In this document: positions 1 to 56,727 of the stretch, in pieces | Position numbering within the stretch: the stretch's first letter is position 1 | Layout of the letters: every line of letters starts with the position of its first letter | Assembly (NCBI GenBank): GCA_035455825.1 | Contig: DATIEJ010000171.1 | Location: 1-56,727, forward strand | Direction of reading: 5' to 3' | DNA: 56,727 nt | Origin: Rhodanobacteraceae bacterium | GTDB taxonomy: Bacteria > Pseudomonadota > Gammaproteobacteria > Xanthomonadales > Rhodanobacteraceae | Translations under genes and position numbers: made by a program | The notes under the pieces: generated by a model | Seen by the model: the letters and a program-made list of their open reading frames with translations, nothing else | Told to the model about the DNA's origin: nothing | Databases searched by the model: none

Positions 1-1242
1 CCGGCCATCGTCGCCGAAGTGAAATTCCAGAGCTGGACCGACGATGGTGCCTTGCGCGCGCCGGTTTTCCTGCGCTTGCGCGACGACATCGATGCGAAGT
101 CCGTGCGGCGTGTCGAGGCCGGCGCCCGGCACGAGACGGCCATCGCCGAAAGCAATCCGATTGCCGACGTCGTCGCGCAGCTCGACGGAGCAAACAGGAA
201 AAATGCGTTCACGCTGGTCGTCGGCGCAGAGCAGATTCGCTTGACGCATCTGGATCGGGTTTACTGGCCAGAGAACCCCGCGCTGCAGCAGCCGGCGCTG
301 ACCAAGCGCGACCTGTTGCGTTATTTCGCCCAGGTGTCGCCGTACATGCTGCCGCACCTGGCCGATCGCCCGCTGACGATGATCCGCATGCCGGACGGCA
401 TCAACAAGCAGCGCTTCTTCCAGAAGCACTGGGAGCAGGAGCGGCCCGAATTTACCGAGACGATCACCGTGTACTCGGGACACAAGGACGAAAGCCACGA
501 GTACCTGCTGTGCAACAACCTGCCGACACTGCTGTGGCTCGCGCAGTCCGGCACGCTCGAATTCCATATCTGGCATTCGCGCGCGAAGGTCGGCCCGGAC
601 TCGGTATCGCAGAGCACGGACTACGCGACGTCGCTCGAGTCGCTCGAAGGGTCGGTGTTGAATTACCCGGACTACGTCGTGTTCGACATCGATCCTTACA
701 TCTATTCGGGCAAGGAGGCAAAAGGCGCCGAACCCGAGTTGAACACGATCGCATTCGAAAAAGGCAAGGAAGTCGCGTTCTGGCTGCGCGAGGTGCTGCA
801 CGGGATGTCGCTCGAGCCGATCGTCAAGACCTCGGGCAAGACCGGCCTTCATGTATTCGTGCCGATCAAGCGCACGATCGACTTTGATGCAGCGCGGCAA
901 GTGTCCGAACTCGTCGGCCGGCACCTGATGCGGCAACATCCGAAAGACATCACGATGGAATGGAGCGTACCGAAGCGAACAGGCAAGATCTTCATGGATT
1001 ACAACATGAACGTGCGGGGAAAAACGCTGAACGTCGCCTATTCTCCGCGAGGCGAGCCGGGCGCTCCGGTGTCGATGCCGCTGACCTGGGAGGAGCTGGC
1101 GAAGGCCCATCCACTCGACTTCCGGATGACAAATGTGATAGACAAGTTAACCCGGTCTGGAGATCGTTGGCACAACGCGTTAAAAAACAAGCAGAATTTG
1201 GAGCTGGCGCTCGGTGGGAAGAAGGCGTCGAGATCCGAGTGA
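1..1242 (+). CDS. ligD: DNA ligase D (NHEJ), 5'-truncated by window: end of ligase OB domain plus C-terminal primase-polymerase domain
   Basis: Ligase C-terminal EVKFQSWTDDGALRAPVFLRLRDD; polymerase motifs RMPDG..FFQKH, FDIDP (DxD), KTSGKTGLHV, KIFMDY; next to Ku. The frame is open upstream of the GTG at 19. Confidence 0.93.
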   Translation, partial: PAIVAEVKFQSWTDDGALRAPVFLRLRDDIDAKSVRRVEAGARHETAIAESNPIADVVAQLDGANRKNAFTLVVGAEQIRLTHLDRVYWPENPALQQPALTKRDLLRYFAQVSPYMLPHLADRPLTMIRMPDGINKQRFFQKHWEQERPEFTETITVYSGHKDESHEYLLCNNLPTLLWLAQSGTLEFHIWHSRAKVGPDSVSQSTDYATSLESLEGSVLNYPDYVVFDIDPYIYSGKEAKGAEPELNTIAFEKGKEVAFWLREVLHGMSLEPIVKTSGKTGLHVFVPIKRTIDFDAARQVSELVGRHLMRQHPKDITMEWSVPKRTGKIFMDYNMNVRGKTLNVAYSPRGEPGAPVSMPLTWEELAKAHPLDFRMTNVIDKLTRSGDRWHNALKNKQNLELALGGKKASRSE

Positions 1243-1337
1243 ATGAATTGACTCAACACCAAGGCTCAGGAGCAAGAGAAGGTCGGCTGCGAGTCGTGGC
1301 GACCGTGAAGGATCTCAGCGCGATCGAAAAATTTGCC

Positions 1338-1457
1338 GTCATTCCCGCGGAAGCGGGAATCCAAATTGATCTTGGCTGAGGGTCTGATCTGTTGCTCCGA
1401 AAAAGCAAAATGGATTCCCGCTTGACCAGCTCCGCTGTTGACAGACGCGGGAATGAC
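1338..1457. repeat. Inverted pair of REP-type palindromes (GTCATTCCCGCG-AAGCGGGAATCCA family)
   Basis: GTCATTCCCGCGGAAGCGGGAATCCA at 1338-1363; inverted copy TGGATTCCCGCTT...CGCGGGAATGAC at 1411-1457 with a ~21-nt loop insertion; same family recurs at 27339-27421. Confidence 0.85.
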
Positions 1458-1578
1458 GACTTTTTTGCAGGACTCCCGAGTCAACGCCAATTAAGCACGA
1501 AAGGCGCACGATCTTGTTGAGTTTGATTTGACTTTGACCTCGTTCTCTTGAAGTGAACTTAGGGCTGGAGACACGCAA

Positions 1579-2457
1579 ATGGCGGCACGATCGATTGGCA
1601 GTTTGACGATTTCGTTCGGATTGGTGGCAATCCCGGTGAAGCTGTATTCGGCAACCGAGGCGAGCCAGCACATTTCGTTCAATCTGCTGCACAGCACCTG
1701 TGGGTCGCGCTTGCGCCAGCAGTATTTCTGCATCAAGGAGGACGTGCCGGTCGGGCGCGACGAAATGGTCAAGGGCTATGAATTCGCCAAGGACCAGTAC
1801 GTCATGTTCTCGCCCGAGGAGCTCAAGGCGCTCGAAGAGGTCGGCACGCATGCGGCCGACATCACCGAATTCGTGCCGATCGCGGCAATCGACCCCGTCT
1901 ACTTCGACAAGGCGTACTACCTTGCGCCGGACAAGGGCGGCGCGAAGCCCTATGCACTTTTTACCAAGGCGCTGCGCGAATCCAAGCGCTGCGCGCTCGG
2001 GCGCTGGGCCGCCCGCGGCAAGGAATACATCGTTATGATCCGCCCGGTTGAAGACGGCCTCGTGATGCAGCAACTGTTGTACGCGGTCGAGGTGCGTTCG
2101 ATCAAGGAGATCGACATCCCCGTCATGGACGTCAAGGAGGCCGAGTTGAAGCTCGCGCGCCAGCTGATCGAGCAGCAGTCGAGCAACAAGTTCGACCCGA
2201 CCGAATACACGGACGATGTCAGCAAGCGCGTGCAGGCCGCGATCCAGAAGAAGGTCGAGGGCCAGGAAATTACCGTGTCCGAGGCGCCGGAGGGTGGCGC
2301 GCAGATCATCGATCTGATGGAAGCATTACGCGCAAGCCTGGAGAAGAAGGGCGGCGCGCCGGCCAAGGCAGCGAGCAGGGCGGCAACGCCTGCGCGCAAG
2401 CCGGCCAAGCGCGCACAACCGGCCGCGCCCGCGGCGCGCAAGAGTGCAAAGAAATAG
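1579..2457 (+). CDS. ku: Ku DNA end-binding protein
   Basis: N-terminal ARSIGSLTISFGLVAIPVKLYSA, VKGYE, IDPVYFDKAYYL, IIDLMEALRASL and a basic Lys/Ala/Pro tail; GGAG RBS. Confidence 0.97.
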   Translation: MAARSIGSLTISFGLVAIPVKLYSATEASQHISFNLLHSTCGSRLRQQYFCIKEDVPVGRDEMVKGYEFAKDQYVMFSPEELKALEEVGTHAADITEFVPIAAIDPVYFDKAYYLAPDKGGAKPYALFTKALRESKRCALGRWAARGKEYIVMIRPVEDGLVMQQLLYAVEVRSIKEIDIPVMDVKEAELKLARQLIEQQSSNKFDPTEYTDDVSKRVQAAIQKKVEGQEITVSEAPEGGAQIIDLMEALRASLEKKGGAPAKAASRAATPARKPAKRAQPAAPAARKSAKK

Positions 2458-2477
2458 CCGCCGTAATCGAAGCGAGG

Positions 2478-3296
2478 ATGATGCACCAGTACGGCGTCCA
2501 TGACGTCGAAAAGCTGCTTGGCCTGCCGCGCAGCACGATCCGCGCGCTGATCGCCGCGGGGTTCGTATCGCCGGCGCGCGGACCGCGCAACGCGCTGTTG
2601 TTTTCGTTCCAGGATCTGATCGTGCTGCGCACCGCGCAGGCGCTGGCCAGCGCCAACGTACCGCACCGGCGCATCACAAAATCCCTGAAGGAATTGCGCC
2701 GCCATCTTCCCGACGAGATGCCGCTGTCCGGCCTGCGCATCGGCGCCGTCGCCGATCGCGTCGTGGTCAGCGAAGGCGGCAGGCACTGGCAGGCCGAATC
2801 CGGCCAATACCTCCTGGCCTTCGAAGGCGATCCGGTCGAAGGATCGCTGAGCGTCATCGACCGCACGCAGGTGCCGGCGGCCCTCGACGACAACTGGTTC
2901 GACCGCGCCGTCGCGTTCGAGCGCAACGATACCGAGGCCGCGGTGCGGGCCTACGAACAGGCGATCGAGGCCGATCCCGGGCACCTCGATGCGCGCATCA
3001 ACCTCGGACGACTCTTGCACGAAAGCGGCAAGCTGGCGCGGGCCGAGCAGGTATACCGCGATGCGATCAACGCATCCGGCGCCGATCCATTGCTGCTGTT
3101 CAATCTCGGCGTGTTGCTCGAAGACATGGAGCGCAAGTCGGAGGCGGCAATGGCTTACGAAGCCGCCGTGCGCGCCGATCCGGACCTCGCCGACGGACAC
3201 TACAACCTGGCGCAGCTTTACGTGCAGCTCGAAAAACCCCAGGACGCGTTGCGCCATATGTCGCAGTACCGCCGTCTTGTCGGCGGCCGCAAGTGA
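2478..3296 (+). CDS. MerR-like HTH + tetratricopeptide-repeat protein
   Basis: N-terminal YGVHDVEKLLGLPRSTIRALIAAG..FSFQDL resembles a MerR HTH; C-terminal TPR units (ARINLGRLL, LFNLGVLL, HYNLAQLY); 20 nt after ku. Confidence 0.8.
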   Translation: MMHQYGVHDVEKLLGLPRSTIRALIAAGFVSPARGPRNALLFSFQDLIVLRTAQALASANVPHRRITKSLKELRRHLPDEMPLSGLRIGAVADRVVVSEGGRHWQAESGQYLLAFEGDPVEGSLSVIDRTQVPAALDDNWFDRAVAFERNDTEAAVRAYEQAIEADPGHLDARINLGRLLHESGKLARAEQVYRDAINASGADPLLLFNLGVLLEDMERKSEAAMAYEAAVRADPDLADGHYNLAQLYVQLEKPQDALRHMSQYRRLVGGRK

Positions 3297-3385
3297 TGCG
3301 ACTGTGAACACGTTCGCTGGCGGCTGAAAGCCCTTCATTGCATCATCCGGTTTCCACGCGCCCAGCAGGAAACCGAAGGCACGAC

Positions 3386-4369
3386 ATGCGCATCCTCGTA
3401 ACCGGCAGCAGCGGCCACCTCGGCGAAGCGTTGATGCGCACATTGCGCGAATCGGAGCACGAGCCGGTCGGCCTGGACATTCTCGCATCGCCGTTCACCG
3501 ACCACGTCGGCTCGATCGCCGATCGCAGCGTCGTGCGCCGCTGCATGCAGGGTATCGACGCCGTGCTGCATGCCGCGACCCTGCACAAACCGCACGTCGC
3601 GACGCACAGACGCCAGGATTTCGTCGACACGAATATCACCGGCACGCTCAACCTGCTCGAGGAAGCGGCCACGGCGGGCGCGCGCGCATTTGTATACACC
3701 AGCACCACGAGCACGTTCGGCCGCGCGCTTACGCCGCCGGAGGGGCAGCCGGCCGCGTGGATCACGGAGGAAGTCGTGCCGGTTCCAAAGAACATCTATG
3801 GCGTGACCAAGGTCGCTGCCGAAGACCTTTGCGAGCTGTTCGCGCGCAAGCTGCGCCTGCCGTGCATCGTCCTGCGCACGTCGCGCTTCTTTCCCGAAGA
3901 GGACGATCACAAGGCCAGGCGCGAAAGTTTTGCCGACGCGAACATGAAGGCCAACGAGTTCCTCTATCGCCGGGTCGATGTCGAGGATATTGTCGATGCG
4001 CACCGGCTCGCGATCGACAAGGCTCCTGCGCTCGGGTTCGCGAAATACATCATCTCGGCGACGACGCCGTTCACGCGCGCCGACCTGGCCGAACTACGCA
4101 CCGACGCTCCGGCTGTCGTCGCCCGCCACGCCCCGGCGTACGTTGCCGAATACGCGCGACGCGGCTGGAGCATGTTTCCGCACATCGAGCGCGTGTACGA
4201 CAACGCGCGCGCACGCGCCGAACTCGGCTGGCGCCCACGCTACGACTTCGCCCACGTGGTCGCGTGTCTTCGTACCGACCAGGATTTTGCCAGTCCACTG
4301 GCGCGTGCCGTCGGTTCCAAGGGCTATCACGTGCAGAAGTTCGTCGACGGCCCGTTTCCCGTCGACTAG
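3386..4369 (+). CDS. NAD-dependent epimerase/dehydratase (extended SDR)
   Basis: MRILVTGSSGHLG Rossmann motif, HAA, YGVTK (YxxxK). Start taken at ATG 3386. Confidence 0.9.
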   Translation: MRILVTGSSGHLGEALMRTLRESEHEPVGLDILASPFTDHVGSIADRSVVRRCMQGIDAVLHAATLHKPHVATHRRQDFVDTNITGTLNLLEEAATAGARAFVYTSTTSTFGRALTPPEGQPAAWITEEVVPVPKNIYGVTKVAAEDLCELFARKLRLPCIVLRTSRFFPEEDDHKARRESFADANMKANEFLYRRVDVEDIVDAHRLAIDKAPALGFAKYIISATTPFTRADLAELRTDAPAVVARHAPAYVAEYARRGWSMFPHIERVYDNARARAELGWRPRYDFAHVVACLRTDQDFASPLARAVGSKGYHVQKFVDGPFPVD

Positions 4370-4417
4370 GCCTTCCAGGTTTCGGTACCGATGCTTTAAA
4401 AAGCTGATCAACGCCGG

Positions 4418-4431
4418 TTGATGCAGGTCAA
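4418..4431 (+). promoter_or_regulatory. CRP/FNR-family binding site upstream of the PilB/GspE ATPase
   Basis: TTGAT-GCAG-GTCAA (1 mismatch to TTGAT-N4-ATCAA); GACAAT -10-like hexamer at 4454, 22 nt downstream. Confidence 0.6.
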
Positions 4432-4468
4432 GGCCGGCGGACGGTTTCGCCCGGACAATTGCCCCAAC

Positions 4469-6277
4469 ATGAGTACCGACGAGACTACGCGGTCTACAGG
4501 GGCCCCGAGCATAGCGCCAGTCACCACAGTCGAGTCTGCGAGTGCAGTGGCGGAAGCGCCCGCAGCCGGCGCCTTCACGCAGAAGACACAGGTGCGTGCG
4601 GCCTCGCACACGGCGCTGATCCTGGCAACGGATCAGCAGGTTGGGGACTATCTGCAGGCCTACGCCGAAGGCTGCAACATCAGCGCGGACCCGAGGTTTG
4701 CGCACAGCCAAGCACCCGAACGCGACGAGGATCCGGACGCCACGGACTCCACGGCGTTCCGCCGCGCCGACATATTCGATCTTCCATTCGTGCGGCTGCA
4801 GTCGATCACAATCGATCCCGCAGCGGTCGCGCTGGTTCCGCCTGCAAACGCGCGCCGCCTTCATCTGGTGCCGATTGCCCAGCGGGCCGGCGTGCTGGCC
4901 GTGGCGGTCGAGGATCCGGCCGACGCAGAGATCATTCCCGCCCTGCACTTTGCCACCCATCAACGCATCGCCCTGATGGTGGCCGAGCCGCTCGAGATTC
5001 GCGCGGCGATCGGGTCGAATTTCGACAGCGTCGAGGACAAGGCGATCCTGCGCCAACTCGGAATGGAAGCCAGCGCGGATTCGTCGAAGGAAACCTCCGA
5101 GCAGGAAGAGCGGCAACTCGCGCTGCAGCAGCCGATCGTGCGGCTCGTCGGCGACATGTTCGTGGACGCCGCGCGACGCCGCGCCTCGGATATCCATCTG
5201 CGTCCGGGCGAGCACGGCCTGGATCTTCTGTACCGCATCGACAACGAACTGGTGTCGATTCGCCGCTTCCTGCGCGCTCTTAGCCCGGCACTGGTCAGCC
5301 GCATCAAGGTGCTGGCGAACATGAACGTCGCCGAACACCGCATACCCCAGGACGGGCGCGCCACGTATATGCCCGCGGATGGCCACGCGATCGACATGCG
5401 TGTTTCGATCATACCGACGATCCACGGCGAAAGCGTCGTGATCCGGCTGCTCGACACGAAACAAGGTCTGCTCGGCCTCGACAAGCTCGGCCTGTCGGCT
5501 GCCGATGGAACGAAATTCCTCGATATGATCGGCCGCAGCCACGGCATGATCCTGGTGACTGGTCCAACCGGCTCGGGCAAATCGACGACGCTGTATGCGG
5601 CCCTGCTGGAAGCGCGCAAGGAGCACGTCAACATCCTGACGGTCGAGGATCCGGTCGAATACCACATCGAGGAAGTCCAGCAGATGCAGGTCAACCGCGC
5701 CGCCGGCTTCACGTTCGCAAGCGCGCTGCGCAACATCCTGCGCCACGATCCCGACGTCATCATGCTCGGCGAGATTCGCGACCGCGAGACCGCGCAAATC
5801 GCCGTCGAGAGCGCACTGACCGGCCATCTGCTGCTCAGCACGCTGCACACGAATACCGCCGCGACGACGATCACGCGCCTGCTCGATCTGGGCGTTGAAT
5901 CGTTCCTGTTGCGTTCAACGCTGCTCGGGGTTCTGTCGCAGCGTCTGACGCGGCGCAACTGCAAGCACTGCCGTGAACCGGAGACCGTGCCGGCGCACTG
6001 GCGCGAAATGCTCGATGTCGGTCCGGACGAAGTATTCTACAAAGGCGCCGGCTGCCATCAGTGCGAAGGGTTGGGCGTACACGGCCGCACGGCAGTCTAC
6101 GAGTTGATGATGGTGACGCCGGAAATCCGCCGCCTGATCGTGCCGCACTGCGAAGCCGACGGCATCCAGGAGGTCGCGCTGCGCGAGGGCATGCGGTCGC
6201 TCACGCGCAACGCGGTCGAACTGGCACGCAGCGGCACGATCTCGCTGGGCGAGGCGTTTCGCTTGCGCGCAGACTGA
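4469..6277 (+). CDS. GspE/PulE/PilB-family assembly ATPase
   Basis: T2SSE N-domain-like segment (LVPIAQRAGVLAVAVEDP), ASDIHL, Walker A GPTGSGKST, TVEDPVEY, LRHDPDVIMLGEIRD, TGHLLLSTLHTN, Zn site CKHC...CHQC. Start uncertain. Confidence 0.92.
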   Translation: MSTDETTRSTGAPSIAPVTTVESASAVAEAPAAGAFTQKTQVRAASHTALILATDQQVGDYLQAYAEGCNISADPRFAHSQAPERDEDPDATDSTAFRRADIFDLPFVRLQSITIDPAAVALVPPANARRLHLVPIAQRAGVLAVAVEDPADAEIIPALHFATHQRIALMVAEPLEIRAAIGSNFDSVEDKAILRQLGMEASADSSKETSEQEERQLALQQPIVRLVGDMFVDAARRRASDIHLRPGEHGLDLLYRIDNELVSIRRFLRALSPALVSRIKVLANMNVAEHRIPQDGRATYMPADGHAIDMRVSIIPTIHGESVVIRLLDTKQGLLGLDKLGLSAADGTKFLDMIGRSHGMILVTGPTGSGKSTTLYAALLEARKEHVNILTVEDPVEYHIEEVQQMQVNRAAGFTFASALRNILRHDPDVIMLGEIRDRETAQIAVESALTGHLLLSTLHTNTAATTITRLLDLGVESFLLRSTLLGVLSQRLTRRNCKHCREPETVPAHWREMLDVGPDEVFYKGAGCHQCEGLGVHGRTAVYELMMVTPEIRRLIVPHCEADGIQEVALREGMRSLTRNAVELARSGTISLGEAFRLRAD

Positions 6278-6397
6278 TCTTCGAGAGCAGTTCGACGCAA
6301 CACCTGCGCGTGGAGTCGGGAGTCCCTGACTGCTTTCGGAGCCGGCGAAACAGGCGCGCTGCGCCGGCAGGCGCCGCGCAGCCGCCTGCGTTTGCGC

Positions 6398-7576
6398 TTA
6401 GATACGCCGCGCGCTGGGCGCCTCTTCCTTCCAGCCAGCCCTGGGCTCGTTGAGCCTGGCTTCCTGCGACTTGTCGATCGCCAGCCGCTGCTGTTGTTCG
6501 AGCTCCAGCGAAAGCGGCTCGGACAAGCGCACGCGCAGCGACAGGTCGGAGCGCGAGTCGGCATTCTCGAGCGCCTCGTCCATGCTGATCCGGCGCGCGC
6601 GATACAGCCGCAGCAGCGACTCCTCGAACGTCAGCATGCCGCTGTCGAGGCCCTGTTTCATGGCTTCCTTGAGCTGGCTGATCTCGCCCTTGAGGATCAG
6701 ATCGGATACGAAGGCGGTCTGCAGCAGCAGCTCGACCGCCGGCACGCGCCGCCCTCCGGACGCGCTGCGCAGCAAACGCTGAGACAGCACCGCCTTGAGG
6801 TTCAGCGACAGGTCCTGCAGGACTTGCTTGTGCGCGGCCTCGGGAAAGAAATTGAGTATCCGATCGAGCGTCTGGTTGGCATTGTTCGAGTGCAGCGTCG
6901 CCAGGCACAACTGCCCGGTCTCGGCATAGAGCAGCGCCTGCTCCATCGTCTCGCGATCGCGGATCTCGCCGATCATGATGACGTCCGGCGCTTCGCGCAT
7001 GGCGTTCTTCAGCGCTTCGGCGTACGAGTTCGTGTCGATGCCGACTTCGCGCTGGTCGACGATCGACTTTCCATGCGCATGCATGAATTCGATGGGGTCC
7101 TCGATCGTGAGGATGTGCCCGGAGCGATGCTGGTTGCGGTAGTCGATCAACGCCGCGAGCGTGGTCGACTTGCCGGATCCGGCGGCGCCGACCACGAGCA
7201 CCAGACCGCGCTTGAGCATGACCAGGTCCCTGACGTTTGGCGGCAGGTTGAGCGACTCCAGGCTCGGGATGCGGTTCGGAATGTAGCGAATTGCGATGCC
7301 GGTTTCGCCGCGTTGCCGATACAGGTTCACGCGGAAGCGCCCGATGCCCTGGCGGTCTACGGTGAGATTCATCTCATGCGTCTGATCGAACACGTTCTTC
7401 CGGCCTGCGTCGAGCAGCGAGTCGGCGACTGTGGAAACCGCTGCAGAGTCGAGCACCGGAGCATCGATTATCCTTGTCTCGCCTTCGGTCTTGATCGCGG
7501 GCGGCGCGCCGACACTCAGGAACAGGTCGGAGGCGTCCTGCGCTACCATCATTCGCAAATATTCGGTCAGATCCAT
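6398..7576 (-). CDS. pilU: PilT/PilU-family ATPase (PilU-like)
   Basis: MDLTEYLRMMVAQDASDLFL, GAAGSGKSTT, TIEDPIEF, QREVGIDT, ALKNAMREAPDVI, LHSNNANQTLDRI; lacks the PilT AIRNLIRE motif. ATG at 7576 with GGAG RBS. Confidence 0.88.
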   Translation of the reverse strand: MDLTEYLRMMVAQDASDLFLSVGAPPAIKTEGETRIIDAPVLDSAAVSTVADSLLDAGRKNVFDQTHEMNLTVDRQGIGRFRVNLYRQRGETGIAIRYIPNRIPSLESLNLPPNVRDLVMLKRGLVLVVGAAGSGKSTTLAALIDYRNQHRSGHILTIEDPIEFMHAHGKSIVDQREVGIDTNSYAEALKNAMREAPDVIMIGEIRDRETMEQALLYAETGQLCLATLHSNNANQTLDRILNFFPEAAHKQVLQDLSLNLKAVLSQRLLRSASGGRRVPAVELLLQTAFVSDLILKGEISQLKEAMKQGLDSGMLTFEESLLRLYRARRISMDEALENADSRSDLSLRVRLSEPLSLELEQQQRLAIDKSQEARLNEPRAGWKEEAPSARRI

Positions 7577-7627
7577 GGGGGTCTCCAGAAGCCTGGGAGC
7601 AGGGTAGTGGCGCGGGCGGGGCTCGAA

Positions 7628-7641
7628 GTGATCTGCGTCAA
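7628..7641 (-). promoter_or_regulatory. CRP/FNR-family binding site upstream of pilU-1
   Basis: Minus strand TTGAC-GCAG-ATCAC; TACCCT -10-like hexamer 21 nt downstream on the minus strand. Confidence 0.5.
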
Positions 7642-7826
7642 CGTATTGCCAGCCTGCGTTCCGCGCGTTGCGGCGGAACAGCGGCCATCGCCCAGGCCGT
7701 GCATCGCGCGATCTGCGGGACGCCTGTCGTTCTGGCCATTGCCGCGCAGCTCGAGACTCGTTGCGAGGCTCTGCCATTGGTACGCCTGATGCTTGACTGC
7801 TCGGCAGGTAGACGCGGCGGCAAGGC

Positions 7827-8507
7827 ATGAAGAAGAAGGCGCCAGGGGGCAAAAATCCATCTTTGAGCTCGCTGCGCGCCGCGGCGCGTGACTGTCGTGC
7901 TTGCCCGCTATGGCGGTCGGCAACGCAGACGGTGTTCGGCGAAGGGCCGGCGAAGGCGCGAATCGTCCTGGTCGGCGAAGAACCCGGTGATCGCGAAGAC
8001 ATCATCGGCCGTCCTTTCGTCGGTCCGGCCGGGCAATTGTTGCGGCGCGCGCTGGTCGAGGCCGGCCTCGATCCCGCCGCGCTGTACCTGACGAATGTCG
8101 TGAAGCATTTCAAATTCGAAATGCGCGGCAAGCGCCGCCTGCACAAACGCGCCAACGCCGAGGAACAGGCAGCGTGCCGGCAGTGGCTGCAGGCCGAGCT
8201 GCATCGCATCCGCCCGGCGATCGTCGTCTGTTTGGGGGCGACGGCAGCCAAGGCGTTGCTCGGGACCTCGTTTTCGGTAACGCGGCAGCGCGGCCGATGG
8301 TTGCCATTTGGCGCCGATGCATTCGCAATCGCCACGCTGCATCCCTCGGCGCTGTTGCGCATGCGCGACAGCGAGCGCGAGCGCGGTTATCTGGACTTCG
8401 TGCGCGATCTGCGCAAGATTGCCACCGGTCCCGGACCGGTCGGCATGGTGGCGAAGGCGCGGTCTGCCGCGCGGCCGAAAAGCAATCCCGGCGACGGGAC
8501 CGTGTGA
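7827..8507 (+). CDS. udgX: UdgX-like family-4 uracil-DNA glycosylase / uracil-binding protein
   Basis: CRAC Fe-S ligands, VFGEG, GEEPG..PFVGPAG, TNVVKHFK, R-loop GKRRLH, HPSALLR. Confidence 0.85.
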   Translation: MKKKAPGGKNPSLSSLRAAARDCRACPLWRSATQTVFGEGPAKARIVLVGEEPGDREDIIGRPFVGPAGQLLRRALVEAGLDPAALYLTNVVKHFKFEMRGKRRLHKRANAEEQAACRQWLQAELHRIRPAIVVCLGATAAKALLGTSFSVTRQRGRWLPFGADAFAIATLHPSALLRMRDSERERGYLDFVRDLRKIATGPGPVGMVAKARSAARPKSNPGDGTV

Positions 8508-8517
8508 TCCTGGTCAA
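8504..8517 (+). promoter_or_regulatory. CRP/FNR-family binding site upstream of pilU-2
   Basis: (T)GTGAT-CCTG-GTCAA; GACAAT hexamer at 8540, 22 nt downstream, in the same GCCCGGACAAT context as at ~4450. Confidence 0.55.
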
Positions 8518-8572
8518 TGCTGGAGAGTCCGCGAGCCCGGACAATACCTTCCGCCAGCAAGCGGGTAGCCAT

Positions 8573-9724
8573 ATGGAAATTGCCAAATTCCTCGAGCTCT
8601 TGGCCCAGCGCAACGGGTCGGACGTGTTTCTCAGTCCGGGCGGTCCGCCATGCATCAAGATCAGTGGCGTGACCTACCATTTGAACCACGATGCGCTCAC
8701 CAGCGAGGAAACGCGGGGCATGGCCTATGCGCTCATGAACGAGCGCCAGGAAAAGGAATTCGAACAAACCATGGAGATGAACCTGGCAGTGGCCCTGAAG
8801 AATGTCGGGCGGTTTCGCGTGAATGTCTACCGCCAGCGCGGCGACGTCGCTCTCGCCGCGCGCTACATCACGGCGACGATTCCTTCGATCGAGGCGCTCA
8901 ACCTGCCGCCGGTGCTCGAAGACCTGATCATGACGCCGCGCGGCCTGATTCTCGTGGTCGGAAGCACCGGTTCGGGAAAGTCGACGACGCTCGCGTCGAT
9001 GATCGACTATCGCAACGAACGCCGTACCGGGCACATGCTGACGATCGAGGAACCGATCGAGTTCCTGCATACGCACAAGCAGTCGCTGGTCGATCAGCGC
9101 GAGATCGGCATCGATACGCTGAGCTATGCGAACGCGTTGAAGAATGCGATGCGCGAGGCTCCGGACGTCATCCTGATCGGCGAAATCCGCGATCGCGAGA
9201 CGATGCAGCACGCGATCGCCTACGCCGAGACCGGCCACCTGTGCCTGTCGACACTGCACGCCAACAACGCCAACCAGACGCTCGACCGGATCATCAACTT
9301 CTTCCCGGATACCGCTCGCCACCAGCTGCTGATCGATCTGTCGCTGAATCTTCGCGCTGTCGTCTCGCAGCGGCTCGTGCGCACCGTCGACGACCAGCGC
9401 GTGCCGGCGGTCGAGCTGCTGCTGCGCACTCCATTCGTTTCCGATCTCATTGCCAAGGGTGAGATCGACGCGATCAAGGAGGCAATGAAGCAGGGGACAG
9501 CCGTCGGCATGGCGACGTTCGACCAATCGCTGTACAGGCTCTATGCGGCCGGACGGATCAGCTACAAGGAGGCGATCCTCAACGCCGACTCGCAAACGGA
9601 CCTGGCCCTGCACATTCGCCTGGCCGGTCCGGCGCCGGCGGAAGGCAGCCTCGATCCCGAGGAGTTGACGTTGGTCGATATTCGCGAACGCGCGGAGCCG
9701 CGCGAGCGAAGCCTGCCTATTTGA
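8573..9724 (+). CDS. pilU: Second PilT/PilU-family ATPase (PilU-like)
   Basis: MEIAKFLELLAQRNGSDVFL, GSTGSGKSTT, ALKNAMREAPDVILIGEIRD, GHLCLSTLHANNANQTLDRIINFFP; clear paralog of 6398-7576. Confidence 0.88.
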   Translation: MEIAKFLELLAQRNGSDVFLSPGGPPCIKISGVTYHLNHDALTSEETRGMAYALMNERQEKEFEQTMEMNLAVALKNVGRFRVNVYRQRGDVALAARYITATIPSIEALNLPPVLEDLIMTPRGLILVVGSTGSGKSTTLASMIDYRNERRTGHMLTIEEPIEFLHTHKQSLVDQREIGIDTLSYANALKNAMREAPDVILIGEIRDRETMQHAIAYAETGHLCLSTLHANNANQTLDRIINFFPDTARHQLLIDLSLNLRAVVSQRLVRTVDDQRVPAVELLLRTPFVSDLIAKGEIDAIKEAMKQGTAVGMATFDQSLYRLYAAGRISYKEAILNADSQTDLALHIRLAGPAPAEGSLDPEELTLVDIRERAEPRERSLPI

Positions 9725-10034
9725 TCCAATCGGCGCCGGCCGGAGCGAGCGACACGGGTCGATTGGACCGCCTTTTCATCACCGCATCGCATAGCCCGTG
9801 GCGCGCGTTCGGCCTGTCCGCCAGCGCGGCAAAATTCGCGTTTTCCCGGTCGATTGAACTGGCTCCGGCTGGCCGGTCATGGATTGCGTGACATGGCAGG
9901 CTGGCACTGATCGCCAGTAACGCTTAAAGTGCAAGGCGGGATCGCGCGCGCCCGGGTTGAGATTCCTCTTGGCGTCGCCGCCTCAGTGCCGTACATTTCG
10001 CATTCCCGTCTGTCCCACACCATAGGAAAAGCCC

Positions 10035-10397
10035 ATGGCAACGAAGAAAACCGCAAAGAAAGCTGCAAAGCCCTCCGCACCGAAAGTCGTCAAGGCGCCC
10101 CTGGGCAAGTCCGGACTGGTCGAGTACATCACGACCGCTTCGAACGTGATGGCCAAGGACGTCCGCTCCGTACTCGCCGCGCTCGAAGGCGCCGTCGTGG
10201 GTTCGGTCAACAAGAACGGCGCGCGCACGTTTACGCTGCCGGGTCTGCTGAAGATCACGGTTGCCTCGATTCCGGCCAAGCCGAAGCGCAAGGGCATCAA
10301 TCCTTTCACGAAGCAGGAACAGTGGTTCGCCGCAAAACCGGCCAGCGTCCGCGTCAAGGTGCGCCCGCTGAAGAAGCTCAAGGACGCGGCGGCCTGA
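10035..10397 (+). CDS. HU/IHF-family histone-like DNA-binding protein with Lys/Ala-rich N-terminus
   Basis: FTLPGLLKI, RKGINPFT, KPAS..VKVRPLKKLKD; AGGA RBS. Confidence 0.9.
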   Translation: MATKKTAKKAAKPSAPKVVKAPLGKSGLVEYITTASNVMAKDVRSVLAALEGAVVGSVNKNGARTFTLPGLLKITVASIPAKPKRKGINPFTKQEQWFAAKPASVRVKVRPLKKLKDAAA

Positions 10398-11181
10398 TAG
10401 CCGCGGCGAGTCGATCGAACAGGATCGCGAGCGTTACGACATCCTGCCGATTGTGATCCAGCACGCGCCCGAGGTTCGTGCTGGATTGACCTCGAAGATA
10501 TGCCAACCACGCTGCCGGGGCCTCGTGTCCCGGCAGGTCGTCCTCGCGCAAGATCCCCAGCAACTGCCGTTCGATCGTCTGCAGCCGGCAGTTTTCCCAG
10601 ACGCCGCGATAGGCGCGACGCACCGGATACAACAGGTCGACATGGCCCCGTTCGGCGAACGGATGTGCCTGCCGATGCAGGCGGTAGCGTCCCTTGAGCA
10701 GCGGCGCATCGTATGACCGTCCGTTGTAGCTGACGAAGATCGCATCCGCCAGCAGGCCGGCGGCAAAACTGCGCAGCATCTCTTCTTCGCCGCCCAGTGC
10801 GGTCAGGTACAGTTGTCGGACGACGAGTTCGCCGCCTCGCCACTGCGCGCTGCCGATCATGAAAGCCCTGGTGCCGACGCCTCCGGCAAGTCCCGTCGTT
10901 TCGGTGTCGAAACAGACGAGGCGTTCGCGTTCGACTTCGCTCACCTCGCCCCACGGAAGGCCGACGATGCGCGATGCGTCGCTCGGACGGCGCGATTCGA
11001 CCAGCCACAGACCATCCGCGATCTCGATTCCCGCCGGCGCCGCAAGCTTGCGCGTCGCCGCGCGCCTTCGCAGGTCGAGCAGCCGGCGCAAATCGGAGCG
11101 CACGCCGGCGCTTGCGGCATTCGCGCTGGCACGCCCGGCCTGCCGCTGCAACATGCGCAGACGTTCGCTGACTTCGCTCAT
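10378..11181 (-). CDS. RNase H-like DEDD exonuclease (YprB/MrfB-like)
   Basis: FDTETTGL, SYNGRSYD, HVDLL, LDHNRQDV; start overlaps the helicase stop (ATGA). Confidence 0.85.
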   Translation of the reverse strand: MSEVSERLRMLQRQAGRASANAASAGVRSDLRRLLDLRRRAATRKLAAPAGIEIADGLWLVESRRPSDASRIVGLPWGEVSEVERERLVCFDTETTGLAGGVGTRAFMIGSAQWRGGELVVRQLYLTALGGEEEMLRSFAAGLLADAIFVSYNGRSYDAPLLKGRYRLHRQAHPFAERGHVDLLYPVRRAYRGVWENCRLQTIERQLLGILREDDLPGHEAPAAWLAYLRGQSSTNLGRVLDHNRQDVVTLAILFDRLAAAIRPPRP

Positions 11182-13574
11182 GCGAGCAGATCGAGCACGG
11201 CCAGCGCAAGGCACCGTGCGGAACGCGCGCCGGTCTCGTCAAAGGCAAGCACGGGCCCGACGCAAGCCGGACAGCCGACGCTGCAACTGCAGCCTGCAAC
11301 CAGGTCGCGCGATTTCGCAATCAATTCCGCCGCGCGCCGGAACAGCGGCTCGCTGAGACCGATGCCACCCGGAAAGTTGTCGTACAGATACACGGTCGGG
11401 TTGAATGCGGTGGCCAGATCTGGATCCTCGACCTTGCCCTCGGCGTTGCGCCACTGGCCGCGGCCGCGCTGGTCCTGCGTCGCAAAAAACGCCGCATCGC
11501 CCGAGCCGACCGCCTTCTGCAGATCGCGCGCCTCGGCCATGACGCTGAGCGACGCCACCGTGTGCAGCGCATACGCCGCGCCGAGAAATCCGTCGAGGGC
11601 ATCCTGGCGACTTGCGAACGCGGACTCGAGCGTGCCCTGTTCGAGTTGCCACCAGACCGCGCTCGTCTGCAATTCCTGATCCGGCAGATTGACCGGGCCG
11701 TATCCGATGTTCTCGTGGCTGTAGAAGCGGATCTTCTTGTAGCCCGACACGCGGCGGACGACGTGTACTTCGCCGTGATGGCAGATGCCGGAGCCGGATT
11801 TGGAACCGTCAAACCGCTCCAGCACCTTGAGTTTCGTATAGTCGATCGCGTCGGTGTAGTAGTCGGCGTGCGTGCGTGTAACGAACGCCTTGCGTCCTTC
11901 CCAGTCGAGCTTCTCGACCTGGAACGGCTGCGACTGGATCATGTAGATCGCGCCTTCGTAGAGCGTCAGCGCCGCGCTCGAGTAGTCGACTTCGGCGATG
12001 ATCGTCTGCCGGCCATCGGTGCGATCGACGACGACGAAGTTGCCGTCCGCGACGGAGCGCAGGCTGACGGCCTGGGCCGGATAGCTGTCGGCAATCCAGT
12101 CCCAGCGCTCGCCTTCGCGATGCAGCACGCCGGATTCGGCCAGCACTTCGAGGAAATCGTCGGCGATGGCGCCGCCGAAGCGGTCGCCGCTGGCGAATGG
12201 CAGCTCGAAAGCCGCGCAGCGGATGTGGTCGAGCAGGATCAACAGCTGATCCGGCGCAATGCGCGCGGTTTCCGGCGATGCGTTCTCGAAGAACTCCGGA
12301 TGGCGCACGACGTACTGATCGAGCGCCTGGCTCGACGCGACGAGGATTCCGAGCGACGGCCGCATGCGCCGCCCGGCGCGTCCGAGGCGCTGCCAGGTCG
12401 CGGCGATCGAACCCGGATAACCGTTGAGGATCGCGACGTCGAGCGATCCGATATCGACGCCGAGCTCGAGCGCCGACGTCGTCACGACGCCGTCGATACC
12501 GCCGGCACGCAGCGCACGCTCGGTAGCACGGCGTGCGGTCGGCAGATAGCCGCCGCGGTACGCGCGAATGCGTTCGGGCTTGCGCGGATCCGGATCGAAC
12601 ACGTCCTTGAGGTATTTGGTCAGCACTTCGACCATCAGCCGCGATTGCGCGAACACGATCGTCTTGAGCTTCGCGCGAATCGCATGGCGCGCGATGCGAC
12701 TCGATTGCGAGCGCGCCGATGCGCGGATGCCCAGATCCGGATTGATGACCGGCGGATTCCACAGCAGCACGTGGCGCTCGCCGCGCGGTGCGCCGCTCTG
12801 GCTGATCGCGCAGACCTCCGCGCCGATCAGCGCTTCGGCGTGTTCCTTCGGATTGCCGATCGTCGCCGAGCAGGCAATGAACTGCGGCGTCACGCCGTAG
12901 AACGCGCAGATCCGGCGCAGGCGCCGCAGCACGTTGGCGACGTGCGAGCCGAACACGCCGCGGTAAGTGTGCAGTTCGTCGATGACGACGAAGCGCAGGT
13001 TCTCGAAGAACTGCGCCCACTTCGTGTGATGCGGCAGGATCGCCTGATGCAGCATGTCCGGATTGCTGACGACGATGTCGCCGCGCGCGCGGATCGCCTG
13101 GCGCGCGTCGTTCGGCGTGTCGCCGTCGAACGTGTAGGCGCGCACGCCGAGCTCGCCGGCCTTGTTGAGTTCGAGCAGTTCGGCAACCTGGTCCTGGGCC
13201 AGGGCCTTGGTCGGAAACAGATACAGCGCCTTCGCGCGCTGCGCACGCACCGCCTCGATGACCGGCAGGTGGTAGCACAGCGACTTGCCCGATGCGGTCG
13301 GCGTCACGACGACGACATGGTCGCCGCGCGCGCACGCGTCCCAGGCGGCGCGCTGGTGCGAATAGAGCTGGTCGATGCCGCGGCTGCGCAATGCAGAGCG
13401 TGTGGCCAGCGACAGTTCATCGGGAAACGGCGCGTACAAGGCGTTCGTCGCGGGCAAGCGGAAATATCCGGTGATGCGGTCGCGATATTTTTCGGCGAGG
13501 CGCTCGACCAGACTGTCAGCCGAACGCACGTTGAGGTCCGCCCTCTGTGCAGCGCGTGTCGCAAGATCAGTCAT
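11178..13574 (-). CDS. DEAD/DEAH-box SF2 helicase with C-terminal DUF1998 Zn domain (MrfA/YprA/Hrq1-like)
   Basis: TPTASGKS, PTKALAQDQ, DELH, SAT, TSALELGVDIG, QRLGRAGR, C-terminal CSCSVGCPAC. Confidence 0.93.
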   Translation of the reverse strand: MTDLATRAAQRADLNVRSADSLVERLAEKYRDRITGYFRLPATNALYAPFPDELSLATRSALRSRGIDQLYSHQRAAWDACARGDHVVVVTPTASGKSLCYHLPVIEAVRAQRAKALYLFPTKALAQDQVAELLELNKAGELGVRAYTFDGDTPNDARQAIRARGDIVVSNPDMLHQAILPHHTKWAQFFENLRFVVIDELHTYRGVFGSHVANVLRRLRRICAFYGVTPQFIACSATIGNPKEHAEALIGAEVCAISQSGAPRGERHVLLWNPPVINPDLGIRASARSQSSRIARHAIRAKLKTIVFAQSRLMVEVLTKYLKDVFDPDPRKPERIRAYRGGYLPTARRATERALRAGGIDGVVTTSALELGVDIGSLDVAILNGYPGSIAATWQRLGRAGRRMRPSLGILVASSQALDQYVVRHPEFFENASPETARIAPDQLLILLDHIRCAAFELPFASGDRFGGAIADDFLEVLAESGVLHREGERWDWIADSYPAQAVSLRSVADGNFVVVDRTDGRQTIIAEVDYSSAALTLYEGAIYMIQSQPFQVEKLDWEGRKAFVTRTHADYYTDAIDYTKLKVLERFDGSKSGSGICHHGEVHVVRRVSGYKKIRFYSHENIGYGPVNLPDQELQTSAVWWQLEQGTLESAFASRQDALDGFLGAAYALHTVASLSVMAEARDLQKAVGSGDAAFFATQDQRGRGQWRNAEGKVEDPDLATAFNPTVYLYDNFPGGIGLSEPLFRRAAELIAKSRDLVAGCSCSVGCPACVGPVLAFDETGARSARCLALAVLDLLA

Positions 13575-13784
13575 TGTCGTCTCCGCCGTGAGGCAGTCGT
13601 TGTAGAGAGGCGCCGTCTCAGGCGGCGAGATTTCGAACTGCGGTCCCGCTCGCCTGCCGCGATTTTCCTGAACGACTACCGAACGGCGATCGTGGCGGCC
13701 ATGGGGAAACCGCGCAGCATGTGGAAGAATCCGCCCTCGTTCGTTGCGTCATCAACGCGCTTTCATTGATCCGCTGGGGGGACG

Positions 13785-15776
13785 ATGCACGACATGCCTT
13801 CAATTCGTCGCGGCCCGGCGCTCGTCATGCTTGTCCTCGCATTCGCGGCCGCAGGCGCGGCGCGGGCGCAGCCGGCGAGTCCGGACAGCAGACTCGAACA
13901 ACTCGCGCAATTGAGCCTGGAAGACCTGATGAAGATCCAGGTCGTTTCGGTTTCGGGCACGCCACAATCGCGCATGTCGACGCCGGCAGCGGTCTATGTC
14001 ATCAGCGCCGAGGACATCCGCCGCAGCGGCCATCGCACGATTCCTGAAGTGCTGCGCATGGTGCCGGGCATGTACGTGGGCCGCCTCAACTCTTCCAGCT
14101 GGGTGGCCGGTTCGCGCGGATTGACCGGTTCGTCGCTGACGGCCAACCGCTATCTGGTCCTTATCGACGGCAGGCTGGTCTACGATCCGTTGACATCGAC
14201 GACCTATTGGGACACCACCGACGTCGTGCTCGCCGACATCGATCGGATCGAAGTCATTCGCGGTCCAGGCGCAACGTTGTGGGGCGCGAACGCGATGAAC
14301 GGCGTCATCAACATCGTCACGAAGTCCGCACGCGACACGCTGGGCACGCTGGTGCAGGTAGTCGCCGGCAGCAACGCGGAATCCGAAGTCGACCTGCGCC
14401 ACGGCGTCGCTATTTCCGACGACTCATGGTTTCGCGTGTGGGGCAAGTACAGCACGCACGGTGACTTCGAAGGTCCGCAAGGCGCGAGCTTGCACGACCA
14501 GTGGTCTTCGGCGCACGGCGGATTCCGTTACGACAAGGCACTCGACGCGCAATCCCGATTCACTGTCGAAGGCGACGCCTACACGCACCCGACGGCGATG
14601 GAATCGGTGCAGATTCCGGTGCCGGGCGAAGATCGGCAGTTCCAGCAGGTCACGACCGACGACACCGTTTCCGGCGCGAACCTGTTGATGCACCTGCGGT
14701 ACGGCTTCGGCTTGCCGACCGGTTGGCGCCTGCGCGCTTACGTGGACCAGACCCGGCGCGACAACTCGCGTTTCGGCGCATCGCGCGACACCGCGGACGT
14801 CGACCTGCGCGCATGGAACGACTGGGGCGGCCGCAACGAACTGATCTGGGGCGCCGAGTACCTGTGGACGCGCGACGAGATCCGCAACGGCCCGGTCCTG
14901 TACCTGAATCCGGATCAGCGCTCGTGGGCGCAGTTCAACACGTTCGTGCAGAACACGACCAACCTGTTCGACGACCAATGGTATCTGATGCTCGGCAGCA
15001 AATTCACCTACCAGAGTTTCGTCGGTTACGAGCCGCAACCGAACATTCGCTTGTGGTGGACGCCGAGCGCGGACCAGACATTGTGGGCGTCGGTGTCGCG
15101 GCCGGTGCGCATGCCGTCGCGTTTCGAGCAGGACGGACAGCTGATTCTCGGCTACGCGGATCTCGGCGCGATCACGGCCGGCAAACCCAACGGCGTGATC
15201 ATCCCGCTCAGCGTGTCGGGCGACGAGAATCTGCGTCCCGAGGAACTTGTCGCCTATGAAGTCGGCCACCGCTACCAGATCACGAGCCGCTGGCTGATCG
15301 AGTCGACGCTGTTCCTCAACGACTATCGCCGACTCATCGAGCCGGCGCCGACGATCCTCGGAAAATTCACCGACGTGGGTTCGGGACGCACGTACGGCGC
15401 CGAGATCAACAGCTCGCTGCAAGTCAATGAACGCTGGCGCCTGGAAGGCTGGTACAGCTTCCTGCGCACGCGCATCGACGGACCGGTGTATCAGTTCGAA
15501 GAGAAGAGCACGCCGCGGCAGATGGCGCAGCTGCGCTCTTACCTCGACCTGGGCGGCGGGACTGAATTCAACGGCGCGCTGTACTTCGTCGATCGCATCC
15601 CGCAGCAGAACATCGACGCCTATACGCGCCTGGACCTCGGCCTGGCATGGCGCCTCGGCGAGCGCGCGCGGCTGGAGCTGTGGGGACACAACCTGCTCGA
15701 CGCCACGCACGAAGAAGCATCGGGCGCGCGCGTCCCGCGCACCGTCATGGCGAGCCTGGGTTTCAAGTTTGACTAG
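13785..15776 (+). CDS. TonB-dependent receptor
   Basis: Signal peptide; LSLEDLMKIQVVSVS; plug motifs VLIDGR and IDRIEVIRGPGATLWGANAMNGVINIVTK; C-terminal beta-strand. Confidence 0.92.
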   Translation: MHDMPSIRRGPALVMLVLAFAAAGAARAQPASPDSRLEQLAQLSLEDLMKIQVVSVSGTPQSRMSTPAAVYVISAEDIRRSGHRTIPEVLRMVPGMYVGRLNSSSWVAGSRGLTGSSLTANRYLVLIDGRLVYDPLTSTTYWDTTDVVLADIDRIEVIRGPGATLWGANAMNGVINIVTKSARDTLGTLVQVVAGSNAESEVDLRHGVAISDDSWFRVWGKYSTHGDFEGPQGASLHDQWSSAHGGFRYDKALDAQSRFTVEGDAYTHPTAMESVQIPVPGEDRQFQQVTTDDTVSGANLLMHLRYGFGLPTGWRLRAYVDQTRRDNSRFGASRDTADVDLRAWNDWGGRNELIWGAEYLWTRDEIRNGPVLYLNPDQRSWAQFNTFVQNTTNLFDDQWYLMLGSKFTYQSFVGYEPQPNIRLWWTPSADQTLWASVSRPVRMPSRFEQDGQLILGYADLGAITAGKPNGVIIPLSVSGDENLRPEELVAYEVGHRYQITSRWLIESTLFLNDYRRLIEPAPTILGKFTDVGSGRTYGAEINSSLQVNERWRLEGWYSFLRTRIDGPVYQFEEKSTPRQMAQLRSYLDLGGGTEFNGALYFVDRIPQQNIDAYTRLDLGLAWRLGERARLELWGHNLLDATHEEASGARVPRTVMASLGFKFD

Positions 15777-16395
15777 GATCACTGCCAGGTTTCAGCGCCG
15801 GTCGCGCCGTTCGTCGTTGGCGTGGCGCGCGGTCATGGCCTTGCTGCTGCTGTGCGCGCAGGTGCCGGCAAGCGCGCAGGTGCCGATGCGCGAGCCGGAA
15901 ATCGAAGCGGCCTATCTGGTGAACTTCCTGCGCTACACGCAGTGGCCGGAACAGAGCTTTGTCGATGCGCGCGCGCCATTCGTGTTGACGCTGATCTGTT
16001 CGGACGAAGATGCTTCCAGTGTGCGCGCAGTCGCGCAGGCCGCCGGCCTGGTAAACGGCCGGCCAATCGAAGTTCACGTGATGCCGCCGCCGCGCAGCCG
16101 GGAAGCCGCTCCGGACGCACACGACCTGGAGATCCTGCTCAGCAGTCACGTGGTGTTCTTCCACAAGAGCGCCGGCAGCGCGCTCGAACAGGAACTGCGC
16201 AGCCTGTCCGGCCAGCCCGTCCTGACGGTCAGCGACCTGCCCGGATTCACGTCGCGTGGCGGCATGCTCGAGCTGGTCAGCTCGGGCGGCCGGATGGTTT
16301 TTGAAGCCAATACCGCCGCCATCCGCGAGGCCGGTCTCGTGGTCAGCGCGAAGGTGCTCAAGTTGGCGCGCTCGTCCGCGGAGCTGCAGCCATGA
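15769..16395 (+). CDS. YfiR-family (DUF4154) periplasmic protein
   Basis: IEAAYLVNFLRYTQWP, VLTVSD, GGMLEL, FEAN..AIREAGLVVSAKVLKLA. Start is TTG 15769 or ATG 15835. Confidence 0.85.
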   Translation: MTRITARFQRRSRRSSLAWRAVMALLLLCAQVPASAQVPMREPEIEAAYLVNFLRYTQWPEQSFVDARAPFVLTLICSDEDASSVRAVAQAAGLVNGRPIEVHVMPPPRSREAAPDAHDLEILLSSHVVFFHKSAGSALEQELRSLSGQPVLTVSDLPGFTSRGGMLELVSSGGRMVFEANTAAIREAGLVVSAKVLKLARSSAELQP

Positions 16396-18278
16396 TGCGC
16401 CGCTGGTTCGGCTCGATGCGCTCGTTCGCCGACAAGGTGACGTGGCTGGTGACGCTGACCAGCGGCGTCGCGATCCTGGCCGTCTGCTTCACGCTGGTTG
16501 GAGCCGATTATCTGAACATGCGGCGCGAGACGCTCGCCGGCCTGCAAACCCAGATGATGATCGTGGCGATGAACAGCGGCGCGCCGCTCGCATTCGGCGA
16601 CCGGCGCAGTGCGAGCGAGGCGTTGTCGGCGTTCCAGACGCGCGCGGCGGTCGCCCGCGCGGAGCTCTACGACGTAAAGGGCAACCTGTTCGCCAGTTAC
16701 CAGCGTCCCGACGCTGCGCCGGCGCCCTCGGCCGGCGCAACGCCGGTCGCATCCACTGCGGACTTGCGCACGCAGCGCACGGCGATCGAGGAGCAAGGCC
16801 AGCAGCTCGGCACGCTGGAAGTTGCCTACGACCTGGATGAACTCCAGCGCCATCTGTGGCAGACGCTGGGACTGTCGACCGTCGTGGCCCTGATTGCCGT
16901 GTTCCTGGTGTATCTGTTTTCCCTGCGCATCCGCCGCACGCTGATCCGGCCGATCGAACTGCTCAGCCAGACGGCGCGCCGGATATCGCACACACGTGAC
17001 TACGCGCAGCGGGCGCCGAAAGTCAGCGACGACGAGTTGGGCACGTTCACCGAAACGTTCAACCAGATGCTGGCGCAAATCCAGAAGCAGGACGCCGAAA
17101 TCCAGGCGTCCCGCGCCGAGGCGCTGCATGCCAGCCAGTTGAAGGACGAGTTCCTCGCGACGTTGTCGCACGAGCTGCGTACGCCGATGGCGCCGATTCT
17201 CGGCTGGGCGCAGATCCTGCGGCTCAGCGGCGAGAGCAACGCCCAGGTATTGCAGGCGTCGGCGGTCATCGAGCGCAATGCCCGCGCGCAGAACAAGATC
17301 GTCGACGACCTGCTCGACATGAGCCGCATCGTATCCGGCAAGCTCAAGCTCGACGTGCGCACGATGGACCTGGCCGACGCCGTCCACGCCGCCATCGAGA
17401 CGGTCGCCGCAGCCGCAACGGCCAAGTCGATCGCGCTCGAACAGGACATTGAGCCGGGCCTCGCGATTGTCCACGGCGATCCGCACCGCCTGCAGCAGGT
17501 GGCCTGGAACCTGATGTCCAATGCGATCAAGTTCACCGCCAATGGCGGCAGTGTGCGCGTCGTATTGCGCCGGCAATCCGCGCAGGCCGTGCTGTCGGTG
17601 AGTGACAGCGGGCAGGGAATCACGGCGGAATTCCTGCCGTACATCTTCGAGCGGTTCCGCCAGGCCGACAGTTCGATCACGCGTCACCACGGCGGCCTCG
17701 GACTCGGCCTGTCGATCGCCAGGCAGCTGGTCGAACTGCACGGTGGCGATATCGCCGCCGCCAGCGCCGGCGTGAACCACGGTTCGACCTTCACCGTGTC
17801 GTTGCCGCTTGCGCCGGGCATGGCGGCGCAAAAATTCAAGCCGCTTGCGGATTCGGCGCCGCCTTCTGCTCAAGGACAAACGTCGCTGCGCGGATGCAAG
17901 GTATTGCTGGTCGAGGACGAACAGGATGCGCGCGAACTCACGGAAGGTGTGTTGCGTTTTGCCGGAGCCACGATTCTCGCGGTCGATTCTGCTGCCGCGG
18001 CGCTGGGTGTGATCGAGGACTTCCGGCCCGATGTGCTGCTCAGCGACATCGGCATGTCCGAGGCCAGTGGCTACGACCTGATCCGCCAGGTGCGCGCCTC
18101 ACCGTCCGTGGCGGTTCGGGACGTTGCCGCGATCGCGCTGACTGCGTTCGCGCGGCCGGAGGATCGCGTCCTTGCCCGCGCTGCCGGATTTCAGCAGCAC
18201 CTGTCGAAACCGGTCGACAACGATGTGCTGATCGGCGCGGTGCGGGCGGCTGTCCGCAGCGCGCGCGAGTCCGACTGA
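16392..18278 (+). CDS. Membrane hybrid histidine kinase (periplasmic YfiN-like sensor, HAMP, HisKA, HATPase, REC)
   Basis: Two TM helices, HAMP (DELGTFTETFNQML), FLATLSHELRTP, NAIKFT, GLGLGL, REC (LLVED, LLSDIGM, HLSKP). Confidence 0.92.
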   Translation: MMRRWFGSMRSFADKVTWLVTLTSGVAILAVCFTLVGADYLNMRRETLAGLQTQMMIVAMNSGAPLAFGDRRSASEALSAFQTRAAVARAELYDVKGNLFASYQRPDAAPAPSAGATPVASTADLRTQRTAIEEQGQQLGTLEVAYDLDELQRHLWQTLGLSTVVALIAVFLVYLFSLRIRRTLIRPIELLSQTARRISHTRDYAQRAPKVSDDELGTFTETFNQMLAQIQKQDAEIQASRAEALHASQLKDEFLATLSHELRTPMAPILGWAQILRLSGESNAQVLQASAVIERNARAQNKIVDDLLDMSRIVSGKLKLDVRTMDLADAVHAAIETVAAAATAKSIALEQDIEPGLAIVHGDPHRLQQVAWNLMSNAIKFTANGGSVRVVLRRQSAQAVLSVSDSGQGITAEFLPYIFERFRQADSSITRHHGGLGLGLSIARQLVELHGGDIAAASAGVNHGSTFTVSLPLAPGMAAQKFKPLADSAPPSAQGQTSLRGCKVLLVEDEQDARELTEGVLRFAGATILAVDSAAAALGVIEDFRPDVLLSDIGMSEASGYDLIRQVRASPSVAVRDVAAIALTAFARPEDRVLARAAGFQQHLSKPVDNDVLIGAVRAAVRSARESD

Positions 18279-18454
18279 CCCTACGGCGGCGGCGCGCCCG
18301 CGCTGCCCGCGTCCGCCATTACGGTTGAGCCTGCCAGGAATGCGATGCGATCCAACTACGCCAGCGCAGGGGTGCGTGGCTTTCGCTGTATACATCGGGT
18401 TCAGTTTCATAAATCACGATTAAAGAAATAGCGGTCCGGCACGCGATCGGTGCC

Positions 18455-18460
18455 TATAAT
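18455..18460 (+). promoter_or_regulatory. Possible sigma70 -10 element of the stressosome operon
   Basis: Perfect TATAAT in an AT-enriched intergenic stretch 32 nt upstream of rsbR; no clear -35. Confidence 0.35.
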
Positions 18461-18492
18461 CGCCGCTCCACGGAAAACTGGCAGGGGTCGCG

Positions 18493-19338
18493 ATGACAAT
18501 GGATGCAGGCAGCAAGATCATCAGTGGGCGGCAAGACCAGCTGCTCGAGGCTTGGCTGCGGTCCCTGCAAGCGTCGGGCGCAACCTCCGACCGGCGCACG
18601 ACCGTTATCCAGAGCGAGCAGGAGGCGCGCGAGTTCGTCAAGCTCCTGGCCGAGTGCTCGAGCGGCGCCCATACCTCGGATATCAGCGCGCCGAACTGGG
18701 CACCGCTGCGCGAATTCCTCGAGGATTTTTCCCGCCGCCGGGCCGCGCAGGGATTCAGCGCCGATGCCACCGCCGCATTCATATTCTCGTTCAAGAAGGC
18801 GCTGTTCGAAGTCCTGCAGAGCGCCCTCGACGGAGACAGCAAGAGCCTGGCGGCGCAGATGTGGACGTGGACCGAGATCATCGACGCGCTCGGTCTGCAG
18901 ACGATCAACACGTTTCAGAAGTCGCGCGAGGAAGTCATCAAGCGCCAGCAGGACGACCTGCTGGAACTTTCCACGCCCGTGATCAAGTTGTGGGAAGGCG
19001 TGCTCGCTCTGCCGATGATCGGCACGCTCGACAGCTCGCGCACGCAGGTTGTCATGGAGACGCTGCTGCAACGCATCGTCGACACCGGTTCGAGCATCGC
19101 GATCCTCGACATCACCGGCGTGCCGACGGTCGACACGCTGGTCGCACAACACCTGATGAAGACGGTTACCGCGATCCGCCTGATGGGCGCCGACTGCATC
19201 ATCAGCGGCATTCGCCCGCAGATCGCGCAGACGATCGTGCATCTGGGCATCGACCTGACCGGGATCACGACGAAGGCGAATCTCGCCGATGCACTCGCGG
19301 TCGCGATGCAGCGCACCACCGCGGCAACAGCAAACTAG
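18493..19338 (+). CDS. rsbR: Stressosome scaffold RsbR (helical N-domain + STAS)
   Basis: LLELSTPVIKLWEGVLALPMIGTLDSSR, ILDITGVPTVDTLVAQHL, SGIRPQIAQTIV. Confidence 0.92.
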   Translation: MTMDAGSKIISGRQDQLLEAWLRSLQASGATSDRRTTVIQSEQEAREFVKLLAECSSGAHTSDISAPNWAPLREFLEDFSRRRAAQGFSADATAAFIFSFKKALFEVLQSALDGDSKSLAAQMWTWTEIIDALGLQTINTFQKSREEVIKRQQDDLLELSTPVIKLWEGVLALPMIGTLDSSRTQVVMETLLQRIVDTGSSIAILDITGVPTVDTLVAQHLMKTVTAIRLMGADCIISGIRPQIAQTIVHLGIDLTGITTKANLADALAVAMQRTTAATAN

Positions 19339-19352
19339 GCCTGCCCGACGCC

Positions 19353-19718
19353 ATGGACCGGATTCCCATCCTACGCATGGGCAACTGCCTGCTGATCACC
19401 ATCCAGGTGGACATGCACGACCGCCTTGCGCTGGCATTGCAGGATGATCTCACCGCCAAGATTCACGCGACCGGCGCCAAAGGCGTCCTCATCGACATCT
19501 CCGCGCTCGAAGTCGTCGACTCGTTCATGGGACGCATGATTGCCAACATGTCGGCGATGTCGACGATCCTCGATGCACGAACCATCGTCGTCGGCATGCG
19601 ACCGGCGGTGGCGATTACCCTGGTTGAGCTCGGCCTCGAATTGCCCGGAGTACAGACTGCGCTGGACGTGGAACGCGGCATGCATATGTTGCGCTCCAGC
19701 CTGACCCGGACGCGATGA
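19353..19718 (+). CDS. rsbS: Stressosome STAS protein RsbS
   Basis: MDRIPILRMG, GVLIDISALEVVDSF (phosphorylatable Ser), GMRPAVAITLVELGL. Confidence 0.92.
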   Translation: MDRIPILRMGNCLLITIQVDMHDRLALALQDDLTAKIHATGAKGVLIDISALEVVDSFMGRMIANMSAMSTILDARTIVVGMRPAVAITLVELGLELPGVQTALDVERGMHMLRSSLTRTR

Positions 19719-20116
19719 TGGCCAACAACGAGGTAGTGGCGCTGCAAGACGAACAGGATGTCGTCCGGGCGCGGCAGGCCGTACGAACAAGAATGCAGGA
19801 GCTCAAGTTCAGCCTGGTCGATCAGACCAAGATGATCACCGCGGCGAGCGAACTTGCGCGCAACACCGTGATACACGGCGGAGGCGGCCAGATGAGCATC
19901 GAGGTCCTGGTCAACGGCACGCGCACGGGTGTCAGACTCACGTTCGAAGACAACGGGCCGGGCATAGCAGATCTGACGCTGGCGATGACGGACGGCTGGA
20001 CGTCCGGCGGCGGGCTCGGCATGGGGCTGCCGGGCACGAAGCGCCTGGTCAACGATTTCCATATCGAATCCGCGGCCGGCCAGGGCACGCGCATCGTCAT
20101 CGCGCGCTGGAAATGA
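19715..20116 (+). CDS. rsbT: RsbT-type serine/threonine kinase
   Basis: TAASELARNTVIHGGGG, DNGPGI, TSGGGLGMGLPG; ATGA coupling to rsbS. Confidence 0.92.
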   Translation: MMANNEVVALQDEQDVVRARQAVRTRMQELKFSLVDQTKMITAASELARNTVIHGGGGQMSIEVLVNGTRTGVRLTFEDNGPGIADLTLAMTDGWTSGGGLGMGLPGTKRLVNDFHIESAAGQGTRIVIARWK

Positions 20117-21126
20117 CCATGTCGTTCTCAAACCAGTGTTGCCTCGAGGTTGCCGACGCCAGTCACGTCGGCGCTGCGCGGCGCAGGGCAGCGGAACTCG
20201 CAGCCGATGCGGGGCTCGATGAAACCGCGCGCGGCGAGGTCGGGATCATCGTCAACGAACTCGCGACGAATATTCTCAGGCATGCCGGGCGCGGCACGCT
20301 GCTCCTGCAGCGGGTCGGCGCCGACGGCGCCGGCATCGAAGTCCTGGCCTTCGACGCCGGACCGGGCATGAGCAATGTCGACAAGTGTCTCGCGGACGGG
20401 TACTCGACCGGCGGCACCGCGGGCAACGGCCTCGGCGCGGTGCAGCGGTTGTCCGATGAGTTCGAGATCTGGTCGGCCAAGTCCGGCACGGTGGTGTTGT
20501 CACGCGTGTTTCGCAATGCGACCGATCGCTCGGTCGGCGGAATCGGCGGCATATGCGTGGCGCTCAAGGGCGAACGCGCCTGCGGAGATGCATGGGCCGT
20601 CCGGCGCGAGGCGGCGGATATCTTCGTGCTCGTGGTCGATGGCCTCGGACATGGCGCTGATGCTGCCGTGGCGGCCGAATCCGCGCTGGCCATATTCCGC
20701 AAGGAAACGGCCACCGGAACACGGCAGTTGCTCCAGCAGATTCATCAGACCATGCAGACGACGCGCGGCGGCGCCGTTGCGATTGCGAAAGTCGAGCGCG
20801 ACGCCCGCCAGGTCAACTATTGCGCCGTCGGCAATATCGCCGGCAGATTGCAGCATGCGGATAGTTCGCGCGGCCTGCTGTCGAACAATGGCATCGTCGG
20901 CGGGCAGTTCCGCCGCATGGAGGAAATAACCTATCCATGGAGCGGTCCGGCGCAGATCATCATGCACTCCGACGGGCTTCAGTCGCGCTGGGCACTGGAG
21001 AGCTATCCCGGCTTGATGGCGCGACACCCGGCGATCATCGCCGCCGTCCTGTTCCGCGATTTTTCCCGCGGGCGCGACGATGCCACGGTGGTCGTCGTGA
21101 AACTCCCCGCGGCCAACGATCCATGA
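20113..21126 (+). CDS. RsbT-like HATPase fused to SpoIIE/PP2C phosphatase (RsbX-like)
   Basis: NELATNILRHAG, GYST.GTAGNGLG; PP2C motifs CGDAW, DGLGHG, HSDGL, DDATV. Confidence 0.88.
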   Translation: MTMSFSNQCCLEVADASHVGAARRRAAELAADAGLDETARGEVGIIVNELATNILRHAGRGTLLLQRVGADGAGIEVLAFDAGPGMSNVDKCLADGYSTGGTAGNGLGAVQRLSDEFEIWSAKSGTVVLSRVFRNATDRSVGGIGGICVALKGERACGDAWAVRREAADIFVLVVDGLGHGADAAVAAESALAIFRKETATGTRQLLQQIHQTMQTTRGGAVAIAKVERDARQVNYCAVGNIAGRLQHADSSRGLLSNNGIVGGQFRRMEEITYPWSGPAQIIMHSDGLQSRWALESYPGLMARHPAIIAAVLFRDFSRGRDDATVVVVKLPAANDP

Positions 21127-22031
21127 GCAAGCCGGTGCCAGCCGTTTCCGGGCCGCTGGACCCGCGAGCACTCGCCGGGCAATCAGAAGACGCCTTGCGC
21201 GCGACCATCGCCGAGCGCGACAAGGTCATAGCCGCACTGAATGCGGAATTGGCCGCCACCAACCAGGGTGTCGTCGCGCTCTATGCCGAACTCGACGATC
21301 GCGCCGAGCAACTCGGACAGGCGACCGAACTCAAGAGCAAGTTCCTGTCCTACATGAGCCACGAATTCCGGCTGCCGCTGAGCTCGATCATCAGCATCAC
21401 GCGGCTCCTGCTGCAGCGTCTGGACGGCCCGTTGACCCCGGAACAGGAACGCCAGGTCGCTTTCATCCGCGGCTCCGCCAACGAACTCAGCACGATGGTG
21501 AACGACCTGCTCGACCTGGCCAAGATCGAAGCCGGCCGCATCACGATTTCGCCGGCGTGGTTCGAAATGGTCGACCTGTTCTCGGCGTTGCGCGGCATAT
21601 TCAAGCCGATCCTGGTCAGCGACAAGGTTTCGCTGATCTTCGAGGAGCCGGAGGGCCTTTCCCGCATCTACACCGACCACTCGAAGTTGGCCCAGATCCT
21701 GCGTAACTTCATTTCGAATGCGCTCAAGTTCACCACGCAAGGTGAAGTGCGCGTATCGGCCCGCCAGGCAGACGGCAACGACGGCCGCGCCGTGGCGATA
21801 TTCGCCGTCAAGGACACCGGCATCGGCATTGCGGCGGAGCACCAGCACGCGCTGTTCCATGATTTCGTGCAGATCGACACGCCGATCCAGAAGCGGCTGC
21901 GTGGCACCGGCCTCGGATTGTCGCTGAGCAAGCGCCTGGCGGAAGTACTGCACGGCAGCGTCGACGTGCAAAGCGATCTCGGCGCGGGCTCGACTTTTTT
22001 CCTCACTATCCCCGTGCAGCTTCCGGAATGA
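21123..22031 (+). CDS. Cytoplasmic histidine kinase with short coiled-coil input
   Basis: ELAATNQGVVALYAELD coiled coil, FLSYMSHEFRLP, NALKFT, GTGLGL; ATG at 21123. Confidence 0.9.
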   Translation: MSKPVPAVSGPLDPRALAGQSEDALRATIAERDKVIAALNAELAATNQGVVALYAELDDRAEQLGQATELKSKFLSYMSHEFRLPLSSIISITRLLLQRLDGPLTPEQERQVAFIRGSANELSTMVNDLLDLAKIEAGRITISPAWFEMVDLFSALRGIFKPILVSDKVSLIFEEPEGLSRIYTDHSKLAQILRNFISNALKFTTQGEVRVSARQADGNDGRAVAIFAVKDTGIGIAAEHQHALFHDFVQIDTPIQKRLRGTGLGLSLSKRLAEVLHGSVDVQSDLGAGSTFFLTIPVQLPE

Positions 22032-23995
22032 TGAGTCAAACGTCACCTTTGTTCACCGGCAAGATCGTCGTCATCGACGACAACCCGGCGACGCTGTATT
22101 CGACCACGCGCATATTGCAAACGGGCAGCTTCCAGGTAGCGAGCTTCGGCACGGGACTCGACGCGCTGGGCGCGATCGATTCGTCGGTCGATGCGGTCGT
22201 CGTCGACATCAATTTGCCGGACATCGACGGAATCGAGATCGTTCGAAGGCTGCGCGCCGCCCCGGAAACCAGCGGCTTGTCGATCATCCACCTGACCGCG
22301 ACGAAGGTCGAGGACGAGGATCGCGTCGAAGGGCTCGATGCGGGTTCGGACGCTTACCTGACCCACCCGGTGCATCCGCAGGTCTTGCTCGCGACCGTGC
22401 GCACGCTGTTGCGCGCGCGCAATGCCGAAGCGGCGAAGCGCAGCAGCGAGGTCAACTTCCGCCGGATTTTCGACCAGGCTACGTGCGGGCTGGCGGTGCT
22501 CGACCGCAACCTGAATTTCATCGATGCGAATCCGGAGATGCTGCGCCTGCTGGGACGGACGAGCGAAAACGTGGTGGGCAGGGACTTCATGGCGTTCTCC
22601 GACGCCGAGCAGCTTGCGAACCGCGACGATGTCGGCGCGACACTCGCGCGCGAAGGCCGCTGGCGCGGGGTGGTTCGCGAGATCCGCAGCGACGGCGCGG
22701 CAGTCGAACTCGAGTGGAACCTCTCGCCGAGTCCGCACAACGACACGCTGCTCGCCGTCGTCACCGACATTACCGAGCGCTTGCGCCTGCAGGCCGAACG
22801 CGAGAGCCTGTTCAGCCTCGAGCGCGCCGCCCGCAGCGAGGCCGAACGGATCAGCAAGGTCAAGGACGAATTCCTCGCGACCCTGGCGCATGAGCTGCGC
22901 AACCCGCTGGCGCCCCTGCAGAACGCCGTGCACCTGCTGCAACTCGCCGGCCACGACGCTCCCACGGCCAAGAACGCGCGCGAAGTGATCAATCGGCAAA
23001 TCCGCCAGATGACGCGTCTGGTCGACGACCTGATGGATGTGTCGCGGATCACGCGCGGCCTGGTCGAGTTGAACAAGCAGGTCATCTCCCTGGACAGCGC
23101 GCTCGATGCGGCGCTGGAGATGAGCCGTCCGCACATCGAGGCTGCCGGCCAGCGGCTCCACGTCGACTATGCCGGCGCCGATGCGCTCGTCTGCGTCGAT
23201 CCGCTGCGGCTCGCCCAGGTGCTGACGAACGTCCTGAACAATGCATCAAAATATACTGCGCGCGAGGGCCGCATCGACGTTTCCGTGACGCGGCTGGACG
23301 GAACTGTCGAGGTTGCCGTCGAAGACAGCGGAATCGGCATTCCGATCGCGATGCTCGCCAATGTATTCGACATGTTCACGCAGGTTCACCCGTCCGGACG
23401 GCGTTCGTCCGGCGGCCTCGGCATCGGACTGACCCTGGCCAAGCGCCTGATGGAAATGCACGGCGGCACGATAAGCGCTTTCAGCGAAGGCGAGGGCCGG
23501 GGCAGCCGGTTCGTGATCGGTTTGCCGCTGGCCGGCGAGCAGGCCGATCCGCCCGCCCGGCGCGCAACGCCGGGGCTGGCTTTTTGTGCCCCAGGCACGC
23601 AGCGCTCCGCGATCATCATCGATGACAATCGCGACGCGGCCGAATCGCTATGCGCCCTGCTCACGGCGCTCGGCTATGACTGCCACTCATATTTCGACGG
23701 CCCGTCCGGCATTGCCGCGGTGGAACGGAAGCCGCCCGACGTCGTCTTCGTCGACATCGGCATGCCGGTCATGGACGGACACGACGTTGCGCGAGCGCTG
23801 CGCGAGTCGCCACATGCGCGTCACGTTCCGCTGTTTGCGCTAACCGGCTGGGGACAACGCGGCGATCGCCAGCACTCTCACGAGGCGGGGTTCGACCGCC
23901 ATCTGGTCAAGCCGGTGTCCGCAACGGAATTGCAACACGTGCTCGACGAAGTCGACGCGATCGCGCGTCAACGCCGGGAGAACATGCCGGTCTAG
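22028..23995 (+). CDS. Hybrid kinase REC-PAS-HisKA-HATPase-REC
   Basis: N-terminal REC (VIDD, VDINLPD), PAS (DANP..LLG, VTDITER), [16 protein letters not shown]-terminal REC (FVDIGMP, HLVKP). Confidence 0.92.
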
Positions 23996-24162
23996 GCCGC
24001 ACTCCTGGCCCGACGAGGCGTTGGAAAACTCCCGTCGGTGCGGCAGACTTTTTCGATCGGCCGACCCATTTCTGCGGCGCAATTTGCACGCAAAACAGGC
24101 CTCGTTCGTGCATTTTGCGATGCGCCCAGGAACGTGCGTGGCGCTGCATCGCGATCAGCCTG

Positions 24163-24179
24163 CTGGCATGCCTCATGCT
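24163..24179 (+). promoter_or_regulatory. Putative sigma54 (-24/-12) promoter
   Basis: CTGGCATG-CCTC-ATGCT with exact GG-N10-GC spacing, 53 nt upstream of the small Cys ORF. Confidence 0.55.
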
Positions 24180-24232
24180 CCCATGGCGCAGGGACCACGG
24201 TCCCGGTTTATTCACCATTCGAGTATTCAGTT

Positions 24233-24529
24233 ATGCAATGCACCGCCTGCCGGACCCATTCGAACAACCTGCGGGAGTACTCCCGCGTCGTAACAATTCG
24301 TGAACATCACAAGACAATCGAGACGGCGTACCTGTGCCCGGCATGCCGGGTCATGAATGCGCTCAACCCGCGCTACGTCGTCAAGCACATGCTGCGCGAG
24401 GTCCATGCGCCGGACGAAGCACGCCGGCTGCCTGTGTCGTGCGTCGGTTATGTGACGACTCTGATCCAGCCGGGCGGCGACGAAGCTGACCCATTCCCGG
24501 TCGCGCGGCGCACCGCGTTGCCTTGTTGA
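24233..24529 (+). CDS. Small hypothetical Zn-ribbon protein (98 aa)
   Basis: MQCTAC...LCPAC (two CxxC); fills the gap between convergent genes; sigma54-like promoter upstream. Confidence 0.55.
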   Translation: MQCTACRTHSNNLREYSRVVTIREHHKTIETAYLCPACRVMNALNPRYVVKHMLREVHAPDEARRLPVSCVGYVTTLIQPGGDEADPFPVARRTALPC

Positions 24530-24530
24530 C

Positions 24531-25331
24531 CTACCGGCGTCTCCTGCGCGCCGTGCCGAGCGTGACCCAGGCCGGCGCGTGATCGCTCGCGCCGGGTTCG
24601 CCGCGAACCCACTTGTCGACGCCGGCGGCTTTCAGTCGCGGAGCAAGTTCGGCGTTGAGCAGGATGTGGTCGATGCGCAACCCGGAGTTCGTCTGCCAGT
24701 GCTGGCGGAAATAATCCCAGAACGTGTAGATCCGTTCATCCGGATGCAGCTTCCGGATCGCGTCGGTCCAGCCCTGTGCCAGCAGCCGCCGGAAACACTC
24801 GCGGCTCTGCGGCTGGAGCAGTGCGTCCTTGAGCCACGAGCGCGTGTTGTAGATGTCGAAGTCGGTCGGAATGACGTTGAAATCGCCGGCCATCACGACC
24901 GGGTGGCCGCAGGAATACAACGCGGCCGCGCGCCTGATCAGGCGTTCGAACCACGCCAGCTTGTAGTCGAACTTCGGTCCCGGCTGGGGGTTGCCGTTGG
25001 GCAGGTACAGGCACACAACGACCATGCCGTCGACCGCGGCTTCCAGGTAACGGCTATGAGCGTCGGTCCGGTCGCCCGGCAGTGCGCGAAGGCTGACGAC
25101 GGGCTCGGCGTCCCTGGCCAGTATCGCGACGCCGTTCCAGGCAGTTTGCCCCACCCACACCGCTCCATAGCCCGCGGAGCGGATCGCGTCGACCGGAAAT
25201 GCCGCGTCAGTCGCTTTCAATTCCTGCAGGCAGACGATATCCGGCGCCTCCCGGGCCAGCCAGTCGAGAAGCCGCGGCAGGCGCGACCGGATGCCGTTGA
25301 TGTTGTAAGTTGCGACTTTCACTGGTCTCAT
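24531..25331 (-). CDS. xth: Exodeoxyribonuclease III / AP endonuclease
   Basis: KVATYNINGI, CLQELK, YLPNGNP, GDFN, YTFWDY, GLRIDHILL, SDHAP. Confidence 0.95.
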   Translation of the reverse strand: MRPVKVATYNINGIRSRLPRLLDWLAREAPDIVCLQELKATDAAFPVDAIRSAGYGAVWVGQTAWNGVAILARDAEPVVSLRALPGDRTDAHSRYLEAAVDGMVVVCLYLPNGNPQPGPKFDYKLAWFERLIRRAAALYSCGHPVVMAGDFNVIPTDFDIYNTRSWLKDALLQPQSRECFRRLLAQGWTDAIRKLHPDERIYTFWDYFRQHWQTNSGLRIDHILLNAELAPRLKAAGVDKWVRGEPGASDHAPAWVTLGTARRRRR

Positions 25332-25366
25332 ACCGCTTGCCACCCCAACAAACCAGGAACGGAACC

Positions 25367-25558
25367 ATGACCAAACTCGACAAGCCACTGCGACGCGAAC
25401 TGACCATCGGCGAAAAGAGCTACACGCTCACGATCGCGCCCGAAGGACTCAAGCTTACGGAAAAAGGCCACCGCAAGGGTACGGAACTGAAATGGAGCGA
25501 CCTGGTTTCCGGCGACGCCGGCCTTGCCGCCGCCCTCCAGGCGTCGACGGGCGGCTGA
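25367..25558 (+). CDS. Small hypothetical protein (63 aa)
   Basis: MTKLDKPLRRELTIGEKSYTLTIAPEGLKLTEKGHRKG...; AGGA/GGA RBS and GC-type codon usage. Confidence 0.7.
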   Translation: MTKLDKPLRRELTIGEKSYTLTIAPEGLKLTEKGHRKGTELKWSDLVSGDAGLAAALQASTGG

Positions 25559-25564
25559 ACCGGT

Positions 25565-26152
25565 TCAACGCTGGCCGATGCGCGGTCGCTGACGAAACGC
25601 CACGCTGATGCGTGGCCCGACCGCCACGGCCGATTTCGGAATGCCGTGGTCGAAGTGCTGCTGGGTGGCATACGTCATCAGCAGCACGCTTCCGGGTTCG
25701 AGCTCGAGCTGGATGCTCCTGCGCGGCGTGGCCTTCGTGCGAATCGTCATGACACGCGTGGCGCCGAGTGACAGCAACGCGATCGGCGCGCCAGCGGTCA
25801 GTTCATGCAGCTTGTCGTTGTGCGGCGCGACGCTGTCGCGCTCGTCGCGATAGAAGTTCAGGCCGATGCTGTTGAATTCGCATTTGCCCAACCGCCGCGC
25901 GACGGTCGCGGCGGCACGCAGCTCGGCCGGCAGGTCCGGATCGTCGAGCGCATAGGCGGCGACCAGCCGCGGAACGTCGACTTCACGGTCGTACATGAGC
26001 CGGCGCTCGCTGCGCCATTCCACGCCGTCACGCAGCGCCGAGAACCACGTGGCCGCGTCCGCGGCCGAAACGGCGTTTGCATGGTAGGTGATGACGCCGC
26101 GCTCGTCGTCGACCAGCGTGCGGGCGGCAGTCTCGAACAGGGAAAGCTGCAT
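25565..26152 (-). CDS. AlkB-family 2OG-Fe(II) dioxygenase (ALKBH2/3-like)
   Basis: VPRLVA, FNSIGLNFYRD, HND (HxD), LSLGATR, H in DHGIPK, RISVAFR; begins MQLSLF. Confidence 0.9.
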   Translation of the reverse strand: MQLSLFETAARTLVDDERGVITYHANAVSAADAATWFSALRDGVEWRSERRLMYDREVDVPRLVAAYALDDPDLPAELRAAATVARRLGKCEFNSIGLNFYRDERDSVAPHNDKLHELTAGAPIALLSLGATRVMTIRTKATPRRSIQLELEPGSVLLMTYATQQHFDHGIPKSAVAVGPRISVAFRQRPRIGQR

Positions 26153-26280
26153 GCTTCCCGATATGAAGCCGCTGCCGGCGTGTTGCAACGCCCGGTGCCA
26201 CGTATCCCGTTTTGCGCTTTCGTGTCGTAAGCTGCCGCGGCCGCCATGAACGGCCGCGCCACGAGCAACCAGGCCAAACG

Positions 26281-27291
26281 ATGACAGTGCAACCCGCGCC
26301 AATCCCCGAAGTCGCCGGCCTCGGCCGGGAACGATTCGAAAATGAAATCGTTCCCGCGGGCCGCCCGCTGGTCGTGCGCGGCCTCGTTGCCGGCTGGCCC
26401 GCGGCAATGCTCGGACGGCAGTCGCCCGAAGCCATCTGCAAATACCTGATCGAGCGTGACACCCATGCGCCGATCGATGCGATCATGCTGCCGCCGGAGG
26501 AAAAAGGCCGCATTTTTTACAATGCAGCAATGGACGGATTCAATTTCTACCGCACCCACCAGACGATTTCGCGCGTCATCGAGCAGATCGCGCGCTACTC
26601 CGCGTTCGCGACGGCGCCCGCGGTCGCGGCGCAAAGCGCGCTGATCCGCAGCTGCCTGCCGCGATTCCTCGACGAAAATCCGATGCCGTTGCTCGATGCG
26701 GCGGAGCCGCGCATCTGGATCGGCAACGCGATCACCGTGCCAGCGCATTTCGACGACGCCAACAACATCGCCTGCGTCATTGCCGGACGGCGACGCTTCA
26801 CCCTGTTCCCGCCCGAGCAGATTGCAAATCTGTACATCGGCCCGGTCGACTTCGCGCCGACCGGCGCGCCGATCAGCCTGGTCGACTTCGCGGCGCCGGA
26901 TCTGGAACGCTTCCCGCGCTTTGCCGAGGCACGCGCTCAGGCGGTCAGCGCCGAGCTCGGACCGGGCGACGCGATCTTCATTCCGCCGCTGTGGTGGCAC
27001 CACGTGCAATCGCTCGAGCTGTGCAACATCCTGGTCAACTACTGGTGGGGCGCGTCGCACGCCGACAACGCCGGACTCGATTGCCTGACCCACGCGCTGA
27101 TCACGTTGCGCCGCCTGCCGGCCGAGCAGCGGGCCGCATGGGCGAAGCTGTTCGACTACTACGTATTCGGCGACATCGAACGATCGGTCGCGCATATTCC
27201 AGCGCAGCGCCGCGGCATGCTCGGGCCACTCGGCGCGGAGCTCATTCGCGAACGGCGCGCGTTGCTTGCCGCAAAGCTGAGCGGGAAGTAG
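26281..27291 (+). CDS. Cupin-like/JmjC-domain protein
   Basis: RIWIGN..AHFD, GRRRFTLFPP, LGPGDAIFIPPLWWHHV, LVNYWW. Confidence 0.88.
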   Translation: MTVQPAPIPEVAGLGRERFENEIVPAGRPLVVRGLVAGWPAAMLGRQSPEAICKYLIERDTHAPIDAIMLPPEEKGRIFYNAAMDGFNFYRTHQTISRVIEQIARYSAFATAPAVAAQSALIRSCLPRFLDENPMPLLDAAEPRIWIGNAITVPAHFDDANNIACVIAGRRRFTLFPPEQIANLYIGPVDFAPTGAPISLVDFAAPDLERFPRFAEARAQAVSAELGPGDAIFIPPLWWHHVQSLELCNILVNYWWGASHADNAGLDCLTHALITLRRLPAEQRAAWAKLFDYYVFGDIERSVAHIPAQRRGMLGPLGAELIRERRALLAAKLSGK

Positions 27292-27338
27292 CTGCGGATT
27301 GGCATACGTCCGATCAAGTGTCGAGGACAAAAAATGCC

Positions 27339-27421
27339 GACATTCCCGAAAGCGGGAATCCATTTTGACGGTGGATCAAAGTTGCAGGATCAAGATGGAT
27401 TCCCGCTTTCGCGGGAATGAC
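27339..27421. repeat. Inverted REP-type pair between convergent genes
   Basis: GACATTCCCGAAAGCGGGAATCCA (27339-27362) and TGGATTCCCGCTTTCGCGGGAATGAC (27396-27421). Confidence 0.85.
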
Positions 27422-27451
27422 AACATGAAATGACCACCGTTGGAGGATTTC

Positions 27452-29680
27452 TCAAAACCGCGGCCGGATCAACGTCCCAAACGTCAGATATATCGAGTTG
27501 TGGCCATTGTTCGTCTGGCCGTAGCCGAGAAACAGCGGGCCGAACGGTGTCTTGATGCCGGCAAACACGCTGCCGGCGTAGATCACTTCATCGAAGTTCG
27601 TATCGATCGCTTGTTGCAAGCCCCACAGATGGCCGGCTTCCAGGCTGGCGCCAAAATAGATCGGCACGCTGAACAACTTGTCCGGATCGCTGAGCTGGCG
27701 GTAATAGACGGCGCGGCCGAAGGCCAGATTCGGAGCGACGAGGCCTCGCTCCGGATAGCCCGACAGATTGAGGAACCCGCCAAGCGGATCGTTGACTTCG
27801 ATTACCGCCGAGTTGGTCGACACGGCCAGCCGCGTTCCAAACAGGAAATGATTCTCGCCGCTGCTAACGACGCCATCCCACACGACCTTGTAGGAATCCG
27901 CGTTGGCGTCGCTGCCGAGCGTCTGGCGGTACCAATAGCCGTCGAAGTCGAACCGCATTCCGTGCGCCGGGAAAATCGCATTGTCCAAAGTGTCGTACTC
28001 GATTCTCGCCGTGTAGGCGCCGTACAACGAATCACCTTCCGAAATCGAATCGGCCGCACCGATGTGGCGTCGTATCCAGTCATGGCCGTAGACCAGGCCG
28101 GTGCCGACAGCAAGGTTGTTCGACAGGTAGGTCCCGACGCCGGCGAGCGCTTCACCGCGGTAGACGCGGTAGTCCGCGACCTGCTCGGTGCCCTGGAACA
28201 GCGGGAAATTTTCCGCCGAGTAGCCCAGTTGGCCGATTGCAAAAAAGCGCGCGCCCAGGCCAAACGGCTGATAGAACTCCGACTGGATGCCGGTCTCGCC
28301 ACCGAGGCGCAGGCGATTGCGAAGTTCGCCGCCGGCGTCGTTGACGTTCTGGAAAGTCACGTCGGCCTTGAGCTGATAATCGCTGTCGCCCTTGAAATCG
28401 TTGCTCAGGGTAAATCCGAACTCCGCGATGTTCGGACCCCACGGCTTGTCGACCGCGGTGATCTCCAGGCCGACCTTGTCGTCGCGATTGACCAGCTGGT
28501 AGCGGATCGTCTGGTAGTAGCCCGTGCCGTAGACCGACTCGATCATGCGGTCGACCTGGGCCGGATCCAGCGGCCGGCCGACCAGTGGTTGCAACTCGCG
28601 CTGGACCAGCCGGGCTGCTCCCGGATTTCCGGAATCGACATGGACGAACTCGATCGTCGGCGCCGAGTACGCGATCAACCGATGGCGCGCCGTGAATTCG
28701 GCGTAGACCGCGGGAGATGCCCTGAAGGCCTGCAGCCGGTCGAGGGACTTCTCCGCTGCCCTTTCGCCGATCGGGATTGCCTTTTCCGCCTGGTCGAATG
28801 CAGCTGAACTGAAGTCGCCGAGCTCGGGCCTGATCAGGATGTCCTTCTCGCCGAGCAGGGCAAGCTGGCTGTTGATCCGATCCTGCGACAGCGTGCCGAC
28901 GACCTGATTGAGGATCGCCAGCGGGTTCGTCAGTTCGTCGCGCTTCGCAATCGGCGTGCCGACATCGACGACGATAAGGCGGTCGGCGCCCATCGCGCGC
29001 GCAACACCGACCGGAACGTTGTCGAAGATGCCGCCATCGACGAGGAGATAATCGTCCACGGGAAGCGGCGCGAACGCACCCGGCACGGACATGCTCGAAC
29101 GAATCGCCAGCACCAGATCGCCCTTGCTCCAGACGACCGGCTTGCCGCTGAGAATATCCGCGGCAACCGCGCGATAGGGAATCGGCAAATCGTCGAAGTC
29201 GTCGATCTTCCACGTCGAAGCCAGAATCTGGCGCAGCAACAGCAGCAGTTTCTGGCCCTGGATCAGTCCCTGCGGCGTGACGATGCGGCCGTCGCGATAG
29301 CCGACTTCGTAACCGAGCAGGAATTCCAGGTCTTCGTTCTTGCGCCGCATGCTGAGTCTCTCGCGCGGCGGGTCGTCGCTGAGAACCTCCTTCCAGTCGA
29401 TCTGGCCGAGTATCGTTTCGATTTGCTCGGGGCTGTAGCCGGACGCGTACATGCCGCCGACGATCGCGCCCATGCTCGTGCCGGCAACCTTGCATATCGG
29501 TATGTGCTCGCGTTCGAGCACCTTGAGCACGCCGATGTGCGCCGCGCCGCGTGCGCCGCCGCCGCCAAGGACGAGCCCGATGCAGTCGGCCGCTTGCGCG
29601 GCCGGGAGCGCAGCCCAGGCCAGAGTTGCGAATGCCCAGGCGAGGACATGCCGCCGGACTTTGCCGCGTCGATTGGTCAT
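27452..29680 (-). CDS. Patatin-like phospholipase with POTRA + beta-barrel (PlpD-like, type Vd architecture)
   Basis: Signal peptide, GGGGARG, GTSMG, DGG catalytic motifs, C-terminal amphipathic strands ending in F. Confidence 0.9.
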   Translation of the reverse strand: MTNRRGKVRRHVLAWAFATLAWAALPAAQAADCIGLVLGGGGARGAAHIGVLKVLEREHIPICKVAGTSMGAIVGGMYASGYSPEQIETILGQIDWKEVLSDDPPRERLSMRRKNEDLEFLLGYEVGYRDGRIVTPQGLIQGQKLLLLLRQILASTWKIDDFDDLPIPYRAVAADILSGKPVVWSKGDLVLAIRSSMSVPGAFAPLPVDDYLLVDGGIFDNVPVGVARAMGADRLIVVDVGTPIAKRDELTNPLAILNQVVGTLSQDRINSQLALLGEKDILIRPELGDFSSAAFDQAEKAIPIGERAAEKSLDRLQAFRASPAVYAEFTARHRLIAYSAPTIEFVHVDSGNPGAARLVQRELQPLVGRPLDPAQVDRMIESVYGTGYYQTIRYQLVNRDDKVGLEITAVDKPWGPNIAEFGFTLSNDFKGDSDYQLKADVTFQNVNDAGGELRNRLRLGGETGIQSEFYQPFGLGARFFAIGQLGYSAENFPLFQGTEQVADYRVYRGEALAGVGTYLSNNLAVGTGLVYGHDWIRRHIGAADSISEGDSLYGAYTARIEYDTLDNAIFPAHGMRFDFDGYWYRQTLGSDANADSYKVVWDGVVSSGENHFLFGTRLAVSTNSAVIEVNDPLGGFLNLSGYPERGLVAPNLAFGRAVYYRQLSDPDKLFSVPIYFGASLEAGHLWGLQQAIDTNFDEVIYAGSVFAGIKTPFGPLFLGYGQTNNGHNSIYLTFGTLIRPRF

Positions 29681-29708
29681 GCATGTCTCCCGTCGCGCCC
29701 GCTGCCGC

Positions 29709-29744
29709 AAAACAAGAAGCCGCCGGAAGTATATAGGCGGCTTC
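29709..29744 (-). terminator. Intrinsic terminator between the beta-barrel gene and the patatin gene
   Basis: Minus strand GAAGCCGCC-11 nt loop-GGCGGCTTC followed by TTGTTTT. Confidence 0.55.
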
Positions 29745-29822
29745 GTTGCATAGGCGTACATCGATGCGGCGCAGGCGTTGGATCAAATCCGCCACAGCGC
29801 GCGCCGCTTGCAAGGCGGGCGG

Positions 29823-30671
29823 TCAGAAGCGCGCCTTGAGCAATACCTGAAAGCCGCTGAACCTGATGTCGGCGTTGCCGAGGAAGTTCGTGCGTTCCAC
29901 GTCCGCCTCGATCTTGTTGTACGTGTATTGCGTGACCACGCCGAAGTTCGTCCACGGATAGAACTCGACGCCGACACGGGCGTTGTAGAGCGTCGCATCG
30001 ACGTTCTCGACCTTGATCTTGAAGCCGCCGCCATCGGCAACCAGGCGAGCCCAGTCAGCCATCTGGTAGCGGTAGGAAAGGCCCAGCGACGGGTCCGGAA
30101 GCGTGCTCGACACCTTGGCGCTCGCGCTGCCGGTCTGCGTCACGCCGCCGTCGGAACCGGTGATGCCGACGGTGCCGTTGACGTCCAGGCTGATGCTGTA
30201 CCACTGCAGGCCGCCGAAGATGCCGAACGCTGCGTCGTCGCTGGTCCATGCCCAGTAGCGGTAGGTGATGCTGCCTGCATCGACCGAAAACTTCGATGCG
30301 AGCCGGCTGCCGACGATGAATTCCTTGCCGTTGAACATGATGTTGCGCGAAAGCGTGCTGGTCTGGGAATTCGATTCGGAGAAATAGCTGAATTCGAATT
30401 CGTGGTGCTCCCACGGACGCCACGTGACGTCGAAGTAGGGCAGCGCCTTCGTTCCGCCCTGGCCGAGATCGCGATCGAAATCCAGCGGTGTGCCGGACCC
30501 CAGGACCGCTCCGTCTGCGCGCAAGGTCGCGGACGAATTGTTTGCAAACGCGCCGACGCTGACCGAAATGTCATCGAGCGCGCGATCGACTTCCGCGTGT
30601 GTGACCTGACCGAAGCAACCCGCGGCAAGCGCGAGCAACGAAGAAACATGAACACGACGACTGGCGAACAT
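29823..30671 (-). CDS. Putative outer-membrane beta-barrel protein
   Basis: Signal peptide, alternating aromatic/Gly strands, C-terminal VLLKARF; GAGGAG RBS. Confidence 0.75.
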   Translation of the reverse strand: MFASRRVHVSSLLALAAGCFGQVTHAEVDRALDDISVSVGAFANNSSATLRADGAVLGSGTPLDFDRDLGQGGTKALPYFDVTWRPWEHHEFEFSYFSESNSQTSTLSRNIMFNGKEFIVGSRLASKFSVDAGSITYRYWAWTSDDAAFGIFGGLQWYSISLDVNGTVGITGSDGGVTQTGSASAKVSSTLPDPSLGLSYRYQMADWARLVADGGGFKIKVENVDATLYNARVGVEFYPWTNFGVVTQYTYNKIEADVERTNFLGNADIRFSGFQVLLKARF

Positions 30672-30838
30672 TGACCGACTCCTCGAAAGTCAACAATCGG
30701 GTTGGGAAAAAAGGCGCATTCATTCTGTCAGAACTTCCGCGCCGGTTGGAGCGCACTGTTCTGCAACGTCTGGCGCGCGCCAATGATCCGGATCCTAAGC
30801 ACGCCCCTCGTGACTCAAGTCAAAAGCACCGATGCCCA

Positions 30839-30856
30839 ATCGGACCTAGGTCCCAT
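30839..30856 (+). promoter_or_regulatory. Regulon box 1 (ATCGGACCTAGGTCCCAT)
   Basis: 18-bp imperfect palindrome; TAGCCT 23 nt downstream; upstream of DUF2092 module 1. Confidence 0.75.
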
Positions 30857-30985
30857 ATCGCCGGCGCCGGGCGCCGGCGTAGCCTTGCAGGCTCGGCACC
30901 CATGCTTCGCGGAGATACCGGGTGTCATGCCGACGCGCGCCAGGCGCGGTGCCGATCCGCTCTTGCGAACGCGAGGAGAAACATC

Positions 30986-31780
30986 GTGGACAAATCACGC
31001 AACAGGACCGTATGGCTCCTTTCGGCATCGCTTCTGGCTCTGGCAGCGCCACTGGCCGCACAGGAAACCGCGGCGGGCGCCAATACCGAAGTCTCGCCCC
31101 AGGTCATCTCGCCCGATGCGCAGGCCGTCATCGACAGGATGACTGCGTACATGCGCACCTTGAAGACCTACTCGATCGACAGCAATGCCACGCGCGATGA
31201 AGTCGTGGCGTTCGGCTACAAGTTGCAGCACAACGAGCACTCGAAGGTGACCGTCCAGTTGCCGAACAAGCTTCGTGCCGAAATATCCGGCGACCTGCGC
31301 GACCGCACCGTCGTCTACGACGGCACGAAGATCGCGATCTACTCGCCGGATGATGACGTCTACGCGCGCACCACCGCGCCGGACAGCGTGCACAAGCTGA
31401 TCGGCAACCTGCTCGATGCCGGCGTCGAGATGCCGATGGTCGATGTGCTGTACCAGACCGGTACGGGCACGTTGACCGAGTCGGTGCGCGGCGGCGTGCT
31501 CGTCGGCGACTCGGAGATCGACGGCGCCGACTGCGATCACCTGGCGTTCCGGCAGCCCACGATCGACTGGCAGCTCTGGGTCGAGAAAGGCGACAAGGCG
31601 CTGCCGCGCAAGATCGTGATCACGACCCGCTACGAAGTTGGTGATCCCCAGTACCAGGCGACCCTGCGCTGGAATCTGAATCCGAAGATCGATGCGTCGA
31701 CCTTCACGTTCACGGCGCCGAAAGACGCGAAGGAAATTCCCTTCAGTAACCCTGCGGCAATCAATGGCGCCGCGCCGTAA
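30986..31780 (+). CDS. DUF2092 periplasmic protein (LolA-like fold), copy 1
   Basis: GTG start after GAGGAG; signal peptide; CDHLAFRQ..IDWQLWV..GD..LPRKIVIT, PQY..W, FTFTAP. Confidence 0.82.
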   Translation: MDKSRNRTVWLLSASLLALAAPLAAQETAAGANTEVSPQVISPDAQAVIDRMTAYMRTLKTYSIDSNATRDEVVAFGYKLQHNEHSKVTVQLPNKLRAEISGDLRDRTVVYDGTKIAIYSPDDDVYARTTAPDSVHKLIGNLLDAGVEMPMVDVLYQTGTGTLTESVRGGVLVGDSEIDGADCDHLAFRQPTIDWQLWVEKGDKALPRKIVITTRYEVGDPQYQATLRWNLNPKIDASTFTFTAPKDAKEIPFSNPAAINGAAP

Positions 31781-31790
31781 GGAGATCGAC

Positions 31791-32525
31791 ATGAGCAGCA
31801 AGCAAGCCAATTCGATTCAGAAGCGCACGTCGCGAGCGTCGGCTCTCTGCCTGACCGTCGCGGGTGTCGCGCTCGCGCTGGCATTCTCGGATGCCGATGC
31901 CGCTCGCGGCGGTGGTGGCGGTGGCGGTGGCGGGAGAGGCGGCGGTGGTGGTGGAGGCGGCGGTAAAATGGCCCAGAGTTCGGTCTCCGGTGCCAATCGA
32001 TCGGCCGGTGGCGGAGGCGGCGGTGCGAACCGCGGTGGTGGTGGCGGCGCGAGCGCGAACACGGCGAACCGCGGTGGTGGCGGCGCGAGCGCGAACACGG
32101 CGAACCGCGGCGGTGGCGGCGCCAGTGCCAACAGCGGCAACCGCGGCAACACCGCCAACACGGCGAATCGCAGCGGCAATGCGACCGGCAACAACGTCAA
32201 CTCCGGCAACAGGACCAACAACAACGTCGGCAGCGGCAACAACGTCAACAACGGCAACATCAATGTCGGCAACGACGTCAACGTCAACATCGATGGCGGC
32301 TACAACGGCTGGGGCGGTGGTTACCATCATCCGATTGCCGCGGCCGCCACGATCGGCGCGATTGCCGTCACGACTGCCGCGGTCGTCGGTTCCTACTACC
32401 ACACGTTGCCTGCGGGCTGCTCGACAGTTGTCATGAATGGCGCGACCTACAGTCAGTGCGGCACCGTCTATTACCAGCAGACGATGCAAGGCAGCGATCC
32501 GGTCTACGTCGTCGTCAATCCCTGA
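31791..32525 (+). CDS. Secreted Gly/Asn-rich low-complexity protein with C-terminal Cys-pair domain, copy 1
   Basis: Signal peptide ending ADA-AR; ANRGGGG(G)ASAN(T/S) repeats x3; NNVNNGNINVGNDVNVNID; YYHTLPAGC...CGTVYY. Confidence 0.75.
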   Translation: MSSKQANSIQKRTSRASALCLTVAGVALALAFSDADAARGGGGGGGGGRGGGGGGGGGKMAQSSVSGANRSAGGGGGGANRGGGGGASANTANRGGGGASANTANRGGGGASANSGNRGNTANTANRSGNATGNNVNSGNRTNNNVGSGNNVNNGNINVGNDVNVNIDGGYNGWGGGYHHPIAAAATIGAIAVTTAAVVGSYYHTLPAGCSTVVMNGATYSQCGTVYYQQTMQGSDPVYVVVNP

Positions 32526-32751
32526 CGCGCGCGCGGAAACGACTGAATCAGCAATCGCTCATTCTGCACCGCAGCCGTTCCGACTGCTGCGGTGCTGCAT
32601 TCGTGCCTGCCTCGTGCACGCGCGCGCCCCCGATCGCGGCAGCCGGCTGAACTGCCCGTTTTCATTCGGAGAAAACAAGCGCTACCGACGCCCCCTGACA
32701 AAGGGCTGACGACCGCCGGCAGGCCCGCTCGTGCTGCGGTGCGAGAGCGCC

Positions 32752-32769
32752 ATGGGATCAAGGTCCAAT
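32752..32769 (+). promoter_or_regulatory. Regulon box 2 (ATGGGATCAAGGTCCAAT)
   Basis: Same motif; TAGCCT 22 nt downstream; upstream of DUF2092 module 2. Confidence 0.75.
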
Positions 32770-32888
32770 TTCGCCGAAAGCCTTTGCGGCCTAGCCTCGC
32801 ACCCAGTGGCGGCGGTGCCAGCGGACCGCGTATGCTTTGCGCGCGGCAGGGTCGCCAGCCTGAACTGCGAATTTGACGAGGAGAAATC

Positions 32889-33689
32889 ATGAGCATGTCA
32901 CGTCATAGGTCAGTCGTCGTACCGTTGTTGTCAGCGCTACTGCTGCTTCTGGCAGTGCCGCTTGCCGCGCAAGAGACCGCGCCCGCTGCGGGCTCCCCGG
33001 CAATTGCGCAGGCAATCTCGCCGGAGGCGCAGGCGGTGCTCGACCGCATGACCGCCTTCCTGAAGACGCAGAAGACATTCTCGATCGACAGCCAGTCCAC
33101 GCGCGACGACGTCGTTGCGTTTGGCTACAAATTGCAGAACAACGAACATGCAACCCTGACCGCCCAGCTGCACGACAAGCTGCGTGTCGAGGTCTCCGGC
33201 GACGATCGGGAACGCCTGTTCATCTACGACGGCTCCACGCTCACGCTGTACTCGCCCGACGACGAAGCCTATTCGCAAGTCAAGGCGCCGGACACTGTCG
33301 GCAAGCTCGTCGACCGGCTGCTCGGCGCGGGCATCGAAATGCCGATGATCGACATGTTGTACCAGATTCATCAGGGATCGCTCACTGAAGCGGTGCGCGG
33401 CGGCGTGCTGGTCGGCGACTCGAACATCGATGGCACCGACTGCGACCATCTGGCGTTCCGCCAAGGCAACATCGACTGGCAGCTGTGGGTCGCGCAAGGC
33501 GACAAGCCGTTGCCGCGCAAGCTGCTGATCACGACACGCTACGAGGTTGGCGATCCCCAGTACCAGGTGACGATGCGCTGGAATCTGAATCCCAAGATCG
33601 ATAAATCGACTTTCGTATTTACGCCGCCGAAAGGCGTGAACAAGATTCCATTCAGCGATCCGGCAGCCCTCAGCGACGCGGCGCCGTAA
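32889..33689 (+). CDS. DUF2092 periplasmic protein, copy 2
   Basis: Close paralog of 30986-31780 (VVAFGYKLQ, EMPM.D.LYQ, CDHLAFRQ, RYEVGDPQY, WNLNPKID). Confidence 0.85.
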   Translation: MSMSRHRSVVVPLLSALLLLLAVPLAAQETAPAAGSPAIAQAISPEAQAVLDRMTAFLKTQKTFSIDSQSTRDDVVAFGYKLQNNEHATLTAQLHDKLRVEVSGDDRERLFIYDGSTLTLYSPDDEAYSQVKAPDTVGKLVDRLLGAGIEMPMIDMLYQIHQGSLTEAVRGGVLVGDSNIDGTDCDHLAFRQGNIDWQLWVAQGDKPLPRKLLITTRYEVGDPQYQVTMRWNLNPKIDKSTFVFTPPKGVNKIPFSDPAALSDAAP

Positions 33690-33703
33690 ACAGGAGACCG
33701 AAC

Positions 33704-34531
33704 ATGAACAGCAAACACGAAAATTCGCTCTCGAGTTCGGTGGGACGGCGCGTCGCGCTGATCTTGATCATCATCTGCTGCGCCCTGGTACTTGGAATTC
33801 CCGACCTCAGCGACGCACGCGGTGGACGTGGCGGTGGTGGCGGAGGGCGTGGTGGCGGCGGTGGCGGACGTGGCGGCGGCGGTTACAGCGGCGGCGGTGG
33901 GGGCCGTGCGCAGAGTTCGGTGTCCGGCGCGAATCGTTCGAGCTATGGCGGCAGCAGCAGCCGCGGCAGCAGCAACCGCGCCAGCGCGGGCACGAGCGAT
34001 CGCGGAGGGGGCAACCGCGCCAGTGCGGGCACCAGCGACCGTGGCGGCGGCAATCGTGCCAGTGCTGGCACCAGTGACCGTGGCGGAAACCGGGGCGACA
34101 GCAATCGAGGCGACGGCAACCGGGGCGACGGCAATCGCGGTGATGGCAACCGCGGCGACGGTAACCGTGGTGATCGTGGCGACATCGGCAGCGGCAACAA
34201 CATCAACAACGGCAACATCAATGCCGGCAACAACGTGAACGTCGACATCGATGGCGGCTATGGCTGGGGCGGCGGCTGGGGCGGCTACTACCACCCGATC
34301 GCGGCGGGCATCGCCATTGGCGCCGTTGCCGCGACGACGGCGGCCGTAATCGGCTCGTACTACTACACGTTGCCGCCCAGCTGCGCATCGTACTGGTATG
34401 GCGGCTACTACCATTGCGGCAGCGTTTATTACCAACAGACCTGGTCGGGTAACGACGTCGTCTACGTGGCCGTGGACGATCCGGCGAAATCAGGCGCCGC
34501 TCCACCGCCGCCTCCTCCGGCGCAGCCTTGA
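33704..34531 (+). CDS. Secreted Gly/Asn-rich protein, copy 2, with RGD repeats
   Basis: Paralog of 31791-32525; NRASAGTSDRGG(G) x3, seven RGD, NNINNGNINAGNNVNVDID, YYYTLPPSC..CGSVYY, Pro tail. Confidence 0.78.
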   Translation: MNSKHENSLSSSVGRRVALILIIICCALVLGIPDLSDARGGRGGGGGGRGGGGGGRGGGGYSGGGGGRAQSSVSGANRSSYGGSSSRGSSNRASAGTSDRGGGNRASAGTSDRGGGNRASAGTSDRGGNRGDSNRGDGNRGDGNRGDGNRGDGNRGDRGDIGSGNNINNGNINAGNNVNVDIDGGYGWGGGWGGYYHPIAAGIAIGAVAATTAAVIGSYYYTLPPSCASYWYGGYYHCGSVYYQQTWSGNDVVYVAVDDPAKSGAAPPPPPPAQP

Positions 34532-34589
34532 AGCGGGTAGGCGAAGCGTGCAGACAACAACAATCAAAACAGATACAGGAGCTCCGAAC

Positions 34590-35333
34590 ATGCGCAACAC
34601 CAAGAACGTGATGGCGAAGTTGCTACCGGCTCTGCTGTTTGCGGCAGCCCCGATCGGCGCGCTTGCCGAAGACTGGGATTGGTCGCTAACGCCTTACGCC
34701 TGGCTCCCGGCGGTCGGGACCGACATTCACATCGACGTTCCGCCGATCGACACCGGCGGCACGACCCAGTTTTCCGCCATCCGGCCGAAGCTGGGCTTCA
34801 CGATTCCGCTGCACCTCGAGGCGCAGGGTGATGAATGGGGTCTGCTTTCCGACCTGCTGTATCTGCCTGTTTCTGCGGAACGTCATAACCAGTTGTTTTC
34901 CACCGACACATCGCTCGATGCCGGAATCTTCGAGCTGGCTGCCGTCTGGAGTCCCGGCCCGGTTCGCCACGAGGGTTGGGAGCTCATCGGCGGCCTGCGT
35001 TATCTCTGGGCGTCGGTCGACTTTAAGCTGATCCCGGCCAATCCGGCGCTGCCGAGCGGCAAGATCAGCGTCGACAAGAGCTATCCCGACTTCATGCTCG
35101 GCGCGCGCTATACGGCCCGATTGACCGACCGTTGGGCGCTGACTCTGCGCGGCGATGGCTCGTGGGGCAGCACGGACGGCACGTATGGCGCCGACGCGGT
35201 GTTTACTTACGCGACGAGCAATGGTGCGTGGGTACTCGGCTACCGCTACCTGAGGCCGAAATTCAGCAACGAGGACCGCGAATTCAACGTGAAAATGTAT
35301 GGACCGGAGTTCGGCTATACGTTCAAGTTCTAG
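34590..35333 (+). CDS. Putative outer-membrane beta-barrel protein
   Basis: Signal peptide, WDWSLTPYAWLP, LIGGLRY, LGYRYL, C-terminal GPEFGYTFKF. Confidence 0.78.
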   Translation: MRNTKNVMAKLLPALLFAAAPIGALAEDWDWSLTPYAWLPAVGTDIHIDVPPIDTGGTTQFSAIRPKLGFTIPLHLEAQGDEWGLLSDLLYLPVSAERHNQLFSTDTSLDAGIFELAAVWSPGPVRHEGWELIGGLRYLWASVDFKLIPANPALPSGKISVDKSYPDFMLGARYTARLTDRWALTLRGDGSWGSTDGTYGADAVFTYATSNGAWVLGYRYLRPKFSNEDREFNVKMYGPEFGYTFKF

Positions 35334-35401
35334 ATGTGCACAAGTACAGGTGTGATCGCAACGGCGCACGCAACGTGCGCCGCTTGAATCCGGAGGTTCA
35401 T

Positions 35402-35827
35402 ATGCAAAAGATTTCAATGAAGGTTTCGCTGGCATGCGCGGCCTTGGCGTTTTCCGGAGCGGCACTGAGCCAGGCCCCTTCCGAGGCCGAACTGGCCGAA
35501 TGCAACAACATCGCGGTGCAGCAGAGCGGCTACAACCCCGCGAACCCGCCGCCGGCACCTACGGCGCAGGCCGCTCCGGTCACCGGCAGCGGATCGAGGG
35601 CCAGGGGCGCCGCAGCAGGAGCGGCCGTCGGTGCGATCGGCGGCAACGATGTCGGCAACGCCGCGGCAAAAGGCGCGGTCGTCGGCGGCGTTGCCCAGCG
35701 CAACCGCAACCGCGGTGCGGCAGCGCAAGCCAATGCATCGGCAGCGCAGCAGCAGCAGAGCGGGTCGGCAGCGTACGAGAGTGCGCGGCGCGCGTGCCTG
35801 CAGGCGAAAGGCTACAACGTGAACTAA
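35402..35827 (+). CDS. Secreted glycine-zipper protein with a Cys pair
   Basis: Signal peptide, ECNNIA, GAAAGAAVGAIGG..GAVVGG, RACLQAKGY; GGAGG RBS. Confidence 0.75.
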   Translation: MQKISMKVSLACAALAFSGAALSQAPSEAELAECNNIAVQQSGYNPANPPPAPTAQAAPVTGSGSRARGAAAGAAVGAIGGNDVGNAAAKGAVVGGVAQRNRNRGAAAQANASAAQQQQSGSAAYESARRACLQAKGYNVN

Positions 35828-35869
35828 AGTGCGAGCCTGCAATCCGTCGGGCCGTTACGGGAGGGGAAG

Positions 35870-36415
35870 ATGACGCTGCGATTCGCCACAGTCCGGAGCT
35901 TTTTCGTCGTAATGGCATTCGCCGGCCTCGTCGCCGGCTGCGGGCCGAGCATCAGTGTCCGCACCGACTTCCATCCGGGCACGAACTTCTCCGTCTACAA
36001 GACCGTAACGATCAGCGACGCCAAGACCGAGCTGGATCCGTTCATCGCAGAGCGGATCCGGCAGGCAGTCGCGACGCAACTCGCAGCCAAGGGAATCACG
36101 CGTGTGCCGAGCGACGGCGACCTGGTCATGCATGCGCATGTTCGCCTGCGCACCGACACGACGGTCAGCAGCTGGGGCGGCGGCTGGGGTTATGGCTACT
36201 ATGGCGGCGGCTACTACGGCGGCAACTATGTCGACGTACGCCAGGTCAGGGTAGGCACCCTCGTCGTCGACCTTGTCGATCGGGCGAAGGGCGAAGCGGT
36301 CTGGCGCGGTATTGCCGAAGGCACGATCGACCAGAACGCCACGCCGCAGGAGTCCGAAGCGCACATCAATGCGGCGGTCGAGAAGCTGTTCCGGGAATAT
36401 CCGCCGAAGAGTTGA
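35870..36415 (+). CDS. DUF4136-family lipoprotein
   Basis: Lipobox VAGC, NFSVYKT, GTLVVDLVD...VWRG, AVEKLF..YPP. Confidence 0.82.
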   Translation: MTLRFATVRSFFVVMAFAGLVAGCGPSISVRTDFHPGTNFSVYKTVTISDAKTELDPFIAERIRQAVATQLAAKGITRVPSDGDLVMHAHVRLRTDTTVSSWGGGWGYGYYGGGYYGGNYVDVRQVRVGTLVVDLVDRAKGEAVWRGIAEGTIDQNATPQESEAHINAAVEKLFREYPPKS

Positions 36416-36696
36416 TCGAATCCAGCGTGGCGCGTGCGTGAGGCCGTAATCGAATGCGCGCACTCGGAACGCCCGCGATGCTTCCGAGGCGTCGCAGCCG
36501 CAGCGGAGTGACGACAGTTCAATTCCGGGTGGACGCGGTATGGACGTCGACCGTCCGAATATGCGTGCAGGAGCAGTGCTTCTGATCCTGGAGTTGAACA
36601 GGCGGTTCGGCGGTGTAGTACGGATTGCCGGCGCGCCCACGGACGCGGCGCCGAGTCATCTGGCGCTGGCCGCGTCGATGCCCGCGAGCGTGACAG

Positions 36697-37077
36697 ATGG
36701 AACACGACATCCTGGCGCGTTTCGCGCAAGACATGGCCGACCGCCTGACCGGGCCGATGACGTTCCGCCTCGTCCTGCAGCCGGTGATGGCCATCATCCT
36801 GGCGGTCATCGACGGCCGGAACGATGCCAGGAACGGCAAGCCGCCGTACCTGTGGGCTGTATTGACGCAGCGCGGGCACCGTCTCGAATCGCTCAAGCAT
36901 GGCTGGAAAAGCATCGGCCGCGTCTTTCTGGTGGCCCTGGGCCTTGATTTCGTCTACGAGATCATCGGGCAACCGGCCGTGTATCCGGATGAGGCGATCA
37001 TCGTCGCCATCCTGCTTGCAATCGTGCCCTATGTGTTTCTGCGCGGGCTCGTGACGCGATGGGCGTCGCGAAGGTGA
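36697..37077 (+). CDS. Hypothetical membrane protein
   Basis: RLTGPMTFRLVLQPVMA, about 3 hydrophobic segments, LAIVPYVFLRG. Confidence 0.72.
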   Translation: MEHDILARFAQDMADRLTGPMTFRLVLQPVMAIILAVIDGRNDARNGKPPYLWAVLTQRGHRLESLKHGWKSIGRVFLVALGLDFVYEIIGQPAVYPDEAIIVAILLAIVPYVFLRGLVTRWASRR

Positions 37078-37096
37078 TCCGCGCGGATCGTGGTCC

Positions 37097-37114
37097 ATGG
37101 GGCCTAGGTCCAAT
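37097..37114 (+). promoter_or_regulatory. Regulon box 3 (ATGGGGCCTAGGTCCAAT), with an overlapping second degenerate site at 37083-37098
   Basis: Same motif; TATCGT 22 nt downstream; upstream of ompA. Confidence 0.72.
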
Positions 37115-37243
37115 GTCGCCGGCCCCGAATGATCGCTATCGTTGCAAGCCTTAATAACATTTTGTTAAAACAGGGGCTACCGCGGCCGCCGGCTTCGTGC
37201 GGCGCAGTCCTTGCGAGCGATATTCATGCAGAGGAGATCCCCG

Positions 37244-38323
37244 ATGAAGCGTAATATCTTGTTTGCACTTGTCGCCATGGCACTGGGTGGCGTGGGCGTG
37301 GCGCAGGCCCAGGATTATTCCGGCAGCTGGTACATTGCACCGCGTATCGGCGCCGCGTTCCCGGACAGTTCGCGCACCACCGATACAGGCGCGTTTTTCG
37401 GCATCGGCGCCGGCGTTTGGGTGAACCCGAACTTCGCGGTCGATTTCGAATACGGCATCGACAACCACGATTTCAAGAACAGCTCGCCGCGCAACGGCCA
37501 CCAGTGGGAAAGCGTGCAGCTGGATGTCGCCGGCCGCTGGTTCTTCGGCGACTTCGGCTCGGGCTGGCGTCCGTACTTCATGGGCGGCGTCGGTGCGCTG
37601 CGCCACAAGGCCTACTCGGGCTTCATCCTGCACGAGAACGGCTACGCCGAGAGCGGCGGCTGGGATCCGATGGTCACGGCTGGCTTCGGTGTCCAGTACG
37701 CGATGTCGGACCGCTTGGCGTTCCGCGGTGAAATCGCGGGCCGCTACGACCACGACAACAACTCGCTGAGTTCGCCGCTGTCGGCGTCGTATGGCTTCAA
37801 GGAGCACACCGGCTTTTTCGACGGCATCGTCACCGTGGGTTTGACGTACAGCTTCGGTGGCCACGCGGTTGCCGTTGCGCCGCCACCGCCACCGCCGCCA
37901 CCGCCGGCGCCACCGCCGCCGCCACGTCCTGAGCCGGCACCGACCAAGGTCACGATCGACCTGCGTGGCGTCGAGTTCAAGTTCGACCATCCGCGCGTTG
38001 GCGAGAAGCTGGTCCCGTCGCTGAAGGCGCCGACCGCCGACTCCGTGGCAATCCTGGATGAAGCGATCGACACGTTGAAGCGCAACCCGAGCGTTCGCGT
38101 GGAAGTGGACGGCCACACCGACTCGGTCGGCACGGACGCCTACAACCAGAAGCTGTCGGAGCGCCGCGCCAAGGGTGTGTACGACTACCTGATCGCGCAC
38201 GGCATCGAAGCCAGCCGTCTGGATGGTCCGAAGGGCTTTGGCGAGAGCCAGCCGATCGACACCAACGACACGGCCGAAGGTCGCCAGCGTAATCGCCGCA
38301 CGGAGTTGAAGGTCGAGAACTGA
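37244..38323 (+). CDS. OmpA-family outer-membrane protein (beta-barrel + Pro linker + peptidoglycan-binding domain)
   Basis: Signal peptide, barrel strands, poly-Pro linker, GHTDSVGTDAYNQKLSERRA, GFGESQP, NRRTE. Confidence 0.95.
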   Translation: MKRNILFALVAMALGGVGVAQAQDYSGSWYIAPRIGAAFPDSSRTTDTGAFFGIGAGVWVNPNFAVDFEYGIDNHDFKNSSPRNGHQWESVQLDVAGRWFFGDFGSGWRPYFMGGVGALRHKAYSGFILHENGYAESGGWDPMVTAGFGVQYAMSDRLAFRGEIAGRYDHDNNSLSSPLSASYGFKEHTGFFDGIVTVGLTYSFGGHAVAVAPPPPPPPPPAPPPPPRPEPAPTKVTIDLRGVEFKFDHPRVGEKLVPSLKAPTADSVAILDEAIDTLKRNPSVRVEVDGHTDSVGTDAYNQKLSERRAKGVYDYLIAHGIEASRLDGPKGFGESQPIDTNDTAEGRQRNRRTELKVEN

Positions 38324-38345
38324 TCGACTCGCGGCAAGCAACACG

Positions 38346-38376
38346 AAAAAGCCCGGCGCAAGCCGGGCTTTTTTTT
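38346..38376 (+). terminator. Rho-independent terminator of ompA (possibly bidirectional)
   Basis: AAAAA-GCCCGGC-GCAA-GCCGGGC-TTTTTTTT. Confidence 0.93.
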
Positions 38377-38379
38377 ACC

Positions 38380-38745
38380 GCCAGGGATGGCGGGTACGCC
38401 GAAAATGCAGGAGCATTTTTCGGCGGGTGCATAGCAGCCCACTGTCCCGAAAAAACGAAGAGATGCTTTCGTGTACGCCGAAAATGCAGGATGCAATTTT
38501 CGGCGGGTGCATCTCAGCCCAGTGTCCCAAAAAAAGAAAGGAGGCCTCTGGCCCGGCCGCCGCCGAAAATGCAGGATGCAATTTTCGGCGGGTGCATCTC
38601 AGCCCAGTGTCCCAAAAAACGAAAGAAGGCCTCTGGCCTGGCCGCCGCCGAAAATGCAGGATGCAATTGGTGCATCGCAGCCCACTGTCCCAAAAAACGA
38701 AGATCCGCTGTGTATGCCGGAAATGCAGGAGCAATTTCCGGCGGG
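38380..38745. repeat. Five-unit degenerate tandem repeat (69-85 bp period) of GGA-loop hairpins
   Basis: Units start at 38397, 38476, 38561, 38646 and 38715; core CGCCGAAAATGCAGGA(T)GCAATTTTCGGCG, followed in units 1-4 by a GGTGCATCTCAGCCCAGTGTCCCAAAAAA-type segment. Confidence 0.9.
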
Positions 38746-38880
38746 CACCAGAAGGAAAAAGACTAAAAGTTTAAAAAGTCAAAAGATCTGAGGACCAAGG
38801 GTGTGGTTCAATCTCCTGCTCTCGCTTCAATCTCGGGTTCCGGCTTTTGTTCCCGTAGCACAGTTCAGGCGGAGGCTCGC

Positions 38881-38898
38881 ATGACCCCAAGGTCCAAT
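38881..38898 (+). promoter_or_regulatory. Regulon box 4 (ATGACCCCAAGGTCCAAT)
   Basis: Right half perfect; TATGCT 23 nt downstream; upstream of the asmA-like gene. Confidence 0.65.
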
Positions 38899-39036
38899 TA
38901 CGCTGCGTTCGTGCCGGTGCTTATGCTCGGGCAACAGAACACCAGGCTGAGTGCAACGGCGTTCCCGAAGATCGACGACGGCTTGCTCGTCGGGCCGAAC
39001 ACTGTTTCTCCGTATCGCCGGAGCTGATCCTTGCGC

Positions 39037-42000
39037 ATGAAGTCGCTCGCACTGGCGGCAGGCCTCACGCTCATTGCGGCAGCGGTCGCGATCGTCGTCG
39101 CGATCCACGTGCTCGTCCCGCGCCTGCTGGCGAATCTTGCCGAAACCATAAAGGCCGATACCGGCCGGGAATTGAACATCGGCAACCTCGGAGTAACGCT
39201 GTTGCCGCTGCCGACAGTCACACTCCGGCAGGTTCGCTTCGCCAACGCCGCCTGGGGTTCGCAGCCATGGCTGGTGCAGGCCGATCGCGTCAATGTCCAG
39301 ATCGATGTCCTGGCCTTGTTGTCGCATCGGCTGCACATTAGGCAGATCGCGCTGCAGGATGCGAGCGTGCTGCTCGAGACCGATGCCGGCGGCAAAGGCA
39401 ACTGGGTGTTCGCTCCGGCCGCCGCCGCGCCGGAGCCCGCGGCGGCGCTCTCGGGATGGCTCGACACGAGTCAGCTCGACGAACTCACGTCGCACGCTTT
39501 GTCCTTGGGTTATCGCGATGGGGCTTCCGGAAAGACGCAGTCGCTGCGCCTGGACGCGTTCGAACTGGCTGCCTCGTCCGCATCGGAGCCGATGCGCGTG
39601 CGCGCTGAAGGCGCGATCGGCGCAGCCGAGGTTACGGCCGCGGGTACGATCGGCGCGCTGGCGAAACTGATCGCGAACGCGCCCGCGTACCCGGTTGCCC
39701 TGGACTGCCGGATCGGCGCGGCCAGCATCGGCGTGCATGGCACGATCGACAGTCCGCACACATTCGCCGCGTTCGATCTGGCGTTGCGCGCGCAAGCGCC
39801 CGATGTCGCCGGATTGGCCGAGCTGGCCGGCGCAAGCGTGCCGTCGCTCGGACCGTTCAGCGGCGCGGCTTCCGTGACCGGGTCGCTGGCTGCGCCGCTG
39901 TTCAAGGACATCGATATCGAAATCGGCAGCGGCGGAGACACGCACGTGGCCGCGCGCGGTGAACTCCAGGGCAGCGCCGCCGCAGACGGCAGCTACGAGT
40001 GGCGCAGCGCCGGAATCGACGTCGTTGCCGCAGGCAATCAGCTCGGCGAGCTTGCCGCATGGATAGACCGGCCGTTACCCGCCCTGGGCGCGTACCGCAT
40101 CAGCGCGCGAGCGTCGGGTTCGCTGGCCGCGCCGGCCCTGTCCGCGATCGACATCGCGGCCGGCAGCGACGGCATGCCCAAAATCAAGGTGACCGGCGCG
40201 ATCGCGGACGTGCGCGCCGCGGGTGGCATCGATCTGCAGATCAGCGCGACGGCGACGCGCTCGTGGCGCCTGGACGCAAAGAGTGCCGCCGCACTGCCGC
40301 CGTTTCACGCAAGCGTGCGTCTGCACGAAACAGCGCAGGGCTATCGATTCGACGACCTTGAAATGAAGGTCGCCGACAGCAGCGTGCGCGCGTCGCTGCA
40401 TGTCGCAAAAGTCGGCTCGCGCCTGCACGTCGACGGCAAGGTGAATCTGCCGGTTATCGACCTGGCCCGGCCGGCGCCCGAGGGCGCCAGCGGAAATCGC
40501 GCCGCCGCCGCATCGAAGGCGCGGCCGTCGGCCGGATACTGGAACGTTGCCGACGCGAATCTCGAGCTGAGTTTCGAGCGGCTCGTGCTGCCGGGCGGGC
40601 GCCTGCTGCAGGCTGGCAGCGGCCACGTGGTGCTGGCCGACGGCCATCTGCAGGCGAGCGCGCTGCAGGCAACGTTTGCCGGCGCAAAGCTGCAAGTCGA
40701 TGGCAGCCTCGCCGATCCGCATAACCTGGCGGGACTCGATCTAAAGGTTTCCCTGCAAGGAAAGGAACTGGCCGATCTGTTCCAGTGGCTCGGAAAACCC
40801 GCCGCCCCGATCGGGCGCTTCCACGGAACCGCCGAATTGCGCGACACGGTCGAAGCACCGGTTCCTACCGAGGACGCGAAGGCGGCTTCGCAGCGCGCCT
40901 ACGCGTTCGACAACCTGCAGCTCGCGTTCGGCCGCAGTTCGGTGCGCGGACGAGTCGCCTTCGCGGCGGGAGAGCAGCGGCCGCGCGTGACGCTCCAGCT
41001 CAGCGGTCCGATGCTGGATCTTTCGGTGGCCTCGTCAAAACCGGAACCCGATGCGTCGAACCCGCTGCTTGCCGCCGATGTCGAAGCCGACGTGCAGTTC
41101 GATCGCGTCGTGCTGCCCGGCCGGCGCGAACTCGGGCCGGTGAACGGCAGTGCGGCCCTGACCGCCGGCGCACTGGAGTTGAAGCAACTGCACATCGGGC
41201 TGCAAGGCACGAGCGCGAACTTGAGCGGCGCGATCGCCGATCCGCTGAAGCCTGCGGGGATCACGATGGCAGTGCGTATCGAAGCCAGCGATGGCGAGGG
41301 CATCGCGACTCTCACCGCGCTCCCCGGCTTGCGGCAATCGCCGGCGTTCAATGCGAACGGCACCGTGACTGATGTTCCCGGCGGCTACTCCGCCAGCGGT
41401 TTGACGCTTGCATTCGCGGCCACGACGATCAGCGGCGATGTCAGTCTGACGCGCGGCGCCGAACGCTTCAAATTGCAGGCGGCAGTCACTTCGCCGTTGC
41501 TCGATTTCACCGCACTGAAACATGCAGAGACAGCAAAAGACAGCGCAAAGCCTGCCTCTTCCGGCGCACGCGTGATCCCTGAAGTGATCCTGCCGCTCGA
41601 CCTGCTGCGGGCAATCGACGCGGACCTGGACCTGCGCGTCGACGCGGTCAAGCTCAGCGATGCGGCGAAGATCGGGCCTTTGCTCGTGCGCGCGACGATT
41701 GCCGATAGCCGTCTGAACGCCGAACCGGTCGAACTCTCCAACGGCGCGGGCCAGATCCTGCACGCCGCGGTAACGGCGGACGCGGCCCAGTCCGGCTGGT
41801 CGCTTCGGCTCGCCGGCAGCGGCATCGATCTCGGTGAAATGCTTGGCCGCTTCGGCCAGCCGCAACTCATGGATGGCGGCAGTACCGATGTCGACCTCGA
41901 CGTTCACGGCCGCGGCAAAACCCTGGCGGCCGTCCTCGGCTCGCTCAGCGGCAACGTTCGCGTGCGGATCGGTCCGAACCGCATCAACAACGTCGCGGTC

Positions 42001-42444
42001 GACGTGAGCAAGGGAATCATCGCGCGCATCTTCAGCGCCGCCAATCCGTTCCAGAAGACCGACCCGAATACCGACGTCACGTGCATCGCCGTGCGCGTGC
42101 CGATAAAGGACGGCATAGTCAAATCCGAACACAACGCCGCCGTCCAGACGGCGAAGTACAACCTCATCGCAACCGGCACCGTGAACCTGGACACTGAGCG
42201 CCTCGACCTTGCCGTAACGCCGGTCGTGACCAGCGGTCTGGGTCTGACCGAGATACCGACGGTCGTGAGTTTGAGCGGGACGTTCGCCGCCCCGTCGGTG
42301 GGACTCACGGCGGGCGGGGCGATGAAGTCGGCGGCGTCGATCGGCGCGACGATTGCCGTACCCGGCCTGAGCAATCTCGCCGGCTCGCTATTCCGCAAGA
42401 TCACGGCCGATCCCAACCCGTGCGCGACCGCTTTGCAGGAATGA
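39037..42444 (+). CDS. AsmA-family protein
   Basis: N-terminal TM anchor, TGRELNIG, ANAAWGSQP, GKGNW; repeated beta-groove segments; C-terminal GTVNLDTERLDLAVTP. Confidence 0.85.
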   Translation: MKSLALAAGLTLIAAAVAIVVAIHVLVPRLLANLAETIKADTGRELNIGNLGVTLLPLPTVTLRQVRFANAAWGSQPWLVQADRVNVQIDVLALLSHRLHIRQIALQDASVLLETDAGGKGNWVFAPAAAAPEPAAALSGWLDTSQLDELTSHALSLGYRDGASGKTQSLRLDAFELAASSASEPMRVRAEGAIGAAEVTAAGTIGALAKLIANAPAYPVALDCRIGAASIGVHGTIDSPHTFAAFDLALRAQAPDVAGLAELAGASVPSLGPFSGAASVTGSLAAPLFKDIDIEIGSGGDTHVAARGELQGSAAADGSYEWRSAGIDVVAAGNQLGELAAWIDRPLPALGAYRISARASGSLAAPALSAIDIAAGSDGMPKIKVTGAIADVRAAGGIDLQISATATRSWRLDAKSAAALPPFHASVRLHETAQGYRFDDLEMKVADSSVRASLHVAKVGSRLHVDGKVNLPVIDLARPAPEGASGNRAAAASKARPSAGYWNVADANLELSFERLVLPGGRLLQAGSGHVVLADGHLQASALQATFAGAKLQVDGSLADPHNLAGLDLKVSLQGKELADLFQWLGKPAAPIGRFHGTAELRDTVEAPVPTEDAKAASQRAYAFDNLQLAFGRSSVRGRVAFAAGEQRPRVTLQLSGPMLDLSVASSKPEPDASNPLLAADVEADVQFDRVVLPGRRELGPVNGSAALTAGALELKQLHIGLQGTSANLSGAIADPLKPAGITMAVRIEASDGEGIATLTALPGLRQSPAFNANGTVTDVPGGYSASGLTLAFAATTISGDVSLTRGAERFKLQAAVTSPLLDFTALKHAETAKDSAKPASSGARVIPEVILPLDLLRAIDADLDLRVDAVKLSDAAKIGPLLVRATIADSRLNAEPVELSNGAGQILHAAVTADAAQSGWSLRLAGSGIDLGEMLGRFGQPQLMDGGSTDVDLDVHGRGKTLAAVLGSLSGNVRVRIGPNRINNVAVDVSKGIIARIFSAANPFQKTDPNTDVTCIAVRVPIKDGIVKSEHNAAVQTAKYNLIATGTVNLDTERLDLAVTPVVTSGLGLTEIPTVVSLSGTFAAPSVGLTAGGAMKSAASIGATIAVPGLSNLAGSLFRKITADPNPCATALQE

Positions 42445-42487
42445 GCCGCAGGCAAGGCGACATTGCTGCCTTCCATTTCCCAACTCA

Positions 42488-42501
42488 TTGATCTGAATCA
42501 A
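42488..42501 (+). promoter_or_regulatory. Perfect FNR/FixK-type box upstream of the FixJ-like regulator
   Basis: TTGAT-CTGA-ATCAA exact consensus; GACATT hexamer 22 nt downstream. Confidence 0.75.
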
Positions 42502-42656
42502 TAACCCACCCTTCAGGCGCCCCGACATTGCGCCTTGACAGGCGTGGCGAGTGCTGCAATGCTGGAAACAGCTGCCGCGTTTCCTCGCCTGCCCATCGCG
42601 CGTTCCTTGAAAAAGACGCAGCGCAGGCGAGAAGGCTTCTGGATCGGGGATCTGGA

Positions 42657-43271
42657 ATGGATGCGAGTAGAGGGACGGTTTACGTGATCGACGACGACGC
42701 GGACGTACGCGGCGGCCTGACTCGGCTGTTGCGCTCGGCCGGATGGATCGTCGATGCATACGCCGCGGCCCAGGACTTCCTCGAAAAAGCGACGTGCGAT
42801 GGGGTCGGCTGCATCCTGCTCGACGTCAGCATGCCGCGCATGAGCGGTCCGGAACTGCACGACCAGCTGCGCGCGCGCGGAAGCCGCCTTCCGGTGATAT
42901 ATCTGACCGGCCATGGCACCGTTTCGCTCGGTGTCAATGCAATGCGCCACGGTGCGTTCGATTTCATCGAGAAGCCGGCGGACGCCGACGCGTTGCTGCG
43001 CGTCGTCAACGACGCAGTAACCAAGCGCGAGCAGGCCTCGGCCCAGGAGAGCGAACTCGATGAACTTCGCCGGCGCCTTGCGCGCCTGTCTCCGCGCGAG
43101 CACGAGGTCATGAATCACGTGATCCAGGGCCGCTTGAACAAGCAGATCGCCGCGGATCTCAATATCGGCGTCAAGACCGTCAAGGTCCATCGTGGCCGCG
43201 TCATGGCCAAGATGAAGGTGCGCTCGGTCGCCCAACTGGTGCACCTCTGCGACGCGCTCGGCGCCGCATAA
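42657..43271 (+). CDS. FixJ/NodW-family response regulator (REC + LuxR HTH)
   Basis: VYVIDDD, LLDVSMP, LTGHG, FIEKP, LSPREHEVM...GRLNKQIAADLNIGVKTVKVHRGRVMAKM. Confidence 0.93.
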   Translation: MDASRGTVYVIDDDADVRGGLTRLLRSAGWIVDAYAAAQDFLEKATCDGVGCILLDVSMPRMSGPELHDQLRARGSRLPVIYLTGHGTVSLGVNAMRHGAFDFIEKPADADALLRVVNDAVTKREQASAQESELDELRRRLARLSPREHEVMNHVIQGRLNKQIAADLNIGVKTVKVHRGRVMAKMKVRSVAQLVHLCDALGAA

Positions 43272-43306
43272 GACACTCGAACCGGCTGGGCCGTCCCGGC
43301 TCGCAT

Positions 43307-43324
43307 ATGGGATCATGGTCCCAT
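43307..43324 (+). promoter_or_regulatory. Regulon box 5 (ATGGGATCATGGTCCCAT)
   Basis: Near-perfect palindrome extended by AT on both sides; TATCTT 23 nt downstream; upstream of the REC + sensor kinase genes. Confidence 0.78.
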
Positions 43325-43439
43325 ATCGCCGGTGCACCGACCGCGAGTATCTTCGCGCTGTTGTCACGATGCGCATTCGGAGCGGGCCTTGATGCCGCCC
43401 GGCGCGCACACCGATTTTCCACACGATCGGGAGACGAGC

Positions 43440-43826
43440 GTGAGCGCGAGCGGGGGCCAGATCGTCCACGTTGTCGACGATGACGATGGCGTGCGAACGG
43501 GATTTGCGCGATTGTTGCGTTCGGCGGGAATCGATGTCCGCGCCTACCCGTCTGCCGATCGCTTCCTCGACGAGGTCGACAGCGTGGCGCCAGGCTGCGT
43601 CCTGCTCGACATCACGATGCCGGGAATCAGCGGTCCGGGGGCTCTGGAGCGCCTGAAGGGCAAGCGTGATTTGCTGCCGGTCATCGTCGTGTCGGCGCGC
43701 GACAGCGAGGCGGTCCACCGGCTCACGCACGAAGTCGGCGCCAGGATGTTCCTGCGCAAGCCGGTCGACGACCAGGCCCTGCTCGACGCAATCAACTGGG
43801 TGACCAAGGGTCCGGCCGAAGCCTGA
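43440..43826 (+). CDS. Single-domain response regulator
   Basis: VHVVDDD, LLDITMP, VSAR, FLRKP; GTG start after GGGAGA (alternative ATG 43392). Confidence 0.88.
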   Translation: MSASGGQIVHVVDDDDGVRTGFARLLRSAGIDVRAYPSADRFLDEVDSVAPGCVLLDITMPGISGPGALERLKGKRDLLPVIVVSARDSEAVHRLTHEVGARMFLRKPVDDQALLDAINWVTKGPAEA

Positions 43827-43908
43827 TTCCGATCCGGTTCACTGCCAAAGCCTGCGGTAGACTATCGACCGGGTGAAGCACGCCCATTTTTTTGCCTGAT
43901 TGGCGCCG

Positions 43909-46167
43909 ATGGACTGGATACACGCCGGCTGGACGGGGATGACGGTCGTCAGCTTGATGCTGGCGTTCGTCTACCTGTCAATCTGGGTCCGGCAGCGGCG
44001 TCTCGGCGTATACCTCACGTTTGCACTGTGCAGCCTCTCTGCGGCCGCGATCGCGATCTTCGAACTGTTCCTGATGCGCGCATCGACGCCGGAACTGTGG
44101 GCGCAGCTTCTGCGCTGGCTGCATGTTCCCCTGGCGGCGTTGCTGATCAATCTCGTGCTGTTCGTGCGCATGCAGTTTCGCGCATCCCGCCGCGGCTGGA
44201 CGGCGCCGCTGATCGCGGTTGCGCTCGCAGCGCTCGCGGCCAATTTCCTGACCGGCGTCAACCTCGACTTTCGTGAAGTCGCCGCGCTCGAGCCGATTCG
44301 CATATGGAATTCTGCGCCGATCGGCGTACCGGTCGGGGAATCCAATCCCTGGATCGTGCTCGGGACGATCAATGCGCTGATGATGATCGCGTTCCTGATC
44401 GATACGGTCGTCGTCGTAGACCGGCGCGGCAGCGCCGAGGAACGCCAAAACGTTTTTCTCGTGTGCGTGAGCATCATCGTCTTCCTGGTTGCTGCCGGCA
44501 CGTGGGAACTGGTCGTCAGTTCGGGGTTGATCGTGGCGCCGCTGCTGGTCGCGCCATCGTTTCTCGGAATTTCGCTCGTGATGGCCTACCTGATCGGCAG
44601 CGAGATACTGCGCGCCTCGGAAATGGCGACGAGCCTGGTGACGGCCGAAGCGCGCCTGCTCGAGACCGAACAGCAGATGGACCTGGCCGCAAGCGTGTCG
44701 GGCCAGGGTTTCTGGAGCTGGGACACGACCGGCACCGAGCCGTGGCTGTCGCCGACGGCGCGCTTCCTGCTCGGCATCGCGCCGGACGAAGTGTTCGCGT
44801 GGTCGACCTATCTGGAACGCGTGGCGCCGGAAGACCGCAGGCGCCTGAGCAGCGCGATCGAGGAGGCGATTCGCAGCGACGGAAATATCCATGTCGAGTT
44901 CCGGATCGCCGGTCCGGGCAAGGACGTTCGCTGGCTCATTGCCCTCGGCAAGATCCTGTTTACCCAGGATCACCTGCCGGCGCACAGCTACGGCGTCATC
45001 GTCGACACGACCGAGCGCCGCACGGCCGAAGAACGCTTTCGCCTGCTGGTCGAATCAATGCCGTCGGCCGTATTGCTGGTCAATGACCGGGGCGCCATCA
45101 CGTTCGGCAACAAGCAGGCGGAATCGATGTTCGGCTACACGCAGGAACAGCTGATCGGGATGGATGTCGAAATGCTGATGCCGCAGCGCTATCGCCACGG
45201 ACACGCGGACATGCGAAGCGTGTTTGCCCGCGAGCCGGCATTGCGCAAGATGGGCGCCGGAGCCGAACTCGTGGCGGAGCGCCGCGGCGGCGGCGCAATC
45301 ATGGTCGAGATCGGCTTGACTCCGATCCAGATCGGCCAGGAACATTTCACGATGGCCTCGATCGCCGACATCGGCGAGCGCAAGCGCATGGAACGCGAGG
45401 CGGCGCTGCAGCGAGACGAACTGGCGCACCTGTCGCGCGTGGCCTCGCTGTCCGCGCTGTCGAGCTCGCTCGCGCACGAGCTCAACCAGCCATTGACCGC
45501 GATCCTCAGCAATGCCCAGGCCGGCGCGCGCTTCCTCGCGCAGCAGCCGCCCGACACGCAAGAGGTTGCGATCAGCTTCACGAACATCGTCGACAACGCC
45601 AAGCGCGCCGGCGAAGTCATTCGCAAGTTGCGCAGCATGCTGCGCAACGAACGCACCGAATTCGTCCGCCTCGATATGGACGACGTCGTGCGCGAAGTCC
45701 TCCAGCTCCTGCGCAGCGATCTGATCGACCGGCGCGTCGAGGTCGCCCTCGAGCTGTCGCCAGACCTGCCGCCGGTAAAGGGCGACCGGATCCAGTTGCA
45801 GCAGGTGCTGCTGAACCTGATGATGAACGCGGCCGACGCAATGGGCAGCGTCGCGCACGCCCGCGTGCTCACCGTGCGAACGCTGCTCGCCGAAGACGGC
45901 GAGGTCGAAGTGCAGGTGGCCGACATCGGGCCCGGCATCCCCGAGCAGGACCTCGCGCGCATCTTCGCGCCGTTCGTATCAGGCAAGAGAGGCGGCATGG
46001 GACTCGGCCTTTCGGTCTGCGCGATGCTCGTGCAGGCGCACGCCGGCATGCTCTGGGCGACGAACAACAGCGGCGGTGGCGCGACGCTGCATTTCCGCTT
46101 GCCCCGGCATCCCGATGTCCCGGGTCCGAACTCATCCACGCGACTGGGGACCACAGCGCCTTCTTGA
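43909..46167 (+). CDS. Multi-TM PAS-PAS sensor histidine kinase (FixL/NodV-like)
   Basis: About 7 TM helices, two PAS domains, LAHELNQPL, QLQQVLLNLMMNA, GMGLGL. Confidence 0.92.
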   Translation: MDWIHAGWTGMTVVSLMLAFVYLSIWVRQRRLGVYLTFALCSLSAAAIAIFELFLMRASTPELWAQLLRWLHVPLAALLINLVLFVRMQFRASRRGWTAPLIAVALAALAANFLTGVNLDFREVAALEPIRIWNSAPIGVPVGESNPWIVLGTINALMMIAFLIDTVVVVDRRGSAEERQNVFLVCVSIIVFLVAAGTWELVVSSGLIVAPLLVAPSFLGISLVMAYLIGSEILRASEMATSLVTAEARLLETEQQMDLAASVSGQGFWSWDTTGTEPWLSPTARFLLGIAPDEVFAWSTYLERVAPEDRRRLSSAIEEAIRSDGNIHVEFRIAGPGKDVRWLIALGKILFTQDHLPAHSYGVIVDTTERRTAEERFRLLVESMPSAVLLVNDRGAITFGNKQAESMFGYTQEQLIGMDVEMLMPQRYRHGHADMRSVFAREPALRKMGAGAELVAERRGGGAIMVEIGLTPIQIGQEHFTMASIADIGERKRMEREAALQRDELAHLSRVASLSALSSSLAHELNQPLTAILSNAQAGARFLAQQPPDTQEVAISFTNIVDNAKRAGEVIRKLRSMLRNERTEFVRLDMDDVVREVLQLLRSDLIDRRVEVALELSPDLPPVKGDRIQLQQVLLNLMMNAADAMGSVAHARVLTVRTLLAEDGEVEVQVADIGPGIPEQDLARIFAPFVSGKRGGMGLGLSVCAMLVQAHAGMLWATNNSGGGATLHFRLPRHPDVPGPNSSTRLGTTAPS

Positions 46168-46238
46168 TTTCCGAACCGCAAGGAGGCGATAGTGGCGCAC
46201 AGGCGCCGCGCAGGTGGAGCGCACCAGTGTCAAACGCG

Positions 46239-47441
46239 ATGAAAACGGGATTGGCAGGGTCTCCACTGGCGGAGCCGCCGGACTTTTCGTTGATCCTCGG
46301 CGGGCCTCTGTATCAGCTGCTGCGGCGCGCGCACTTGTCCGGCGACGCGCTGGAATTGCTGACGCGGCGCGTGACCGTGCTGTCGCTGCTGACATGGGTG
46401 CCATTGCTGCTGCTTTCGGCTGCAGAAGGGCGCGCGTGGGGCGACAGCGTCAAGATCCCGTTCCTGTTCGACGTGGATGTGCATGCCCGCTTCCTGCTGG
46501 CGCTGCCTTTGTTCGTCGTCGCGGAAATCGTCGTCCACCAGCGCATGCGCCCGGTGGTCTCCGCGTTCTTGAAGCGCGGCCTGATTCCCGATGCAGGACG
46601 CGCGCAATTCGATGCTGCCATCGCTGGTGCGCTGCGCCTGCGTAACTCCATTGCGGCCGAATTGCTGCTCATCGCACTCGTCTACGGTGTCGGCGTACTC
46701 GTCGTCTGGCGGAACAGCGCTGCGATCGATGTGGCGACGTGGTACGCGGAAGCGGGGGGAGGGCGTTTGCAACCAACCTGGGCCGGCTGGTGGTTCGGTC
46801 TTGTCAGCCTGCCGATTTTCCAGTTCATCCTGTTTCGCTGGTATTTCCGGCTCGCGATCTGGGCGCGCTTTCTCTGGCAGGTTTCGCGGATCAATTTGCA
46901 GCTGATCCCCACGCATCCGGACCGCGCCGGGGGACTCGGTTTTCTTTCGGTCATCACGCAGGCGTTTGCGCCGCTGCTGGCCGGACAGGGCGTGCTGCTC
47001 GCCGGTGTGATAGCGAACAAGATCTTCCACGCCGGCGCGAAGCTGGTCGACTTCAAGATGGAGATCGTCGCGCTGGTTGGAGTGATGCTGTTTTTCGTCG
47101 TCGCGCCTCTGCTCGTCTTCGTTCCACTGATGGCGCGCGCCAAGCGCGCGGGTCTGAGCGATTACGGCGGTCTTGCCCAGCGCTACATGCGCGAGTTCGA
47201 CCACAAGTGGCTGCGCGGCGGTGCGCCGCCGGACGAAGCGCTGCTCGGCAGCGCGGACATCCAGTCGCTCGCGGACATGGGCAACAGTTTCGAAGTCCTG
47301 AAAGAGATGAAGCTGGTTCCGTTCGGCAAGGAAATGGTCATCCAGCTGGCCGTAATTTCGCTTCTGCCCGCGGCACCGCTGATCCTGACCGTGATTCCGC
47401 TGGCCGCCTTGCTCGACCGCTTCCTGCAAGTCGTCATGTAA
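46239..47441 (+). CDS. Hypothetical polytopic membrane protein
   Basis: FSLILGGPLYQL, PTHPDRAGGLGFL, LLGSADIQSLAD; many hydrophobic segments. Confidence 0.8.
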   Translation: MKTGLAGSPLAEPPDFSLILGGPLYQLLRRAHLSGDALELLTRRVTVLSLLTWVPLLLLSAAEGRAWGDSVKIPFLFDVDVHARFLLALPLFVVAEIVVHQRMRPVVSAFLKRGLIPDAGRAQFDAAIAGALRLRNSIAAELLLIALVYGVGVLVVWRNSAAIDVATWYAEAGGGRLQPTWAGWWFGLVSLPIFQFILFRWYFRLAIWARFLWQVSRINLQLIPTHPDRAGGLGFLSVITQAFAPLLAGQGVLLAGVIANKIFHAGAKLVDFKMEIVALVGVMLFFVVAPLLVFVPLMARAKRAGLSDYGGLAQRYMREFDHKWLRGGAPPDEALLGSADIQSLADMGNSFEVLKEMKLVPFGKEMVIQLAVISLLPAAPLILTVIPLAALLDRFLQVVM

Positions 47442-47528
47442 CCGGCGCGCGCAAGGCTGCACGCCCCACCGGAGGCGGGAAAAAGCGTACATTGACCGCC
47501 CGCGTCGGCGGAAAGGAAGGGCTCGAAC

Positions 47529-48089
47529 ATGGGCACTGCGCAACGTTTCCTGTGGATATTGCTGGCGTGGTTCGGCGCCGCCGGCATCGCCGGCGCGGCG
47601 AGCTACGAAGTCAACGGCGTGCATCTGGGTATGACCCAGGCCGAAGTGCAGGCGGTGTTCGGCGACAAGATCCAGTGTTCGGAGCGGACGCCGAGTGACA
47701 CCGATCCTGCCCAGGCGACTTGCGTGAGCGCGGCGTTTGCGCAGAAAAAAATCCTGTCCGACACGTTCGTCGGCCTGAAGACCGTGATCCGGTATCACGT
47801 TCTCGACGGGCACGTGGCGTGGATCAGTTTTCTCGGCCTTCCGTCGATGGCGTTCGACGATGTCGTGAAACGCATGGAGAAGACCTACGGCAAGGCCGAC
47901 GTTGCGAGCAAGGACATCAACATCGGCATCAAGTCGTCGGAAATGGTCAACAAGCGCGCGACCTGGCACAACGACGCCGGCGATGCGATCGTCTTTGACA
48001 AGTACACGCCCGGCAACCTCGATCGCTCCTACCTGAACTTCTACGGCAAAGACTGGCCGCAGAGCCTGCGACCCGCGCCGTTCGATTGA
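47529..48089 (+). CDS. Hypothetical secreted protein
   Basis: Signal peptide, YEVNGVHLGMT, Cys pair; GGAAGG RBS. Confidence 0.7.
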   Translation: MGTAQRFLWILLAWFGAAGIAGAASYEVNGVHLGMTQAEVQAVFGDKIQCSERTPSDTDPAQATCVSAAFAQKKILSDTFVGLKTVIRYHVLDGHVAWISFLGLPSMAFDDVVKRMEKTYGKADVASKDINIGIKSSEMVNKRATWHNDAGDAIVFDKYTPGNLDRSYLNFYGKDWPQSLRPAPFD

Positions 48090-48269
48090 GCGGCAGCGGA
48101 GCCGACTCCTCGCTGCGCGAGGCAAGCGCTGTAGGAGATGGCTGGCGAAAATCGCCTTGCGCGTTCAACCGCTTTCAGCCGAGGAAGAATTTCAAAGGCG
48201 AGCGCGCCCTCGACCGTCATCTGCTGCTGTTGCAACTCGGCTACGCGCTTCATCGACAGGAGGAAATCC

Positions 48270-49766
48270 ATGGAACAGGCGTCCAGCTTGGTTTTCGCTG
48301 CCGCGATGCAGGTCTGGCATCTCGTCCGGCGCCTGATCAAGCTCGCGATCACGGCGTTCGTGTCGATCGTGGTCGGCTTCACGCTCTATGCCGTGCTCGC
48401 ATTGCCCGATCTGAAGCCCTGGCATAGCGAACGCCTCGACGAAGAGTTCAACGCGCTGCGTGACGGGAATCTGGATTTCGACGGCTACCTGAAGCTCGAA
48501 GCGCGCCTGTTCGACGCGACGAGCGCAAAGATCGCGGCCTGGGATCATTCCGGCGAGTCCTACATCTACAGCCGTTTCAATCCGGACAGCAACGTCAGCC
48601 GGCTTGTCGAAGGCGCGCCGTTCAACCGTTCGTTTCGGTTGACCACGCCGGATCCGGCCGGTCACGCGCTGCTGGTGCATGGATTGAGCGATTCTCCGTA
48701 TTCGATGAAAGCGCTCGCCGAGGCGCTGCATGCGCGCGGCTTCGAGGTCACCGTGCTGCGCCTGCCCGGACACGGCACGCTGCCCTCCGCGATGACTCAG
48801 ATGAGCGCGGCCGACTGGACCGCGGCGGTGCGCATCGCCGCCCGCGACGTGGCGTCGCGCACGCCCTCCGGGCAGCCGTTCTATATCGGCGGCTATTCCA
48901 CCGGCGGCACGCTGGTCCTGCAGTACGCGCTCGACGCACTCGCGGACGCGTCGCTGCGCAAACCCGATCGCATCCTGCTCGTCTCGCCGGCAATCGAAGT
49001 TCCTGAAGTCGCGGTCGTCGCGAACGTGCTCGACATGCTCAGCATCGTGCCGTTGCCGGTGCTGCAGAAGGTGCGCTGGCAGGAGATCGGCGTCGAATAC
49101 GATCCGTACAAGTTCAATTCGTTTGCGATAAACGCGACGCGCCAGGTCAGCAGGTCGACGCGCGCACTGCAGGAATCCCTGGCGAGGGCAGTGGAATCCG
49201 GCCGCATCGAGCACATGCCGCCCGTGGTCACGTGGCAGTCCGTCGTCGATGCGACGGTCGGCGCGCAAGGCGTCGCCGACCTGCTCTACGCTCGCCTCAA
49301 CGGCGCCGCGCATCGACTCGTGATGTTCGACGTGAACCGGGCGGGCGCGGTTGGCAGTATTCAACGTCCGGGCGCTGGCGCGCTGATCGAACGGTTGTCG
49401 AAGGCGCCGCGCGGCTACACGCTCGACGTTGTCGCGAATACGAATACGCAGGGGCGCAGCGTCAGCGTTCGCCGCCTCGCGCCGGACGACAGCGTCAGCG
49501 TTCGCGATACAGGCCTGCAGTGGCCGGAAACACTGGTTTCCCTGAGCCACGTGGCGATGCCGTTTCCTCCCGACGATCCGGCCTATGGACTGAATCCCGG
49601 CAGCGGCCGCGATGGCATGCCGAGCATCGGCTCGTGGCTGTTCCGCGGCGAGAACGGCGCGGTCACGGTTTCCCTCGGCTCGCTTGTGCGCCCGCGCAGC
49701 AATCCGTTCTGGCAGCTGATCGACGAAGATGTTGCTGCGCTGGTCGAAGCCGATCGCGGAAAGTAG
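48270..49766 (+). CDS. Membrane-anchored alpha/beta hydrolase
   Basis: AGGAGG RBS; TM anchor; LVHGLSDSPY, LPGHG, nucleophile GYSTGG, SLSH. Confidence 0.87.
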   Translation: MEQASSLVFAAAMQVWHLVRRLIKLAITAFVSIVVGFTLYAVLALPDLKPWHSERLDEEFNALRDGNLDFDGYLKLEARLFDATSAKIAAWDHSGESYIYSRFNPDSNVSRLVEGAPFNRSFRLTTPDPAGHALLVHGLSDSPYSMKALAEALHARGFEVTVLRLPGHGTLPSAMTQMSAADWTAAVRIAARDVASRTPSGQPFYIGGYSTGGTLVLQYALDALADASLRKPDRILLVSPAIEVPEVAVVANVLDMLSIVPLPVLQKVRWQEIGVEYDPYKFNSFAINATRQVSRSTRALQESLARAVESGRIEHMPPVVTWQSVVDATVGAQGVADLLYARLNGAAHRLVMFDVNRAGAVGSIQRPGAGALIERLSKAPRGYTLDVVANTNTQGRSVSVRRLAPDDSVSVRDTGLQWPETLVSLSHVAMPFPPDDPAYGLNPGSGRDGMPSIGSWLFRGENGAVTVSLGSLVRPRSNPFWQLIDEDVAALVEADRGK

Positions 49767-49813
49767 CGTCGCCGCGAATCGTGCTTACCAGGCTTGCACT
49801 GCCTGATCACGCG

Positions 49814-50067
49814 CCCCTCACCCCGACCCTCTCCCCGCAAGCGGGGCGAGGGAGCTAGCGCGTCCAGTCGACTCGTCACTGTGATGCTGTTGTTGCTTCC
49901 CCTCTCCCCATCGAATGATGGGGAGAGGGTAGGGTGAGGGGCCGGGCTGTCCGACTGCAGGCGTGTCCATTCTTACCGGAAGCGAGCAGAGAACCCGCGC
50001 TTCCGTCGTCGTCGCTTGATCACGCACCCCTCACCCCAGCCCTCTCGGCGCTGGCGGGGATAGGGAG
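49814..50067. repeat. Cluster of three CCCCTCACCC..CCCTCTCCC..GGGAGAGGG REP-type elements (direct-inverted-direct)
   Basis: Copies at 49814-49853, 49899-49941 (inverted) and 50027-50067, between convergent genes. Confidence 0.85.
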
Positions 50068-50085
50068 TGAACTCGCACGTGCCTG

Positions 50086-51630
50086 TCAGAGTTGCGAATC
50101 CAGCGGCAGCCAGCTGAACATCCAGGCGATGAAGCGCTTGCTGCCGCTCGCCGGCGGCTCGTCGTGCAGGATTACCGGCTTGCCGTCGACCTCGTCGAGC
50201 CACACGATCTTGTTGTCCTGCAGTTCGAGCTTCCAGCTGTTTTTCAGCTGGGTCGCGAGTTCGTAGCGCGCGTGCACCTGGGCGGCGAACGCGGGATCGT
50301 CGATGATCACGCCGCATTCGGTGTTGATCCGCGCCGAACGCGGATCCATGTTGAACGATCCGACGAACGCGATGTGATCGTCGGTCACCAGCGATTTGGC
50401 ATGCAGGCTTGCCGTCGACTTGGTCGAATCTGCGCTCTTGCTGTGCGTTCCGAGCGACACGGGCTTGAGTTCGTGAATGTCGACTCCGGAGCGCAACAGG
50501 TCCAGCCGCCATTTGCTGTAGCCGCCATGCACCGAGGCAACGTCATTTGCGGCGAGCGAGTTGGTCAGCAGGTGCACGGCGACGCCGCGCTTCTCCATCG
50601 CCACCAGCTGGTCGGTGCCCGGACGCTTCGGCACGAAGTACGGCGAGATGATCACGGCCTCCTTCTGCGCGCCCTGCAGCAGGCCGGTGATCGTGTCGAG
50701 CATGACCTGCGGCGCGTTGTCTTCGCCTTTCGACTTGGTCGGATCATCCGTAACCAGCTTGACCTGCTTGCCACGCAGCATCGTGTCGAGGTGCAGCCCA
50801 ACCAGACCCTCGTCTCGCAGATTCAACAGGTGCTTGGCATAGGGCGTCGCGAGCGCCTGCTCCCTTTGAGCGTCCATCGCCGCGCGTTTCTTTGCCAGGT
50901 CCGCTTCGGGATCTTTCGGGTGAGCGAATGCCGAGATCGGCACCACGCTGTCGCTGTTCCAGAACTGATCGAACTGGGCGTCGGCGTCGGCAACCACGCG
51001 CCCCGCCATCAGCACGCCGAGATCGCCGAAATTGACCTCCTCGTGTGCGCCGAAGTACTCATCGCCGATGTTGCGGCCGCCGACGATCGCGAGCTGCGAG
51101 TCGGCAATCCACAATTTGTTGTGCATGCGATGATTGACGCGGCCGCCGCCGAAGATGAATTCCAGGCCGTTGCCGACGGTCGATCCGCGCGTGCGGAACG
51201 GGTTGAACACACGGATCTCGATCCGTTCGTGCGCATCGAGTATGGCCAGTTCCTCATCGTGCCCGCGGGCGGTCACGTCGTCGAGGATCACGCGCACGCG
51301 CACGCCGCGGTCGGCGGCGCGCAGCAGTTCGCGGCCGATCGCCCGGCCCGTGAGGTCGTCGTGCCACAGGTAGTACTGGGCATCGAGGCTGCGCCCGGCC
51401 TGCGCGATGGTGACCAGGCGTGCCGCAAATTCGTCTTCGCCGCTCCGGAACAAGCCATAAGCGGATTCGTCGGGTGCCAGAGCGAGTGACGCCGCTGCGT
51501 GATCGAGCTCGGTGCTGTCCCCGGGCGGCAGGAAACTCGACGGCGCGCCGCGCGGGAACGGAGCCGATGCGCAAGCGGCCAGTAGCAGCGCCGCCAGCGG
51601 GACGATCACACGAAAGCCGCGATGGGTCAT
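50086..51630 (-). CDS. Phospholipase D family lipoprotein (ClsC-like cardiolipin synthase)
   Basis: Lipobox LAAC; two HKD motifs (RMHNKLWIAD..GGRNIG; LHAKSLVTD..GSFNMDPRS). Confidence 0.9.
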   Translation of the reverse strand: MTHRGFRVIVPLAALLLAACASAPFPRGAPSSFLPPGDSTELDHAAASLALAPDESAYGLFRSGEDEFAARLVTIAQAGRSLDAQYYLWHDDLTGRAIGRELLRAADRGVRVRVILDDVTARGHDEELAILDAHERIEIRVFNPFRTRGSTVGNGLEFIFGGGRVNHRMHNKLWIADSQLAIVGGRNIGDEYFGAHEEVNFGDLGVLMAGRVVADADAQFDQFWNSDSVVPISAFAHPKDPEADLAKKRAAMDAQREQALATPYAKHLLNLRDEGLVGLHLDTMLRGKQVKLVTDDPTKSKGEDNAPQVMLDTITGLLQGAQKEAVIISPYFVPKRPGTDQLVAMEKRGVAVHLLTNSLAANDVASVHGGYSKWRLDLLRSGVDIHELKPVSLGTHSKSADSTKSTASLHAKSLVTDDHIAFVGSFNMDPRSARINTECGVIIDDPAFAAQVHARYELATQLKNSWKLELQDNKIVWLDEVDGKPVILHDEPPASGSKRFIAWMFSWLPLDSQL

Positions 51631-51685
51631 ACGCGAGGGCCCCCGGAAACTTGTGGGAGCCTATCACCATTTGGCCGCCCGTCCG

Positions 51686-51703
51686 GTAGGCCCAAGGTCC
51701 AAT
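51686..51703 (+). promoter_or_regulatory. Regulon box 6 (GTAGGCCCAAGGTCCAAT)
   Basis: Right half perfect; TACCTT 22 nt downstream on the + strand. Confidence 0.62.
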
Positions 51704-51892
51704 TACGCGCGGGTCCGTCATTCTTTACCTTGCCCGCCGTGGCGGTGTGCCACGCGTCAGTCGTTATTTCCGGCTCGAACATGCCGCTGGCAAGACAGTG
51801 CGCTGCGCGCTTCGATGCTTCGCCCACGGGACAGCCCGCAGTCTTGCGCAGCAGCGCGACAGGGGCAGGTCCATCAAATCGCTTCAGCTTCG

Positions 51893-51910
51893 ATGGGTCC
51901 AAGGTCCCAT
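51893..51910 (+). promoter_or_regulatory. Regulon box 7 (ATGGGTCCAAGGTCCCAT)
   Basis: Near-perfect palindrome; CACGAT 23 nt downstream; upstream of the decarboxylase. Confidence 0.75.
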
Positions 51911-52045
51911 TGCGGGCACGTGCGTCCGCAGATCACGATTCATCGAGATGCTGCCTAACGGCAGCGCCTTGCGTGACCGGATCAACGCCTCGGTCACGCA
52001 CTGACGATAGATACCGAAAGAATGCCGAATCCAGGAGTGAACAGC

Positions 52046-54865
52046 ATGGCGACTTCAACCAACACCAGCGCAAACGTGGACAACTTTTTTGCCAGTTCGG
52101 CGGCGCGGTTCGATCGCTGGCGCGAGTTGAATGCCAAGGCGCAGACCTGGGCAGCCGGGGCGCGCGGCGGCAACGCGCGCGGCGGGCGCGCCGCGGTGGA
52201 AGCGGCGCTGGCGCAGGTTCGCCCGCTCGAGGATTTCTTCGCCTATCCCGGGGCGCGGCTCATGAAGACCCTGGCCGAACGCATCGCGGCGGACGACGCG
52301 CTCGGCTCCGCGCGGCTCGTGCGGCGCATCAGCGGCGCGTTGCTGACCGACAGCTACCGCTACGAGAGCGGCCAGTGGGAGTCCTCGGACGACGAGAGCG
52401 ACGCCGCACCGGAGCTGCTGGGACAGACGTTCGAAGGCACCGCGGGGCGCCGGCCATACTTCGAAGCCCTGTTCGTCACGCCGGCGACGGCGGGCAGCGT
52501 GGCAAAGCTGGGCAATGAGATTCGCCGCCTGCGGCGCGTCGAAGACGCGATGATTTACGAGCCGGTGCTGGTCGGCAGCGTCGAGGATGCAATGCTGGCA
52601 ACCATCCTCAACGGGAAGATCCAGTCGGTCGTGATTTTCGACGGCATACCGGTGCCATCGCAGCACGACGTGCCGCTGCTGCGCGACTTGCTCACGACTT
52701 ACCAGCACCTCGACGCGAAAAGCGACGCTCCGCTCGAGATCGGCATCACCCTGGCGAAGATGATCAAGCGCGTCCGCCCCGAACTCGACATCTATCTGAT
52801 GTCCGACCGCAACGTCGAGAAGCTCGCGGGCGACCCGGCAGCTTCGATGATCCGGCGCGTGTTCTACGAAGTCGAAGAGATGATGGAAGTGCATCTCAAC
52901 ATTCTCGAGGGCGTCGCCGACCGTTATTCGACGCCGCATTTCGACAACCTCAAGCACTATGCCGCCCGGCCGATTGCCACGTTCCATGCCCTGCCGATCG
53001 CGCGCGGCAAGTCGATCATGAAGTCGAACTGGATTTCCGACATGGGCGAGTTCTACGGCCTGAACCTGTTCCTGGCCGAGACGTCCGCCACGACGGGCGG
53101 GCTCGACAGCATGCTCGAGCCGACCGGCAACATCAAAATCGCGCAGGAGAAATTCGCGCGCGCCGTCGGCGCGGACCACGTGTTCTTCGTCACCAACGGC
53201 ACGTCGACCTCGAACAAGATGGTCTACCAGGCAGTGACTGCGCCCGGCGATATCGTGATCGCCGACCGCAATTGCCATAAATCGCACCACTACGGAATGG
53301 TGCTGTCGGGCTCGCAGCCTCTGTACGTCGAGGCGTTCCCGATGACCGAGTATTCGATGTACGGCGCGGTGCCGCTGCGGACGATCAAGCAGGCGTTGCT
53401 GAATCTCAAGGCCGAAGGCCGGCTCGATCGCGTGAAGATGGTGACGCTGACAAACTGCACGTTCGACGGCCACGTCTACAACACGCGCCGGGTCATGCAG
53501 GAGTGCCTGGCGATCAAGCCGGACCTGCTGTTCCTGTGGGACGAGGCCTGGTTCGGTTTCGCGCGCTGGTCGCCGTTCCTGCGCCCGCGCACCGGCATCG
53601 GCGCGGCCGAATGGCTCGAAGAATGGCGCGCCAGCCCTGAAGCGCTCAAGGCCTATCAGGCCCAGGCCGCGGAACTCGGCGAGGACCTCGACCCGAAGGA
53701 CAAACGCCTGCTCGAAAGGCGCCTGGTTCCTGACCCGCGCAAGATCCGCATCCGCGTGTACGAGACCGACTCGGTGCACAAGTCGATGTCGTGCCTGCGC
53801 CAGGGTTCGATCGTCGCGGTCAAGGACGAAGACTACAACCACCACGTCTCGGCGTTCCGCGAGGCGGTGTTCATCCACGCCTCGACGTCGCCGAACGCGC
53901 AGATCATCGCCTCGATGGACGTCGCCCGCCGCCAGATGGAACTCGAAGGTTACGAACTGGTTCGCAAGGCGATCGAGATCGCGCTGGCGATTCGCAAGTC
54001 GGTGAACGAGCACCCGGTCATCTCGAAGTATTTCCGCGTGCTCGGATCGGACGGGATGATTCCGAAGGAATTCCGCAACTCCGGGTTCACCGATTTCCTG
54101 TCCGCCGGTACGAACTGGATGACGGCGTTGAAGGCCGTGGCCGACGATGAATTCTTCCTCGACCCCACGCGCATGACGCTCGTCTGCGGCACCGCCGGAT
54201 TCGACGGCACGTCGCTGAAGAACATGCTGGCGGCGAAGTACAACATCCAGCTCAACAAGACCTCGCGCAACAGCGTGCTGCTCCAGAGCAACATCAACAA
54301 CACGCGCAGCGACGTCGCGCTGCTGATCAAGGTGCTGCTCGAGATCTCGCAGGGTATCGAGGCACAACTCGCCGAGGGCGGCGAGAACGGGCGCGCAGCG
54401 TTCGCCGCGCGCGTGAAGAGCCTGATGACCGACGTTCCCGATCTGCCGAACTTCAGCCGCTTCCACGACGGTTACCGCGAAAATCCGAAGAGCGTCACGC
54501 TCGAAGGCGACATGCGCAGCGCGTTCTTCGCGGCCTACGAAGAGGACGACTGCGAATACGTGCCGCTGATGAGCCCGAAGATCGACGAGCGGCTGGCCAA
54601 GGGACCGCAACTGGTGTCGGCGAACTTCGTAATCCCGTATCCCCCGGGGTTCCCGATCATGGTCCCCGGCCAGGTGATCGAGGCCGACACGATCGGGTTC
54701 ATGCGCAAGCTCGACGTCAAGGAGATCCACGGCTACAACAACGCGCGCGGTCTCAAGTTGATCAAGCTCTCGGCGATCGGCAAGGCGCGCGCGGGTTCGG
54801 AGGCGAAGAAACCCCAGCCAGCACCGGCAAGCGCTGCGCCGGCCAGGAAGAAGGCGCATGCCTGA
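52046..54865 (+). CDS. Orn/Lys/Arg-family (group III) PLP-dependent decarboxylase with extended N-terminus
   Basis: FFVTNGTSTSNK, DRNCHKSHH, LTNCTFDG, WDEAWF, PLP lysine in DSVHKS, HASTSP, PYPPGFPIMVPG; AGGAG RBS. Confidence 0.9.
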   Translation: MATSTNTSANVDNFFASSAARFDRWRELNAKAQTWAAGARGGNARGGRAAVEAALAQVRPLEDFFAYPGARLMKTLAERIAADDALGSARLVRRISGALLTDSYRYESGQWESSDDESDAAPELLGQTFEGTAGRRPYFEALFVTPATAGSVAKLGNEIRRLRRVEDAMIYEPVLVGSVEDAMLATILNGKIQSVVIFDGIPVPSQHDVPLLRDLLTTYQHLDAKSDAPLEIGITLAKMIKRVRPELDIYLMSDRNVEKLAGDPAASMIRRVFYEVEEMMEVHLNILEGVADRYSTPHFDNLKHYAARPIATFHALPIARGKSIMKSNWISDMGEFYGLNLFLAETSATTGGLDSMLEPTGNIKIAQEKFARAVGADHVFFVTNGTSTSNKMVYQAVTAPGDIVIADRNCHKSHHYGMVLSGSQPLYVEAFPMTEYSMYGAVPLRTIKQALLNLKAEGRLDRVKMVTLTNCTFDGHVYNTRRVMQECLAIKPDLLFLWDEAWFGFARWSPFLRPRTGIGAAEWLEEWRASPEALKAYQAQAAELGEDLDPKDKRLLERRLVPDPRKIRIRVYETDSVHKSMSCLRQGSIVAVKDEDYNHHVSAFREAVFIHASTSPNAQIIASMDVARRQMELEGYELVRKAIEIALAIRKSVNEHPVISKYFRVLGSDGMIPKEFRNSGFTDFLSAGTNWMTALKAVADDEFFLDPTRMTLVCGTAGFDGTSLKNMLAAKYNIQLNKTSRNSVLLQSNINNTRSDVALLIKVLLEISQGIEAQLAEGGENGRAAFAARVKSLMTDVPDLPNFSRFHDGYRENPKSVTLEGDMRSAFFAAYEEDDCEYVPLMSPKIDERLAKGPQLVSANFVIPYPPGFPIMVPGQVIEADTIGFMRKLDVKEIHGYNNARGLKLIKLSAIGKARAGSEAKKPQPAPASAAPARKKAHA

Positions 54866-54989
54866 CCAGCACCCGGATGTGGAGAAAGAGAAGTTCCGTA
54901 ACTCGGCCTGGCCGCCGTACTGAGCGCATTCGAGCCATTGCCGATCGACGAACCCAAACAGCCGGCTCGACAGAGCCAAAGAGGACAAC

Positions 54990-56690
54990 ATGATTATCGT
55001 TGACTGGTTCTTCGCTACGTTGAAACAGTATCCGGAGATCGCGATTTTCCTGACGCTTGGCCTGGGCTACTACTTCGGCAAGTTCACGTTCAAGGGCATC
55101 GGCCTCGGCGCGGTGACGGCCACGCTGCTCGCGGGTGTCCTGATCGGCCAGATCGGGATCACGATCGCGCAGCCGCTCAAGGCGACCGTCTTCCTGATGT
55201 TCCTGTTCGCCGTGGGCTACGCTGTCGGACCGCAGTTCGTCCGTGGCGTGGCCAAGGATGGCCTGCCGCAGGCGGCATTCTCGGCGGTCCAGTGCGTGTT
55301 CAGCCTGCTGGCCGCAGTCGTGATCGCGAAGATTGCCGGCTACGACCTCGGCTACGCAGCAGGCCTCTACTCCGGTTCGCAGACAATCTCCGCCGCGATG
55401 GGCCTGTCGACGGACGCGATCAACCGGCTCGGGCTGGATGCGGACCAGACCAAGGCCATGCTCGATTCGATGCCGATCGCCTACGCCGTGAGCTACATGT
55501 TCGGCACGGTGGGTTCGGCGATCGTCATCGCGGTGCTCGGCCCGAAGCTTCTCGGCATCAATCTCGAAGCGGCGTGCAAGGACTACGAGGAAAAGCAGGG
55601 CGGCGGCACCAAGGAAATCGGCGGAGCCGGCTCGGCCTGGCACCGCTGGGCAATTCGCGCCTACCGCGTTGCGGCCGGTGGCAGAGCCGTCGGCCTGCGT
55701 GCCATCGAGGCCGAGGCGCTCGTGCCCGACGCCCGCGTCTTCATCCTGCGCATCCGCCGCGGCGGGAAGATCGAGGAGGCAGGTGCCGACACGGTCCTGC
55801 GCGAGGGCGACGTCGTCGCGGTAGCCGGCGCGCGCGACGTGCTGGTCAACATCCTTGGAGCGAACGCGACCGAAGTCGAAGACAAGGAACTGCTCGCCGT
55901 CCCGATCGAAGGCGTGGACGTGCTGGTCAGCAGCAAGGAAGTCGACGGCAAGACGCTGGCAGAAATGTCCAAGAGTCCGGCCGCGCGCGGCGTATTCCTG
56001 CGCAAGATCACGCGTGGCGCAACTGCCACGGACATCCCGATCCTGCCGAACACCACGCTGCAGCGCGGCGACCTCGTCACGATCGTCGGCCGCACGCAGG
56101 ACACCAGCGCCGTCACGAAGCTGCTCGGCATTGCCGACCGGCCGACCGACGTCGCCGACGTCGCATTCATCGGCATCTGGATCGTGATGGGTGCGCTGAT
56201 CGGTTCCCTCGTGGTCAAGGTCGGCGGCGCGCCGATAACCCTGTCCACGGCCGGCGGCGCGCTGATTGCCGGAATCGTCGGCGGCTGGCTGCGTTCCGTG
56301 CGCCCGTCGTTCGGACGCATTCCGTCACCGACCGTTTGGTTCATGAACTCGGTCGGCTTGAACATCTTCATCGCGATCGTCGGCATCTCGGCTGGCCCGG
56401 GCTTCGTCAACGGCCTGAAGACACAGGGTGTCGGCCTGTTCCTGTGGGGCGCACTGGCGACGACGGTGCCACTGGTGCTGGGCATGTTCGTTGCGAAGTA
56501 CCTGTTCCGCTTCCACGATGCGTTGACGCTCGGCATCGTTTCCGGTGCGCGCACGACGACGGCATCGCTCGGTCTCGTCTGCGACCAGGCCAAGAGCCAG
56601 GTGCCGGCGCTCGGCTACACAGTCACCTATGCCGTCGGCAATACCCTGCTCACGATCTGGGGCATGGTCATCATCATGCTGATGTCGTGA
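54990..56690 (+). CDS. aspT: Aspartate:alanine exchanger (AAE/AspT) family antiporter with TrkA-C domains
   Basis: [29 protein letters not shown], central TrkA-C-like repeats, [20 protein letters not shown]. Confidence 0.88.
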
Positions 56691-56727
56691 GCCGCGCCGC
56701 TGCGGTTGTCTGAAACCTTTCAGGAGC

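What the first reader, a model, noticed from the sequence alone, without database searches (positions are those of the whole stretch)
30839..51910. Seven copies of an 18-bp palindromic box in fixed promoter geometry define a probable undescribed envelope/stress regulon
Seen in sequence: ATCGGACCTAGGTCCCAT (30839), ATGGGATCAAGGTCCAAT (32752), ATGGGGCCTAGGTCCAAT (37097), ATGACCCCAAGGTCCAAT (38881), ATGGGATCATGGTCCCAT (43307), GTAGGCCCAAGGTCCAAT (51686), ATGGGTCCAAGGTCCCAT (51893). All are intergenic and share the right half WGGTCCMAT. Six are followed at once by NWCGC, in the -35 position. All seven have a -10-like hexamer 22-23 nt after the box (TAGCCT, TAGCCT, TATCGT, TATGCT, TATCTT, TACCTT, CACGAT). 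Six lie about 115-140 nt upstream of a start codon. Established: this is class II activator geometry, and FixJ/StyR/TodT-family regulators bind inverted repeats. Inference: the FixJ-like regulator at 42657 binds these boxes, drives its own REC/kinase genes through box 5, and co-regulates both DUF2092 modules, OmpA, AsmA and the decarboxylase/antiporter.
Basis: partly seen in the sequence, partly recalled or inferred. Interest (0 to 1): 0.88.

Follow-up and report, generated by a model that had tools for sequence, protein, structure and literature searches.

The report
EL222-like operator of an uncharacterised regulon
A short mirror-image DNA box sits at a fixed spot in front of many envelope and ion-balance genes here and in four bacterial phyla, almost always beside one kind of two-component regulator that likely binds it and is predicted to switch these genes on together, which would give a shared controller to many genes of unknown function.

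Summary
All seven boxes are exact. The genome has 13 strong sites, none centred in a gene, and boxes are 98% identical in close relatives against about 55% in their flanks. In 57 independent boxes from other genomes, 40 have a -10-like hexamer 22-23 nt downstream (2 expected), placing the box centre near -43.5, the NarL/yeaR activator position.

The regulator assignment is well supported but not tested by binding. A box lies within 1.5 kb of 31 of 53 FixJ-family regulators with a K-T-x-K recognition helix, and 0 of 77 others. The regulator at 42657 is the genome's only such FixJ-type protein. Its helix matches that of the light-sensing factor EL222, whose published consensus (RGNCYWWRGNCY) fits the box core.

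Targets include the system's own receiver and 7TM-PAS kinase, LolA-like DUF2092, DUF3313, AsmA, OmpA, and a decarboxylase/antiporter pair. The signal is unknown; acid or ion stress is my best guess. I found no description of this regulon in the papers searched. It is a new member of a known kind of system and is testable in cultured strains.

The parts
30839..30856 (+). box 1; -10-like TAGCCT at 30880-30885; upstream of DUF2092 gene 30986-31780 and a Gly-rich gene
32752..32769 (+). box 2; -10-like TAGCCT at 32792-32797; upstream of DUF2092 gene 32889-33689 and a run of secreted/lipoprotein genes to 37077 (includes DUF4136)
37097..37114 (+). box 3; -10-like TATCGT at 37137-37142; upstream of OmpA-family gene 37244-38323
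38881..38898 (+). box 4; -10-like TATGCT at 38922-38927; upstream of AsmA-family gene 39031-42444
42535..42563 (+). TTGACA-17-AATGCT, likely box-independent sigma70 promoter of the regulator; kept in three relatives
42657..43271 (+). FixJ-family response regulator (REC + LuxR HTH; D56, T84, K106 intact; helix GVKTVKVHRGRVM with K173 and K176); likely binder of the boxes
43307..43324 (+). box 5; -10-like TATCTT at 43348-43353; between regulator and REC gene, the arrangement conserved across phyla
43440..43826 (+). single-domain receiver (REC), phospho-site residues present; predicted feedback element
43909..46167 (+). sensor kinase: 7TM (HisKA_7TM-like) - PAS - PAS (FixL/DosP-like, His432 kept, distal Arg position is Ala452) - HisKA (His523) - HATPase
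46227..47441 (+). unannotated membrane protein that recurs beside the regulator in other genomes
51686..51703 (+). box 6; -10-like TACCTT at 51726-51731, conserved in three relatives; upstream tandem promoter 207 bp before box 7; divergent from PLD/cardiolipin-synthase-like gene 50086-51630
51893..51910 (+). box 7; -10-like CACGAT at 51934-51939; upstream of decarboxylase
52046..54865 (+). Orn/Lys/Arg decarboxylase-family gene (PLP lysine motif at K579)
54990..56690 (+). aspartate-alanine antiporter family gene (TIGR03802, 644 bits, above cut-off 547)

Best explanation
The 18-bp box (consensus about RTDRGACC-AA-RGTCCMAT) sits 22-23 nt before a -10-like hexamer and is likely the operator of the FixJ-family regulator at 42657, which is predicted to activate these promoters from a position near -43.5. 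Inferred steps: the 7TM-PAS-PAS kinase phosphorylates Asp56. The regulator dimerises and reads the two half-sites with its EL222-like helix (K173, K176). As for NarL at yeaR, it would recruit RNA polymerase through the alpha subunit's C-terminal domain at the A/T centre of the box, rescuing a poor -35. Box 5 would raise kinase (positive feedback) and the lone receiver (likely a phosphate sink). A second box-REC-kinase unit on C531 would feed the same regulator. Outputs are envelope lipid/lipoprotein handling and ion/pH balance; the most likely signal is acid or ionic stress at the membrane (about 0.4).
For: Shown: 13 sites, 0 in genes. Box 246/252 identical in three relatives vs 53-58% for flanks and spacer. 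-10-like hexamer at gap 22/23 in 40 of 57 independent boxes vs 2.0 expected and 2 of 57 on the other side; same peak in 104 metagenome sites. Box within 1.5 kb of 31 of 53 K-T-x-K regulators vs 0 of 77 others, with a matrix built only from this genome, in Gamma/Betaproteobacteria, Desulfobacteria, Acidobacteriota and Verrucomicrobiota. In 24 of 39 cases (>=14 bits) the box is on the same strand within 200 nt after the regulator. Two 99%-complete genomes of the same genus lack the box and gave no or one weak regulator match. The helix aligns with EL222, whose consensus RGNCYWWRGNCY (PMC10521638, passages) fits box positions 4-15 in 43 of 57 outside boxes and 7 of 13 own boxes. EL222 activates from this position in a luxI promoter with -35 TTACGC (PMC5001607, passages), the hexamer at boxes 4 and 6. 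NarL acts from -43.5 through alphaCTD (PMC10853779, passages). pH/ion genes behind boxes: decarboxylase + antiporter and K channel here; cation:proton antiporter and TrkA-C antiporter in P. phenoliruptrix; NhaA + GltS in Paraburkholderia PREW-6R.
Against: No binding, start-site or expression data; the RNA run laid gave only contigs. 22 of 53 K-T-x-K regulators had no box >=18 bits within 1.5 kb; some have boxes further off (L101) or variant boxes (Sinorhizobium), and some K-T-x-K rows are other helix types (Sutterella). Box-bearing regulators form one broad lineage, so the association is not many independent events. Three genomes with 1-mismatch sites (G186, G221, G179) gave no such regulator. 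A NarL-type protein on C281 also has K-T-V-K. The bare EL222 12-mer occurs 324 times in the genome, so specificity needs the flanks, which EL222 data do not explain. Sensor domains differ between lineages, so one signal may not hold for all.
Confidence: 0.8

Rival explanations
1. The boxes are real operators but are bound by another protein, such as the NarL-type regulator on C281 that also carries a K-T-V-K helix.
For: C281 helix reads EKTVKTHVSNIL. DosR, with a similar helix, uses Lys179/Lys182 for base contacts (PMC4082495 and PMC5861037, passages).
Against: No site >=16 bits on C281. The box travels with the FixJ-type gene across four phyla, usually directly behind it. The other two genes of the unit have no DNA-binding domain.
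Confidence: 0.07
2. The regulator binds the boxes but represses; the kinase signal lifts repression.
For: The box touches the -35 hexamer. EL222 can repress when placed over a promoter core (PMC5001607).
Against: The -35 hexamers are poor and variable, and no consensus sigma70 promoter was found in 29500-49000 by the scan. The spacing is nearly invariant (37 of 57 at exactly 22 nt), which suits an activator contact.
Confidence: 0.08
3. Same regulon, but the signal is low oxygen, read by the FixL/DosP-like PAS domain, with FNR feeding the regulator gene.
For: PAS-B's best solved matches include FixL and DosP, and the proximal His is kept (His in 8 of 10 distinct PAS-B hits near box-bearing regulators). 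A perfect FNR-type palindrome lies at 42488, one of 12 in the genome, all intergenic. Targets elsewhere include DUF3141, PPK2, HypC and enolase. DUF3300/DUF2950 are induced in nodules (PMC4653623, passage).
Against: The distal Arg position is Ala here and Arg in only 3 of 10. Several orthologous kinases lack PAS-B. The FNR site is not kept in three relatives and occurs upstream of 3 of 58 K-type regulators, two being this same locus. No oxidase or nitrate-respiration genes were seen behind boxes.
Confidence: 0.25
4. The boxes are copies of a repetitive or mobile element, or chance matches.
For: The window holds other intergenic repeats.
Against: Flanks of different boxes are unrelated; spacing to a -10 element is fixed; orthologous boxes are conserved far above their flanks. 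No Rfam match.
Confidence: 0.01

Closest known systems
EL222 (LOV-HTH of Erythrobacter litoralis) and its operator
   Same: Recognition helix SEKTVKMHRGLVM vs GVKTVKVHRGRVM. Published 12-bp consensus fits the box core. Activates from a site abutting -35 in an engineered luxI promoter.
   Different: EL222 is a one-component blue-light sensor; this is a REC-HTH regulator with a kinase. The box adds conserved flanks (RTD...MAT) and a fixed T in the right half.
NarL at the E. coli yeaR/ogt promoters
   Same: Same LuxR-type HTH family; one dimer site centred at -43.5/-44.5 just upstream of a weak -35 (PMC10853779).
   Different: NarL reads a 7-2-7 site with Lys188/Val189/Lys192; here the Lys192 position is Gly/Ala and an extra Lys (K173) precedes. 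Different signal and targets.
FixL/FixJ, and StyR/TodT/NodW-type regulators
   Same: Closest whole-protein matches are StyR (1yio, E 1e-46) and FixJ (5xso). Kinase core is FixL-like. A lone receiver lies in the unit.
   Different: Below NCBIfam cut-offs for FixJ (210 vs 255) and FixL (288 vs 850). Their helix types (E[IVM]TxK, xTxE) had no box nearby, 0 of 40 and 0 of 20. 7TM input instead of FixL's.
M. tuberculosis DosR/DevR
   Same: Helix AEKTVKN with base-reading Lys179 and Lys182, equivalent to K173 and K176. I recall a similar palindromic core, but no paper I read gave the sequence.
   Different: NarL-type rather than FixJ-type protein (E 6e-8 to the HTH profile); Asn183 not shared; GAF-haem sensors; different targets.
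E. coli EvgS/EvgA acid-resistance system (recalled)
   Same: NarL/FixJ-family regulator, palindromic box, decarboxylase/antiporter and efflux outputs (recalled, not read here).
   Different: Weak sequence match (NF007419, 49 bits vs cut-off 251); different helix and sensor. An analogy only.
Burkholderia cenocepacia lxa low-oxygen regulon
   Same: Clustered stress genes with a shared promoter motif.
   Different: Its motif is FNR-like, TGA-N6-TCA (PMC3721108, passages), unrelated to this box.

Membership tests
NarL/FixJ-family two-component activator | REC domain with intact phospho-site plus LuxR-type HTH | tested here: met
   Pfam Response_reg + GerE; D12, D13, D56, T84, K106
NarL/FixJ-family two-component activator | adjacent histidine kinase with H-box | tested here: met
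   HisKA/HATPase, His523
NarL/FixJ-family two-component activator | palindromic site at an activating distance from a sigma70 -10 | tested here: met
   40 of 57 at gap 22/23; start sites inferred, not mapped
NarL/FixJ-family two-component activator | phosphorylation-dependent binding and activation | not testable with these tools
   needs EMSA/DAP-seq and a mutant
FixL/FixJ proper | NCBIfam equivalog cut-offs | tested here: not met
   FixJ 210 < 255; FixL 288 < 850
FixL/FixJ proper | haem-PAS with proximal His and distal Arg | tested here: inconclusive
   His432 kept, Arg position Ala; Arg in the C531 paralogue; PAS-B absent in several orthologues
FixL/FixJ proper | FixJ-type recognition helix (xRTxE) | tested here: not met
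   0 of 20 such regulators have the box
StyR/TodT/NodW type | E[IV]TVK recognition helix | tested here: not met
   helix is VKTVK; 0 of 40 such regulators have the box
EL222 LOV-HTH | LOV input domain | tested here: not met
   N-terminus is REC
EL222 LOV-HTH | recognition helix and 12-bp operator consensus | tested here: met
   (43 of 57 outside boxes; 7 of 13 own boxes, the others departing in the left half)
DosR regulon | Lys179/Lys182/Asn183 base readers | tested here: inconclusive
   both Lys kept, Asn replaced by Val; DosR box not obtained from any paper read
FNR/Anr (lxa) regulon | TGA-N6-TCA motif at target promoters | tested here: not met
   no site with <=1 mismatch within 250 nt of 13 own boxes; one perfect site upstream of the regulator only
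microbial rhodopsin sensor | retinal-binding Lys in helix 7 | tested here: not met
   7TM fold similar (Z 16.9, rmsd 4.0, 211 aligned) but no Lys in the last TM helix
HisKA_7TM sensor | Pfam PF16927 match | tested here: inconclusive
   10 of 26 homologues match at E<=0.1 (best 1e-6); the window protein itself does not

The most novel reading that the evidence does not exclude
A lineage of FixJ-family regulators spread over at least four phyla is the two-component counterpart of the optogenetic factor EL222: same DNA-reading helix, same operator core. It runs a conserved envelope-lipid and pH-balance regulon that accounts for a large block of DUF genes (DUF2092, DUF3313, DUF3300/2950, Ysc84, DUF3302). 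Its natural promoters should then respond to EL222 in blue light, and the regulon can be switched on at will to find what these DUFs do.
Probability: 0.45. Interest if true: 0.78.

Novelty: new member of a known kind. Interest (0 to 1): 0.6.

Why it matters
It gives an operator, a promoter geometry and a target list to a widespread regulator subfamily that databases label only 'response regulator' or mislabel FixJ/FixL. A one-residue helix rule (Lys at the position before the conserved Thr) separates it from look-alike NodW/StyR proteins. It groups many envelope genes of unknown function under one controller, so one knockout in a cultured strain (Caballeronia insecticola, Paraburkholderia phenoliruptrix) would test them together. 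It also predicts natural EL222-responsive promoters and possible cross-talk when EL222 is used in such hosts.

Tried and rejected
Literature: 10 searches. Box half-sites alone gave only unrelated primer hits. Box + FixJ + palindrome gave 0 papers; box + LuxR + footprint gave 0. EL222 + regulon listed no natural two-component counterpart (listing only). DUF searches gave no regulon paper. The library lacks most subscription papers, and the primary EL222 papers were not held; no supplements were read.

The Burkholderia BiofilmReg paper (PMC5192318, first of 6 parts read) concerns an OmpR-type regulator and was rejected. The lxa motif is FNR-like and was rejected.

RNA evidence: 7 runs found, 1 on record as RNA; four laid, contigs only, no start sites.

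Earlier findings of this scan: 4 look-ups, nothing.

Small RNA between boxes 6 and 7: no Rfam match; the alignment shows indels and I did not fold it.

Box 6 driving the divergent PLD gene: a reverse-strand TAGGCT lies at gap 22 here, but the spacing is not kept in three relatives; left open.

The kinase N-terminus has no match in plasmids or solved sequences. The single-sequence fold was poor (pLDDT 54). The aligned fold gave only generic 7TM matches.

A strict pattern over 400 Pseudomonadota genomes hit 13 besides this one, mostly once, near the control level: the system is patchy, and this scan was not used as support. No complex prediction was run.
Full report
OBSERVATION. The seven 18-mers, six NWCGC tails and seven -10-like hexamers are as described. 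The window is contig C171 of a 4.62 Mb, 65% GC, 92%-complete genome. The nearest named relatives of its regulator are Rudaea MAGs at 92-93%, so it is probably a Rudaea-like member of Rhodanobacteraceae (inference). A matrix from the seven sites finds 13 sites at 16 bits or more: the seven, four on C531, one on C193 and one on C443. None is centred in my gene calls, which cover 86.4% of the genome. At 15 bits and below, hits increasingly lie in genes. A weaker fifth C531 site (17929) has the same geometry; the C443 site does not (gap 24 or 26) and is doubtful.

CONSERVATION. Over 14 pairwise comparisons of six boxes with three close relatives, box identity was 246 of 252, against 55% upstream, 58% in the spacer, 53% downstream and 87% in the five bases after the box.

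GEOMETRY. I collected 57 non-redundant boxes from loci chosen by protein similarity, not by promoter features. Forty have YAnnnT 22 or 23 nt downstream (37 at exactly 22), against 2.0 expected for two positions, and 2 of 57 on the other side. In 104 metagenome sites, T, A and T peak at +23, +24 and +28 (39, 59 and 63 of 104; that pattern fixed the five bases after the box, so it does not test the -35). With the hexamer at -12 to -7, the box spans -52 to -35, centre -43.5. NarL activates yeaR from -43.5 by contacting alphaCTD, which binds the minor groove between the monomers, without touching sigma region 4 (PMC10853779, passages). The box centre is A/T, mostly AA in the promoter direction, which suits that contact (inference). 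CGC after the box is found in only 3 of 57 outside sites, so NWCGC is a local -35 variant.

WHICH PROTEIN. I took 130 distinct FixJ-like HTH sequences from loci fetched by protein searches (pattern-fetched loci and the own genome left out) and scored 1.5 kb either side with a matrix built only from 13 own-genome sites. A box of 18 bits or more was found for 31 of 53 regulators with K-T-x-K in the recognition helix (28 of 50 without three near relatives) and 0 of 77 others, including 0 of 40 NodW/StyR-type and 0 of 20 FixJ/TtrR-type. By source, K-type rows with a box: Desulfobacteria class 6 of 9, Acidobacteriota 4 of 6, Burkholderiaceae 10 of 14, Verrucomicrobiota 1 of 3, named GTDB loci 7 of 10, own order 2 of 4, plasmids 1 of 3, Pseudomonadota sample 0 of 4. 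At 14 bits, 24 of 39 boxes lie on the same strand within 200 nt after the regulator. The tree (quick method, 124 rows) puts most box-bearing regulators in one broad group (support 89), so this is conservation of one lineage with its operator, not repeated origin.

Within a sample of 300 genomes of the order, five had exact pattern matches. Four have the K-type regulator beside a box (G064, G060, G251, G243). The fifth (G162, 77% complete) has box-REC-kinase, and I did not search it for the regulator. Three genomes with one-mismatch sites gave no such regulator. Two complete genomes of the same genus have no box and no good regulator match. In the own genome only the 42657 protein has this FixJ-type helix; a NarL-type protein on C281 shares K-T-V-K.

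PRECEDENT FOR THE SEQUENCE. Among solved structures, EL222 has nearly the same helix. Its consensus, RGNCYWWRGNCY (PMC10521638, passages; primary paper not held), matches box positions 4-15 in 43 of 57 outside boxes and 7 of 13 own boxes. An 18-bp EL222 site placed against the luxI -35 activates in E. coli, and one -35 used was TTACGC (PMC5001607, passages), the hexamer at boxes 4 and 6 and at C531:27478. DosR reads bases with the two equivalent lysines (PMC4082495 and PMC5861037, passages). The bare 12-mer occurs 324 times in this genome, so the flanks must add specificity.

THE UNIT. Regulator, box 5, lone receiver, kinase. The regulator gene has no box but a TTGACA-17-AATGCT element kept in three relatives. 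C531 carries a second box-REC-kinase unit (kinases 48% identical) with no DNA-binding regulator beside it. The kinase N-terminus folds confidently (pLDDT 93, 26 sequences) as seven helices with a hairpin after the fourth. It resembles HisKA_7TM; its fold matches are generic 7TM proteins. PAS-B resembles FixL/DosP haem domains with the proximal His, but is missing in several orthologues. Burkholderiaceae partners examined were PAS kinases, and the S. medicae partner has another input: the regulator, box and targets are conserved while the sensor varies.

TARGETS. Here: two DUF2092 units (LolA-related per PMC4520260, passages), OmpA, AsmA, decarboxylase + aspartate-alanine-type antiporter; on C531 a DUF3313 gene, a K-channel gene and a Cys-rich secreted protein; on C193 an FMN reductase. 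Elsewhere, 197 box-proximal ORFs fell into 105 clusters; the two largest are receiver/regulator-like and include mis-called frames. I scanned 70 representatives: Ysc84, AsmA, PqiA, lipocalin, NlpE, cis-trans isomerase, OmpA, OprB, DUF1254, GltS, ion channel, VIT1, PPK2, DUF3141, enolase and HypC; 26 of the 70 had no Pfam match. Cultured carriers: P. phenoliruptrix (5 boxes in 22 kb of its symbiotic plasmid), Paraburkholderia PREW-6R and C. insecticola, Eleftheria terrae. Sinorhizobium loci have a related regulator and target types but only weak variant boxes.

SIGNAL. Decarboxylase/antiporter pairs and cation-proton antiporters are standard acid-defence parts (established knowledge), and they recur directly behind boxes, so acid or ionic stress is my first choice (about 0.4). 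Low oxygen (about 0.25) has the PAS-B His and a perfect FNR-type site at 42488 for it, but that site is not conserved. General envelope or stationary-phase stress takes most of the rest.

NOVELTY. The kind is known: a NarL/FixJ-family activator at -43.5. The operator core is known for EL222. I found no paper on this regulator lineage, its 18-bp box or its regulon, in a library that lacks most subscription journals. Verdict: real, well supported by comparison, untested at the bench; new member of a known kind; interest 0.6.

Noticed in passing
window 42488-42501: Perfect FNR-type palindrome TTGATCTGAATCAA upstream of the regulator; one of 12 perfect sites in the genome, all intergenic. Not kept in three close relatives.
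   Followed up: yes
window 38394-38745: 85-bp tandem repeat, about 4.4 copies, right after the ompA terminator; 19 BLAST hits on 9 contigs.
   Followed up: partly
window 49810-50060: REP-like palindromic elements between convergent genes; 12 hits on 10 contigs.
   Followed up: partly
window 51686/51893 and G000:C531 17929/17705: Two places have tandem box-promoters 206-224 bp apart, conserved in a relative, with no obvious gene between.
   Followed up: partly
window 31791-32525 and 33704-34531: Each DUF2092 (LolA-like) gene is followed by a secreted Gly/Asn-rich low-complexity protein with a weak DUF6515-like C-terminus; a similar pair is in C. insecticola. Possibly chaperone and client.
   Followed up: no
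window 27452-30671: Patatin-Omp85 and outer-membrane barrel genes divergent from box 1; no -10 at the fixed gap on that strand, though patatin recurs in related clusters.
   Followed up: partly
L063, L064, L065, L237, L358: Variant boxes with GGCC in the right half sit beside regulators with changed helix residues (HRSR or GRMM), a hint of protein-DNA co-variation; too few to test.
   Followed up: partly
window 18499-23995: RsbR/S/T-like stressosome cluster with SpoIIE phosphatase and two kinases, preceded by TonB receptor, YfiR-like protein and CHASE8 hybrid kinase; no boxes.
   Followed up: no
window 1-13776: LigD primase-polymerase, Ku, three T2SSE/PilT-type ATPases and an MrfA-type helicase.
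   Followed up: no
L001 (G000:C531) 6955-18712: Three DUF3313 genes, multihaem-TPR protein, aquaporin, carbonic anhydrase and DUF3302-HlyD-OEP efflux unit interleaved with four boxes.
   Followed up: partly
L360 21163-31939: In Paraburkholderia PREW-6R a box heads Ysc84, a glycine-zipper protein, an RND efflux unit and pqiABC-like genes.
   Followed up: no
alignment A3 (kinase 7TM): Nearly invariant Glu52 in helix 2, with Trp8, Trp26, Trp148, Arg172 and Pro211; a possible protonation or ligand site.
   Followed up: no
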